A stretch of DNA of 64,000 bases from Botryllus schlosseri. Taxonomy: Eukaryota. How positions within the stretch are numbered: the first letter of the stretch is position 1; every line of letters begins with the position of its first letter. The DNA is taken from positions 21,330,001-21,394,000 of the forward strand of contig CM119372.1 of NCBI GenBank assembly GCA_051294905.1. Direction: 5' to 3'. The position numbers were made by a program, and so were the translations under genes. Of the stretch, positions 1 to 64,000 are shown in pieces. The notes under the pieces are model-generated. The model was not told the DNA's origin and ran no database searches. It saw only the letters and a list, made by a program, of their open reading frames with translations.

Positions 1-1098
1 TTGTCAAAAGGTGCACATTGAGCTATGCCAAAGGTGCCGAGCTTGATTCATATTGATGCATACCAGGTGGTATTCAATCTCAGACAGGATAAGCATTCAT
101 GCACATCATGGAATGAAAATGATAGTTTTGATAAGGAAATGCGATACTAATCCTCTGTTTACTCGAACATCACGTTTCAGTAAATATCATGGTATGGCGC
201 CCTCCCAATATTATGAGGCCTGTAGTATTAGTCGAAGAGCAATACGAAGAAGTTGTATATGATACGGTGTAAACACTTTGCGCGATTAGTAAAAGTTAAT
301 ACAAAATATGGTGGATCGTAAAAATCCCATACTGTGTAGCTATATTTCCGGAAATCAAAGGCATTACCACAGTTGCTTTTTTACTTCAACATGTATGTTA
401 TCCAAACAAAGAACTGATATTAATTAGAAATCAAAGTCTATTATACTGGGAATTCAAAGTGAAATATAAATACTACTTCTAAAAAGCGGAACATCTATTT
501 CAAGTCATTAGTCCAGAAAGTTTCGAAGGTTGGTATGCTAAAACAGCTTTAAAACTAAAAAAGGTAAAATTCCACATTTCCAGATTAGGACACGCCTAGG
601 ACTGCTAAATTACGATATGATAAGTAAATGCTAGATTCCGAAATATCAGTTTCAAACGTTATGATGAGCCATAATATTATATACTGTGATGAAATATTTG
701 ATATGGCGAAGGGTGACAATGCGGTGTGAACGGAACCACGACAACCTGCTACCTAAATTATATTCACCGATACTAGCGTGAAATCATATTATAGTTACTC
801 CATATCCACTGCGCGCGAAGCGCAACGAAAGTTCTGGGCTTTACTCAAATTTTATGAAAATTGAATGTTGATGCTCCGTGAAAACAGCCCCGAAATTCCT
901 CAGGCTATCTTCCCGATTGGAGGATTAAACTACTTCTACTTGACAAAGTGAAAATAGCGAAAAGTAAGTAAGTAGATCACAGAATATTACGAAGTAAAAG
1001 TAGCGAAAATCGCATCTACTTGAGAGAGTACCAGAAGTAGAGGAAAAGTACTTGAGTACTTGGAAAAAGTAGAAGTACTTCGTTACTGACCACCTCTG
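1..1098 (-). mobile_element. MITE family A (non-autonomous hAT, TIR CAGAGGTGGTCA), partial
   Basis: Ends gttactgaccacctctg; reverse-complement copy of 2084-3429; truncated by the window edge. Confidence 0.9.
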
Positions 1099-4020
1099 CT
1101 GTTCTCTCAAAGCCGCTCACAATAAAGGAACGATGAACTACTCTCTCCTATTCATCAATTTACCGAGCAAGCGGAGCGAGCAACTTGGCGAGTCGCCCTG
1201 TAAGTGTTATGTAGCAATGGTATATATACCTGAACTCTGTTACCGTCCTTTGCGTTGAGTCGACCTTTGCTGGTATAAGTCGATTTGACAGTGTTTCACA
1301 GCATCATAATTCTTGAAACTGGGTATGTCATGTCGTGATGGTGGTATTTAACACTGCTCGAAGTTTCAGAGCAGCTACGTAAAATTTAGGGTAGTAATTT
1401 CAATTTCATAGTTGACTATGTGCTGATCCGTCATGTATAGCGAACAGATTTTACTGCATTGATTTTGACGATGTTCCATACCGATACCGAGATCAGTCAT
1501 GACATTTGGCAGTGTAAGTCTTAATGTTAGTATCCAACGCTCTACCAAGTTTCAAGTTTATCACTGAACTATGTGGGTGGTAATTTCGTTTCCTAAGCCG
1601 AGCGAGCTAACTCGCCATTTATCGCTAACAGATTTTACGCAAAACCGGTATTGGTCTCTATTGATTTTAACGATGCTCCATACCTAGATCGATCATGAGC
1701 ATTTGAACTGTATGTCTTGATTTTAGTATCGACCGATGTGCTAAGTCCCAAGTTTGACATTCAATGATGAGGGCAATAATTTCGTTATCGACGTAGACTA
1801 TATGGTAGAAATGTACGTTGATCTGATATATAGGCATAACCACCGCATTGCGGATTTCACGGAAAAGCCGCGGTGTTGGTCTGTGCTAATTTTAAATGTG
1901 TTTCATACTGAGATGATGATCACATGAAACAGTTTACTGAGATTTTTGGCTTGCATTCGAATATGTACTTTATTTTATATTCTCCAATGTCAATTTCACC
2001 GTGAAATTGTGGCCTCCAAGCCATTTGCTTCCATACCCCTGTCAAGCGCGATAGGTAGTTCGTTTTCGATAACGGCTATTCCTCAGAGGTGGTCAGTAAC
2101 GAAGTACTTCTACTTTTTCGAAGTACTCAAGTAGTTACCCTCTACTTCTGGTACTTACTCAAGTAGATCTGATTTTCGCTACTTCTACTTCTACTTCGTA
2201 ATATTTTGTGATCTACTCACTTACTTTTCGCTATTTTCAGTTTGTCAAGTAGAAGTAGTTCAATCTTTCAATCAGGAAGATAGCCTGAGGAATTTCGGGG
2301 CTGTTTTCAAGAAGCATCAACATTTAATTTTCATAAAAATTGAGTAAAGCCCAGAATTTTCGTCGCACTTCGCGCGCAGTGGATACGGAGTTACCAGTAT
2401 GATTTCACGGAAGTATCAATGAATATAATTTAGGTATCGGGTTGGCGTGGTTCCGTTCACACAGGGATATCTAGAATTAGATATCTAGATATCCCTGCGT
2501 TCACATCACATTGTCCCCCTTCGCCCATATGAAATAATTCATCACAGTATATATGGATCATCAAAACGTTTGAAACTGATGTTTCGCAATCTAACATTTA
2601 CTTGTCATATCGTAATCTAGCATGTCCATGGCGCGTTCTAACCTGGCAAAGTGGACTCTGATATTTTTTGTTAGTTTTAGGGCTGTTTTAGCATACCACC
2701 ATTGAAACTTTCTGGACTAAATGCATGAAAAACGTGTTCCGCTTTTAGAAGTAGTATTTATGTTTTATTTTCAATTCCCAGTATCATAGGCTATACTTTG
2801 AGTTATAATTAAAATCATTTCTTTTGTCTGGATAACATATATGTTGAAGTATAAAAGCAAGTGTAGTAATGCCTTTAATTTCCGGAAATAAAGCTACACA
2901 ATATCGCATTTTCACGGTCCACCATATTTTTATTAACGTTTACTAATCGTGCAAAGTGTTTACACCGTATCCTGTACAACTTCTCCGTATTGCTCTTCGA
3001 CTAAACTACGGACCTAATAATATGTGGGATGGCGCCATACCATGCTATTTTCTAAATCGTGCTGTTCGAGAAAACAGAGGATAAGTATCGCATTTACACA
3101 TCAATCCTATCATTTTCTTCGCATGATGTGGACGAATGCTTCTGCTATCGAAAATAGGATACCTGCTGGCATGCATCAATATGAATCAAGCTCGTCACCT
3201 TTCGCATAGCTCAATTTTCACCTTTTTACAATCCATGTGAACGAATTAGGATCGTTTTCACAACTACTTACTTACTTGAGTACTTTTAAAGTCAGTCAAT
3301 TCTACTTCTACTTCAAGTAGTTTTAGTGTGCTTATGGAAGAAGTACTTCTACTCGTACTTGAGTAGATTTTTTCGTCGCTACTTCTACTTCTACTTGAGT
3401 AGCTTTCTTGATTACTTTGACCACCTCTGCTATTCCTCAATATATTTTACACAAAATTTGCTGTTTTACGCAAGACTCGGCCATTATCAGCCTGGAAATT
3501 GTCAGTTGATCTAATCGTACGCGGGATGAAAGCTCACTCTTGCCTTTTCCCAACGTATTTCAATAAAAAATCAATGGCTGACGTATAAACGAGGATAACG
3601 ACGCCTTGTTATACACGTTTACACTGCTGGTGCCAGGGGCAGTGTCTCTATAGTTCGACCGAAATTTGGTATCGTGATCTGAAGCATGTGGTCTACTGCA
3701 TACGGTGTCTCGATATTATCCGATGGTCGACATTGCTCGACTCGAGTTGACTTGACTTTGTTTATATTCCAATACGTCTCTTTCCGAAGTAGTCACCACT
3801 TGTGAACTTTTAAAATTCCTATAGTTGAAGAATCGCTTTCTATCAACTTTGCTGCAGTAATTATGCTCGATGCGTTAGATGTGCTCGCGATTCTCAACGC
3901 TCTCATTCTGGGTATTCCAGATTTCCAGATTCCAGATTTCCAGATGAACTCGTGAACTCATTGAACATTTTGCAACTATGAAATCACGACGCTCGCAATA
4001 TAGGCCTACTGATATAAACG
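1099..4020 (+). mobile_element. Older, internally deleted relative of the 30064-35511 hAT element
   Basis: 1099-2083 aligns by eye to ~30323-31115 and 3430-3460 to ~31135-31170; 3707-4020 is a degenerate copy of transposase 3' end 34190-34590 (cgacattgctcg..., ttgaacattttgc...aaatcacg). Interrupted by a family A MITE. Confidence 0.8.
2084..3429 (+). mobile_element. MITE family A, full length
   Basis: TIR CAGAGGTGGTCA; TSD CTATTCCT on both sides; subterminal TACTTC/AAGTAG repeats. Confidence 0.95.
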
Positions 4021-4689
4021 TTAAAACGTGCAGGTATGAACTACTTTACTTCATATTTATATTCGAATAATTTGAAATACCTAAGCTATGTTAACCATGC
4101 CTAATGTCCATACCCCATACAAACTGTGTGTGACCACCACATTCACGTCGTAATACACTATTATGACGTCAACCTCCATCACTTGAGATTCTGGAGTGGA
4201 TCTCGGTCGGTCTCAAACCCACAACCAATTGGTGTTGTAGCTGTGGATTATACCACTACGCTATCTCGTAGAGTGTAAAATAGTGTCAAAACTATAATTT
4301 TAGCTAACAAATTATCTATTAGCTGTAACAAGCGCATCATTTCAGTGCCGGTACTCGAAAAAATCATCTTTCACTACTCGGCTCGAATCACTAGAATCAA
4401 CACTCGATTCATATTTGGATACTCGATTCATGGTGCCAAGTCCTCGTCGTGACTTTCTTTGCTCTTCTCAGATATTTGTTGGTAAGAAAATATAGGGGGA
4501 AACACAGGTGGGAGCAGCGTATAATAAAGTGGCGAGCTCTCAAGTGCCAACACTCTCTTTGGTGGTTCCAAACCTGAAAGCTTATTTTTCCAAGCTATCA
4601 GGCAGAAGCATAAAAACAAAGATATGGATTTTGCAACACTTCGATGAACTGGAGCCTCCGGGACCTTTGTGTCATAGCCTAACTCTTCA

Positions 4690-4900
4690 ACACGATTTCT
4701 GCTAGCAAGCATTTTTCACTCACGCAAAATATGTTGTATATTTTGGATAAGAGTGCTGGATAGTTCTTATAGACCTGGTCATCCAAGCACCAGAAGTTCT
4801 TGTGTAAATCCAACAACTTACTTGGCCGAAAATGGCTTTTCTGCACTACAGTTGAAAAGAGTTGCCTTTTTGATGAGACATTTGATAGCTCGAACCTGTA
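4690..4900 (+). pseudogene. Decayed Buster/ZBED8-type hAT transposase C-terminal fragment
   Basis: FWIRV...PTTYLAENGFSAL resembles the FW...PTTYLCESGFS motif; frameshifted. Confidence 0.6.
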
Positions 4901-7900
4901 GCCTAAATGCTGCACATGTGAACAGTAAATTGTTAAATCTCTTCATTTAATTTCGGTACAACAATTTCCGGTTGGTTCGTGCGGATAAAATATTGTTTGA
5001 AAAAAGTGCGGATGGTTGAAAAGCAGTACTCTGGCATGTAAACAAAGCAGCTTCCACGAACACATCTTGCTGTAAGCGCGAACTCAGGACATGTACCTTA
5101 TCATGGTTAAATCATAAGAACATATGCAACTATATTGACTCGAGTTTATTCCACTCCTGCGTGCGCTTACATGCTTACGTGTCGCACATTTCTTGAAATC
5201 TTTATGGCGCTTGAAAGCAGGTGCTCATATAATTCGTTATCTGATGATTCTAAAAACCGTCTTGCGCAGCGTTCAATACATTATCTTGATGCTATTCTAG
5301 AAATCTTATATTGGCTCGATGATAAACGCGTACAATATATCACATCATATTCTCGGCACAACTATACCAAGATATCACAGACCTGATGCAGTCGTTTTCT
5401 GGGCCTGTATTGCGAGGCGAAATTCTGCGTACCATCGAAGAGTCATTAACACGAAATGATTTGAAAAAAATTGAGCAGTTGCCATTGGAAGATACCGGCT
5501 AGTAGCCTATGCCCCATATTACCAATACGGTGTCTCCTCTATAACAAATTTATTTGCACTTCGCAGCGTGTAGCAAAGAAACCGACCTGATGCGCGATAC
5601 AAATACGCGGAGAGATGATTTTAGATTAACCTAGGATCCCAGAATCCAAATTTTTGAGGCATCGTGAGCCCTCACTGCGAAATAACAATTAGGAACATTA
5701 AATTTGATCACATGCGGGTCGCGTGTGAAAACTTAATGATCTTGTATGACATCTCAATCAATGAGAAAATGCAATATGATGAAGAGGTTACGCAAGCGCG
5801 ACAATGTCATGCCACAATACATGGGTCGGCAACCTTACGTGCGCAGCAGGCCAAAATATGTCAATTTCGAAAATATTACCAACTGGCGTGCCAAACATTT
5901 TTAGTTTTGTCATATTTATCGTGTCAAGCAAGGAATTCTACTAAATTATGGGTCGCGAAAGATATAAATTGTGATTGCTACCGCACCAGAGCTCTCATTT
6001 AATGTACGTAATATTTGCTTAATTAATTGCAAAAAAATCTATTCCTGCTAAGATCGGCCTTCTGTGGTTAATTTTGTAGTTTCCAAATCCACTGTGTTCG
6101 GTACCACAGTCAATAAGTGACACGCGCACCAACGTTGTTGCGACGGTATGGCTTGATCACGAAAAATGTGCCCACCCCTGTATCATACAATCGGTTTGAT
6201 AACACACTATAGGTTTGTCTGCAAAGCTCTAAAGATCGCGGCAAAGACTGTCAAAATAGATTGGAATCGCTTACACCAGTGGTTATTTACCTTGCCTCCA
6301 GCGCCCCCAGGGGGTGATTTGGGTTTTGATGGAGGGGCCCAGGGCGATATGGGGGCGCTGGGCTCAGGGGGGCGATATGGGGCGAGCGCCGAAGAAAAAT
6401 GACTTCGCAGTAGATGGTGCAGTGGTAGTAGGACATATCATTATTGAGTTTCAGTGCAAATTAACAAATCTCAAAATTTTTGGACGCGCTCCGCGGCGAT
6501 GTTTGCTACATATGTTTTCATAAATGTAGTGGCTTATTATAATTCAAATAAAATGAATTGCGCGTAGGCGTACTTTTAGATCGCCAATTTCCCGTTAAAA
6601 CACTGCCGTCACGCTTGCCAGGATTATTTTCAACAAAATGTTTCGAACTACGTATTGTATAGGCCTACTGCAGCGCACAGCGTGTTCAATTCGAAGTCCG
6701 AGGCACTGTGTATCACTTTGATAGAACCCCTTGTACATTAAATATGCTTTGAAGCTTAGTGGACAAATTGATTAACTAGATATACTTGTATTTGAGAGCT
6801 GCAAAATTAAATCATCAGACTGTTTCGTCATCGTATCATGAAGGATGATACTATTTAGTGTTGTAGTGGTCCACAATCTCACATGAACGTCATATAATAC
6901 GAGTTACTTTATTTAGAATACATTCATGTTAAAATTAATAACTTGGTGCAGTACTAAATTCAATGTGAGCAGATATCTCCATAACATACTCAGTTGACTT
7001 ACTATATAGCCACACAACGCACTAAAACAAAACCCAATACAATTAATTTACCCCGCACTGCCAATCGCAAATGTGAATCGGGATGTGTACATCTGGTTCG
7101 AATCACGTGGTATAAGCACGTACCCGATGGTTGTTATAACAACCTTGATTTGACCCCGAATATACCTCATATAATTATTATATCGTATAGTAGTCGAGTG
7201 ATCCTCGGGCGCGATTGAAGTGCAATATGTTTCCAATAGTAAAGTTTCAACCCGAAAAGACTGACCGGACTTTGACCTTTTACTAGGACCGTAACTGCTG
7301 CACCCCAAACCCCCCAATTGTGGTGTCCCGAGAACAAATGGGGCCCAAAATTATTTCGGTGAAGGAACAGAAATTATACATCATTTTGGACCACTTATGC
7401 AACTTCGTTCATTTTTTTCTGCACTCGATTTCCCGTTGCCAGGATTTTGATTATTGGGTACTCTTCCCCCACGAAAAAATACCCATAATCTATAAAAAAA
7501 AAAATAGAAATAGGCCTTTCGGCGTCGGCCATAACCACGCCACGATGCACGAAGACAAAGACATATGAAATCTGGGCCGATATGGGACTATACGAGAAGT
7601 GTGTCAAAAGGTCTGTGAGAAACCTTAGCCGAAAAGGATTGTCCTTATGCTGACCGTTAACTCCGTTATAAAGATGTCTAGTTGTCCATAGGTGCTTAAA
7701 CGGCTCATGCCAAATTATCTTGTCATGGAAATCTGAACCCCACAGGACAAATAACATCCCTCAGAAAAAAATTATTTGCCAATGAACAAACACCAATTTT
7801 CAATCGAGTGTTTATTTTAGTTCAGTACATTTATGCAATTACAATATCTTTCGACTACATAGCAGACAGGAGGCCACAAAATAACCACATGTACCGAAGT

Positions 7901-9048
7901 CATTGCACCAACGGCCCCGTCCGAAAATGTTCAATTAATAATTACGTGCCCTACATTTTCCAAGACATAGCCTACCTCACTCAGCGCTACCGGTAAATCT
8001 GATTACGTGGGCTGAGAGGATAGAAAGATTATAGCGATATATTACCAATATTCTTGACCGATTCATTCATGCATTATGGAAAATTGTCGCGGCTTGCGCG
8101 ACCAGGGCACATGAACTTTACTGACCAACGAATACTCGCGACGGGGGTTTGTTTGTTTGTTTTGGGGTATTCATGGTGTTTGTCGACTACTGTGGTCATT
8201 TACACCACACCGATATTCTTCTTATTTTCCGTAACTGCCGACTTATAGCGCGGCCCACCTCTAGGCTTTTGTAAGACACAGCTGACGCTGATCAGGTGGC
8301 GAGTAGGAGCCTAGGTAAACCTCCAACACTTAGGTATCGGAATTTTTAAAAAGGGGCAGTGGAGGAAAAAAGGTTAAGAACCAATTGCTTACACGTACCA
8401 GACGAATCTAGAATAAAATCTTATTTCCAAATTCGCATTTCGTTGCGGGGCTCATTTGCACCAGTGGCTCAGACAGGAACTATTCGTCGTCGGCCAATTC
8501 GACGTCTGGACATATCAATATCGATTTTGTTGGCCAACATGCGACGGTTATTTAATTTCAAGGTTTTATCGCCGCCAAGCAGTTTATGAGCGCACTTCAC
8601 GGAGTCACCTGTTTCCACAAACAATGTCTTGGTGTCTCCTAGCTAAGGAACACCCAGAGTGTCGAATTCGAAATGCCGGTCTCTAAAAGTCGCGCTTCCA
8701 CAGGCGACACAAAGCGCACCCCTAGACTTAAGTATCCCATCGGCCACATACGATATTATCTTGCCAACCTCTTATAATTGCAAATACGTTTGAAGATATT
8801 GCGGTATACTAAGCATATTTTTTATTTTTTCGATGCATTGTTTGAGGGTCATACACATTAAAATCAAATTGCAATAAATGCAATATGCAATAAAATGAGA
8901 ATGCAATTGCGAATGCAATAAATCTCGCTAAGCGCGGAGAAAATTTTCAAGATAAATAGAACCTGCTCCAAAAGACTCTACTTTATATTGATTCACGAAA
9001 TAATCTTTGCCCACCTTCGAGCTCTCTCCATTTTGAAAACTTCTGTTG

Positions 9049-10705
9049 GGTTGCATTTAAAACAAATACCGTAGTTGTTTAAAACACTTTGTTTAGAACA
9101 TGTCTTAAACAGTGTTTTAAACAAAGGCCTGTTAAAATATGTGTTTTTTCAGTTGTATAATTATGACAAAATTGTGCAAATACAAATTGCGCCACGGACG
9201 ACGATTATCACCCGATAAAGACGACGTATACGATATGGGATGTTTGGAACCATTGAAATAGTCGGTTCAACAGCTATAGTACGTAGATATAGATCATTGG
9301 TCCGGAATGAATGTGTTGTTGTTGTTGTTGTTGTTTTTATTAACTCATATAATTGGCGCTTGCAACATCGTGGTTATTTGCGCCCACACAGTGAATTTCA
9401 TACATTTCATAATGGCATGTCTTCTTGAACTTGAGTCTTTTTTCGGCTCATTTGCTGCCTTCTTTCAAGAGTTCGGCTCTCTCTTCGTCTGGGCTTTTCA
9501 ATGCGCTGTGTTACAGCGGGATCGGCGATGAGGAGCCCAGATAAACCTCCGACACATAGAAACATGGCAGAGCCGTGACTCGAACCACCAACCATTGGTG
9601 TCGTGACTGCAGTGTTTAACCAACTGCGCCACTCGCTTCCCCAATGAATGTGTTGATGATGATGACAGTAAAAATGCTGCAAGGTAGTCCTGGTTAAAGA
9701 TATTTTTGGTCCGTATATGACAGGGGTTGGAAGCCTATTTCGTCAAACGAGCTATATATTTACCCTACATTTTCAATCGTGAATACCAATCTATTATGAC
9801 ATCACAATTGACTATGCATGACGTCATGACATAGAATGAAAATTGTTTTAAACATGTTTGTTTTAAATTGATTTTTGTTTCAAACACAACTCTAATTATA
9901 ACATGTGGTGTGTGTCAATTCATTTGGCCTGCCATGAAAAACCATCTCGCGTGCCACAATTGGCACGGGTGCCAGTGGTTGCCGACCCCTGCCATAAAAT
10001 GAACGAAAACGTATATGGCGAAACAACTCACTAAATAGATACGTTTTTTCATGGAAATTATTCATTCGAAATACATTCAGTTTGTTTCTAAGCAGCGAAG
10101 AGCCACAGCAGATGCGTGAAACAATCGTATACGGCTTGCGAGTCGCCGGTTGCCGACCCCGATGCTAGACAAATTGACATATTGCACGACGTCCGATTAC
10201 GATAATTGTACTGAATATTACTGAAGTAATATAGTAACAAATCAAAAACACATAGCTTTTCAGTTTTCAATGATGAACTATGCATTTTATATAGGGTTGC
10301 ATTTAAAACAAACGGTGTTTTAAATCACTTTTTTAAAACATGTTTTTAGCAGTGTTTTGAACAAATGTTTTTAAAAAAAAAATTGTGTTTTTTTGAAGTT
10401 GTAAAATTATGCCATAATTATGTAAATACTTTCCAAAAAACATGTTGTATGAACATACGGACAATTACCACCCGATATAGCCGACGTATATCGATATGGG
10501 ATGGTTGGAACCCTCAAAATAGTCGGTTCAACAGCAATAGTACAGATATTTTGTCACGGAGCTATAATTACCCTATATTTTCAACGGGCAATTTCAATCC
10601 ACTATGACTATGTGGTCACAATTGAATATTCGTGACATCATGGCTAAAAAAACATGTTTAAACAAGGGCCTTGTTTTAAATTGATTTGTGTTTTAAATAC
10701 AACCC
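9049..10705 (+). repeat. Two adjacent copies of MITE family H (GGGTTGCATTTAAAACA...TTTAAATACAACCC)
   Basis: Copies at 9049-~9893 (interrupted by (GTT)n and a SINE head) and 10292-10705. Confidence 0.75.
9510..9643 (-). mobile_element. tRNA-derived SINE head (related subfamily)
   Basis: TGGCGCAGTTGG A box and GGTTCGAGTC B box; second copy at 19033-19137. Confidence 0.7.
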
Positions 10706-10800
10706 TTATTGTAAGTAGAGCCTACCTCAGTTCTGTAGCGATCTCGTTTTTCGATTTGCCATAACTTGGTGTCTGTCTGTATGAGACAAAAGTCCATAAA

Positions 10801-10806
10801 TTTAAT
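10801..10806 (-). promoter_or_regulatory. Candidate polyadenylation signal (ATTAAA) of lectin gene
   Basis: tttaat on + strand, about 40 nt downstream of the stop codon. Confidence 0.35.
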
Positions 10807-10844
10807 GATCTCCGTTTTGCACTCGGGATAATTTTTTCATTCTT

Positions 10845-11109
10845 TTACGCAATTGGTCTTTCGCACATGGCTGAATACAGACCTGTACATGAGGCGTCTG
10901 CTAGCCCGACTACCGTTCCAATAGTCTGAAGCCAAGCCATGCAGCCCTCCCTTATCCCTAGGTTCGGCTCTCCACTCGCCCAGGCTGTGATATCTTTCGT
11001 ATCTAACACTACAGAATCTTGGAAGATCCACGAGTTTTCGGTGATGGCGTCTGATCCACCGACGAAGTAAAGCGTACCGTCAGGAATCCTCATTGCAGAT
11101 TTGTCGAAA
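10845..11109 (-). CDS. Terminal exon encoding C-terminal half of C-type lectin domain (EPN motif)
   Basis: tcttcaatctttcAG| phase 2, matching the previous exon; (S)FDKSAMRIPDGTLYFVGGSDAITENSWIFQDSVVLDTKDITAWASGEPNLGIREGCMAWLQTIGTVVGLADASCTGLYSAMCERPIA*; W..GEPN...C, LAD in place of WND, terminal CE. Confidence 0.9.
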
Positions 11110-11872
11110 CTGAAAGATTGAAGACGAGTGTCAGGTCCATTTTCGAAGGACAGGGCGCTCTCTCATTCAATGCATGGGCCTGTTATACCAGTGTGTGGGT
11201 CAAGTCATGATAGTGAATAGTGAACAGAATCCACTAGGGATGGTGTGACCATGAGGTTCACTTCACTATATGCATGGCGCTGGCAGCATAAAAATATCAA
11301 TACTTAACGCGCATGCACCTTGACAATCTCAAAAATCCTACTTGCTTTGTTACAACAGGTTGCTCGAATATTCAGCTTTCCTTTAGTGAATATTTATAGT
11401 GACTCTCTGTTGTGAGCTTGACGAGCTATGACGCAACATCAATAACGAAATACACTACATGTAGGTAGTCCGCGAATGATGCTCATTCAACCAATCAATG
11501 AAATTGATAAAACGAATACATCTTTGTCAAATGTAAGAATGTTGCAGGCCTACGGGATCCATCTTGATTTGATTTGTTTATTGTATCATAAAAACGAAAT
11601 CAGTGCGATTGGGGTGGTGGCCAACTTGTTTATGGGGTAATATCGGCAGCAAGTATATCAATGTAGCAATGTCAATGTAGCAAAAGTCATAACGTTAAGA
11701 CGTAAGCTTATGTTCGAATATTCCCTTACAATTCAGCATCGAAATTGATGCCAAAGTGACGGAAGATGTTGATTTTATAGGATTATTATAGGATTTGTTT
11801 GCTCCAGTTGACACATTTCTTGACGTTTAAAAAGTCAGCGCTGAACATGTACTTCAGCATTGTGGCACAATG

Positions 11873-12804
11873 CAGTGTTGGGATGACTCGAGTCGCCTTT
11901 TTCGTATGACTTGACTTGACTCGAGTCACTTGGCTAACATGACTTGACTTGACTCGGCGTATCAGAAATTTGGATTGACTCGTGACTCGCAGCAAAATTC
12001 ACGAGTCAATTTCAAGTCATCAAGTAATCGGTGTCGATAAAATTCACTGTATTTTGCATATGGTCGGATTGTTCGCGAAATTCTGGTGTAACCTGTGAGA
12101 GCGACCAATCATTCAATGATCGTGCGTTTTACTGAGCCTCCATTGTTCTCTCACACATAAATTGACCGCAAACGAAGTGATCCAAGCTTACAGCTTACGT
12201 TGTCGTAAACTAGTATAGTAAAATAATTCAATAACATAATGTACATTTCTATTCTCTGTTCTTACCCTAACCAAACCTCTTGTTTTATTGAAATCGAATT
12301 CGAATATAGTTTATATAGTCCTCAACCATTGGCGCACTCTCGAATTGTATCATATCAATTTGTGAATGGGTAATGTAGTGCATCTTATCAATTCGTTTCT
12401 CTATTCTCTATTTTGGCAGGTAACTATAAACTGAGGCTGTAAAATTACTTCCGTAGTTCGGCAGTGCTACGTATATTTGAGCGATACAGCGCTTTCTTGC
12501 GTGTATATTTAACTATATATTCTTTCATAGGTTCAGAATCAATGACCACTAAATCTGTAATTCAGACAGCTAGCAAAATACAATGACGTAATCATGCCTC
12601 ATACTTCAAAAAGGCAACTTGACTTGAATTGTGACTTGACTCGTGACTTGACTTGACTTGACTCGAGTCACCTCCAAAAATCGAGTGACTTGACTTGACT
12701 CGAGTCACCTTCCAAAATCGAATGACTTGACTTGACTCGAGTCAAAATGTGCAATGACTCGAAATGACTCGTGACTCGAAGATAGTGACTTGATCCCAAC
12801 ACTG
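11873..12804 (-). mobile_element. MITE family E (TIR CAGTGTTGGGAT; GACTCGAGTC / GACTT arrays)
   Basis: Perfect TSD GCACAATG; inserted in a family G element. Confidence 0.92.
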
Positions 12805-13216
12805 GCACAATGTGAGTTGAATCGTCGCTACGTATCGTACAACTGAAATGTACGGTTGGAAATAACAATATGTCGTCACGTGACGTCATAGGTTCACGTT
12901 CGCGTTTACACAGAACCTTTCAAAAAGGTTTGCGTTATATGAAAAGCGCAACTAAAGATTCAGAGATTTGATGAATTGGTAGAAGTAAAAATTGCAACGG
13001 TAATTCAGGAATATATAAAATTCTAGTTCCACTGTACTACTATATCTTCCAAGGGGATCTATTACACTACTGCTACGACATTGTTCTTTGGCGCCCTTAG
13101 CGTCCCAGCCCCCACATCACCCCGAGTGCATCCGCCCCTTCAAAATCTAAATCCCACCTGGCGGGCGCTGGCGGCCAGGTTAAGAACCGCTGTTATAGAT
13201 CATACTGTAACTAGAA

Positions 13217-14492
13217 CCGTGCTTCTCAACTTATTTCAGTTCGCGAACCACTTTTCATCCAAATTTCATTGCGTCACCCACCATACTCCCTTTCGAGACT
13301 AACGTTTTAACCATTGCATGTGGGGTCTAGTTGTCATGTTGTCAGTGTGTTTCAGTTATTTGGTCGCCCTGGCATGAACATATTCCGGAATTCATGATTG
13401 AATTCGGTCAATGATATTGGGAAATGCATATATTACTACAAATTTTAGTTCTCTCTTAGCCCAGGTGATCAGATTTACTAGTAGATCTGAGGGGGGAGGT
13501 GGTGTATTTGAGAATCTCGGCCACATAAATAATTATTAATAATTGGATTTTCGGACGGGCCCGTTGTTAGTAGGCCTAATTACTTGATTCCAACTTCTTG
13601 TGTCTTGGTGTGTCGTGTCGCGGTAATGGCCGACACCGAAATGCCTATTTCTATGGCTTATCCATTTTTTTATTAGAGGGAGATGTAACCATATTGAATT
13701 CAAGACATCTAACGGTGTTAAATCGCGCAAGGCGAGAAGAAAATTTGCATAAAGTCGAGTAAATCTCAAAAAAATATACTCCATAATTGAAGTTGACTGA
13801 TGAGATCATTTTCGCCTAGCATTCGATCCCCTTAAAATTGAGGGTTTTGGGTGCGGTGGTTACGGCTCTGTCTGTAACAAATGATTACAAACGAGGAGGG
13901 TCATCCGAATTGCGTAAGCGGTGTTTCAAAAAAGCCTGGGAGTGGGCCATGCTCCAACTCGGCAGATGCGAAATCATAATAAAGAATAGATATCGGCCTC
14001 GCGTAACTGACCATGACCATTGTAGCCGAAAAATATCATGGATAATGCAAACACCAACAATAGAGAAAGCGCGTATCCAATCAGTAATTTGACTTTTATT
14101 GGAACACAAAGTGGTTGTGAGTAGCTTGCCTAACGGCAAATCGGGCTGGATGGCTGCATTTCCCTATCAACCTTCGCAAAGCCTTTGACGAAATTAAAGA
14201 ATTCCAATTCTCAAGCATTCACAATAACGCACTGTCCGATTTCACGTTCCCACCAAAATGACTGTCACGAAAACCTGCCTTATGAAATATTGTAAGCACG
14301 AAAACGTGGCTTGTGGCGCTTATGGACGCACAAATAATATAATTTGAGGCAAAGAACGTGTATTTGCCCGTGTAATCTTGATAAGATGAGGTGTTTGAAA
14401 TATTTGGCAAAATTAGTTCGATACTTTAACATTTCGATATTCTTGGCGACTCACCAGAAATAGCTTCGCGACCCACTGGTTGGGACGTATTG
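13217..14492 (+). mobile_element. Degenerate Buster-type hAT element with nested family C piece
   Basis: Decayed TIRs; TSD AACTAGAA/AACTAGTA. Confidence 0.6.
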
Positions 14493-15987
14493 AACTAGTA
14501 ATAGAAGATACGGGTCGAAATAACTAGCTGCTAAAGTCACAGACGAAAAATGTGAAACTTGGAAATACATCGAATCACCTGCTAATCATATCAGGGGTGG
14601 CCAATCTGCGGCCGTAGAAGGAAAACTGTGCAGTATCTTCATGTAATTCACTTAGTATGTGTTGGCGGCCGTCAACATGCAATTTACATTTACGAATTGT
14701 GGCATTATGTGGCCCGAGTCGTCGCTATGTATCGTGTGCATTAATATATATCACTTAACTGAAATGTAGGGTCGGAATTAGCATTATGACGTCACGTCAC
14801 GTCATGAGGTTCACGTTCGCGTTCACACAGAACCTTTCAAAAATGTTCGCGTTCACACGAACCCGATCCTTTCAGAGGTTCGCACCATCCCTATTAAATT
14901 CATCTTTTTCATAGCAGTATTCACAACGTCATGCTCACGTTCGTGGTTGTCGTGCAAACCGCGATATTTCAGAGGTTCGCGTTCACAAACGAACCTTGTA
15001 AGGTTCTACACCAGAGGTCTCAAACTCATATGTGCCAATTTCCTAGTTGTTAGAGCCGCGGGCCGCAGGATCAATAATCGGGATATTCAATGTAAAATTT
15101 CCAAGATGGCCTTATTTGATGGGACCTTGCAGAAAGGCATTCCACAAACAACGTGGAAATGAAATTTAATAAAGTATTATTCACGCTGGACACGGAAAAA
15201 ATCACATTTTCAAATATTTTAATGAAATTGATTTTGTGCCGGGCATAATTTTTTAATCAAGACATCGTCAAAATCTCGGGTTGTAATATTGCAGCTTGTG
15301 CTTCCAATGAGATTTCTCGTAGCCCCTGGCCATTTTCAACACAATTTCTGATGGTACCTATATTAAAACCAGAAAGCCCATTCACATAAAATCGCGCGTA
15401 TCGCGAGGACCATTTTCCAGTTGAATAAATTGGTCAAGAAAATAATCCACAGCATATAGGCCTAATTCCACAATGCATCTCGTACACTCTGATGTGGTGC
15501 TTCGTAACCCGATGGGGTATACGGACCCTGGTTATAAGAGCCGCTGGAATAGAAATGTCCGATTGGCGAAGAATTCATTTGTGTTACAGCTGTAGAACGT
15601 ACTGCTACCTTACTCGCCACCGATAATAACACGGATAAAGAGAACAAACAACACCCAGCATGTAACCAACCATACGACACGGTTCACGGAGGTCACAGAA
15701 TGCCAATGATAGCCATACTGACCTGAATAGACAGCTATGTACACTATGCAGCGCAAGCTACGACCTTCTGATAAATTACTCTATTTCCCATTACAGTTTC
15801 ATAGATTGTTGCGTCCGTAGGATAACCAAGTCACCGTTCTGAGTCGCAAGTCCTCTTATTTAAACGTTTGACCCGACTCAACTCGAGTCATTTTTATTTA
15901 ATCACCCAGTCAATCCGAAATCGAATAATTTTACAAGAAGGTCGCACCAAACCAAATCACAATTTTCAGTCGCGAATCATCAATGGG

Positions 15988-16245
15988 CAGAGGTGGTCAG
16001 TAACGAAGTACTTGTACGTTTTGAATTACTTGAAGTAGATTTTGCCTACTCACACTGCTTTTTAAGTAGTTATGATTTGAGGCTACTTCTACTTCTACCT
16101 GACAGTTTTCAGTGTTGTAGGCAAAAATAAGCGTAGAATACCTACTTACTTGTAAACCACCGCTCCTACTTCTACTTGAGTAGAAATTTCGGCATTACTT
16201 CTACTTCTACTTGAGTAGCGATGGTGACTAATTTGACCACCTCTG
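15988..16245 (+). mobile_element. MITE family A, short derivative
   Basis: Both TIRs present; TSD TCAATGGG/TCAACGGG. Confidence 0.85.
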
Positions 16246-16569
16246 TCAACGGGTCATGTTTTATCATCATGAAATAGGAATGTGACGTAATAGCTGATCT
16301 TCTACCGCATGGTAGCTTTTGAAAGGGATGTGATGGTGAAGTTTGTTGAGATTTCAGTGATTTTTATACTATAGTTTCAAGATGAACTTCAAGTTCTTAT
16401 ATCTAAAAAGATATATGGCACTTGAATATATTGTTGAATACTTGAAATTACAAAATGCCGTTGCGGGCTGCACAAAATGACCATGACCAAGAAAAAACTA
16501 ACTAGCATTAGCCTAACATTTTATGGCATGCCTACGTCATCGTTGAGTGCTCGGCCCGTTGGTCTAAAA

Positions 16570-17285
16570 CAGTGGTTCTCAACCTTTTTTGACACGCGCC
16601 CCCCTTGGAGATGGTCAAAACAATCGCGCGCCCCCTGACCCCCCCCCTTGCATTTATCGTCATGTCAAAAAGAGCACATCATCTAATACAAAATAACAAA
16701 GAAAACATTGAACAGGACATCCATTAATTAATTTCAAGGTAGGTCACTACAATGATATATCATGTATATATATCATTGGTCCCCCTGAGACTAATCCTGA
16801 TGCTGGTAGTGAGTACAGAGAGCAAGGCGTCGTTCTATCCTGCCAGGCTAAATTTGATCAGTTTTGGAAATTAATTAAACTATGTTGATTTATAGCCTAA
16901 TTGAGGGCGAAACCGGGGAACCTATGTTGCATCTTAGTATAGTAAGCAGTGCAGTTCGCAAGCTACTAACAAGAGCTTCCCAGCGCGACAAGCTTTAGGC
17001 TACTGTCAAAGCTATGAAGCAGCGAATGATTTACACGTGGAAATTGCTCTCTATATCTCCAAAGAATTTCAAAATTTTGCTCAAATGAAGTTGAAATCAG
17101 ACTATACTCCGTTAAGCGCGGTTGCTAGTGTTTGTATTTTGCATGCTTAGTTGCTTACTTGAATATGGAATAAATTTCATCTTCAATAATCGTCTTCTCA
17201 TAATGGATGTGAAACACATGTTCAGACACGTACAATTTATACTGACTTTGTCAATTTCTCGCGCCCCCCAGGTTGAGAACCGCTG
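16570..17285 (+). mobile_element. Buster-type hAT MITE (TIR CAG[T/C]GGTTCTCAACC)
   Basis: Perfect TSD GTCTAAAA; uninterrupted counterpart of 40518-42015. Confidence 0.9.
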
Positions 17286-19148
17286 GTCTAAAATGAAATA
17301 ATGAGTTTTACCCGCGCACTGAGTAAGGTTATTCATTATTGATGAAACTACAAATGACAGTTAAGTTCCGCGCTGCCAAATTGTTCTTGGGCTGAAAATA
17401 TTCCTTGAAAATCCCTACAATATTGGCCGCGGGGAAGTGGCCTTTGGAGGGAGAGAACTAACCCTGAATTTCAATAACATTTACCGACAAGTTCTTATAA
17501 AATAATGATAGGCCATTTCGCTCCAGTCATACCGTCGTGAGTGACATCTTTCGAATGACACCAAGCGCACTCTGATTACTGAAGGAGGACTAGTACTCAG
17601 GCAATATCTTTTACAGACAGGTAAATTAGGTTTACAATATTTTTGTGGCTCAAATCCCGGACACTCTTTAGCGCCTACTAGCAGGGTTTACGATGAGGTA
17701 CGAATACATTGTCAGTCTGTATGACGTCACACTAGTAAAGCTTTGCCTATCTACTGTATACTAGTATACAGGAGTGGAGAGGACCATAGGTTATAAATTG
17801 AGCCATCTCTATAGTGAGCTCTGGTGTTTGCTTGGTTCTGCAACAGATTTCTTCACGGACAAGATGAAATCGTCTGGTGGACCTTATCCGGTCCGCCGAT
17901 CGTGTGTTTGACAGCCGTGATATATTGTTAGGTCGGTGCTGTTATCTGCTTGTGTGTTGTAACCAGGTGCGAAACAAAAATTTTTCCATCCCCCTTCCGC
18001 CCAAAACTCCACTGACCTTGAGCCCATCATCGATGCAGCTTACTGCACGAATTTGGTTGTGAAATTTTGTGAATTAATTCTGTCAATAATATTGGTTCTT
18101 CCATATATTAATATAAAAAGCACCGGAAGGTTGCACATCCGGGGATTTCCAAATTGTTATGGTCGCGACCTCATTTCCAAATTGAAAATGTTCCGTGGTC
18201 CAGCTCAAAAATTGATAGGCTGATTACTAACAAAGGTCAGCATGCTCAGGATCACTCGCGGCCTATTTTGGAAGCTGATAATGTTCAACATCTTCGCGAT
18301 CCCCAGGCTAAAGGCAAACGACCCCCATGTTTAGAACAACTGTCTTTGACTAAACACTAAGCATCCAAACGGCCTTAACCAACTCAATGAATATACCGTT
18401 ATCTTAAAATTGCGATTACAATTATAGGCTTATTTCAGTAAACGATGGTTATTTTTATTAATTTTGATTGCATTTTCTGCGAGGGCGGTGCGCGGTGCAC
18501 TAAATGAAAATTTCAAATATCATATATTTGCTTTGAAATACTATTGTTTATGTCCATTTACGAAAAATATTTGAGCCTACTTCAAGCCTTCAAAATTCCA
18601 GACATTTCGGCATATTTTAAATTTCCTCCCGGACGCAGTTTTTACAGTTGAATTTTGGACATGTCCGGGAAATTCCGGACGTATGGCAAGAGCAACCCTA
18701 ATAGGGTTAACATATTTAGGAGATCTGAAAAGACGACACTCTTTAAAATTTACAGACTTGCAAAACCGGAGGAACATCCTGTAAAAATGGTACATTTTTC
18801 CCACTTCGTGGTCGGTTGACTAAAACAAATAAATCAACTTTCCGGCCCAGCTCCCAAAATACCCGCCGGAGCGTTACTTCAGTGCTGATTTACTGTATGT
18901 AAGTATATTCTGCCATATATTTAACCAAAATTATCGAAAAAGAGGGCATTTGGGCGTCCTCCGAGGACACTTTCGAAAAAAGTTTTAAAAAAGAGGACAA
19001 ATCCTCTTAAAGGAGGACGTATGGTAACCCTGCCATACAACATCCGACACATATAAGTTAGTCCGAATCGGGATTCGAGCCTCTGCCATTGGTGTCGTGA
19101 CGCTGGTGCTTAATCAACTGCACCACTTGCTTTCCCACAACTACGCAC

Positions 19149-19658
19149 TAGGGCTGGGCACAATGATTCGAGTGCTCGAATCTGAATCGAGTATCAATTT
19201 TTATGATTCGAGACGAGTAGAAAATACGATTTTTTCGAGTACTGATATTATACGCTCCTCGTCAATGAACGTTAATTTATTAACGAGGATTATAGTTTCC
19301 ATACCATTATCCACTGCAGAAGCCTTGACACCTTGATTAGTCGTGTCGCAGCATGCGAAACATATAGTTCAAAGCTACGAACGTTGCTGGAAATGATACA
19401 TTTCTGAATTACTGATCATCCCTCAACATTGTCACAAAGTTCAATGAAGTCGGTACGGTCGAAAAATTACCAAAGTATCTTTAAAATAATCGATAACAGA
19501 CATTATATTCTGGTGGTGTCATAAAAGGTACATATTTTAACTTTGACATATTGCATTCTGTTATGACATCATAATGAGTGATACTCGAATACTCGACTCC
19601 ACGCAAAATATGGGATTCAGAATCGAATCAGTCAGGTATTCGATTTTGCCCAGCCCTA
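19149..19658 (+). mobile_element. MITE family F (TIR TAGGGCTGGGCA, TCGAAT repeats)
   Basis: TIRs at both ends; related copies at ~4150-4435 (-), 27732-~29100 and 61890-~62270 (-). Confidence 0.75.
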
Positions 19659-19694
19659 TAGACACGTACTAGCTCAGCAAAGCTCTGCTATATA

Positions 19695-20998
19695 CAGAGG
19701 TGGTCAAAGTAGTCAAGAAAGCTACTCAAGTAGAAGTGAAAGTAGCGACGAAAAAATCTACTCAAGTACGAGTGGAAGTACTTCTTCAACAAGCTGCCTA
19801 AAACTACTTGAAGTAGAAGTAGAATTGACTGGCTTTAAATCTACTCAAGTAAGTAAGTAGTTTTGAAAACAGTCGTAATTCGTTCGCATGGACTGTCAAA
19901 AGCTGCGAATTGAGCTATGCGGAAGGTGCAGAGAGCTTGATTCGTATTGATGCATCCCAGTAGGTATCAATTTTTGACAGAATAAGCATTCTTTCACATC
20001 ATTGGATGCAAATTTTAGTATTGATATGAAAATGCGATACTAACCCTTTATTTACTAGAAGGCCCCGTTTTAGAGAATATCATGGCATGAAGCCCTACCC
20101 CATATTATAAGGCCCCAAGTTTAGGCGAAGAGCAATACGTAGATATTGTATCGAATACGGTTTCATCACTTTGCGCGACGTTAATAACAAATATTGTGGA
20201 TCGTAACAGTTATAATTAGTGCAGCTTTGTTTTCGGAAAATAGAGACATTACTCGCATTTATGCTTCAGCATGTATGTTCTGCAGACAAAAGAACTGAAA
20301 GTAATTGGAACTCAAAGTATGGTACTCGCAATTGAAAGTGAAATACAAATACCACTTCTAAGAAGCGGAAAAAATATTTCATGTCTTTTGTCCATAAAGC
20401 TTCAAAGATGATCTGCTAAAACAGGCGTAACGTTCAAAAAGGCTGGATTTTCCAGATTAGCAAGACACGTAATGGGCTGCTAGATTACGATATGATAGGT
20501 AATTGCTAGATCGCAAAACGGTAGTTTCAAACGTTATGGTGGGCCATATTTACTGTGATGAAATATTTGATTTGGGCGACAATGCGGTGTGAGCGGAACC
20601 AAGCAATCCGGTACCGGGGCCTACCATAAGTTATCGTAGGACCCGCCGGTACCTAAATCATATTCACGGATACTTTCGTGAATACATTTCTGTCACTCCA
20701 TAACTACTGTTCGCAAAGCGCAACAATATTTCTGGGCTTTACTTGACTTTTATGAATAATTGATGTTGGTACTCCGTTCAAAAAGCCCCGAAATTCCGCA
20801 GGCTATCTTTCGTATTGCGAGAATAAACTACTTCTACTTGACAAACTGAAAATAGCGAAAAGTAAGTAGATCACAAAATATTACGAATCGGAAGTAGAAG
20901 TAGAGAAAATCAGATCTACTTGAGTAAATACCAGAAGTAGAGGAAAACTACTTGAGTACTTCCATAAAGTAGAAGTACTTCGTTACTGACCCCCTCTT
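19695..20998 (-). mobile_element. MITE family A, full length
   Basis: TIRs present; TSD GCTATATA/GGTATATA. Confidence 0.9.
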
Positions 20999-21333
20999 GG
21001 TATATATAATGCAGCGATAAATGGTATTTATGCTACTTACCTTCAATATGAACCGCATTGACTTTCTCGAAAAGAACTTTTCATTATTGCATTTGATATC
21101 ACATTTTCCGCAACGGATGTGATCCGGCGATGAGCAATGCCAAGTCGATGGTCATCAATTTTGATAAAAAATATTGCTACAGCATTTGGTTGCTTTTTGA
21201 GCAGGTTCGAAGTGAATAAATAATAATCTTTACAACGTTCCTTTTTGTGCATGCGATTTTCCAAATTTCTAAGGGGCGCATACCAAGTAGGACCACGAAC
21301 TTTGGTTTCGCACAGTCCGTACATGTAACCGAC

Positions 21334-21493
21334 CTGGATAGATCGCCATTTCTTGCTGCCACCGTGGCGAGACGCGCAGTTGAGTCCATACTTGAGCAGG
21401 AGGACGTTGCAGCGGCGTATGATGTTTTGGTGCTCAAGTATCTGTATTCATATCCATTCGTATGACGATACCATCCATCACTAGTGAACCCAA
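21334..21493 (-). CDS. Exon encoding N-terminal half of C-type lectin domain
   Basis: gtgtttttttttcAG|...|GTCGGT; phase 1 in, phase 2 out; (V)GFTSDGWYRHTNGYEYRYLSTKTSYAAATSSCSSMDSTARLATVAARNGDLS, with the CTL pattern Y..A...C......LA. Confidence 0.85.
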
Positions 21494-21679
21494 CTGAAAA
21501 AAAAACACAATAACGCTTAAGCAACAATTTACACCTAGCTGATATTAACGGAATGAATACATTTCAGTTCATGCAGTATATGTAAAATGTAACATTATAT
21601 ACACGGGCCTCACGTCAGCTGAAAATTTCCAACTGATTAACTAATGTGTCCAAGAATACGTCTCACCAAACATACTTAC

Positions 21680-21736
21680 CAGATTCGTGGCCCAGTTTAC
21701 CATCAAAGGCTTCGTCGAACAGTTAAGAAAGTAAGT
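21680..21736 (-). other. Candidate 57-nt phase 1-1 exon with in-frame TAA (DLLS*LFDEAFDGKLGHES)
   Basis: atcttgttAG|...|GTAAGT consensus donor, 186 nt upstream of the first CTL exon. Confidence 0.45.
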
Positions 21737-21907
21737 CTAACAAGATTTATATATTTGGAAATAACTCGACCAGTGCTTTGCTTTTCAACCTTTTTGAGCT
21801 CCATTCCCACTTTTTTTTAAATTTCATTCGCACCAGCTCGCTGGAATTTATTACACAAAAATAAAACGGAGAAAGTTATAACATTTGTTTTTGACGAGCT
21901 TCTAGGA

Positions 21908-22163
21908 CAGTGGTTCTCAACCTGGAGGGGGGAGCACGCGAAGAAGCGGTCAACTGAAAATAATGTTCGCGTGTTTCTCTAAAAATAGACCGAATTTCAT
22001 ATTTTTGAATTCTCTCATCAACAGTCATAACCTTCCATGCCATCAAACAATCTGTTCGGGTTGCTAGCATCCCGGTTGGATTTTGCGATGTGACGAGAAG
22101 GGGGGCGCGAAGTTTTTCGTATCATAAAGGGGGGCATGTCTAAGAAAAGGTTGAGAACCACTG
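21908..22163 (+). mobile_element. Short Buster-type hAT MITE
   Basis: TIR CAGTGGTTCTCAACC; perfect TSD TTCTAGGA. Confidence 0.9.
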
Positions 22164-22500
22164 TTCTAGGAGGTACTGAACTTCATTATTTTATATTCAG
22201 CGTATCGTATTCTTTATTGATCAAGTACTCAAATCACTGCAGTAGAAAATTCACAGATATCGCACTCCCGTTGTTCTCAATATGTTCGTTGCTTTTTGCG
22301 GGTGTATCGTGCAGTGATTTCCTTCGAAGCTTAAAGGGCGAAGCCAAGAACAATATTCACTCGATACAATATCATTTTTCCACTAAAAATCGACATGTTG
22401 CGTTCTCGCGATATGAATGTGTTCGCATTTCGAACGTAGCCTACAATAGAATGAAACTGCACTTGAATCGTAGCATCAATGTTGCGAATAGGATCTGTGG

Positions 22501-23807
22501 CAGAGGTGGTCAGTAACGAAGTACTTCTACTTTTTCAAAGTACTCAAGTAGTTTTCCCCTACTTGTGGTACTTACTCACGTAGATCTGATTTTCGCTACT
22601 TCTACTTCGTAATATTTTGTGATCTACTTACTTACTTTTCGCTATTTTCAGTTTGTCAAGTAGAAGTAGTTCAATCTTCCAATCAGGAAGATAGCCTGAG
22701 GAACTTCGGGGCTGTTTTCACGGAGTATCAACATTAAATTTTCATAAAAGTTGGGTAAAGCCCAAAATTTTCGTCGCGTTTCGCGCGCAGGGGATAGGGG
22801 CTATCAGTATGATTTCACGATTGTATCGATGAATATAATTTAGGTAGCGGGTTGGCGTGGTTCCTTTCACACCACATTGTCACCCTTCGCACATAGGAAA
22901 TAATTCATCACAGTATATATGGCTCATCCTAACGTTTGAATCTGATGTTTCGCAATTCAGCATTTACTTGTCATATCGTAATCTAGCAGTCCATGGCGTG
23001 TCCTAACCTGGAAAAGTGGCGAAAAGTGGACTCTGACATTTTTTTGTTCGTTTTAGAGGTGTTTAAGCATACCACCTTTGAAGCTATATGGACTGAAGGC
23101 ATGAAATACATGTTCCGCTTTTATAAGTAGTATTTATGTTTCACTTTCAATTACTAGTATCATGTACTTTGAGTTATAAATGATATCAGTTCTTATGCCT
23201 GGATAACATACAATACATGTTGGAGTATAAAAGCAAGTGTAGTAATGCCTTTAATTTCCAGAATTAAAGCTACTAAATATGGCATTTTTTCGGTCCACCA
23301 TATTTTTTAGTAACGTTTACTAATCGCGCAAAGTGTTTACACCGTATACTATACAACTTCTCCGTATTGCTCTTTGACTGAACTATGGCCTTATAATATG
23401 GGGGATGGCGCCATACCATGCTATTTTATAAAACGTGCTGTTCGAGAAAACAAAGGATTGGTATCGCATTTCCATATCAATACTATCATTTTCATCCCAT
23501 GATGTGGACCAATGCTTATCTATCGAAGATTGGATATCTGCTGGTATGCATCAATATGAATCAAGCTCGTCACCTTTCGCATAGTTCAATTTACACCTTT
23601 CCACAATCCATGTGAACGATGAATTAGGATCGTTTTCACAACAAACTACTTACTTGAGTACTTTTAAAGTCAGTCAATTCTACTTCTACTTCAAGTAATT
23701 TTTGGTTGCTTATGGAGGAATTACTTCTACTCGTACTTGAGCAGATATTTTATTCGCTACTTCTACTTCTACTTGAGTGGCTTTCTTGACTACTTTGACC
23801 CCCTCTG
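22501..23807 (+). mobile_element. MITE family A, full length
   Basis: TIRs present; TSD ATCTGTGG/ATCTTTGG. Confidence 0.9.
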
Positions 23808-24301
23808 ATCTTTGGTTCGTTTTCTGACAACATTCGAAAAGATGCTTCACCGTACAGAGGCATTTAAGCCGATGGGATGGTACGGTGGGCGTTAAAAACA
23901 GGAATGCATTGCTATGCAAACCCACCCAATCCGAGTAATACATAATGGTTATTTATGGATAGGCTTTGGGCTTCATTCACTTCTTATCTATGCAATACAC
24001 AAATCAACAAATCTTTCAAAAACAACCTGCAGTATCCTCGTGGGTTGCAAAGCCAACACTTGCATCTTCTTGAATAATTATTACTTACATACACAAGATT
24101 CATGATCAACACACAGTTATATCGGCCAGGATTGCCAACTGCGGGATGGCTCTTAGGGCAATCGCACAATATTGACAAACTGACTGACAGGATATGTATG
24201 ATTTGGAAAGAAGATACTAATGGTGGTGGACCTGCATCATGATTGAGGATTATTTGCGTTCCATCATACCAGCAGATTTCTCAGTTCATGGACCCAAATC
24301 A

Positions 24302-24876
24302 TGCAAACAAAACCACTTCGGAAATATTTTGAAGTGTTTCCATCATTTTATAATCTCGCCAACATTTGTGCATATTCCTTCTTTTTGTTAGTGTGTTTGT
24401 AAGTCCAATAAGGAATTATGCGGATTATTACAGGGTAATTTTGAGTAAAACGAGAAATCAGAAAAGGTGACATTTCTCAAAGACTAGGGACACTTCAGAA
24501 TTTTTTTTGTCTACCAGTGATTGGTTTGAAACGGAAAAACACAATACCTAAAAATTTTTACTCCACTAAAACTTTGCAAAATTTTGTTACATGGTGATAT
24601 TTTTCGTCCATAAAAAGAGAAGATTTCTCATTTCACAGATGTAAGTCACGAAAACAAAACCACTTCTAACCATTTTAAAAGTATTGCATTGTTACTGGAT
24701 GTATGACTATGAGTAAGCTATATTTGTTCGTATTATTCTTCTCATTAGCGTTTTCCTACGTCAAATAAATAATTATTGTGATTAATACGGAGAAATAATG
24801 AGTAAAATAAAAACACAATAAATAAAAATTTTAGGCAAACTAAAACTTTTGAAAATTTTTGTTACATGGTGATATT
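24302..24876. repeat. Diverged local tandem duplication
   Basis: aaacaaaaccacttc at ~24305 and ~24653; actaaaacttt...ttttgttacatggtgatatt at ~24565 and ~24839. Confidence 0.7.
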
Positions 24877-25213
24877 GCAAAGTTTGTAGTAGGCTACAAA
24901 CGAAGGCGGTACGAATACGAAGTGGGCAAATTTTTCCTATGGATCAGCAAGTCTAGTGGCCTACCTAATTAATGAAATATATGCCTATGCCTCAACGATC
25001 TAGACTCGGCGTGAGATCATCAGTCCAAGAACAAGAAAGCGTGTCTAAACCTTAATGGTGTAGTTTTCATTACCAGCAGGCTATTCCAATGGTCAGTAGG
25101 AGTATATAAACTGCCCAGTAATCCGATGTAATGCAAGATACAGATTCATCGGACATAAGACATCAATGTGCTTACTCTAATTTTATTTTTAACAACCTCT
25201 AATACTTGATTAG

Positions 25214-26068
25214 TAGGGCGTTTTTTTTGACATGTCAAAATTTGTCAAAATTTCGTCAAAATTGTAGCGTTAGGTCAAAATTTGTCAAAATTTTTCATGA
25301 AGTCAAAAAATGTTTAACGTCTGCATTTTGTTTGTATCGTAGATTTTGCACTGTCGGTGAACTTATAATTTGATATTTTACCGCTGTTAGCCTATTTTAT
25401 AGGCCTACCGTTGTAAGCGGCTAATCGTCTGCTAATCGTGAATCATAAACGGCTAAATAAAACAAATAATAGGTAGGCATGGTTTTATGGTCAACGTACC
25501 GCAATATCCTAACTGAAGAAAGACTTCTTGTGCATTGCATCATTCTTATATTAAGAAGCCCATGATGAAAATTTGTGATGTAGAGAACATTGTCAGAGTG
25601 AAGCAACCCGGTGTGTCACCAGCACCAGCAGTGTACGCACAACTTGAGTGTTGTCAGCCAACAACTGCTGCTGTTGAACGTCCTTGGCAAGCTTCTTAGT
25701 AAGGACGTGCACTTTCTACCCAAGAATGTAGGAAAGTATCTTTGGTTGTACTACAAAATATTTTAATATTTTCTGCCATAATACATATTGTAACCACTGT
25801 AATTCTTCATAGGGCCAGATTTCGTTAAAATATTGTTTTTTTTTCATGTAAAAAGTTGCCTGTTTCTAAGCCAAAAATGCTTTTTAAGGCCAAACTACTT
25901 CGTTAGGACAGTCAGATCCAACCAGAAATGAAGATAAGTGGTACAATTTTAACATTATGTGGAAAAACACCTAATTTGCATACGTTAGGTCAAAATTTCG
26001 TCAAAATTCATTTTTTTAGGTCAAAAAAAGTCAAAATTTGGATTTTCAGGTATAAAAAAACCGCCCTA
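25214..26068 (-). mobile_element. MITE family B (TIR TAGGGCG, GTCAAAA subterminal repeats)
   Basis: Perfect TSD TTGATTAG; inverted copy of 31469-32349. Confidence 0.92.
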
Positions 26069-26237
26069 TTGATTAGATACACGAGTAAGCAACACCCGTA
26101 ACAAATCTTATTCGCTAATTGTTATAGTTGAAGAAAGTCGTAAGTGCAAACGTGATAAACACCAAATTCTGGTGCCAACCAACATGAAGAGCATATGTGC
26201 CATAATTCCAATACTTTGCATTCAAACACGCCAAATG

Positions 26238-27236
26238 CAGGGCCTAAATAGCATTTCGTCAGCCCCCCAAAAAAGTGTTGGTCTTGGGCCCCAATAGGGT
26301 GATGAACCGAACCTCTGGGGGCTTAGCCCCTCCAGACCCCCCTCAGGTTGTTCGTTTTCGCCGCAACTCAGAGATTTGTTGTACTGTTCAGTGAGTCGTC
26401 TTATTTCGTCGCGTGAATTGTCGCGTGTATATTGCTATAAATTTTTTATCCCTTCTGCTCATGTAATCAGATTTACCGGTAGAGTTGAGGGAGGTGTCTT
26501 GGCAACTGTAGGGTCCGTAACTAATAATTAAACATATTCGGGCCAGCGGACCGGTGGTATAATGACTTCGTTAGGTGATGTTATTTCGTGACCTTCTTTC
26601 TACTTTGTCAAACAATATTGACATCGCCCATACGTACTAAATCAAACGACGCTCATGATTTCAAATTGGTGATTTCTTCACAGGCAAATTGTTTTTCCAT
26701 GCATGATGACATTTGTCTTGTGGAATTCAGATTTGCAGGACAGGAACATTCGACGCCAGCCATTTAGTCGCGAAGGTCTTCTCGCTTCGATCGTTCTGGC
26801 ACACTTCTGACAGTGGTATGTTATTAGGGTTACCATATTTTGGAATGGGGAAGGGAGGACACTTTTTCAAAATTATGAGACTTCCAATAGTGGAGTAAAA
26901 TCCGGAAAAATGGTAAATTTATCACGAAATTGTGGTTCGACGTATGGTAACCCTAATGTTACATGGCCTTAAACTTTATATGTTTCGGTGCGTCGTGACG
27001 CAGTAATAACCGACGTCGAAATGCCCATTTCTATAAATCATGCTCATATTTTCTTAGGAGAATAGCACCCAATAATCAAGATATTTGTCTACCTTAATTC
27101 GCACACAGCGCGAAAAAATTTGAAAAAGTTTCCTAAATTAAAAAAACTATAATTTATGCTAATTCACAAAATGCACGACCCTATTCGAGCTCCGACCCCC
27201 ATTTGAGGGGGTTGGGGTGCGGCAGGTGCGGTCCTG
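26238..27236 (-). mobile_element. MITE family C, with a short family D element at 26825-26955
   Basis: Degenerate TIRs; TSD GCCAAATG/ACCAAATG. Confidence 0.75.
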
Positions 27237-27764
27237 ACCAAATGCCAACACTGGCATCGGCTGCTATTACGTAAAAGGTCCGCACACGGTGGATGTTTCC
27301 GAGCAACTCATACCGATTCCAATATTTCTTTTTTTCTAGGCAGTGACACAATCCTCTTGCGCAGAAAAACTATATTTCAAACTTTGCAGTATAAACGCCT
27401 CAGGAACGCTCCTCACTTGTGAACTAGAAAATCACAGATACCAAGAATTGCGTCCAAACGACAAAAGTTACGGGCTCACTGTATTTAATATGCTATTAGG
27501 TTTATTGGAAAAAATGAGAAATTGACAATGTTCAGTCGCATCCGAATTTTCATTGGCTTCATTCGCACCACGCTTGTCCTTTACCACGATTTTTTTTTCA
27601 TTCGCACAAGTGCGAACCGTCACACAGGTTGAAAAGCACTGAACTGCATCTATGTTTACAATTATTCAATGAAGAAGTCTTTACATCTAAATGATAAGCT
27701 AGCACTCACAAAATTGAATATCGATCAATATTAGGGCTGGAAACAATGGTTCTAGTGCTCGAAT

Positions 27765-28778
27765 CAGTGTTGGGATCAAGTCACTACATTCGAGTCACGA
27801 GTCAACTCGAGTCATTGCAGATTTTGACTCGAGTCAAGTCAAGTCAATCGAGTTTCAAAGGTGACTCGAGTCAAGTCAAGTCACTCGTTTTTGGAGGTGA
27901 CTCGAGTCAAGTCGAGTCAAGTCAAGTCAAGTCACGAGTCAAGTCACAATTCAAGTCAAAGTGAGTTTTTGACGTACGAGTGATGATCCAAAGTCATTAC
28001 ATTTTGCTAGCTGTGTGAAAGACAGATTAATAGATCACTTATCTTGAATCAAATAACGAATATCTAGCTAAAATACATGCAAAAAGACGCTGTATCCCTC
28101 ACGCGCACGTAGAACTGCTAATAAAATATGGGAGTTGTACAGCTACATGATAGGTCCTACACCTACAGTCAGTTATTATCATCCAAAATATAGGACCTAA
28201 TGCGAAACTTCGAGAAGTTGAAACAAATTGATATGGTACAATAGCCTACACTACCCGTCTACACATCCGTGAAAATATAAACGCACAAAGTATATTTGTT
28301 CGATTTAAATCATATAAGAGGGTTGGTAAATATGAGCACTGCGCAAGGTAAGCATTGAGCCGTCTAAGAAACAGAGGCACATTTCTATTTAGATTAATCT
28401 TCTACTACTACTTCGACAACGTAAGCTGTGATCGTTTAGTTTTCGGTCAATTCATTTGTGATGTAACAATGGAGGATCAGTGTAACATAGAATCAGTGAA
28501 TGACTGGTTACTCTCACAAGTGACACCGGCGTATCTCGAACAATCCGAACATACACAAGTGACAAGATACAGTGATTTATACGACAGTGTTTACTTGGTG
28601 ACTTGAAATTGACTCGTAAATTTTACTCCGAGTCACGAGTCAATGCCCATTTTTGAAGCTCCGAGTCAAGTCAAGTCAAGTCATTTTCCCAAAGTGACTC
28701 GAGTCAAGTCAAGTCATAAGAAAAAGTTGACTCGAGTCTGACTCGAGTCAAGTCATGACTCGAGTCATCCCAACACTG
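27765..28778 (+). mobile_element. MITE family E
   Basis: Perfect TSD GCTCGAAT; inserted in a family F element starting at 27732. Confidence 0.92.
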
Positions 28779-29355
28779 GCTCGAATGCGAATCGAGTATT
28801 GATTGTAATATTTCGAATCGAGATATGAGACGTGAATATTTCTAGTACTGGAAATTATACACCTCCGTCCCGCTGTGCGGTATGTTGTTATCCACGGGAA
28901 TTATAGTTTTGACACTTTATTCCTGTCGTCATAGCCTTGAAACCACGACTAGTCGTATTAAGTACAAATATACGGACGTTAGTGAAAATGAAATTTCTTC
29001 GAAGTAATGACCAGCCTGCAGCATTTTCACAAATATAATGAAATAGCTGCGGTCGAAAAAAATCTAAAACAAAATTATAATATCTTCAATGCGATATATA
29101 GTAGCAAGTAGCCCACTGGCATGACGTTCTGTGTGGTCTTACTTCGCACACAAGGAACATTTTAACTGGTGCCCTCCAACCGGTTGTATCGTGCACCCGA
29201 GGGCCTCGGGGTGTAATTATTAAAGGCTGTACCACTTTGATGGGGTGTAGTAGCGTGTACCAGATACCGCATTAACTGTATTTAATACCTTTAGTAATAT
29301 TTAAAGTCAGACTTATAATTGAAGTAGTTTTCGATTGCTTCGAAGAGGACAATAC

Positions 29356-29379
29356 CGTTACATTCATCTATTGATTTTA
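29356..29379 (-). CDS. Candidate 24-nt micro-exon (VKSIDECN)
   Basis: ctatttctgctgttctAG|TAAAATCAATAGATGAATGTAACG|GTATTG; phase 1-1, open frame, just downstream of TSP1 exon 2. Confidence 0.4.
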
Positions 29380-29778
29380 CTAGAACAGCAGAAATAGGAC
29401 AAACAGTCAATTAGATTCATGTGTTGTTGTTGTTTAGGCGATTTTAACTCAATGGTTTTGTTCGCCAACTTCACAATAAATGTTTTGCCTTTTAGATAAT
29501 TGTATTTAATCAGCTGTTATAGTCATTTATGCCCAATCGAAGCCATACGATAGGCTGTAGCTATCACAATATCTGATCGGTAAAGAGATTGCTGAATCTT
29601 CACCCTTTGGCGAAGATCTGCGACGGCGACCTTTAACTACTCGGAACAACGTAAACTGACCAGTGGGAGATGGTCGCTATCTCTTAAACACTGAAGTCTG
29701 GATCTGGATTCTGGATTCTGTCTGGATACGTGTGACTATTCAGGAACATTAACGAGACAACCGAAAGGATAGTTTTAC

Positions 29779-29895
29779 CTTTAGTGCAATTCCCCTGCTC
29801 GATTTTCAATCCAGTAGGACATAGTCGATTGCGATATCTGACATTCTGCATGGAACATTCCGTCCAATTTCCCCAACTGACAGTACAAGCGGCAT
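29779..29895 (-). CDS. Internal exon, TSP1-like module 2 (paralog of 39088-39204)
   Basis: cttccaacatcAG|...|GTAAAA; 117 nt, phase 1-1; (D)AACTVSWGNWTECSMQNVRYRNRLCPTGLKIEQGNCTK; same length and Cys/Trp/Arg spacing as module 1. Confidence 0.85.
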
Positions 29896-31468
29896 CTGAT
29901 GTTGGAAGTTATATCATTACGTATGCTAGTTAATAACTACCACAATGAAGATTGTAAGATCACACTATGGTATAATACTGATAATAATCCCACAAGCGAA
30001 AGAAATGACATCCAATCAATTTGTTTCTGGTAATTAGGACCGCATGGGCATAAGGACGAATGACAGTGGCGGCTCGTCCTATAGGGCAACTGGGGCATTG
30101 CCCCACCTAAAATTCTGTTCAATAACAATTTAACCATTTATAGACGCACAGCGCTCAATATATATCGAGATCACAGCGAAACCCGCGTTCTTCTTGTGCT
30201 TTCGCTTGCAAATGCCCATACATAGCGAAGTCTCCGCGAAAATCGAATTCTCTTCTGTGTTTTCGCTTTGTGAATGCCTAGCCGGGGCTTGCCCCGGTAG
30301 CGCTCATAACAAGCTTTCACTATCTATTCTCTCAAAGCTGCGCACAATTAAGAAACGTTGCTTTACTCTCTCCTATTCGTAAAATGGCCGAACAACCGGG
30401 GCAAATATGCTTGCTCGCCCCTAAGGTGTGATGTAACAATCGTATCTATATCTGAACTCGGATACCGTGATATGCGTTGAGTCGACCGTTGCTGGTACAG
30501 GTCGATTTTGATGGTGTTTCACACCATGATAATTCTTGAAACTTGGTATGTCATGTCGTGATGGTGGTATTTAACACTGTCCTAAGTTTCAGGGTTTCTA
30601 CTCAAAGTTTAGGGTAGTAATTCCGTTTCCAAAGTCGAGTGTGTGCTGATCGGTCATGTATCGCAAACATATTTCACGCAAAGCCGGTATTGGTCTCCAT
30701 TGATTTTAACGATGCTCCTTAGCTAGATCCGTCATGAACTTTTACATGGTATGTCTTGATTTTAGTATCGAACGCTGTGCCAAGTCTCAAGGTTGACACT
30801 CAATGATTAGGGCAGCAATTTCGTTATTAAGTTCGAGTATGGTATAGATGTGCGCTGATCTGACACTTAGCCTACCTAACGCATTGCGGATTTCACGCAA
30901 AAGCCGGTGTATCTGTGTTCCATACTGAGATAGGTGATGAGATGATGATATCATGAAACAGTTTACTAACATCCTCGGTTTGCATTCAAATATTTAGTTT
31001 TATTTTATATTCTCCAATGTCAATTTCACCGTGGAATGGTGGCCTTCGGGCCATTTGCTCACAATTACAACCCCTGTCAAGCGCGATAGCTGTTTCGTTT
31101 TCGATGGCGGCTAACAGCTGATCGCTTGATCAGCCGATTCCTCAGTAAATATTACGCAAAATTCGGCGTTGATCTGTTCGTATTAATTTTGACAGTGTAC
31201 CATACCGAAAACGGTCATGAGGCTATACTTCTCGATGATTTCATGTAACAGTGTACCAAGTTTTCGGCTTTCATCCACGTATTTATTCGGTAATATATTT
31301 TCCGAAGGCGATTTTGCAGCAGACATATAGACACTATAGACCGTAAGCCGTATGTGTCGTGTGACAGTCTCCAGCCTCAAGGCCAGAATCTCCCAAGCTG
31401 TACCGGGACCGAATTTCCGAGGCTGCTATCCGTAGTTCTTCAGAATGATGTTTTGGATTCAATATGAC

Positions 31469-32349
31469 TAGGGCGGTTTTTTTTTTACCTAAAAAAAAGA
31501 AAATTTTGACCTAAAAAATCTAAATTTTGACTTTTTTTGACCTAAAAAAACTGAATTTTGACCAAATTTTGACCTAACGTATGCAAATTAGGTGTTTTCC
31601 CACATAATGTTAAAATTGTACCACTTATCTTCATTTCTGGTTGGAGCTGACTGTCCTAACGAAGTAGTTTGGCCTGAAAAAACGTTTTTGGCTTAGAAAC
31701 AGGCAATTTTTTACATGAAAAAAACAATATTTTAACGAAATCTGGCCCCATGAAGAATTCCAGTGGTTACAATATGTATAATGGCAGAAATAACTAAAAT
31801 ATTTTGTAGTACAACGAGAGATACTTTCCTACATTCTTGGGTAGAAAGTGCACGTAGGCTACTTAAGAAGCTTGCCAAGGACGTTCAACAGCAGGCGTTG
31901 TTGGCTGACAACACTCAAGTTGTGCGTACACTGCTGGTGCTGGTGACACACCGTGTTGCTTCATTCTGACAATGTTGTCTACATCACAATTTTTCATCAT
32001 GCGCTTCTTAATGTAAGAATGATGCAATGCGCAAGAAGTCTTTCTTCATTTAGGATATTGCGGTACGTTGACCATAACACCATGTCTACCTATTATTTTT
32101 TTTATTTGACCCTTTATGATTCACAATGAGCAGACGATTAGCCGTTTACAACGCTAGGCCTATAAAATAGGCTAAAAGCGGTAAAATATCAAATTATAAG
32201 TTCACCGACAGTGCAAAATCTACAATACCAACAAAATGCAGACGTCAAAATTTTTTTGACTTCATGAAAAATTTTGACAAATTTTGACCGAACGCTACAA
32301 TTTTGACAAAATTTTGACAAATTTTGACATGTCAAAAAAAAACGCCCTA
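31469..32349 (+). mobile_element. MITE family B nested inside the hAT element
   Basis: Perfect TSD AATATGAC; TIR TAGGGCG. Confidence 0.92.
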
Positions 32350-32492
32350 AATATGACATTTCCTTGTCCAATCTATGAGATAACAATTGCGTATGTGTCC
32401 GAACTCGTTGACCTTTCCAGTTAGGCATACGCAATCTCTCGATTTATAGTCATTTCCATTTCTGCAGATAAGTAGTCAGGTCAAGTGCGAAC

Positions 32493-34587
32493 ATGAATCG
32501 TGTTGAATCTTTGCTCCGTACGCCGTTTAGCCAGCTGCCTTTAGAGCAAAAATTAGAGGTAAAGCGACTAGGTCCGTATCAGCCTAGAAATTGCCCATTG
32601 ATCCAATCGTACGCCGGAGGAAAGCGCACTCGTGCCTTTTCTTCAGCGCATTTCGATAAAAATGAATGGCTTACTTATGGCGAGGATAAAAACGCCTTGT
32701 TTTGCTTTTACTGTCTTTTATTCGACAGTGCCGGTACCGGAAGCAGTGGCTCTTGTTGGAACAAAATTGGTTATCGCGATCTGAAGCATTTGTCAGAGCG
32801 TCTGAAAACGCACCAAAAATCCCAAGTGCACATGGCTAGTGCAGTTAAATATAAATTGTTTGGCAGAGTAAATGTAATGTCGCAGCTCAATGAAAGTTAT
32901 CGCGTATCAGTCTGCAAGCACAATGAGCTTGTAGATAAGAATAGGCATGTTCTCTCTCGGGTGATTGATGCCATTAAATTTATTGGAGTTCATGAATTGC
33001 CCCTTCGAGGCCACGATGAGAAGGAATGCTCTCTCAATAGGGGGGTATTTTTGGATCTAATTAAATACACGGCTTCCATTGATAGCATTTTGCGCGAACA
33101 TCTCGACACCGCGACAGTAGCTAAGGGTACCTCAAAGACTATTCAAAATGATGTGCTTGATTCGACGTATCACATCTATCTGCAGCATTTGTTTACCGAG
33201 ATTGTTGACGCTGAATTTCTATCTATTCAGTCTGACGAAACAACTGACATTACGTGTTTGTCACAACTAGTCGTGATTTTTCGGTTCACGAAATTTGGTA
33301 TGCCAGTCGAACGATTCCACAGCTTTGTGGCTGTTGACGATCGCACTGCTGTCGGAATTTCTTACGTATTAAAAAAAAACATTACAGCCCTATTCGGTTG
33401 AGTCGAAACTTATTGCGCAAACCTACGACGGCGCAGCAGTCATGAGCGGATCGCGACATAGCGTACAAGTTTTAATGAAAGAAGTTTACCCGCATGCGCA
33501 TTTTTTGCATTGCTACGCGCATCAGCTCAATCTTGTAGTGAAAAAAATGTGCTTAGGAATATCTTCTGTCAAGATATTCTTTGCAAATCTTTCAGGGTTC
33601 TCCTCCTTTTTCTCTGTTTCGCCAAAGCGATCTGATCTATTGCGCGACATATGCAAGCACCGGTTACCTAGATGCGTATCAACACGGTGGAACTTCCAAT
33701 CCAGAGTTGTGCAACGAGTGTCAGAGAGTAGGGTGGAGCTTCTGGAATGCTTCTCAGTGATTGAGAGCTCTCCTGTCTGGGATGATACTTCCATACGTGA
33801 AGCGGCGGGGCTTAAACGACTCCTGGAAGACGAAGAATTTTTGTTCTTTTTGAAGCTTTTTTGTGACATCTTCATGCACGTCGATACACTGTACAGCACT
33901 TTTCAGTCGCGTATGGCCGATGGTACTACTGCGCAATTGTGTATTGCACATTTTTGTGAGGCAATTTCGCATATCCGGGCGAATGTACACTTCGCTGGTG
34001 ACACAGCGCTTTTACGTCGTGGGATAAGTGTGCAAAACCTGCTTGTTGCGGCTTACGAATGTTGCGATATACTGATGTCCCAAATCCAACATCGTCTGAA
34101 TAGTGACCAGTTGGTTACTTTCGCCCTGTTAAATCCGAGAAATTTCCCTGCCTACAAAATTCATTTTCCTTCTGGACTACTGCGCAGCGTGCCTCGTTAT
34201 TACCCGATGATCGACATTGCTCGGTTGGAGAGCGAGTTGACTTGTTTGTATTCTAACACATCCTTTTCGGAAATTAAAACCACTAGTGAACTTTCAAAAT
34301 TCCTAGTTGAAAATTCGCTTTCGATCAACTTTGCTACAGTAACTAGCTTTCTGAATATCATTTCGACCACCCCGATTTCATCCGCGGAATCCGAGCGCAG
34401 TTTCAGCACATTGAAATGTATCAAGACCTTTCTCAGAAACAGGATGGGCCAAGATAGGCTTAATGCGTTGGCTGTTCTCTCGATTCACAACGACGTGGTT
34501 CTGGGAATTCCAGATTTCAATAAACTCGTTATTGAACATTTTGCTAATAAGAAATCACGTCGCGCACAATACTTATACAAGACATAA
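32493..34587 (+). pseudogene. hAT transposase (ZMYM1-like: TTF zinc finger, DUF4371-type region, DDE core, hAT dimerisation domain), split by one frameshift
   Basis: ORFs 32493-33401 and 33442-34587 join if one A is removed from A9 at 33371-33379, giving LKKTLQPYSVESKLIAQTYDGAAVMSG (~697 aa). Motifs: WL...LFCFYC, LRGHDE, DETTD, YDGA, CYAH, TRW, ESERSFS, LRNRMGQDRLNALAVL. Confidence 0.9.
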
Positions 34588-34937
34588 ATTAATGCTGGTG
34601 GGCGGACGACTGTACACATCATGTTCTTTCCGAATAATTTCAATCAAGTGAGCCCAGGTAACTCAACCATGTCTATGGCTAAGGAAAAGTGAGTGGTTTT
34701 CATCCTTATTACTCGAGGCACACTGACAGTTAATTTACCGATATATTTTGTTATGGCTATGGAAAAAAAGTGAAAAATTCATCAAGATGAAATAATTTAT
34801 TCATGAAATTGTTTAATGCGATATGTGCTCGCATTTCAATTTAACACAATGCTTTGATTCCTGCTTGAATGATGGCAGGCAGACTCGTAATTAATCTTCC
34901 ATGGATAACAGCTGGCTTTTTATAATGTTTTACGTTT

Positions 34938-35273
34938 ATGGGTGCCACCGCTTTGATTGCCTATCCCCTGGTCGTAACGCATCAGGATCGTGTACCAAAC
35001 ACTTTCGGACGAGGGCAAATGGATTTGACTCGCTTTCGGGACGAGAATCCATATACAAATCGGGTCACAGGCGCTGCAGCACTTTACAGAATTGCTGAGC
35101 ATGGAACGATTAAAACACCACAAGGTGTCATGCGAATGCTCTTTGTAGGTAGTTGGTCTGTGTATTTTTGGTATAGTCTTACTCGGCGCATGCGTAATCT
35201 CTACCACGAAATCATAACGCATGCTACTAAGGATAACCTGATGATTGATTCGTGGCATGGGAACGATTCTTAG
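34938..35273 (+). CDS. Unassigned 111-aa ORF inside the 3' part of the hAT element
   Basis: ATG-initiated ORF followed by two AATAAA hexamers (~35304, ~35318); no recognisable domain. Confidence 0.25.
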   Translation: MGATALIAYPLVVTHQDRVPNTFGRGQMDLTRFRDENPYTNRVTGAAALYRIAEHGTIKTPQGVMRMLFVGSWSVYFWYSLTRRMRNLYHEIITHATKDNLMIDSWHGNDS

Positions 35274-35588
35274 TTCGCGTACATTTTGTAAAATAATCAT
35301 TTGAATAAAAAACAATGAATAAAACATTTGTTACCGCACTTCAAGTCACGCCACCGGCAAACCTCTCGCGGCACCTACGTTAAAAATCATTGTTTACGGG
35401 AAATTCATGTGGCCATCATGAACGTTGAAAAACGCTACTGTGACGTCATATTGATAACAAGTCGCTTGCGGCCCTTGCCCCACCACCCGATATTGTCACG
35501 AGCCGCCACTGACGAATGATATACGATTTTGTGGTGATGGAAGTATTGTGATGTAATATCAAAGACGCAAAAACTATGTGGTATAGGC

Positions 35589-37365
35589 TAGGGCTCTTCA
35601 ACCGGGGTTATCGTACCCCCTAGCTAGGGTTTACCGAAATGTTAAAAGGGTGTACCACTCAGATGGGGTGTACTGGGGTGTACCATATACGCATTAAAAC
35701 GGACCAATGACCATAGCCATCACAGTTTCTGTATCAGAACATGTAGACCGAGTACGCAATATCGTACAATGTTCAAATCAACTGTACGCAACTTGTAAGT
35801 TACATCCTTTTGCGATGTCAGTAAGCAAATGCTTCTTCTCATCGTTTAAACGTTGGTAATGGACTTATTGATAATTTGTGAAGTAGAACACGATGGAGTT
35901 GACATGTGTTCAGCTTGCGATATCTGTCTATAATGATTCTTGAGGAATCCGTCACGAGATTTCAGAAATTTTGAATTGGTTCTTCCTGCGATATGCTTAT
36001 GAATAGCACAGTGTACATAATTGCAGGGCTCCGTGGACATATGAGCAATGGGCATGCGAGATTATAGCATGCGACACTTGGGCATGCGACAATTGGGCAT
36101 GCGACAATTGGACATGTGACACATGAGCGTGTGGGCTAAATTACGGGTTAGGGGTGGGTTAGGGTTGAGTTTAGGCTTGGGTAAGGGTAAGTCTAGGAGT
36201 TAGGGTATATATAACATCTAATTTCGGGGTTATGTTTCGGGTTAGGGTTAGTTTTAGGGTTATAAGGTCACATGCTCAAATGACGCATGCTAAAGTGTTC
36301 AATGCTCAACTATCGTTTTCCATTGTGTCGCATGGTCATATGTCGGGTAACTAATTGCAGGGGCGCAGCCAGGGGTCTCGGCTGAGGGGGTCGATTTCGA
36401 GAACCACTGTGTTCGATTATGGTCCGATAACATCGAGCCCTGATTATTATTCAGCATTCTCAACATTTTGCAGCCTTGTTCATCCTTATTTCAACAGGCT
36501 AAATGTGGCCAACCTGCCGACGAAAGGTCGCCTGCAGCCATTTCACAATAATTTTGCGGTCCTCTACACGTTATTAAATTTATATGTGTTGGCGGCCGTT
36601 AACGTACAATTTGAATTATCGAATTGGTTTCTAAATATTTGAGAGATTTTAATTAAAGTTTAAATCTTATTCATGCTTTGCGGGATTCAGGATAACTTGG
36701 ATATTTGGTTTTAATTATAATAGTGTAATCTTTGCCTCCCTGTACAATCGCCAATCGCAGAGGCATACGCGAATTGCAGAGGAAAATGATGCACCCCATA
36801 CGGAAACACCAAGTCGGAATCGTGCGCGTCTCGCGCATGAAGGTTTTTCTGGTAGGCCTACGTTTTGGCGATGCCAATATATATTTTCACTATGCCTACA
36901 ACCCTGATGGGACGTCGAAAATGACAACATGCAACAATTTTAATGATAAAACCGGGAAATGCATCATCATTAATTGTGTGTCCAAAATTTTCGAAGACAC
37001 CTCCTGCATCAGCAGCTCTACAGGTTGTTCTGATCACGTGGGCTATGGATCAATATTTTAAAGTAATATATGAAACAAACAATAGTATCGCCGAAATTCA
37101 TTTTCCAGGCTGAAAATTTTTTCAGAGGAATCCAGTTTACATTTTCCAATTTAACTTGAGTATATGACGTAGAGATGGGTCATGGCGATTTCCCGTCGGA
37201 ATGCCATATATCTAATCGAAATACGACCATGAATACGACCAAAAGGTTGATCGCCCCCGTGCTATAGGCTTACTACGAAATCAACGTATTATATGATCAG
37301 GGGTGTACGAATTTCGAGTAAACGTTAAAAGGGTGTACCATGACGATAAAGGTTGAAGAGCACTG
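35589..37365 (+). mobile_element. Buster-type hAT MITE containing the telomere-like element
   Basis: TIR-like TAGGGCTCTTCAACC / GGTTGAAGAGCACTG; perfect TSD GTATAGGC. Confidence 0.8.
36030..36348. repeat. Foldback element: inverted arrays of 15-bp units around a degenerate (TTAGGG)n core
   Basis: Left units GGCATGCGACAATTG; decayed inverted units on the right; core GGGTTAGGG-like at 36145-36262. Confidence 0.75.
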
Positions 37366-38077
37366 GTATAGGCTACCTGTCGCAGTGGTACAGATGATAT
37401 TCCTGATAGTTTCAAACTCATCAGTTTATTAGTGATCGATCAATTTTGATAGTTCGGTATAGCCATCACTGCCATTATAAATTTTGGGGTTGATACAATA
37501 GCCTGAAAGCCAATCAATTGTCATCGGATGGGTGGATATATAATAATAGGATTTCTTTTTCAGACGGAACCGGATTGGAGCCGGATTCATATGTCGTTTC
37601 TGATACAACCGGAGCTAGGGAATTTTTTGATTTGGCCCGTACTCGTTGTGACCTCCATTTAACTCAGGGGTTGTTGTTGATATGTGTGGTAATCATGGTG
37701 TTTAACGACTACAATGGTCATTTACAGCAGGAAGATTTTCTTTTCTATTATTCATTCCGAATCTGCCGACTTATAGCACGGCCTACTAACTCAAGGGCAG
37801 GGGACACCAGATCAAAACGGGTCGCGGGCCACTTTTCAAATTTCATCGGTACAAAATTTGGCACATAGTTCAGCAACTTAACCACGTTACGTCTATGTTC
37901 TCTAACTTGGGCGAAGGGAATAGTTACCACAAAAGAAGTATTTTATTAATAAATACAAAACAGTAAAATATCATGACACCAATTTCCTTTCATTTTGAAC
38001 TATGAGTAAGCGCATGATACCTGACAACGCTTTTCAGCCACTGAGTGTTATGAATACGAAACAATATTCGTGAGCAG

Positions 38078-38608
38078 CAGGGTTCTAATGACTCGAGTCA
38101 CGATTTTCTGAGGACTCGACTGACTCGAGTCATTTTCTCAAAATACGGAAATGACGCGAGTCATTGCGCATGACTCGAACCAAGTCATTTGACACGAGAC
38201 TCAGACTGCCAAGACCGACATTTCCTTGTAATTTCGAAGAAAGGTCAAGTAACCACCCCATAGGGACTTCGTCTATTGGTACTAGTACTTCAAAAATGCG
38301 ACTAGAAACTATTAAAAGTGAAGAAATTTAGTAAATCATAAATGCAAACCATTTGATATCACCAAACAGAGTTATAACAGTGGGCTTAACAAGACTTTAA
38401 CTGGAAAGTGAGCACTGAGCAGTCAACGCAGTGACTTGGACTCGGACTCGAGTCATTATCCCATGACTCGGACTCGAACCTCTGCTCGATGACTCGGACT
38501 CGGACTTGACTCAGTGGCGAATTAAAAAATACTCGACTTGACTCGAGTCAAAACTATAAAATGAGATTGACTCGTGACTCGAAGCCTTGTGACTTGGTTA
38601 CAGCCCTG
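38078..38608. mobile_element. GACTCGAGTC-rich MITE with different termini (CAGGGTTCTAA / CAGGGCTGTAA)
   Basis: Imperfect TIRs; flanked by 5-bp AGCAG direct repeat. Confidence 0.7.
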
Positions 38609-38836
38609 AGCAGTTTATTACTTCGGCTTAATTGAACTAATACCTTGACTAAGATACTGGCAATACCAACATTTAACCCAACAGCAACATAAATTAAGAA
38701 CGGTTCAAGTACGCGAAACAGGTAAACCGTCTGCCCTCATTATGGTCCGCGCCAGTCCATTACGACGAATGATCATTAACACAGAAAGGTAATCCCAGCA
38801 GAACTGTAGTCGGTGCCAATTTAACAACAAACATAC

Positions 38837-38860
38837 AACACTAAGGAATCGATATTGGGT
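38837..38860 (-). other. Candidate 24-nt micro-exon with in-frame TAG (DPISIP*C)
   Basis: gtcttgctAG|ACCCAATATCGATTCCTTAGTGTT|GTATGT; same length as the 29356 candidate and in an analogous position after TSP1 exon 1. Confidence 0.3.
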
Positions 38861-39087
38861 CTAGCAAGACGCGGTACTAGCTGACAGACTATCTCCTCCT
38901 AAATTCCCCCCCCCCCCCGGACGCTGTTTGAGCCTTGGAATTCCGGACATGTATCGGAACCCGCTACGTCTCTCAGCCTAACTTTCACTGAAAAATGATC
39001 ATTGGTCAATAACTGTATAGTTTATGATATTATCACTTATTTGCGAACGTAGTTAAATGGTCACTGGTCACTGAGCACTTCCCTTAC

Positions 39088-39204
39088 CAAATGAACAATA
39101 TCCTTGTCCGGTCTCCAACCCGTTTTGGCATTGACGATTACGATATCTAACGTCGTTCGTGGTACATTCCGTCCAACTTCCCCATGTCACGTTGCAAGCG
39201 GTAT
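39088..39204 (-). CDS. Internal exon, thrombospondin type-1 (TSP1)-like module 1
   Basis: ttctatcgtcAG|...|GTAAGG; 117 nt, phase 1-1; (D)TACNVTWGSWTECTTNDVRYRNRQCQNGLETGQGYCSF with WxxWxxC and RxRxRxC motifs. Confidence 0.85.
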
Positions 39205-39999
39205 CTGACGATAGAATGCAGATTCTAACTTAATATACTAATCAACTGTTGGGCGCAGACCGTAAACAATTCAACGAGCGACTCGCATCCGACCCCGCGA
39301 GCACATATGACTTTGAGAGCCCTGGCTGTTACGATTATATTACTCGTCAACAATTGCAGCAGACTTAAATTGTATCACATGGATTTGTAGGTGGGTATTG
39401 GATTGCATTATATCAACTTGTTTCAACTTTTTGAGGTCTCATATTCTATCCTCTCTTTATCTATTTGTGGTATTCATGGTGTTTGTCGACTACTATGGTC
39501 ATTTACACCAGACCGATATTCCTTATTTTTTTATTCCGTATCGGCTGACATGTAGCACGGCTCACTTCTAGGCTTTTTTAAGATGAGAAGGCGAGGAGGA
39601 GCCTAGATTTAAAATTTGGCATTTCAGAGCTAAAACAGCCTTATCTGCGACGTATTCCTTGCTGTTGGGTCATAGCTATAATCATTGTGACGTCATCAGA
39701 TGTGGTCAAAGTACTTACAATAGGTACTCAAGTAAAAGCAGGAGTAACGGTGTAACTTTCTACTCAAGTATAAGTAAAAGTAACTTTTTATCAGTATATG
39801 TAAAACAAGAAGTATTTTTGGCCTAGATTTTGTTATCAGTATCAATTTATTAATCTTTTCTTCTTTTCAAAACATCACAAAACTGCGATACAATGAAAAG
39901 ATAGGAAGGCGTCGAAACGACTTGGAGTAGTCTTTGAAATCAGCAGCCACCTGTGCCTAGGCGATGTAAAGATGACGAAATCACAGCACACTGAATGGA

Positions 40000-42957
40000 A
40001 AATAAAGCGATATTGTGGCTGTGAAGCATTTGAAAACAAAAATCTTTAGCATTTGGTGTGCCAATGGTTTGGAGAGAGCCACATGGACATGGAAACGATT
40101 GTTACTTTTGCTCATGTGGTCTTCTTTTGGATTCAATGTCAAAAATCAGCATAAAATTCAATATCCGATTTGACTTGCGCAATACGACCGATTCCTTATG
40201 GGCCAAATGTCACAATTCCATTGCCTTCAAAAGTTTTACCAACAGTTGAAGAAGATTGTCTCGGTGAAGAGTCTTTGTCTGAAGGATGTTATCAACATGA
40301 GTGTGATGGTGATCAGCAGCTATATAAAGTTGAAGAAAGCTAAACTAAATAACGTGTTGATAAATTTGAATTTGCCAAAATAATCTGCTCTTATTGTAGG
40401 TTCCAGATTAAAAGCAAAGCATATACTTGGCACTGATACCACTGTTGCTTGGTGTTATATGCACCGTGATAGTGAATACACACGCTTCTTTGCCTCCGAT
40501 TTCTCTTTAGTCTATTGCAGCGGTTCTCAACCTTTTTGTACATGCGCTCCCCTTGGCGATGGTAAAAAAATTGCGCCCCCTGACCCCCCTGCACTTATCG
40601 TCATGTCAAAAAGAGCTTATAATCTAATACAGAGGTGGGCAACCTTTCGTTCTAATCACGGCCGCATTTTAATTAGCCTACTTATGTAGCCCAAGGCCGC
40701 ATTCCAGGGCATAGCCGTAATGAGCTAACTGGACACAAAATACCTATGGTAAACTGTCCATGTTCATTCCTGGTGAACTCCGGACTATTCCACTTTTCAC
40801 AGCGACCTATTGTACGCACCGAAATCGCGAAATTTTTCAGATTCACAAATGAATTCCGTAATTAATAGTAGCACTATCACATATTATTATCAAATATTTA
40901 TCCTTTCTCACCCCATGTGATCAGATTCACCGGTAGAGTTGATGGAAGGAGTGCGTTCGAAAATTTAGGGCAAGTCATAAATGATAATGCATCTTCGGCT
41001 GGGATAATTGTTATTAGTCGCTTTGTTGAATGCTTTTATTTTTTGACCCCTCCATCGGGATTGTCGAACGTATCGGTAGTGGAAATAGTAGAAATATATT
41101 GATATCGCCCAAAAGTACCATAAACAATTTTTTTTCGTGAGGAGCACACGATTCCGATTCCGGCTTAGATTGAAAAGGGCGCTCCTATACCAAAATCAAA
41201 AAATAAAGCCGTGTTAAATGGCACGGAGCGCGAGGAAAATTTCAAGATTACTTAAAATCTCTCAAAAATTTGGGAGTGAATTCGTAATTTAAATTTGCAT
41301 GTCGATGGCCGCACAAATTCCCTTCTACGGCCGCAGTTTGCCAACCCCTAATCTAATAGTCTACATATGGCAGGCTATATCCTACACCCCGTTTGAATCC
41401 GCATTCCAGTTGTTGAGTCTTTTACATTTTTGACAAATTTACCCAAACGTGTTTGAAAATAACAAAAAACATTGACAACAGGACATCAATTTATTTCAAG
41501 GTAGGTGGCACTGAGACTATAATCCTAATACTGGTAGTGACTATAGAGAGCACGGCGTCGTTCTGTCCAGCCATGCTAAGTGTGATAAGTTTTGGAATTG
41601 AACTGAATTGTGTTGATTTAGAGTAGCTTAATTGAGGGCGAAACCGGGCAACCTATATTGCATCCAAGTCTGTCTTAGGCAGTGCAGTTCGCCAGCTATT
41701 AACAAAAAAACCGAGCTTTAGGCTACTGCCAAAGCTATGAAGTAATGAATGACTTACACGTAGGAATTGCTCCATATCTTCAAAGAATATAAAAAATTCA
41801 CACAAATGAAGTTGCAATCAGCCTATACTCCGTAGAGCGCGACAGCTGGAGTTTGAATTTGACAAACTTTATTGAATACGAAATGAGTTTCATCATCAAC
41901 TATCGACTTTTCAGAATGGTTGTGAAACACATCTTTAGTCACGATTTATAAAGACTTTGTCAATTTCTCGCGTCCCCCTGAGAGCCTCCCGCGCCCCCCA
42001 GGTTGAGAACTACTGGTCTATTGTGTCGACGTTCAAGGTCTCATAGAGACGTTGGAAACTGCGAATTGCGCCTCTTTGTTTATGTACCAATTCTAAAAAC
42101 TGTTTTGTCGCACAATGCAAATCAATGTGTTTCTATCCCTGTAGCTGGTACAGCTGGCATCAAAGAGTCTTACGAGAATACGAAACTTTTGATTTCAAAT
42201 TTTTAGTATAGTACTCAAACTACTCAAACGTGTGAAATTTCCGTTGATTTTGAATTCATAAATATGCTACTGGTTCAACCGTCGAGAACTACAATGTATC
42301 CTTATTTTATGTGTGAATGGGACAGTAGAAATCATTGAATTAGACGTAAGTGGCTGATTACGGAGTATCTTACACCAGGCTTCAAAATGTTCCAGAGCCT
42401 GCTCTTATCGACAGATCTAATGTTGGATTTCCACCCATATATATTAAACTGGATCTCATGAAAAAGTTTTTAAATGCTATGATCAAACAGAGTGCATTTT
42501 CTAAATACATTGACGAAACGTTTCCTAACTGAAGTTTATACAGTAGAGGTTGAATTTGTAGGACCTCAAATCAGAACACTCACCAAAAACCTCTATTTCT
42601 TATTAGGAAGGCGGATTTGGAAAAAAATACATGACTCTCTTTCATTAAAGCTGCATCTAAATTTCATGGAAATACTAAGGATTTTGATTATTTGGAGGGT
42701 TTAGTTTAAGATAATAAAACCTCAAATCCAATAAAGTAAGTTTAAAGCTTTGTAGGATGTGTTTCGTATCATATACCGACCTAAACGGGCATAAGCGCCC
42801 TAAATACAGCCGTTTTTGAGTAAAATTTTTATTCGAATTTTGCGAAAAATTGCGACGGGATGAGTGAATTCCGACAGCAAATTCGGAATCAGCACCTTCA
42901 AATTAGGTAAACTCAATTAATCGTTCTGAAAAAAAAATTGAAAAATTTCGACCAGTG
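40000..42957 (+). mobile_element. Chapaev3-like (CMC superfamily) transposon remnant
   Basis: Degenerate transposase motifs PMVWREP..H..DCYFC, LVYC.DV, LKTVLSHN, KESYEN, CEWDSR, PPIYIKL.LMK.F, FVGPQIR. Right end CGACCAGTG followed by TTA. The reading frame rejoins across the 40518-42015 insertion. Left boundary not found. Confidence 0.75.
40518..42015 (+). mobile_element. Buster-type hAT MITE with nested element 40630-41350
   Basis: Outer TSD GTCTATTG; inner TSD ATCTAATA, present once at 16681-16688 in the empty-site copy. Confidence 0.9.
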
Positions 42958-45900
42958 TTAAAAAAATCTTGACTTGATAGAAAAAAAGGGCCCTCATTTC
43001 GTAATCAGCATGGGAAAATCGACTTGATAGTCATCAATTTGGCCCGAAAGTAAAAATCATGACGACCAATGTAATTATGGTCAGAGGCTACACAGTAAAT
43101 TACGTACCTAGTTAAGCAGTTCTATTGGTAAGCGTGAGCGATATAATGCCTTTTTACATTTATATTTAAATCTACATTCCTTACTCGATTCAGAATGAAT
43201 GTTTATTCCATCTGCGTTCATAAATGCATTTGAATCATGTTACCTCGTTTCGAAAATTTTTTTCGAGTTAATTTCAAGTCGACAAATATTTTCAGTTTGG
43301 TTTGTTAAATTACAATGAGCGCAATGTGCAATGAGCAATGAGCATTATATAAGCATCATTGCAGTCCTGAATATGGGTATCCCAGTTGATCTTTTAAATG
43401 TCATATTGGAAGAGCATTCCTTCTTAATTCAGGTATCGTATTGATCAGGTATACTCATATAACTTATATCTTATATATCGCATCATGATTGGATAGTTTT
43501 CTGAGAGGAGCTATTTAGAAATGACTTATATCACCATGACTATGGAATATGAATCTTACAAATAACATTTACTATCAAAGACTTTTACGCACTTTCCTCA
43601 TTCGCATCTGTCAACTGCAATTGCAATATCAACTCCAGCAAAATCTGAAATAGATAGAGAAATAATAGGTTAAAGACAACGATGACACAAGTTCCAGCAA
43701 GCACGGCGTAGCAAGATAGAGATATGTCATGGAACAGCGGTTCTTAAACAGGGGCCCATAGACCCCATGTGAGTAGAAAGCACCGAAGAAGGGGCCACGG
43801 AATGCATTGACATTATACGCTATTGAAGGCCGAAAACTATTTCTCAAATCAACATTAAGTAGATATTTCTGGGCGGATTTATTCTACTAGAAAACTTTAT
43901 ACGGGCGCAAATTCGTGACAAGTGATTTATGCTTTCAATTTGGTCACCATCCCTTTCAACGAAATAATAGTAAGATAATAATAAAAAATAAAACAAGAGT
44001 TGCAGAATTGATTCTAGCCTTCTTCCCATCTCCCAGCATGCACCTGTGAATATTATCATGCGGGGTGAAGGAGAATAAAAAATATTTATGATATAAATGC
44101 AAGTTAGGCCGGGAGCGGCGCAATGGGCCAAAAACACATTTTTGTTTTAAATTTATTTCGAGCCCAGAAATACCAATGAACTTTAGCAAAACGATGGATG
44201 AAAATAAAACGCATATAGTTCCAAAGAAAAATGATTTGAAAATTCGAATAAGCACCGCCACTCGAAAACGTATCCACAATTAGACTGGCGGTGAGTGAAA
44301 ATGGGACGGTATAAAAAATTTAATACCGCGCCAGTTAGCAAGTAACTGAGAACTTTTGAAGAAAAGGGTGGATTAGCAAGTGTCGAAGACCAGTTCACAT
44401 CACGAAGTTTGAAATCGTAATGAAACTTGCATGAAGATCGCTGCCGACTCGTCGACCCAACTTGATTATAAGGAATCAAAACAAACTTAATATCCTCCCA
44501 TTATTGCCTGGTACTGCAAAAGATGTTTAAGGGAGTGTTGGTGACGATCTTGCTTCTGCGCACTCTTCTGTTTATTTTTATAAATTTTGTGAAATATGCT
44601 TTTGGATATCAGCGGACCAATGTGCCCCATATAAATTGTCCCAATGCGCCTCGCCACTTCTCCAAAGCAAAAATATCTCTAAAACTTTAACATCGCGATC
44701 CTGCGCCTATAGAATAGCATACTGGGCGACTAATAACTGCTCCGAATAAGCTTTGTACTTATTTCAAGCACAAAAAACGAGATATACACAAACACCTAAA
44801 ACACGATCGAAAGGTAGCGATGTAAATTTACTCAGGTCAGCCAAATTAAGAATGTTGTCATCTTCTCAAAAAGACAGTGACCTTGGCGAAATGAAACCGC
44901 ATCAGGATTACGGCTGATACGGCACTACTAAATCATCGAAGCGAATACGTTTCCGGTCTGATTTTAAAAATATTTACGATGTACCATTGTGCCCCATCTT
45001 CCCCTATCATTATTATTGACAAAATATCCATTACCCGTAAAAAACTTTCACGATGCGTGCGATTAAGACAACGAAGGTGTGGTAGGTGGATAGAAATAAA
45101 TATAGATAAGTCTGGCCTTCGTGATATGCATAATTCCAGTTCATATTGGCTACCGAGAGAGAGTTATTTAACCGTGTGTAGTACCGGTGTATAGTGATAA
45201 ATGACCCATATTCGATAATGGGCTTTGGGCGGTTAAAAATTGTGCTGAAAATCCTAGGTGTGCCAAGACCAGCGTTTGGGGCGAGCTGACAAAGTGCTGT
45301 CTCTATCCTAGACAGGGGTGCGAAATACTTTCATGAGAGCTCAAGGGGTACAGGCGATCAAAAGGTTGAGAAATACCGTTTCAGAACAGAATTTAGGTGC
45401 GTGTGGTATTATGTGTTAGCAGAATACATATACAATTATACATACAGTCACACACATACGTCCGGGGCGGTGAATAATTTATAGATCGTTATCTGTATTT
45501 CCCGTGACGCAGAATATCACGTAGTAGGCTAGTACTTGACTACTTCGATTAGATATAGATAGAAATCGTGCAAATTCCAAAATGAACATACTGGCATTAT
45601 CCGATTTGATTATGTCACAGTGGACATGTGACATGTGTAGATATTATGACTATTTATCTAATGAAACATTTGATCGATTATATCCAATGGTCGGTAACCG
45701 CTATAGTCCGCGAGGATCGCGTCACTAGTCCCCGACAAGTTCATATACTTTTGTAAGTTGGAAGGTTCAAAATTATAGCGGTGAAGATCATTGATAGAAA
45801 TTAAATAAAATTCCACATGCCCGTTTCACGATCGAATACCCCACTTTTCGAATGCAAATTTGTAGCATCAATATATCTTTGCATAATAGCTCATTCGTAA

Positions 45901-46277
45901 ATAGATGCACGTTGAGCTTTTTAACTGAATAATGCGGCTATGCTATTTTTCTTCGATTTTTCTCTTGTGGTGGTATTTTTTCAACCATATCTATATTTCA
46001 TTGCACTTTGGGGCAACGCTGTGGGTTGATCATGAATTCAAAAATATGTTATATTTCCAGTATAGGTGTGCGATATTAGATAGGAGTCACTAACCTAGAC
46101 TCACCTTGAGAATTTTTCTCCATGAGCCGTTGAATTTTTTCTTCAAGATTCCCGTATTCTAGAATAGGATGGCGGATAGCGCATTAAAACATATCCATCA
46201 AGGTTATCGTTTACTTGCATATGAAGTTGGTTGCACCAGATGAATAACAAGTTGGCTGCAGCGTAATTCTTTCACAT

Positions 46278-47568
46278 CAGACTTGGACAACTAGATAATT
46301 CTAGTTTTTAATTTCACTGAATTAGAGCGAAATGCAAGTAATCTAATTCTAATCTAATTTGTGAAGTGTTCCTACGCGATAATTTTAATTCTAATCTAAT
46401 TTATTGTTTTCCTGAATATGCCTCGTAGTAGTTAATGTGACGAATATTAGCCATGCTGGCATAGTCAACTACACCAAGAAAAAGAGGATGATTGCTTCAG
46501 ATCTAACCAAAGAAAATATATTAGAGGATGAAGAGGGAAATGTTTCGCATCAGAGAGTGAGAGCATGGTCTGTGATGTTTTGAGTTACTGAAAAAGTGAA
46601 AATCGTTTTCCTCATCTCAAGGCTGCTGCTCGAGAACTCGTAGGCCTGACTGCAACATCGGCTCCAGCCATGCTGGAAAACTGTATTGTGCAGGGGTCGC
46701 CAACTCAAAACAGGTCGCGAGTCACTTCCCGGCCGTGGGCCGTGGGCCGCAAGAATGCAATATCGAGACCAATATAGTTGAGTAACCACGTTTTTAAAAC
46801 TTTATGTTAGTAGCCTACAACACCTTGCTCACTAATATGTCTGATGGTCATGGTTATCACAAAAGAAGGAATATTTTAATAAAGAAGTACAAATATGACA
46901 AGAAATATCATTTATCATAAACTTCATTTAATTTTGAACTATGAGCTTCGCACGATAGCTGACACCGATTTCGAGAGACTAATGAAGAATCCATACTGGG
47001 CTTAGCTAGACATGCTACTAGCCGTAAAACTATCTCATCCGAAAAGTTGATCTTGTGGGGACGTTCTATACCGTTTTCTAAGCGCCTCGGTCTTGGCAGT
47101 GCCAGGGCCATTGCACGTCAAGCCAATATGCTTATAAGTTTCGGCGGATTCAGTAATTCTAAATCTAGTCTGATTTGGAAAAAATGCGTTGCTCTAATTC
47201 TAACTCTAATATACGAGGCGAGATAGCGTAGTGGTATATTCCACAGCGGCAACACCAATGGTTGCGGGTTCGAGTCCGACCGAGGTCGACTCTAGAATTC
47301 CAATCTACGTGTTGGAAGTTTGTCTATTTGGCTTCTCGTCGCCACGTGATCCGTGTCAGTGCTGTCTTATAAAAAGCCTAGAAGTCGGCCGTGCTACAAG
47401 TCGGTAAATACGGAATTAAAGTATATCGGCCTGGTGTAAAATGACCCATGCAGTCGAACACCATGAATATAAAAAAATCTAATCTAATTTGGAAAATGAC
47501 TGTGTACCTCTAATTCTAATTCTAATCTAATTCGGAAAAGCTGAAAATTGTCTAGTTTTCAAAGTCTG
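46278..47568. mobile_element. hAT-like MITE with CTAATTCTAAT repeats, hosting a SINE
   Basis: Imperfect TIR CAGACTT[G/T]GA.AACTAGA; TSD TTTCACAT/TTTCACAA. Confidence 0.7.
47217..47477 (+). mobile_element. tRNA-derived SINE, full length
   Basis: A box TAGCGTAGTGG (47224-47234), B box GGTTCGAGTCC (47267-47277), A-rich tail. Partial copies at 55418-55645 (+) and 8147-8335, 39465-39606, 37690-37787, 4180-4269 (-). Confidence 0.85.
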
Positions 47569-47696
47569 TTTCACAAATGAAGCCATTTCCGTGAGGCGTC
47601 AGCAGAAATCATTCTATTTTGCAAAACAGTTGTAGAATATTCACAATAAAATGAACCGCGAAGGGTTCAAATATGCCCATACCCTATTCTACTAAC

Positions 47697-47871
47697 CTCG
47701 ATACCAAGTGCCTTGAAATTGAAAATGAAGAGTGAAGATTGCCGCGAATACAGCGATTGCTGCTGAAAGTAGTAAGATTGCAGCCACTCCCTTCACAAAC
47801 TTTTGGCTCATTCGACTATCTGCCTTACCCGATTGTTGATAGTCACCTAAATGGAAAGAGTTTCTTGACAT
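47697..47871 (-). CDS. Exon 1 of predicted type II membrane TSP1-TSP1-C-type lectin gene (cytoplasmic tail + signal anchor)
   Basis: Reads MSRNSFHLGDYQQSGKADSRMSQKFVKGVAAILLLSAAIAVFAAIFTLHFQFQGTWYR-G, then donor GTTAGT (phase 1). Hydrophobic stretch preceded by Lys residues. Alternative in-frame ATGs at 47928 and 47811, so the start is uncertain. Confidence 0.7.
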
Positions 47872-48529
47872 ATAGAGCCTGGGTGACCTACCTTTTCGGA
47901 TAAGGGCCACATGAGATTTACGAACCATTGCGCGGGTTACTTGAATGCTGAAGAAATTTTATTGGTCGTTTGATTCGATCGAACTGGATTATGTAACGGT
48001 GAAAACAGGACTTATCTTACTACGCATCAAAATCGATAACAATTATGTCATGAAAACTCAGCGTGCATGAAAGTCCTAGCCCCAGCGCGAAAATTTCGCA
48101 AAGATAATGAATGAATTAGGTCAATAATATTGTTGCTTGCATATATTCCGGGTTTACTCTGTATACCGCTGGGCTCATTTGGCATGGGCAGAGGCTCATT
48201 TTGTGCCAAAGTTTCATCGCCAACGATCTCTCCGTGAGTGCACACTGTACAGGCACACGCGAAGTCGCATTGAACAACGCGTTCTTTCATAATCGCGAAT
48301 AAAGTTAGACTAAACTCTGGAGAGGTTACCAAACCAATACTAAAAGCCAGAAATCGAGTGACAATCAATGGCGTGAAGTCACATATATCGGCCGCAAAAT
48401 ATTCTACTTCATGGGCATATACGAAAAAATAAGAAAATATGGCTGACCCCTGGCTACGCTAATGCGTTGTATTTGATATTGTAGCCATCAACATCCCAAA
48501 TCCCAACCCTATCTTTCAATGAAGCGATA

Positions 48530-49317
48530 GCCTATATTAATGTACACGATACCTAGCGACCAACTCGGGCCACATAATGCAACAGTGCTGAAGTACATAT
48601 TGGCGTTTTAAACGTCGCTGAATGTATCTACTGAGGCAACCAAAGGACATAATACTCCCATAAAATCATTATCTTTCGTCGCTTTAACAACAATTTCGAC
48701 GAGGACTTACCAGGGAATATATGCTTACCCTTTAACCGGACAATGTATTCGGCGTCTGAGTATTGCTACATCGATATTGAGCACAGTGTAAAATGGGTTT
48801 CTATACTTGCTACCTATAGTACCCCATTGAGAAGTTATACAGCAGTAGCCAACACCTCAATCGAACGGATTCGGTTTTAATGATGCAGTAAAGATATGAA
48901 GTCAAGATTGAACCCGTACGCCTTCTCGATTTTTTACGTCAGAAAACGATATCAATCTTATTGATTGGTCGAATAAGCATCATTCGCTGACTACGTATTT
49001 CGCTTATGATGTTCTGTGATTGTGGGCCAAGCTCGCAGCAGAGAGTCACTAATTGTTTACAAACGGAAAGCTGGATATTTCGAGCAAACCTTTGTAACAA
49101 AGCAAGCAAAACTTTTGAGATTGTCAAGTTACATGCTCGTTTAGTGTCGATTTTTAATGCTGCCAGCGCCATGCATAGAGTGGCCCGCCGTTGAAATGCA
49201 ATAAGTTTGAACCAAAGATGTTATAATGAAGTGACAATTGTTGTGAACGCGAACCTCTAAATCTCCGTGGCTCACTCACAGGACGCGAACGCGAACCTCA
49301 CGTTCACACCATCCCTA
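48530..49317 (-). mobile_element. MITE family G (terminus TAGGGATGGTG, GTTCACGTTCGCG repeats)
   Basis: Reverse-complement match to 57980-58806; other pieces at 11235-12935, 14695-14893 and ~56183. Confidence 0.8.
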
Positions 49318-49905
49318 CTGACCACCTTTGTTAAAGATCACATGTCCACAAAATTCCCACAGGAAGTTACAAAATTCGAATAAAATGACCCACCGGTCGG
49401 GGAGCGCTGCGGTAGCGTATATTTATTTACGTAAACGTTTTCACCAGTTACAGATACGACGCCGTCTTGATTTGTCTGTCGATTCTCCGTTTCATCAGTC
49501 ACATTGTACTTCATGGATTGCATATCGGTACCGTTCTGGATTCAATTCACGTAGGTAGAATTATACCTTGTTAGAATAACAAGCTGCACCTAATGCAATG
49601 AATAGTTGTTGATGAATAACGAATGAAAAGAATGAATAACGAATAAGAATGAGTGTATGCAAGTAAGAGGTCCGTCTCTCTTATCGGATAAATTATGTAT
49701 AGCTGGAATTGAAAGTTCAGCAACCGCAATGGTTGTAACAGCCGTACATGTGTAATGAAGACTGATGTACAGTTGCACACTCTCAGTGATTTGATTTGTT
49801 TCCGGTGGCACGCCTTTGTTGATAGTTCGTTTTTAACACCTCGCGTTTACATCGAGCCATAATCTATTCCTTAGTAGGACGCCTAAATATTTATAGCCTG
49901 TAGAT

Positions 49906-51372
49906 CAGTGGTCGGGAACCTTTGTCAGCTGAAGAGCCATGTTAGCCCTATATTTTCCATTTAAACTCGCAAAAAGCCATACATGCCAATCAAATTTTAC
50001 GTCACAATTTAAAATTCGTGTCGTCATGGCAGTACTGATTCGAACTCATTACATGGGATTTGTCGTGGGCGCCATATTTTCTCAGTAAAACTCATATCAA
50101 TATTTTCATCATTCCAAAACACCACAAAACTGCGATACAATGAAAAGATACAGGAAAGTGTCGATACGACTTTTGATTGAAATCGTATGCTACTAATCAT
50201 CCTGTGATAGCGCAATTCATCGTAAATAGCTCAGAATTTATAATAACTTACATAAATCTAGAGCACTGATTCCAAAATAAATAGCCTATTGATCGACTTC
50301 TCAATTCGGCGGTAACATAAACGTTGCACTACACGCCTACATTTAAAGGGCATGCAGTAATAGAAAGCTACTTATCAATTTGGAGATGAATAGCGAAGTG
50401 TTGTTTGTAATTTAGATTTGTAATTGGAATGTCACTTCCAAGGCAGTTCATTTCTCGGCGTAGATCAGGCAGACAAATGTATTTCAAAACTAAATTGTCA
50501 TATAGGCATCCCCGTGTCTGCTATTCTCTTGATCAGTGACTCCCGACCGGTGTGGGACTCAATGAATTCTGGTGGGGAATAGAAGCATTTGTAAAACGGT
50601 ATATACATGTTTATGGAGACTCAAGCGCGATTACCGTTGCCAGTTAACAGCTCTGGAAAGTATATTTCGAAAATTATAAATTGGAAGTGTCCTCGGAGGA
50701 TGCCTAAATGTCCTATTTTTTTTATTTGTCCACTTTTTCTATGAAAAAGATTTAAATGCCATGAAAAATGCGAATCCGACGCGGCGAACGACAGAGTTTC
50801 GTAAAAAATCGGGAGCCGAATGAAAGTGATGATGACCTTTTATTTAGTCAACACAATACTACCGGTCGAAAAATTTTCAAAATCACCAGCTTTCTTGTAG
50901 CTTTCAGAATTTATAAAAGTGTCTTCTTTTTAGGTTCTAAAAATCTGGTAACCCTATTTTAAAGGATATATAGGAGTTTTGGGTAGTGGGGAATAAAGAC
51001 TGGGAATAAATCTGACGTGGGGAATGAAGACAAAAAGGTTGGGAACCATTGCTCTTGATCAGCCAACGTATGGTACAATCCAAGATTACGCAACGCGCAA
51101 TGCCGGTGCATCGAATTCGCGAGGGATATTGGTCGCTAGCGCTACAGCAACTTAAATTTGAGCATTTTGTAACCCTGGATACGCCACGCACCTCTCAAAT
51201 ACATGTTTATGCTGCTACGAGAATAATTATTCTGGCCGTTAAGAAGATTTACTATAACAAATTGCTGCAATATCGATAAAATTAGGTACAGAATCAAAAA
51301 TATGTGAAAGAGCCATATCTTATACCCAAAATAGCCATATATGGCTCGCGAGCCATGGGTCTCCGACCACTG
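49906..51372 (+). mobile_element. Buster-type hAT MITE (TIR CAGTGGTCGG[G/A][A/G]ACC)
   Basis: TSD CTGTAGAT/CTATAGAT. Confidence 0.85.
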
Positions 51373-51380
51373 CTATAGAT

Positions 51381-52687
51381 CAGTGGTTCTCAACCGCCGG
51401 TCCGCGACGACATTCCTGCCGGTCCGCGAGGAATATTACAATTTTATACTTTAATTTCAAGATGCAATGTTGAAGGCTTGTCCTTTGATAAAATAAATAA
51501 AACATCTCATTTTAAACTGATTCAAAACTTCGTGAGGTAACATTAGGGCTGGAAACATGTTCGATTTGAATTAAAGTACTAGACGTTTCATTTGATGACA
51601 TGCGAGCGACAAATACAGAACAGATACGAGCTCACTCATCGCTAAGCAGCGCAGTTTGATCATTGGTTTTCGATTCATTTATTTTGTGCAGGACCGTAAC
51701 TGGGGCACCCCAAACCGCCCAATTGGAGAGGGGCCGAGCTTGAAAAGGGTCCAAAATTATTTCGCAAATGAATATAAATCATAGCGTTTTATTTGAAACT
51801 TTTTCCAGCATTTTTCAATTTCTTTTCGGGCTTTGCACGATTTAGTGTCCCTAAATGTCTTGCTTATTAGGTGCCCTTCTCCGAGAAATACGCATCATTT
51901 ATAGGCATTTCGGCGTCAGCCATTGCCGCACCACGGCGTATCCACACATAATGAAGTTTAGGTTAACATATGGGACTCCGAAATTTCGGCCTAAAATTCG
52001 ACCGCGAGAAAAGCGCTTCAGTCGTGAATGATCGAAAATTGTCGTCATTGTCGCGATAAGCTACGTAAACTCTCTGCTTACGATGAGTAGAGTCTTGGGG
52101 CGAAGCCCCCGGATATTTGGCTTATCGCCCTGTGGGTGGGGGCCCAAAGATCAACGTTTTTGGGGGTGGGCTGACGAAGTGCTTTTTCGGCCCGGATTTG
52201 CGGATGGCCGGTATAGCTGCTGTAATGTGTTTTCTTGCGGCAAGCACTTATTCGCAGTTTCCGGAGTAGCCTGCGTCTGGTGGCAATGGGCAATGAGCAA
52301 GGTAGCACGAGAAGGTGCTTGGTTCGACTCCGATACGTTTCTTCTCTTGATATTGTCGGTCGGTATTGAGTTGGCGTGGCCGTTTAAACCCACGGCCTTT
52401 GACGCGAAAGACTGTAAACGACTCTCAGCGGTAGTACGTTTATCTGGACAAGGCAATTTTACTTGGCCTTGGCAGACTCACTACCATAAAATCACATGGA
52501 TGCCATCATGAATATTATTAAATACGATCAAAACCCTCCAAATGTCACTCTCTAGCATCATATAATTGCCAAAAACGGTTGCATACTTCACATTTTGGCT
52601 TCATTTCAATTTTGACAGTTAACCGGTCCGCCAGACATTTTTTGAAATTTTACCGGTCCGCGAGGCGAAAAAGGTTGAGAACCACTG
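51381..52687 (+). mobile_element. Buster-type hAT MITE (TIR CAGTGGTTCTCAACC)
   Basis: Perfect TSD CTATAGAT, shared with the preceding element. Confidence 0.9.
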
Positions 52688-53060
52688 CTATAGATGTATG
52701 CGAATACTACCTCAAAAGATTTAGTAGTTAGTCAGATGCTTCTGGCGAAATGAATCTAATGCAAACGTTATTACGCAAGCTTATTAAAACAGTGATTGCA
52801 ACATACTAACGTCCTCATGTTAGCGCTAACTGTCGCTGCGTTTTCTTTTCTGGTCTCCAGCACGATGAGCATCTGCAAGCAAGGCCTAGATTTCGTTCAT
52901 TACTCTGTTGCAATATAGCCTACTCAACATCTCCGGATGTTTGCCTACACGAATGTAGATTGTAAGACATTATTTACAGAAGAATAACCCTGCGGTTGTT
53001 ATTGGTAATTGTGGCCTGCTTTAGGAAAGGTGATTGGTTTCGCATTAAAAGAATCGATAA

Positions 53061-54403
53061 CACTGGTCAACACATATTTTTAGGCATTCAAAGTAAGAGT
53101 GGTTTTGGGGGTTCTGAAGGGCACTGATTCCGAATATGACCTTGGATTTTTCAAATTGGCCCTATTTTGGGAGATTATCCATGGGGCTATTTTCACTAAA
53201 ATCTCATATTTTCGCTGTATATGGGCTGGATAGAAAATCGGATCAGTCGTACTATAAAGTTCAGAAATTCAATGTACTTGTTATTTTGACACGCCGAAGA
53301 CTGTTTTAAATCAAAATACGTCAAGAGAATTGTATTTCAGGGTATTAGATTTATCATAATTGGAGACTTTCACGGATATCATGTACATAAATAAACTTCA
53401 ATCGTGTGAATAATCATTTACCTAAATACTCTAATAACATAGCATTATTTGAATCAGTTTTATGTCAACCACCTATTTTAAATTCAAAATAATCAATTGG
53501 AATATAATATTAATAACTTAGCTTGAAGTAAAATTCCAGCAGTTCCAGCAATAGTCTGCCATAAAATGTTCGTCGCATCTGCAATGATATCTTTCTTTTG
53601 TTGTTTTGATGTATTGGGGAACCTTTCCCCTTTCTGTTCCCTCTAATCAACAATATTATCAGAAAATATACCAAGATGAACAGGAAGTGAATGCTCATGT
53701 TTTCTCCAAGGTTTTCATATGCATATGCCAATTCTCGGATCAACTGTTTGTAGTCGGGTTCCATGCAGTGAGCTCCTTTCTTTCTTATTATTATGAAATT
53801 GTAATCCTTGGTCTGTCTTCGAATCTGAGATCAGTCAAAGACTCCAGATTCAAGCTTCTCATTTGATATAGATACTAGGTATACCCACTTTGTTGGCTTT
53901 ACGGAAAATTATCCATTTACAAGTGAAAAAAGAGATGAGACGCATATAAGTATTTTAGTTAAGCTTTCCAGGGACAAACATGATAGCTTTATACTCCTCT
54001 TCCATCTTGGTAGAATGACTAATTGGAAAGAAGAATATAAATTTCCACTGTGAAAAAGTACAATTTTTAGGCTTGACAAACTGCTTTTTTAGCAAGCAAA
54101 TTTATCGCGCCAGGTCATGTTAATATTGATGTAATTATTGAGAACAACATGAGTGTTCATCATAGTCAATCATCTATTTATGCGCTGTATAAAAGTAGAC
54201 AAATCTAAGATTTACTTCCCATCAAATGAAATATTCGAGGGTAAATGCAGTGATTTTAAGCATGTTTAGGGGTATAAATATCTTCTTTTCTAGAGCCAAT
54301 CTGACAAAACTAATGTGATATTCGTAATCAGCAACCTCGAAAACCCCAGAAACGGCTCTCAGATGTTCTGCCAATATTTTTATTTTCATTTTGCTGACAA
54401 GTG
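53061..54403 (-). mobile_element. Chapaev3-like non-autonomous element with transposase C-terminal remnant
   Basis: Termini CACTGGTCAACA...TGCTGACAAGTG; TAA on both sides; remnant YKQLIRELAYAYENLGENMS.HFL, GERF and MADYCW at ~53540-53765. Confidence 0.75.
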
Positions 54404-56747
54404 TAATGGATAAAATAGGATTTAATTAATATTATTCCTATTCAATCAATGGCAGATGGATATAGCCGTCCTTGGTTATTCGTTCTCTTGTCTCTGTTGA
54501 CTTTTTTGCGTTTAACTGCATTAATACCCTGTATATATCATTATACTGTTGGAACTATAGCGGTTAGGGTTTACCAATGTACGTAAAACTCGATCTAGAT
54601 GGCCCGCCGGATTCGATTCTTCTGATCGCTTGCAAGCCTGATCAGTAAAATGACGCCATGCCTTTGTGGGATGCTTCGTTATCATGTCTACATATCATAT
54701 ATCATAATAGGGTTCGTAGGGGTTCTATTCTCGTAACATCAACATTAGGAACCAATGGAAATGTCAAACGCTAAAAAATACAATGATTGAATAAAGTTCT
54801 AATCCACTTCCCTGCGTATATGTTGTTACAAATAAAAGAGATTTAACTATAAACTTAGGCTCATCGAATTCTTCTTCGTGATTAATAAATCCCCTTTCGG
54901 GTTTCCGTGGAACGATATCGAGTCACAACATAAAAACGATTGTGAATCCACTGCATTGGAGTAACTCACCATACTACAGAAAGCGGGAGAATAAAGAAAA
55001 TATTTTTACCAAAATTAACATACGTTGAATAGGCACGTTTGATCGATGGAAATGGCCAAATGTAAGGCCGGGGATCTTTTGTGTGAGAAGTTATTTGGCA
55101 TTGCGACCACAGATCTATTGATAATAGTCTTTGAGCACCATGTAACGCGCATCCAACGGTTCTGCCTACACTGCGTAAGTACACGCATGAAATTGCACAA
55201 CTCACTGCACATGGCCCTCAACATTTTTTCCGAGCAACGGCAACTTATGGGAATATCTGGACTGGATTCCCGAGCGCGAAATCTGATAACATTCGCACGA
55301 ATCAAAAGCTACTGCGGTACTGATCGCAAAGATACGGAATTTATCCTGCTGCAATTGCGTCAGACTGTGCTGTGTACATAGTCCGACTGTTCAAAACGTA
55401 CTTTTACTTGAGGTACGGGGTTGCGGGTTCGAGTCAGACAGAGGTCGACTACATAATTCCAATCTAAGTGTTGCAGGTTTATCTAGGCTCCTCCTCGTCA
55501 CGTGATCCGCATAAGCGGTGTCTTATAAAACGCCAACAAGTGGGCCTTGATACAAGTCGGTAAATACGCAATCAAAAATAAATCATATCGGCCCGGAGTA
55601 GAATGACCAATGTAGTCGAAACAGCATCAATATCAAAACAAACAGACGTGAGTTACGAGTAGTCGAGTATACCGATTGCGGTGACTGCTGATTAATCTCC
55701 TTTTCGCCACTAGAGGGTGTTTTGTGCTGATTGCTTTCTGATTACGTTCACATCTTGACTATTCATTTCATTCTGTTGTACTAGTTGGATGCGACATCGT
55801 TTTTGTTCGCAGTACCGGCTTTAACTCTATTCCATTGTCTTATTGTATTCGAATGCAATAGCTTACTTCCATGTTAATAAAAGCGTTAGAACCGACCGTA
55901 TTGAGTTCTATCAAAGGGTACAACACCAACTATATTGCTGATGAAATAATATAAAATTAGCAGGCCACAACTTTAGTAGAGAAGGTTCGCATAGATGTGG
56001 TTTTGAATTACGGCAAATCAGGTTAAGGATATAAATGCACTATGTTGTCGATTACTGTAAAGGAAGACCACCTACTATTCCAAGAGTGGGCTCCAAGTAC
56101 CAGCAACATCCGCTCGTTTTTGCAAATCATCTTAAATCAACAATATGAGCATATAGGCTGATAAAACAATTGAGTGACGCATAGGGATGGTGCGAACCAC
56201 TGAGAGGTTTTGATTCGTGTGAATATGATGTTTGATGAATGTTTCGCTGTGAACTCGAATGTATGACTTCCTGTTACATCACAATGTTAATTTAGAACAC
56301 TGTGTTTCTGTTCGGATAGCTGTGCAGGTCGGACTACATGTACAATACTTGAGCGAGAAAGTATACACTAGTTCTCCAAAACGAATTAAAAACAGATTGC
56401 CATCATTTGACTTCATCCGAAATCTGGATAGTCACCCTTGAGTTCATTAACTCCCCTGACTACCTTCATGGATGTACAAATAGAGGTGGGCCTACAACTT
56501 ACCTTACTATGTGTATTTTTATCGAGGTTGAAATATATTTCATACTTGAACTATTCAGCATTTATACTATTTTATTCGTCTTTTCCGAAAAGAGAGGCAA
56601 TGGTTATTGCCTTTTGCCTTCATTTACTCTCCCCTACCGGTAAATATTTTATCAGTGACAGACAGTAACGCGAAACAATAAACTTCATATTGCTAATTTA
56701 TTCGCTAAAAGCTTTTCGACTGACTCTCATCAATAGCGAACGTCCGG

Positions 56748-59700
56748 TAGGGTTACCATATACGTCCTCCTTTAGGAGGATTTGTCCTCCTTCTTCGGGT
56801 TTTTGAAAATGTCCTCCGAGGACGCCTAAATGTCCTACTTCTTGAGATTTTGTCCTCATTTTTAGAATTTGAGTTGAAATCAGACCGAGATACCATAACA
56901 TTACATTGAATTAACGCTCAGGCGGGTATTTCAGGAGCCGAAGGAAAGTTGACCTTTTTTTAGTCAACCACCTGACGAAGTGAAGGAAAAAACAGTATTT
57001 TGGTCGCTGAGCGAAAAAGTTTAACCTTCTTTCAGTCAGCCGACTACGAAGCAGAGGTGGCCAGTAACGAAGTACTTCTACTTTTTCGAAGTAATCAAGT
57101 AGTTTTCCTCTACTTCTAGTACTTACTCAAGTAGATCTGAATTTCACTACTTCTACTTCTACTTCATAATTTTTTTGTGATCTATTTACTTACTTTTCGC
57201 TATTTTCATTCTGTCAAGTAGAAATAGTTTAATCCTCCAATCAGGAAGATAGCTGGAGTAATTTGGGGGCTGTTTTCACGGAGTATCGACATTTAATTTT
57301 CATAAAAGTTGAGTTAAGCCTAGAATTTCGGCCGCGCTTCGCGCGCAGTGAATGCAGAGTATCCAGTATTATTTCACGAAAGTATCGTTGAATATAATTT
57401 ATGTAGCGGGTGGGCGTGGTTCCGTTCACACCGCATTGTCACCCTTCGCCATATCAAATATTTCATCACAGTATATATGGCTTATCATAATGTTTGAAAC
57501 TGATGTTTCGCAATCTAGCATTTACTTATCATACCGTAATCTAGCTGTCCATGGCGTGTCCTAATCTGGAAAAGTGGACTCTGACTTTTCTTTAGTTTTG
57601 GAGCTGTTTCGGCATACCAACCTTTGAAACTTTCTGGACTAAAGACATTAAATACATGTTCCGTTTTCAGATTTAGATTTCACTTGCAATTCCCAGTACC
57701 ATATATTTTGATTTCTAATCAATATCAGTTCTTTTGTATGGATAACATACATGTTGAAGCATAAAAGCAAGTGTGGTAATGCCTTCAATTTCCAGAAATA
57801 AAGCTTGCAGCAAACAATACGTTCATACTGCCAAATTTATTCCACTGCAAGCTTTTCGACTTGCTCTCTTCAGCAGTGAACGCCAGTAAATGAGGTTAAC
57901 CAAGTTCGAAATATAGAAAGAATTCTGTCGTTGTGACATAATAATGACAAGTACACAGAGTCGCGAACGGCAGTAATCACTAGGGATGGTGTAAACGTGA
58001 GGTTCACGTTCGCGTGCTGTATGTGAACCTCGGAAATTTAGAGGTTCACGTTCACAACAGAACCTTGGTAGGTTCTGCACTGTGAACCTTTTTCATATAT
58101 TACAATTTTCACTTCATTATGACATCCTCCGTTCAAATTTATTGCATTTCAACTGCGGGCTACTCTATTCATGGCGCTGGCAGTATAAAAATCTACAGTA
58201 AACGAGCATGCACCTTGACAATCTCAAAAGTTTTACTTGCTTTGTTACAAAAGTTTGCTCGAGATATCCAGCTTAATTACTGTTTGTGACTTTCTGCTGT
58301 GAGCTTGATCCGCAATCACACAACATCACGAGCGAAATGCGTAGTCAGCAATGATGCTTACTCGAACAATCAATGAGATTGATATCGTTTTCTGATATAA
58401 AAAATCCAGCAGGTGTTCGGGGTCGATCTTGACTTCATAGGTTCACTGTATCATTAAAACCAAATCCGTACGATTGAGGTGTTGGCTTCTGCTGTATAAC
58501 TTGTTAATGGAGTAAAATCAGTAGCAAGTATAGAAACCCGTTTTACACTCTGCCTAATATCAATGTAGCAATACTCAGACGCCGAATACATTGTCCGGTC
58601 TGGGCTAGACCGTTAAGTCGTAAGCTTTTATTCCCTGGTAAGTCGTCGTCGAAATTGTTGGCTAAGCGACGGAAAATATTGATTTTATGGAATTATTATA
58701 TCATTTGATTGCCCCATTTGATACATTTAGCGACGTTTAAAACGCCAATATGTACCTCAGCATTGTGGCATTATGTGGCCCGGGTCGTCGTTAGGTATCG
58801 TGTACAGTCAGAACCGTAACTACCGCACCCCAAACCCCCAATTGAGGGGGGGAGTAAGCCCAAAGGGGGCCAAAAATTATTTCGTGAATTAACATAAATT
58901 ATAGAGTATTTTTTTAAAGTTATGCATCTTTTCAAAAATTTTTTGAAGGGGGGGGGGGGCTGACGAAGTGCTGTTTCGTTCCTGGCAACGGGTATACACC
59001 CGGATATGTTTAATTATTATTGAGGGTTCCTACCTTTTCAAACACACCTCACTCAGCTCTACCGGTAAATCCGATTACGTAAGCAGAGAGAGGGTAAAAA
59101 CTAATAGCAATATATATGCATTCCCGATCACATTGGCCGATTCAGTCATCGAATTATCCAAATTCTCGCGCATCGCGCTTGTAGGCGAGAAAAGCTGACA
59201 CATTGAATGGACAGCCAATGTAGACAATGTAGGACAAGTAGCGGGAAACAGCGCACAGGCTGAGGGTGGTCTGGGGGGCGTAGCCGGGGGGCGTAGTTTA
59301 CTAATCGCACAATGTGTTTGCACCGTATCCAACACGCCATCTCCGTATTGCTCTTCGACTAAACTACAGGCCTTATAGTATGGGGAGTGCGCAATACCAT
59401 GATATTTTCTAAAACATGCTGTTTGAGTAAACAGGGGATTAGTATCGCATTTCAATATCAATACTATCATTTTCATCCCATGATGTGGACGAATGCTTAT
59501 CCTTATGATATCGAAAATTGGATACCTACTGGTATGCATCAATAGGAATCAAGCTCGTCACCTTTCGCATAGCTCAATTTGCACCTTTTTACAATCCATG
59601 TGAACGAATTAGGATCGTTTTGACAACTACTTACTTACTTGAGTACTTTTAAAGTCAGTCAATTCTACTTCTACTTAAAGTAGTTTTAGGTTGCTCATGG

Positions 59701-59903
59701 AAGAAGTACTTCTACTTGTACTTGAAAAGATTTTTTCGTCGCTACTTCTACTTCTACTTGAGTAGTCTTCTTGACTACTTTGACCACCTCTGCTACGAAG
59801 TGGAAAAAAATTACCATTTTTTCAAGATTTTCCTTTGGTATTCTAAGTTTGAAAATTTTGAAAAAGTGTCCTCCTTTCCCGATTCCAAAATATGGTAACC
59901 CTA
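56748..59903 (+). mobile_element. MITE family D (TIR TAGGGTTACCATA) hosting a family A insertion
   Basis: TSD ACGTCCGG/ACGTCAGG; related copies at 18702-19032, 26825-26955 and ~50690-50956. Confidence 0.85.
57052..59792 (+). mobile_element. MITE family A carrying ~1.5 kb of foreign repeats (families G and C)
   Basis: TIRs present; perfect TSD CTACGAAG; family A sequence stops near 57805 and resumes near 59296. Confidence 0.9.
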
Positions 59904-60664
59904 ACGTCAGGGAACTTCCTAAATACCAAGAAAATATGTAGTATGATGTTTTAAGCTGTTTGGAAGAATTTTATATGGCAGCTCTTTGCAACTTTTTCTA
60001 TTTTTTCGTGTGACTTTTTAGTGCAACATTATCAAGTATTGCCCAAAATGTGAAGGAGTAATTTAAAACAAACATGCTATTAAACTATTTCTATATGGTT
60101 CTCTCTTTGATTTGCTTAGCAAAGAGCAATGTGATGGATTAGCTGTATCTAATTGTTCCATATGGCGCAGTGGCGTGTAGTTTAGAAGTTCAACGACCTC
60201 AGCCAATCACGGACGCCCATTTCGCGCCCATTTTCACATTTTCACTGGGTCACCTTTTCGGGCTATTGATTTTGTTAAATTCGCCAACACTGAGTTTTGG
60301 TGCAATGCCTTGGGTCAAGTTTGCAGATCTAGAGAGTTCGGGGTACCTAGGGTATTTGATTTGTTTTATGGAATATCGCTTTGCTGTTTGGATTTTTGTG
60401 GAAAATTATTCTCTTGCTGCGTACGGGTCGGTCTAGCCAGGCCGTCAGTGAAATGGTGAAGTACCCAATTTGACTGCTTTGCAGGGGTTGGCAGCGGAAC
60501 GCTGTCACGTAGCTGTCAAATCTAAAGAACAGAAGTGTATGGATGATCGATTGAAAAGCGAAGAAAGAAAAGAAACAAGCAGACATCGTGCAAATCTTGG
60601 ACTGTTGTGTTACACAACGGAACCTTTGGAGCATCTCATACCCTAATAATTTCTAACGATTTTA

Positions 60665-60750
60665 GTGCGACAGAAATCTACCCTACTAATCATGTCTTTG
60701 GTCTGACCCGGCCGGGGATTGAATCAACCACCGGACAACCGATCAAGAAG
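60665..60750 (-). mobile_element. Fragment of a second tRNA-derived SINE type
   Basis: Reverse strand reads GATTCAATCCCCGGCCGGGTCAGACCAAAGAC, a B-box-like segment followed by a SINE-type body. Confidence 0.4.
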
Positions 60751-60956
60751 CCGTACGCTTCATCATTCCGCAATCTTCTCAGTATAACAAAAACTGCTTT
60801 AAGGTTGTGGAACTGCTATGAACTTTCAAGTTGGATTAAGCTAAAGAGCCGAACACGCGGTATCGTGACTTTCTGTGCTCTTTTCATTTACTCGCGGGGG
60901 AGAAAATGGGAAATTGAAAAATGAAACAGAACACAAGTTGGAGCAGACAATCTTAA

Positions 60957-61884
60957 GGGGACTAGCAACCCAAAAAAAAATCAATTTTCGACTTTTTTTT
61001 CTCTAGTAGGAAATATTAACATTGGATATCTGCTGTCACCTCATGGCCTTATCTCATCCGAACAATAACTAAAAACTGCAAAATTTCAATTTTATTTTCC
61101 TTTGAATATTGGGGGGGGGGGGGGGGGGTGTTTTTTTTTCAAGTTTTACCTAAAAGATCGCATGTTTCGTCCGATAACTCATTAAAATATATGGTTTGAC
61201 CGTTATAAAATACATCTATATATATTATCTCCGGGTACAATTTTGTTCGATTGTTGTCAGTTGCCATACCAGCATTCTGGCACTCATTCTTATCATTAGA
61301 TTAGTAACACTTGTTCATTGACTTTTTACGTTTCAAATGTTTGATAGTCGTTTTCTCAATTATAACATTGTGTTAGATCGCATCACGGTAAACCAAAAAT
61401 TTGTATGAAATATTTGTCGTAAATGTGTCACTCAAGGTTTTTTGAAAAGCTACGATTCAGACCTGTGTTATGCTAAAAGTTCTGAGCCATAGGTCTACCA
61501 TGTCAAGAGGCACAGAACGTCACAGTAAACCTAAAACAAATTTATGGCAAAAATTATGATTTTTTATTGAATTTTTGGACTTCGAAATGAAATTTCTCCG
61601 AGATGGGTTGTACATAATCCTTGAAATTTTAGCATAGCACAGCGCTGTCCTAGTACTTTCTAAAGAAGGCGTTGGATCGGAAAAACGGCTTCACAACATC
61701 GACATTATGCATTCCCCATGTCGGTGCATTTTTTGTCCTTGAAATCCAAAAAAATCCACAATCTGCAGGGTAGAGCGAAACTTTTGGTATTTTGTTTATA
61801 GCATAGCGACATCTAGCGACTGTGAAAATTTCATGGTGATGGGGGTAGCCATCCGAAATTTAGGATTTTGTGTTGCTAGTCCCC
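60957..61884. mobile_element. Kolobok-like non-autonomous DNA transposon
   Basis: Perfect 13-bp TIR GGGGACTAGCAAC flanked by TTAA; purine-start termini fit Kolobok rather than piggyBac (CCC). Confidence 0.75.
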
Positions 61885-62328
61885 TTAAGTAGGGCTGAGC
61901 AAAATCGAATAGGCCTACCTGAGTGATTCTATTTTGAATCGAGTATTTCCCTTGAAGCCGTGTCGAGTATTCGAGTACCACTCATTATATGACGCCATGT
62001 GATATGAATGACGTGAAAAGTACAAATATGCTTATTCTATGCGGCCTCGAAGAACATAACAAGCCAGTTGTGCGACATTACAGATAATTTGGTGTTTTTC
62101 TACTATACCTGTTTCATTGCACTTTGAGACAATTATGTGAGTTGATCACAACTTCACACTTATGTCATTTCCACTAACGTGCGTAGCTTTTTACTACATG
62201 CTTCGTATATGCTGCGTGCAGCCAATCGAGGTTTCAAAGGCTTGCACAATGTGAAATAGTGTAATGTGCCCTAACTTTCCAGTTGAACGAGGAGTACCTA
62301 TAGATATAGGTATAGATATAGGTATTGA

Positions 62329-63678
62329 CAGGACCGTAACTGCCGCACCCCAAGCCCCCCAATTAGGGGGAGCGATCTCGAAGGGGGCCCAAAATTATTT
62401 AGTGAATTAGCATAAATGATAGAGTATTTTATGAAATTATGAAATTTTATGCAACTTTTTCAAATTTTGTTCGCGCATGGCGCGATTTCAAGTTTCCAAG
62501 TGCCTTAATTATTGGGTACTCTTTCACCAATATCTAATACGCAAAATTTATCGAAGTGGTCATATCGGCGCTGGCCATGACCGCGCCACGACGCACGAAG
62601 ACTTATAAAGTTTTAGGCCATGTAACATGCGACTTCAAGAAGTGTGCCAGAACGATCGACAGCGAGAAAACCTTGGCCGAAAAGGACTGCCCTTACTCGG
62701 ACCGAACACTACGTTATGTATATACAAAATACATATATGTATTATTGACCATAGGCGCCTAAATGACTGGCGCCGAATGTTCCTGTCTTGGCAATCTGAA
62801 GGTCACGAGACAAATAGGCTACCATCCCGCAGGGAAGAATTATATGCCAGTGAAGAAATACCAATTTGAAATCGTGTGCATCTTTTAGTTTAGTAAGTTT
62901 GGGCGATTCTACATTTTTTGATATAGCAGACTGGAGGTCATGAAATAACATCATGTAACGAAGTCGTACCAACGGGTCCGCCCGTCCGAATATGTTTAAT
63001 TATTATTTACGGACCCTACAGTTTCCAAGACACTGCACCCAACTTTACCGATAAATGTGATTACGTGAGCAGAGAGGACAAGTAATTGATAGTAATATAT
63101 ATGCAATTCCCGATGTTATTGATCTATTTTATTTTGAATTATCGAACGTTTTCTCGCTCCACGCCGGCTCACTAAACGCTGATTCTGATTTCGTGGCAGA
63201 AGCGAACAACGGGCCGGGGGGTCGGTTTATCAATCTATGGGAGCTCAAGAACTAAGTTTTTTGGGAGCCTGACGAAGTGCTGTTTCGTTCCTGCCAACGG
63301 GTATACGCTCGACGATGTCTAATTATTATTGAGTGTTCCTACCTTTTCAAACACAACTCACTCGGCTCAACCTGTCAATCTGCTTACGTGAGCAGAGAGG
63401 GGATGAAAATTGATACCAATATATATGCAATTCCCGATTATATTGACCGATTCAATACTGAAATATAAAAAATTCTCGCGCTTGGCGCGATTAGTCGAGC
63501 GAAGCTGCCTTGAACGGACACCCAATTCAGATGATAAATAGCGGTTAACTGCCATCTAGCCTGAGGGGAGCCTGGGGGCTTCGAATTTCGGTTTATCACC
63601 CTATAGGGGCCCAAGAGCAACTTTTATTCTTTTTTTGGGGGGGGGGGGGGGAGCTGACGAAGTGCTGTTACGGCCCTG
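62329..63678 (+). mobile_element. MITE family C (TIR CAGG[A/G]CCGTAAC), full length
   Basis: Perfect TSD GGTATTGA. Partial copies at ~7284-8130, ~13365-13870 (-), ~40880-41250, ~51689-52190 and ~58809-59200. Confidence 0.9.
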
Positions 63679-64000
63679 GGTATTGATAACTAATTTACGG
63701 ATAGATGTGCAACAAGTGACTCACGATTGAATACGCCGTGATGCGTACTGCTTAGCCGAAAAAAGGCAACATAGTTGGTAGTCCTATAGCTCGCGACCCA
63801 AGCGTCCGAATAATTTGATATGTCGGTGTTTATAGAAAGCAAGTGTCGCACTGATTCCAAAAATACGAATTGAAATCTCGCCAGGGCAATAAAACTACTC
63901 CGAAATAGGCAGCAAAGGTTGATTCTTCTGAAAAACGGGAGCGCGGCAACACAATGGCCAACGGCGTCAAGCGAATGATCGGACTAATACAAATTTTCAT

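Follow-up and report, generated by a model that had tools for sequence, protein, structure and literature searches.

Vertebrate type II C-type lectin receptors usually stand on coiled-coil or short necks. CLEC4A/DCIR (5b1w), mincle (3wh2/4kzv), Dectin-2 (5vyb), and langerin (3p7f) have one C-terminal lectin domain with an EPN-type site, and these features, together with a predicted type II topology, are shared by the protein described here. In ascidians, BsCD94-1 (Botryllus schlosseri) and CiCD94-1 (Ciona) are likewise membrane proteins of type II, each with a single C-type lectin-like domain; BsCD94-1, which has been linked to allorecognition, has a short tail, and the portions of its descriptions that are accessible mention no thrombospondin type 1 (TSP1) stalk (PMC3322459, PMC9505182, PMC5465252). 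A terminal lectin domain behind tandem TSRs is found in rhamnospondin of Hydractinia symbiolongicarpus, a proposed immune recognition molecule, which, according to the accessible part of its description, is a secreted protein of 726 aa with eight TSRs, a rhamnose-binding (SUEL-type) domain, and no anchor (PMC3269628). A tunicate phenol oxidase with TSP1 is also known, and its design, as far as the available text describes it, is unrelated to the receptor modeled here (PMC9395347).

The window, that is, the whole stretch of 64,000 nucleotides analyzed on B. schlosseri contig CM119372.1, contains a gene spanning ~37 kb on the minus strand. Compared with the vertebrate receptors, the modeled protein, given its predicted joints, carries two Cys-rich beta modules instead of a coiled-coil or short neck, has LAD for WND and a short-form four-Cys lectin domain encoded by two exons, and is devoid of ITIM, ITAM, or charged membrane residues. 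Compared with rhamnospondin, it has only two modules and a C-type head. Published descriptions place BsCD94-1 nearest to NKR-P1, NKG2D, and CD94, whereas the head of the protein studied here matches calcium-type lectins, a comparison made by description only; NK receptors were absent from the 39 solved-structure matches of the head listed in the sequence search and from the 39 listed in the profile search. The W-x2-W-x2-C motif was found in 2 of 72 scanned proteins, crinoid P0003 (XP_033108741.1) and amphioxus P0030 (XP_066270066.1), both of which combine TSP_1 and Lectin_C in one chain, as here. These uncharacterized predictions are 3326 and 736 aa in length, contain 14 and 3 lectin stretches, respectively, as well as CUB or HYR domains, and have full-length TSP1 above the Pfam cut-off, whereas the modules studied here are truncated. 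A literature search covering few subscription journals gave no description of a TSP1 stalk under a type II C-type lectin. Thus, the sequence-only reading, which had called this architecture unusual, holds insofar as the searches found no described family with the same order of parts, but TSP1 and a C-type lectin domain in one chain have precedents.

This is a real coding gene, and its five exons were confirmed where they had been predicted. Exon 1 as modeled (47871-47697) encodes a 27-residue basic tail, hydrophobic residues 28-50, and a short start of the ectodomain; its donor is GAG/GTTAGT, in phase 1. Exons 2 (39204-39088) and 3 (29895-29779), each of 117 nt and phase 1-1, encode the first and the second mini-TSP1 module, with four Cys in each and with one and two N-glycan sequons, respectively. 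The N-terminal third of the C-type lectin domain, including Cys169, is encoded by exon 4 (21493-21334), which has a phase-1 acceptor, and the C-terminal two thirds and the stop by the coding part of exon 5 (11109-10845). A probable 3' untranslated region occupies positions 10645 to 10844 of the minus strand, with ATTAAA at 10806. The joined exons make 834 nt, encoding 277 aa and a stop, with no internal stops; the introns of 8492, 9192, 8285, and 10224 nt all start with GT and end with AG, and their phases are 1, 1, 1, and 2. Both 117-nt exons are missing from the list of ORFs (threshold of at least 80 aa), as had been pointed out before. A tblastn search with the model and a scan for W-x2-W-x(1-3)-C revealed no further TSP1-like or lectin exons in the window, and 14 other ORFs of at least 110 aa in it gave no Pfam match above the cut-off. 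It can also be noted that internal repeats make up 40% of the window, and that an 837-nt inverted repeat pair lies on both sides of exon 3.

Both stalk exons contain the W-x2-W-x2-C and R-x-R-x-R motifs. Exons 2 and 3 hold the only two copies of the combined pattern W-x2-W-x2-C-x(3-8)-R-x-R-x-R-x-C on the minus strand of the window, and the plus strand has none; 100 first-order Markov simulations, scanned on both strands, produced no copy, and its occurrence by chance is unlikely. The two exons are 55% identical, and most of their differences fall on synonymous sites (pS 0.73, pN 0.23, Fisher p ~1e-5); they are duplicates of each other, kept under purifying selection. All Pfam matches of the exons of this gene fall below the curated cut-off, and TSP_1 is matched by exon 2 with E 0.78 and by exon 3 with E 0.035 (10.4 and 14.7 bits, respectively, vs. 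a cut-off of 21.6). The predicted model of exon 3 is three-stranded, with a pLDDT of 82 for the best model and 44-57 for the remaining four. In the VIA fold search with this model, the top rows were TSP1 domains with Z 3.4, and TSP1-type chains took 10 of 50 rows, including ranks 1 and 2; BAI1 TSR3 was superimposed with an rmsd of 2.4 over 37 residues, but no row reached Z of at least 5, and unrelated beta-propeller blades tie at Z 3.4. Foldseek gave no match to the stalk module model at E <=0.001, and Atlas placed exon 3 among TSP_1 clusters at 0.90-0.93, with recognition below threshold.

TSP1 repeats such as those of CCN3 (6rk1), BAI1 TSR3 (7r84), properdin, and MIC2 share with these modules the W-x2-W-x2-C and R-x-R-x-R motifs and the three-stranded shape; however, they have ~50-60 residues and six Cys, while each module here has 39 residues and four Cys. 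In the modules, no second Cys follows the first, so that a CSVTCG-like motif is missing, and the last Cys is missing as well (the motif as given in the accessible part of PMC7663992). Judging by motifs and predicted shape, exons 2 and 3 look like four-cysteine truncated TSP1 repeats. The earlier identification of two TSP1 modules is thus weakly supported by the motifs and by Pfam, fold, and Atlas comparisons, but the modules have only four Cys and their scores stay under the cut-offs.

Among solved structures, the lectin head is similar to herring-type II antifreeze protein (2py2, E 2.8e-5) and mincle (3wh2, E 1.4e-4), and its profile to CLEC4A (5b1w, E 1e-6); mincle, CLEC4A, Dectin-2, and langerin are among its best solved matches. 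The profile matches the Polyandrocarpa tunicate lectin (1byf) with E only 0.009, too weakly to indicate a taxon. Pfam Lectin_C on exon 5 alone has E 0.036, below the cut-off, and exon 4 weakly resembles the N-terminal part of codakine, a lectin (E 0.7); exons 4 and 5 together align across their junction with P0056 and P0072. The core Cys of the head are Cys169, 246, 264, and 272. These alignments identify the head as a C-type lectin domain. EPN at residues 237-239 and Glu244 align with the EPN and Glu of calcium site 2 in mincle, and LAD at residues 259-261 aligns with WND, the canonical form of which is absent; both the PDB and the profile alignments agree with the sequence-only reading, which had noted an EPN motif in a C-type lectin domain that has LAD in place of WND. 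The fold model of exon 5 has a pLDDT of 50.5, too poor for reading the sugar site.

Three relatives of the last exon, P0001, P0002, and P0006, are 57%, 56%, and 45% identical to it, respectively, and carry EPN, EPS, and EPD, with LGD, LGD, and LAA in the WND position; Atlas assigned P0002 to Lectin_C at 0.94. Since these relatives are fragments corresponding to the last exon, they carry no information on the stalk or the anchor. Searches for a full-length relative gave weak negatives: none of the 67 candidates from the exon 5 search (proteins of 154-2000 aa) at E <=0.01, and not the single candidate obtained with the stalk-exon profile. If BsCD94-1 is among the proteins covered by the exon 5 search, this result would speak against its being the protein modeled here. 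One of 7921 proteins in the exon-5 profile search (157-2000 aa), an amphioxus lectin-fibrinogen protein, was rejected because it shares only the generic domain. The lectin profile found nothing in 596 metagenome stretches, and three matches of the stalk profile among 68 were discarded as seed-only, having neither the Arg motif nor the later Cys.

The drift of the site among the relatives, from EPN to EPS and EPD and from WND to LAD, LGD, or LAA, can also be explained if the head has no calcium-dependent sugar binding and its ligand is a protein or a peptide, as in vertebrate NK receptors and in Ciona CiCD94-1, which is described as having no carbohydrate binding in the part of the source available (PMC5465252). 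We consider this explanation doubtful, at perhaps one chance in a few, as the Glu-Pro of EPN is invariant in all four aligned sequences, the Asp is kept in three of the four, and the solved structures that the head matches best belong to calcium-type lectins (CLEC4A, mincle, langerin, and mannose-binding protein). Bivalve lectins with an altered WND (EPN with WFD, EPN with ISG) are listed as calcium-dependent in the accessible part of PMC12842671. At WND, Asn is replaced by Ala and Trp by Leu, but calcium site 2 of the head is mostly preserved (EPN, Glu, and Asp). Its most likely ligands are therefore glycans of microbes or of other cells, bound with altered or weak, avidity-dependent specificity.

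The hydrophobic stretch of exon 1 is 20-23 residues in length, and the best 19-residue hydropathy window (2.65) is at residue 28; the stretch contains no Lys, Arg, Asp, or Glu. The modeled tail has five basic and two acidic residues. Four basic residues lie in the 15 positions before the stretch, and one basic and one acidic residue in the 15 after it; all Cys and all three sequons are on its C-side. This arrangement fits an N-in, C-out topology of the modeled protein, and a hydrophobic stretch with a basic N-side agrees with the type II receptor proposed earlier, of which the membrane form and the tail are predicted. The start is not fixed, because three alternatives would each alter the tail: ATG 47928, which is in frame; the acceptor-like site at 47847; and Met21. 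The first would add a possible N-terminal extension of 19 codons (47872-47928, minus strand, within ORF 47692-47958); this ATG has G at -3 and +4, while ATG 47871 has T at both positions, and an acceptor-like site lies at 47948, just 5' of ATG 47928. The second is an alternative phase-1 acceptor within modeled exon 1 (47847-47861, minus strand), a pyrimidine tract ending in TTTAG.

The true tail may therefore be longer, either starting at 47928 or coming from an unseen upstream exon spliced into 47847, and it would possibly carry signaling tyrosine motifs of a self-signaling immune receptor. The better context of ATG 47928 speaks for such a tail, as do the clean pyrimidine tract of the 47847 site and the symmetric 150-nt membrane exon that its use would produce. 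A separate tail exon is also common in vertebrate type II lectin receptors. On the other hand, the ATG-bearing open frame 5' of 47847 makes an extra exon unnecessary, a narrow scan of 47950-64000 for exons combining a strong phase-1 donor with an ITIM- or ITAM-like motif yielded no candidates, and neither the modeled tail nor the 46-residue tail from ATG 47928 contains such a motif; we regard a longer tail as possible but unlikely. The third start would be signal-peptide-like: Met21 and the next six residues, two of them Lys, precede a hydrophobic run rich in Ala, and cleavage there would yield a soluble TSR-TSR-lectin protein, for which the secreted rhamnospondin is a precedent as far as its description is accessible (PMC3269628). 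However, two in-frame ATGs lie upstream of Met21. At 20-23 residues, the hydrophobic run is also longer than expected of a signal peptide that is cleaved, and secretion appears improbable.

The read alignment, whose stretch left out exons 1-2, is dominated by intronic repeats, and among 15 of its 424 joints, those listed, none is a splice joint of this gene; the stalk-to-head join is thus inferred. Contig X1 (taken as RNA by guess) has a 308-nt record, number 8, that ends exactly at 21493, the exon 4 acceptor, with 165 letters continuing beyond, while its record 1 spans 10645-11093 with 25 differing letters and 4 gaps. A 212-nt record, number 10, of contig X19, which is of unspecified kind, ends at 11111, 2 nt off the exon 5 acceptor, with 41 letters beyond. 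Raw RNA reads cover the exon-4 bin very thinly, with depths of 0.1 in X23 and 0.56 in X21. A search of sequencing runs listed no RNA run with this sequence, an outcome that carries no weight on expression. The contig-run depths are 1.84 and 4.16 in this bin and 2.64 and 12.5 in unique intronic sequence at 13785-14441; since they fail to separate exon from intron, they were left out of the evidence. The four joints are predicted from splice signals and reading frame. That exons 4-5 form a lectin gene of their own, with exons 1-3 belonging to another product or usually skipped, would fit the lack of the gene's joints among those listed, the in-frame direct join of exon 1 to exons 4-5, and the inverted repeats around exon 3, which could favor skipping, but it is the least probable explanation and a poor one, given that exon 4 has a phase-1 acceptor and neither its own start nor a signal, that no other N-terminus donor was found in the window, that the stalk exons are under purifying selection, and that X1 record 8 stops 2 letters short of the matching limit, which, by the presumed alignment convention, would fit exon 3 as the partner piece.

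On balance, we lean toward a single-pass type II C-type lectin receptor with two truncated TSP1 modules as a stalk and one lectin head, belonging to a small lineage-specific family in which the sugar-site motif varies. The uncleaved hydrophobic stretch would anchor the receptor with its N-terminus inside and its C-terminus outside. Each module would be a three-stranded rod with a Trp/Arg stack and two disulfides, predicted to pair Cys 1 with 3 and Cys 2 with 4, so that all 12 Cys of the protein could pair within domains. The duplicated modules may form a stiff glycosylated spacer replacing the coiled-coil neck and holding one short-form lectin domain off the cell surface. With no ITIM or ITAM in the modeled tail, no charged membrane residue, and no Cys left over in the predicted pairing, such a receptor would serve capture or adhesion, and any signaling would need a partner or an unseen upstream exon. 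We infer the disulfide pairing, the spacer role, the ligand, and the biological role from the model.

Nothing here supports a link of this gene to allorecognition or fertilization. Marine invertebrates often shuffle their lectins in lineage-specific ways. It is a distant prospect that the gene is the founding member of an undescribed polymorphic receptor family of invertebrate chordates, with a minimal two-disulfide TSP1 spacer that can be skipped (the symmetric 117-nt exons would allow 0, 1, or 2 modules), a sugar site varying among paralogues (EPN, EPS, and EPD), and a role in self/non-self recognition on blood cells. As the stalk exons are too short and too diverged for the Pfam cut-offs, such genes are probably missed by annotation. 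The receptor would represent a new design among type II lectin receptors, with a TSP1-derived rod instead of a coiled-coil neck, and its 39-residue, four-cysteine module would be among the smallest TSR-like units testable for folding and C-mannosylation. A variable lectin receptor family in a sea squirt would be a candidate for blood-cell recognition in animals where few receptors have been characterized.

Five minus-strand exons had been proposed to join into one lectin gene, and their layout in the sequence was confirmed: exon 1 (47871–47697), the stalk exons 2 (39204–39088) and 3 (29895–29779), and the head exons 4 (21493–21334) and 5 (11109–10845) are separated by four GT/AG introns of 8.3–10.2 kb, with phases 1, 1, 1 and 2, and give a spliced model whose frame stays open over 834 nt, encoding 277 residues. 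The receptor interpretation attached to these exons was borne out in part. The stalk exons share 55% protein identity, and their nucleotide differences fall at 8, 10 and 20 sites in codon positions 1, 2 and 3 (pS 0.73, pN 0.23 by Nei–Gojobori counting; Fisher p ~1e-5), so both were retained as coding sequence after duplication. The minus strand holds the stalk motif two times and the plus strand not at all; with both strands scanned, it appeared in 0 of 100 Markov simulations. Exons 1, 4 and 5 are unique sequence inside the window; exons 2 and 3 each overlap a 76-nt self-match, most likely their match to each other. No additional stalk or lectin exons were found in the 64-kb window. The gene is real and under selection, with an unusual stalk and with predicted joints and start.

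Each stalk module comprises 39 residues of the pattern C-x3-W-x2-W-x2-C-x5-R-x-R-x-R-x-C-x10-C. Their derivation from TSP1 has weak backing from the Trp and Arg motifs, structural matches and Atlas clusters; Pfam TSP_1 scores are below the cut-off (10.4 and 14.7 bits vs. 21.6), and there are four cysteines instead of six. Of five AlphaFold models of exon 3, the best, at pLDDT 82, shows three strands, and the rest reach 44–57. When the best model was compared with 48,161 chains by VIA-align, TSP1-type chains made up 10 of the 50 best rows considered, including ranks 1 and 2; CCN3 was aligned with Z 3.4 and rmsd 4.0, and BAI1 TSR3 with Z 3.4 and rmsd 2.4 (37 residues, 27% identity). The rows of MIC2 and the POFUT2 complex are TSR matches as well. 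Midkine and pleiotrophin are also among the best 50; Z stays below 5 in every row, and the top score is shared by unrelated propeller blades. Foldseek gave no match to the exon 3 model at E ≤0.001, and in the Atlas, TSP_1 clusters appeared at 0.90–0.93, with recognition below the threshold. Assuming the disulfide pairing of TSRs in F-spondin-type repeats, we infer first–third and second–fourth cysteine bonds; by the same analogy, the Trp motifs would be C-mannosylation sites and the O-fucose site would be lost. Compared with the TSR of six cysteines and a CSVTCG motif, as outlined in PMC7663992, the stalk module has neither one of the disulfides nor the long loop. The module is better described as a TSP1-derived mini-module than as a canonical TSR.

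The C-type lectin head was corroborated, since exon 5 matches solved domains of this class, at E 2.8e-5 for type II antifreeze protein and at E 1.4e-4 for mincle. A four-sequence head profile matches CLEC4A at E 1e-6; exon 4 is the N-terminal third of the domain, and exons 4 and 5 align with other lectins across their junction. As the sequence-only reading had it, EPN is present, aligning together with the following Glu to calcium site 2 of mincle, and LAD replaces WND, retaining the Asp and losing the Asn ligand in the same alignment. PMC12842671 describes codakine as coordinating calcium directly through both the Asn and the Asp of WND, and lists bivalve lectins whose motifs are altered as still calcium-dependent. 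Given the lost Asn, the kept Asp and these bivalve lectins, calcium or sugar binding by the head is possible yet not predictable.

A search with exon 5 among 1.84 billion representatives gave 70 at E ≤0.001. Three single-domain fragments stand out, all unnamed singletons on ~1 kb contigs: P0001 (57% identity; EPN, LGD at the WND position), P0002 (56%; EPS, LGD) and P0006 (45%; EPD, LAA). Their alignments begin at one common Met in the last exon. The motif variation among these last-exon fragments, compared in the head region, suggests that the gene belongs to a small family in which the sugar site drifts. In P0006, the Asp of the WND position is lost and the loop is shorter; this is probably a non-calcium-binding member. 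A head that binds protein would agree with the drifting motif and the missing Asn, but the mincle-like site 2 and the kept Asp make it rather unlikely. This and the other rival readings overlap in part, and their likelihoods are not exclusive.

The frame of exon 1 is open up to 47958 and holds an earlier in-frame ATG at 47928 with G at −3 and +4 (T and T for the ATG at 47871); a start there would give a basic tail of 46 residues. A clean phase-1 acceptor lies at 47847, within the modelled exon 1; if used, it would yield a symmetric membrane exon, with the tail supplied by an unseen exon. Together with this acceptor, a donor-like AAG/GTAGGT at 47891 (47886–47894, minus strand) would delimit an in-frame mini-intron of 45 nt within the tail. 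Although the acceptor and the upstream ATG both favour a longer signalling tail, a narrow scan revealed no upstream candidate exons with ITIM- or ITAM-like motifs, and such a tail is likewise doubtful. The hydrophobic run has 20–23 residues and a hydropathy of 2.65, with four basic residues before it, and all 12 cysteines and three N-glycan sequons are C-terminal of it. Type II anchoring therefore appears to be the best reading of the N-terminus; the membrane run and its flanks fit the proposed topology, and the 5′ end with its putative start codon is the least secure part of the model. A start at the third Met (residue 21) would make the run signal-peptide-like, but the length, hydropathy and basic flank fit a type II anchor, and a secreted form is improbable.

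Four runs with the same species label were aligned to 10500–30200, which contains exons 3–5 of the five: contig runs X1 (RNA by guess only) and X19 (of unknown kind) and read runs X21 and X23. Intronic repeats dominated the alignments. The listing comprised 15 joints out of 424, in which the gene's own joints do not occur, and 16 pieces out of 20,485. X1 record 8 (308 nt, two other letters) covers 21352–21493, ends exactly at the exon 4 acceptor and continues for 165 letters past it. Exon 3 and the intron end have two letters in common, so plain matching would reach 21495, not 21493; by the tool's convention, this end would fit a partner piece in the aligned stretch, namely exon 3. X19 record 10 (212 nt) covers 10941–11111, with 41 letters beyond the exon 5 acceptor; two shared letters were observed where three were expected, a discrepancy that might reflect a different allele. 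X1 record 1 spans 10645–11093, taking in exon 5 together with the likely 3′ UTR. It differs from the window by 25 letters and 4 gaps over ~450 nt, coming from a divergent allele or a close paralogue, and extends beyond ATTAAA at 10806. Raw RNA depth in the exon 4 bin is 0.1 (X23) and 0.56 (X21), i.e., few reads, which indicates low expression in the sampled runs.

Within itself, 40% of the window is repeated. A ~1.3 kb repeat is dispersed in three copies (2084–3432, 22501–23810 and 57052–59795), with more inverted copies near 1–1100 and 19695–20997. Intron 2 contains a hAT-family transposase (32472–34587, plus strand, antisense to the gene), split between overlapping frames of 309 and 404 aa (overlap 33373–33401 at an A-run), with DUF4371 (E 2e-16) and Dimer_Tnp_hAT (E 8e-11) domains; a scan of its flanks detected no terminal inverted repeats bordered by a target-site duplication. 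At 36049–36262, the same intron has a tandem array of 15-nt units and, after it, degenerate GGGTTA runs resembling telomere sequence. Inverted repeats of 837 nt (25214–26046 and 31515–32349, 94% identical) lie on either side of exon 3, and read depth suggests a high-copy element. They could pair in pre-mRNA, favouring exon 3 skipping or circularisation. That the exons are separate or skipped would suit this repeat pair, the symmetric stalk exons and the in-frame joining of exon 1 to exon 4, but it is very improbable for exons kept coding since their duplication. The same features make isoforms differing in stalk length possible.

BsCD94-1 and CiCD94-1, compared by their descriptions in reviews, are the closest described ascidian proteins: both are type II proteins carrying a single lectin-like domain, as is predicted for this gene, BsCD94-1 is closest to NK receptors, and no TSP1 figures in those descriptions (PMC3322459, PMC9505182, PMC5465252). 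Rhamnospondin, as presented in PMC3269628, likewise has TSRs linked to a lectin, but this lectin is of the SUEL type and the protein is secreted. TSP_1 and Lectin_C are combined in one chain in large mosaic proteins of amphioxus and a crinoid as well. The architecture, proposed to be unusual, appears so in its order of parts, which was not found in the literature searched (a collection with few subscription journals), but not in the co-occurrence of its domains. Database searches with single-exon queries found no full-length relatives, a weak negative.

On balance, we lean towards a surface lectin of type II orientation. Its two modules, rigid and glycosylated, would raise the head above the membrane, where it may bind glycans of microbes or of other cells with non-canonical specificity. 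Since the model has neither a tail motif nor a charged membrane residue and leaves no cysteine spare, the receptor would capture or adhere, or signal via a partner.
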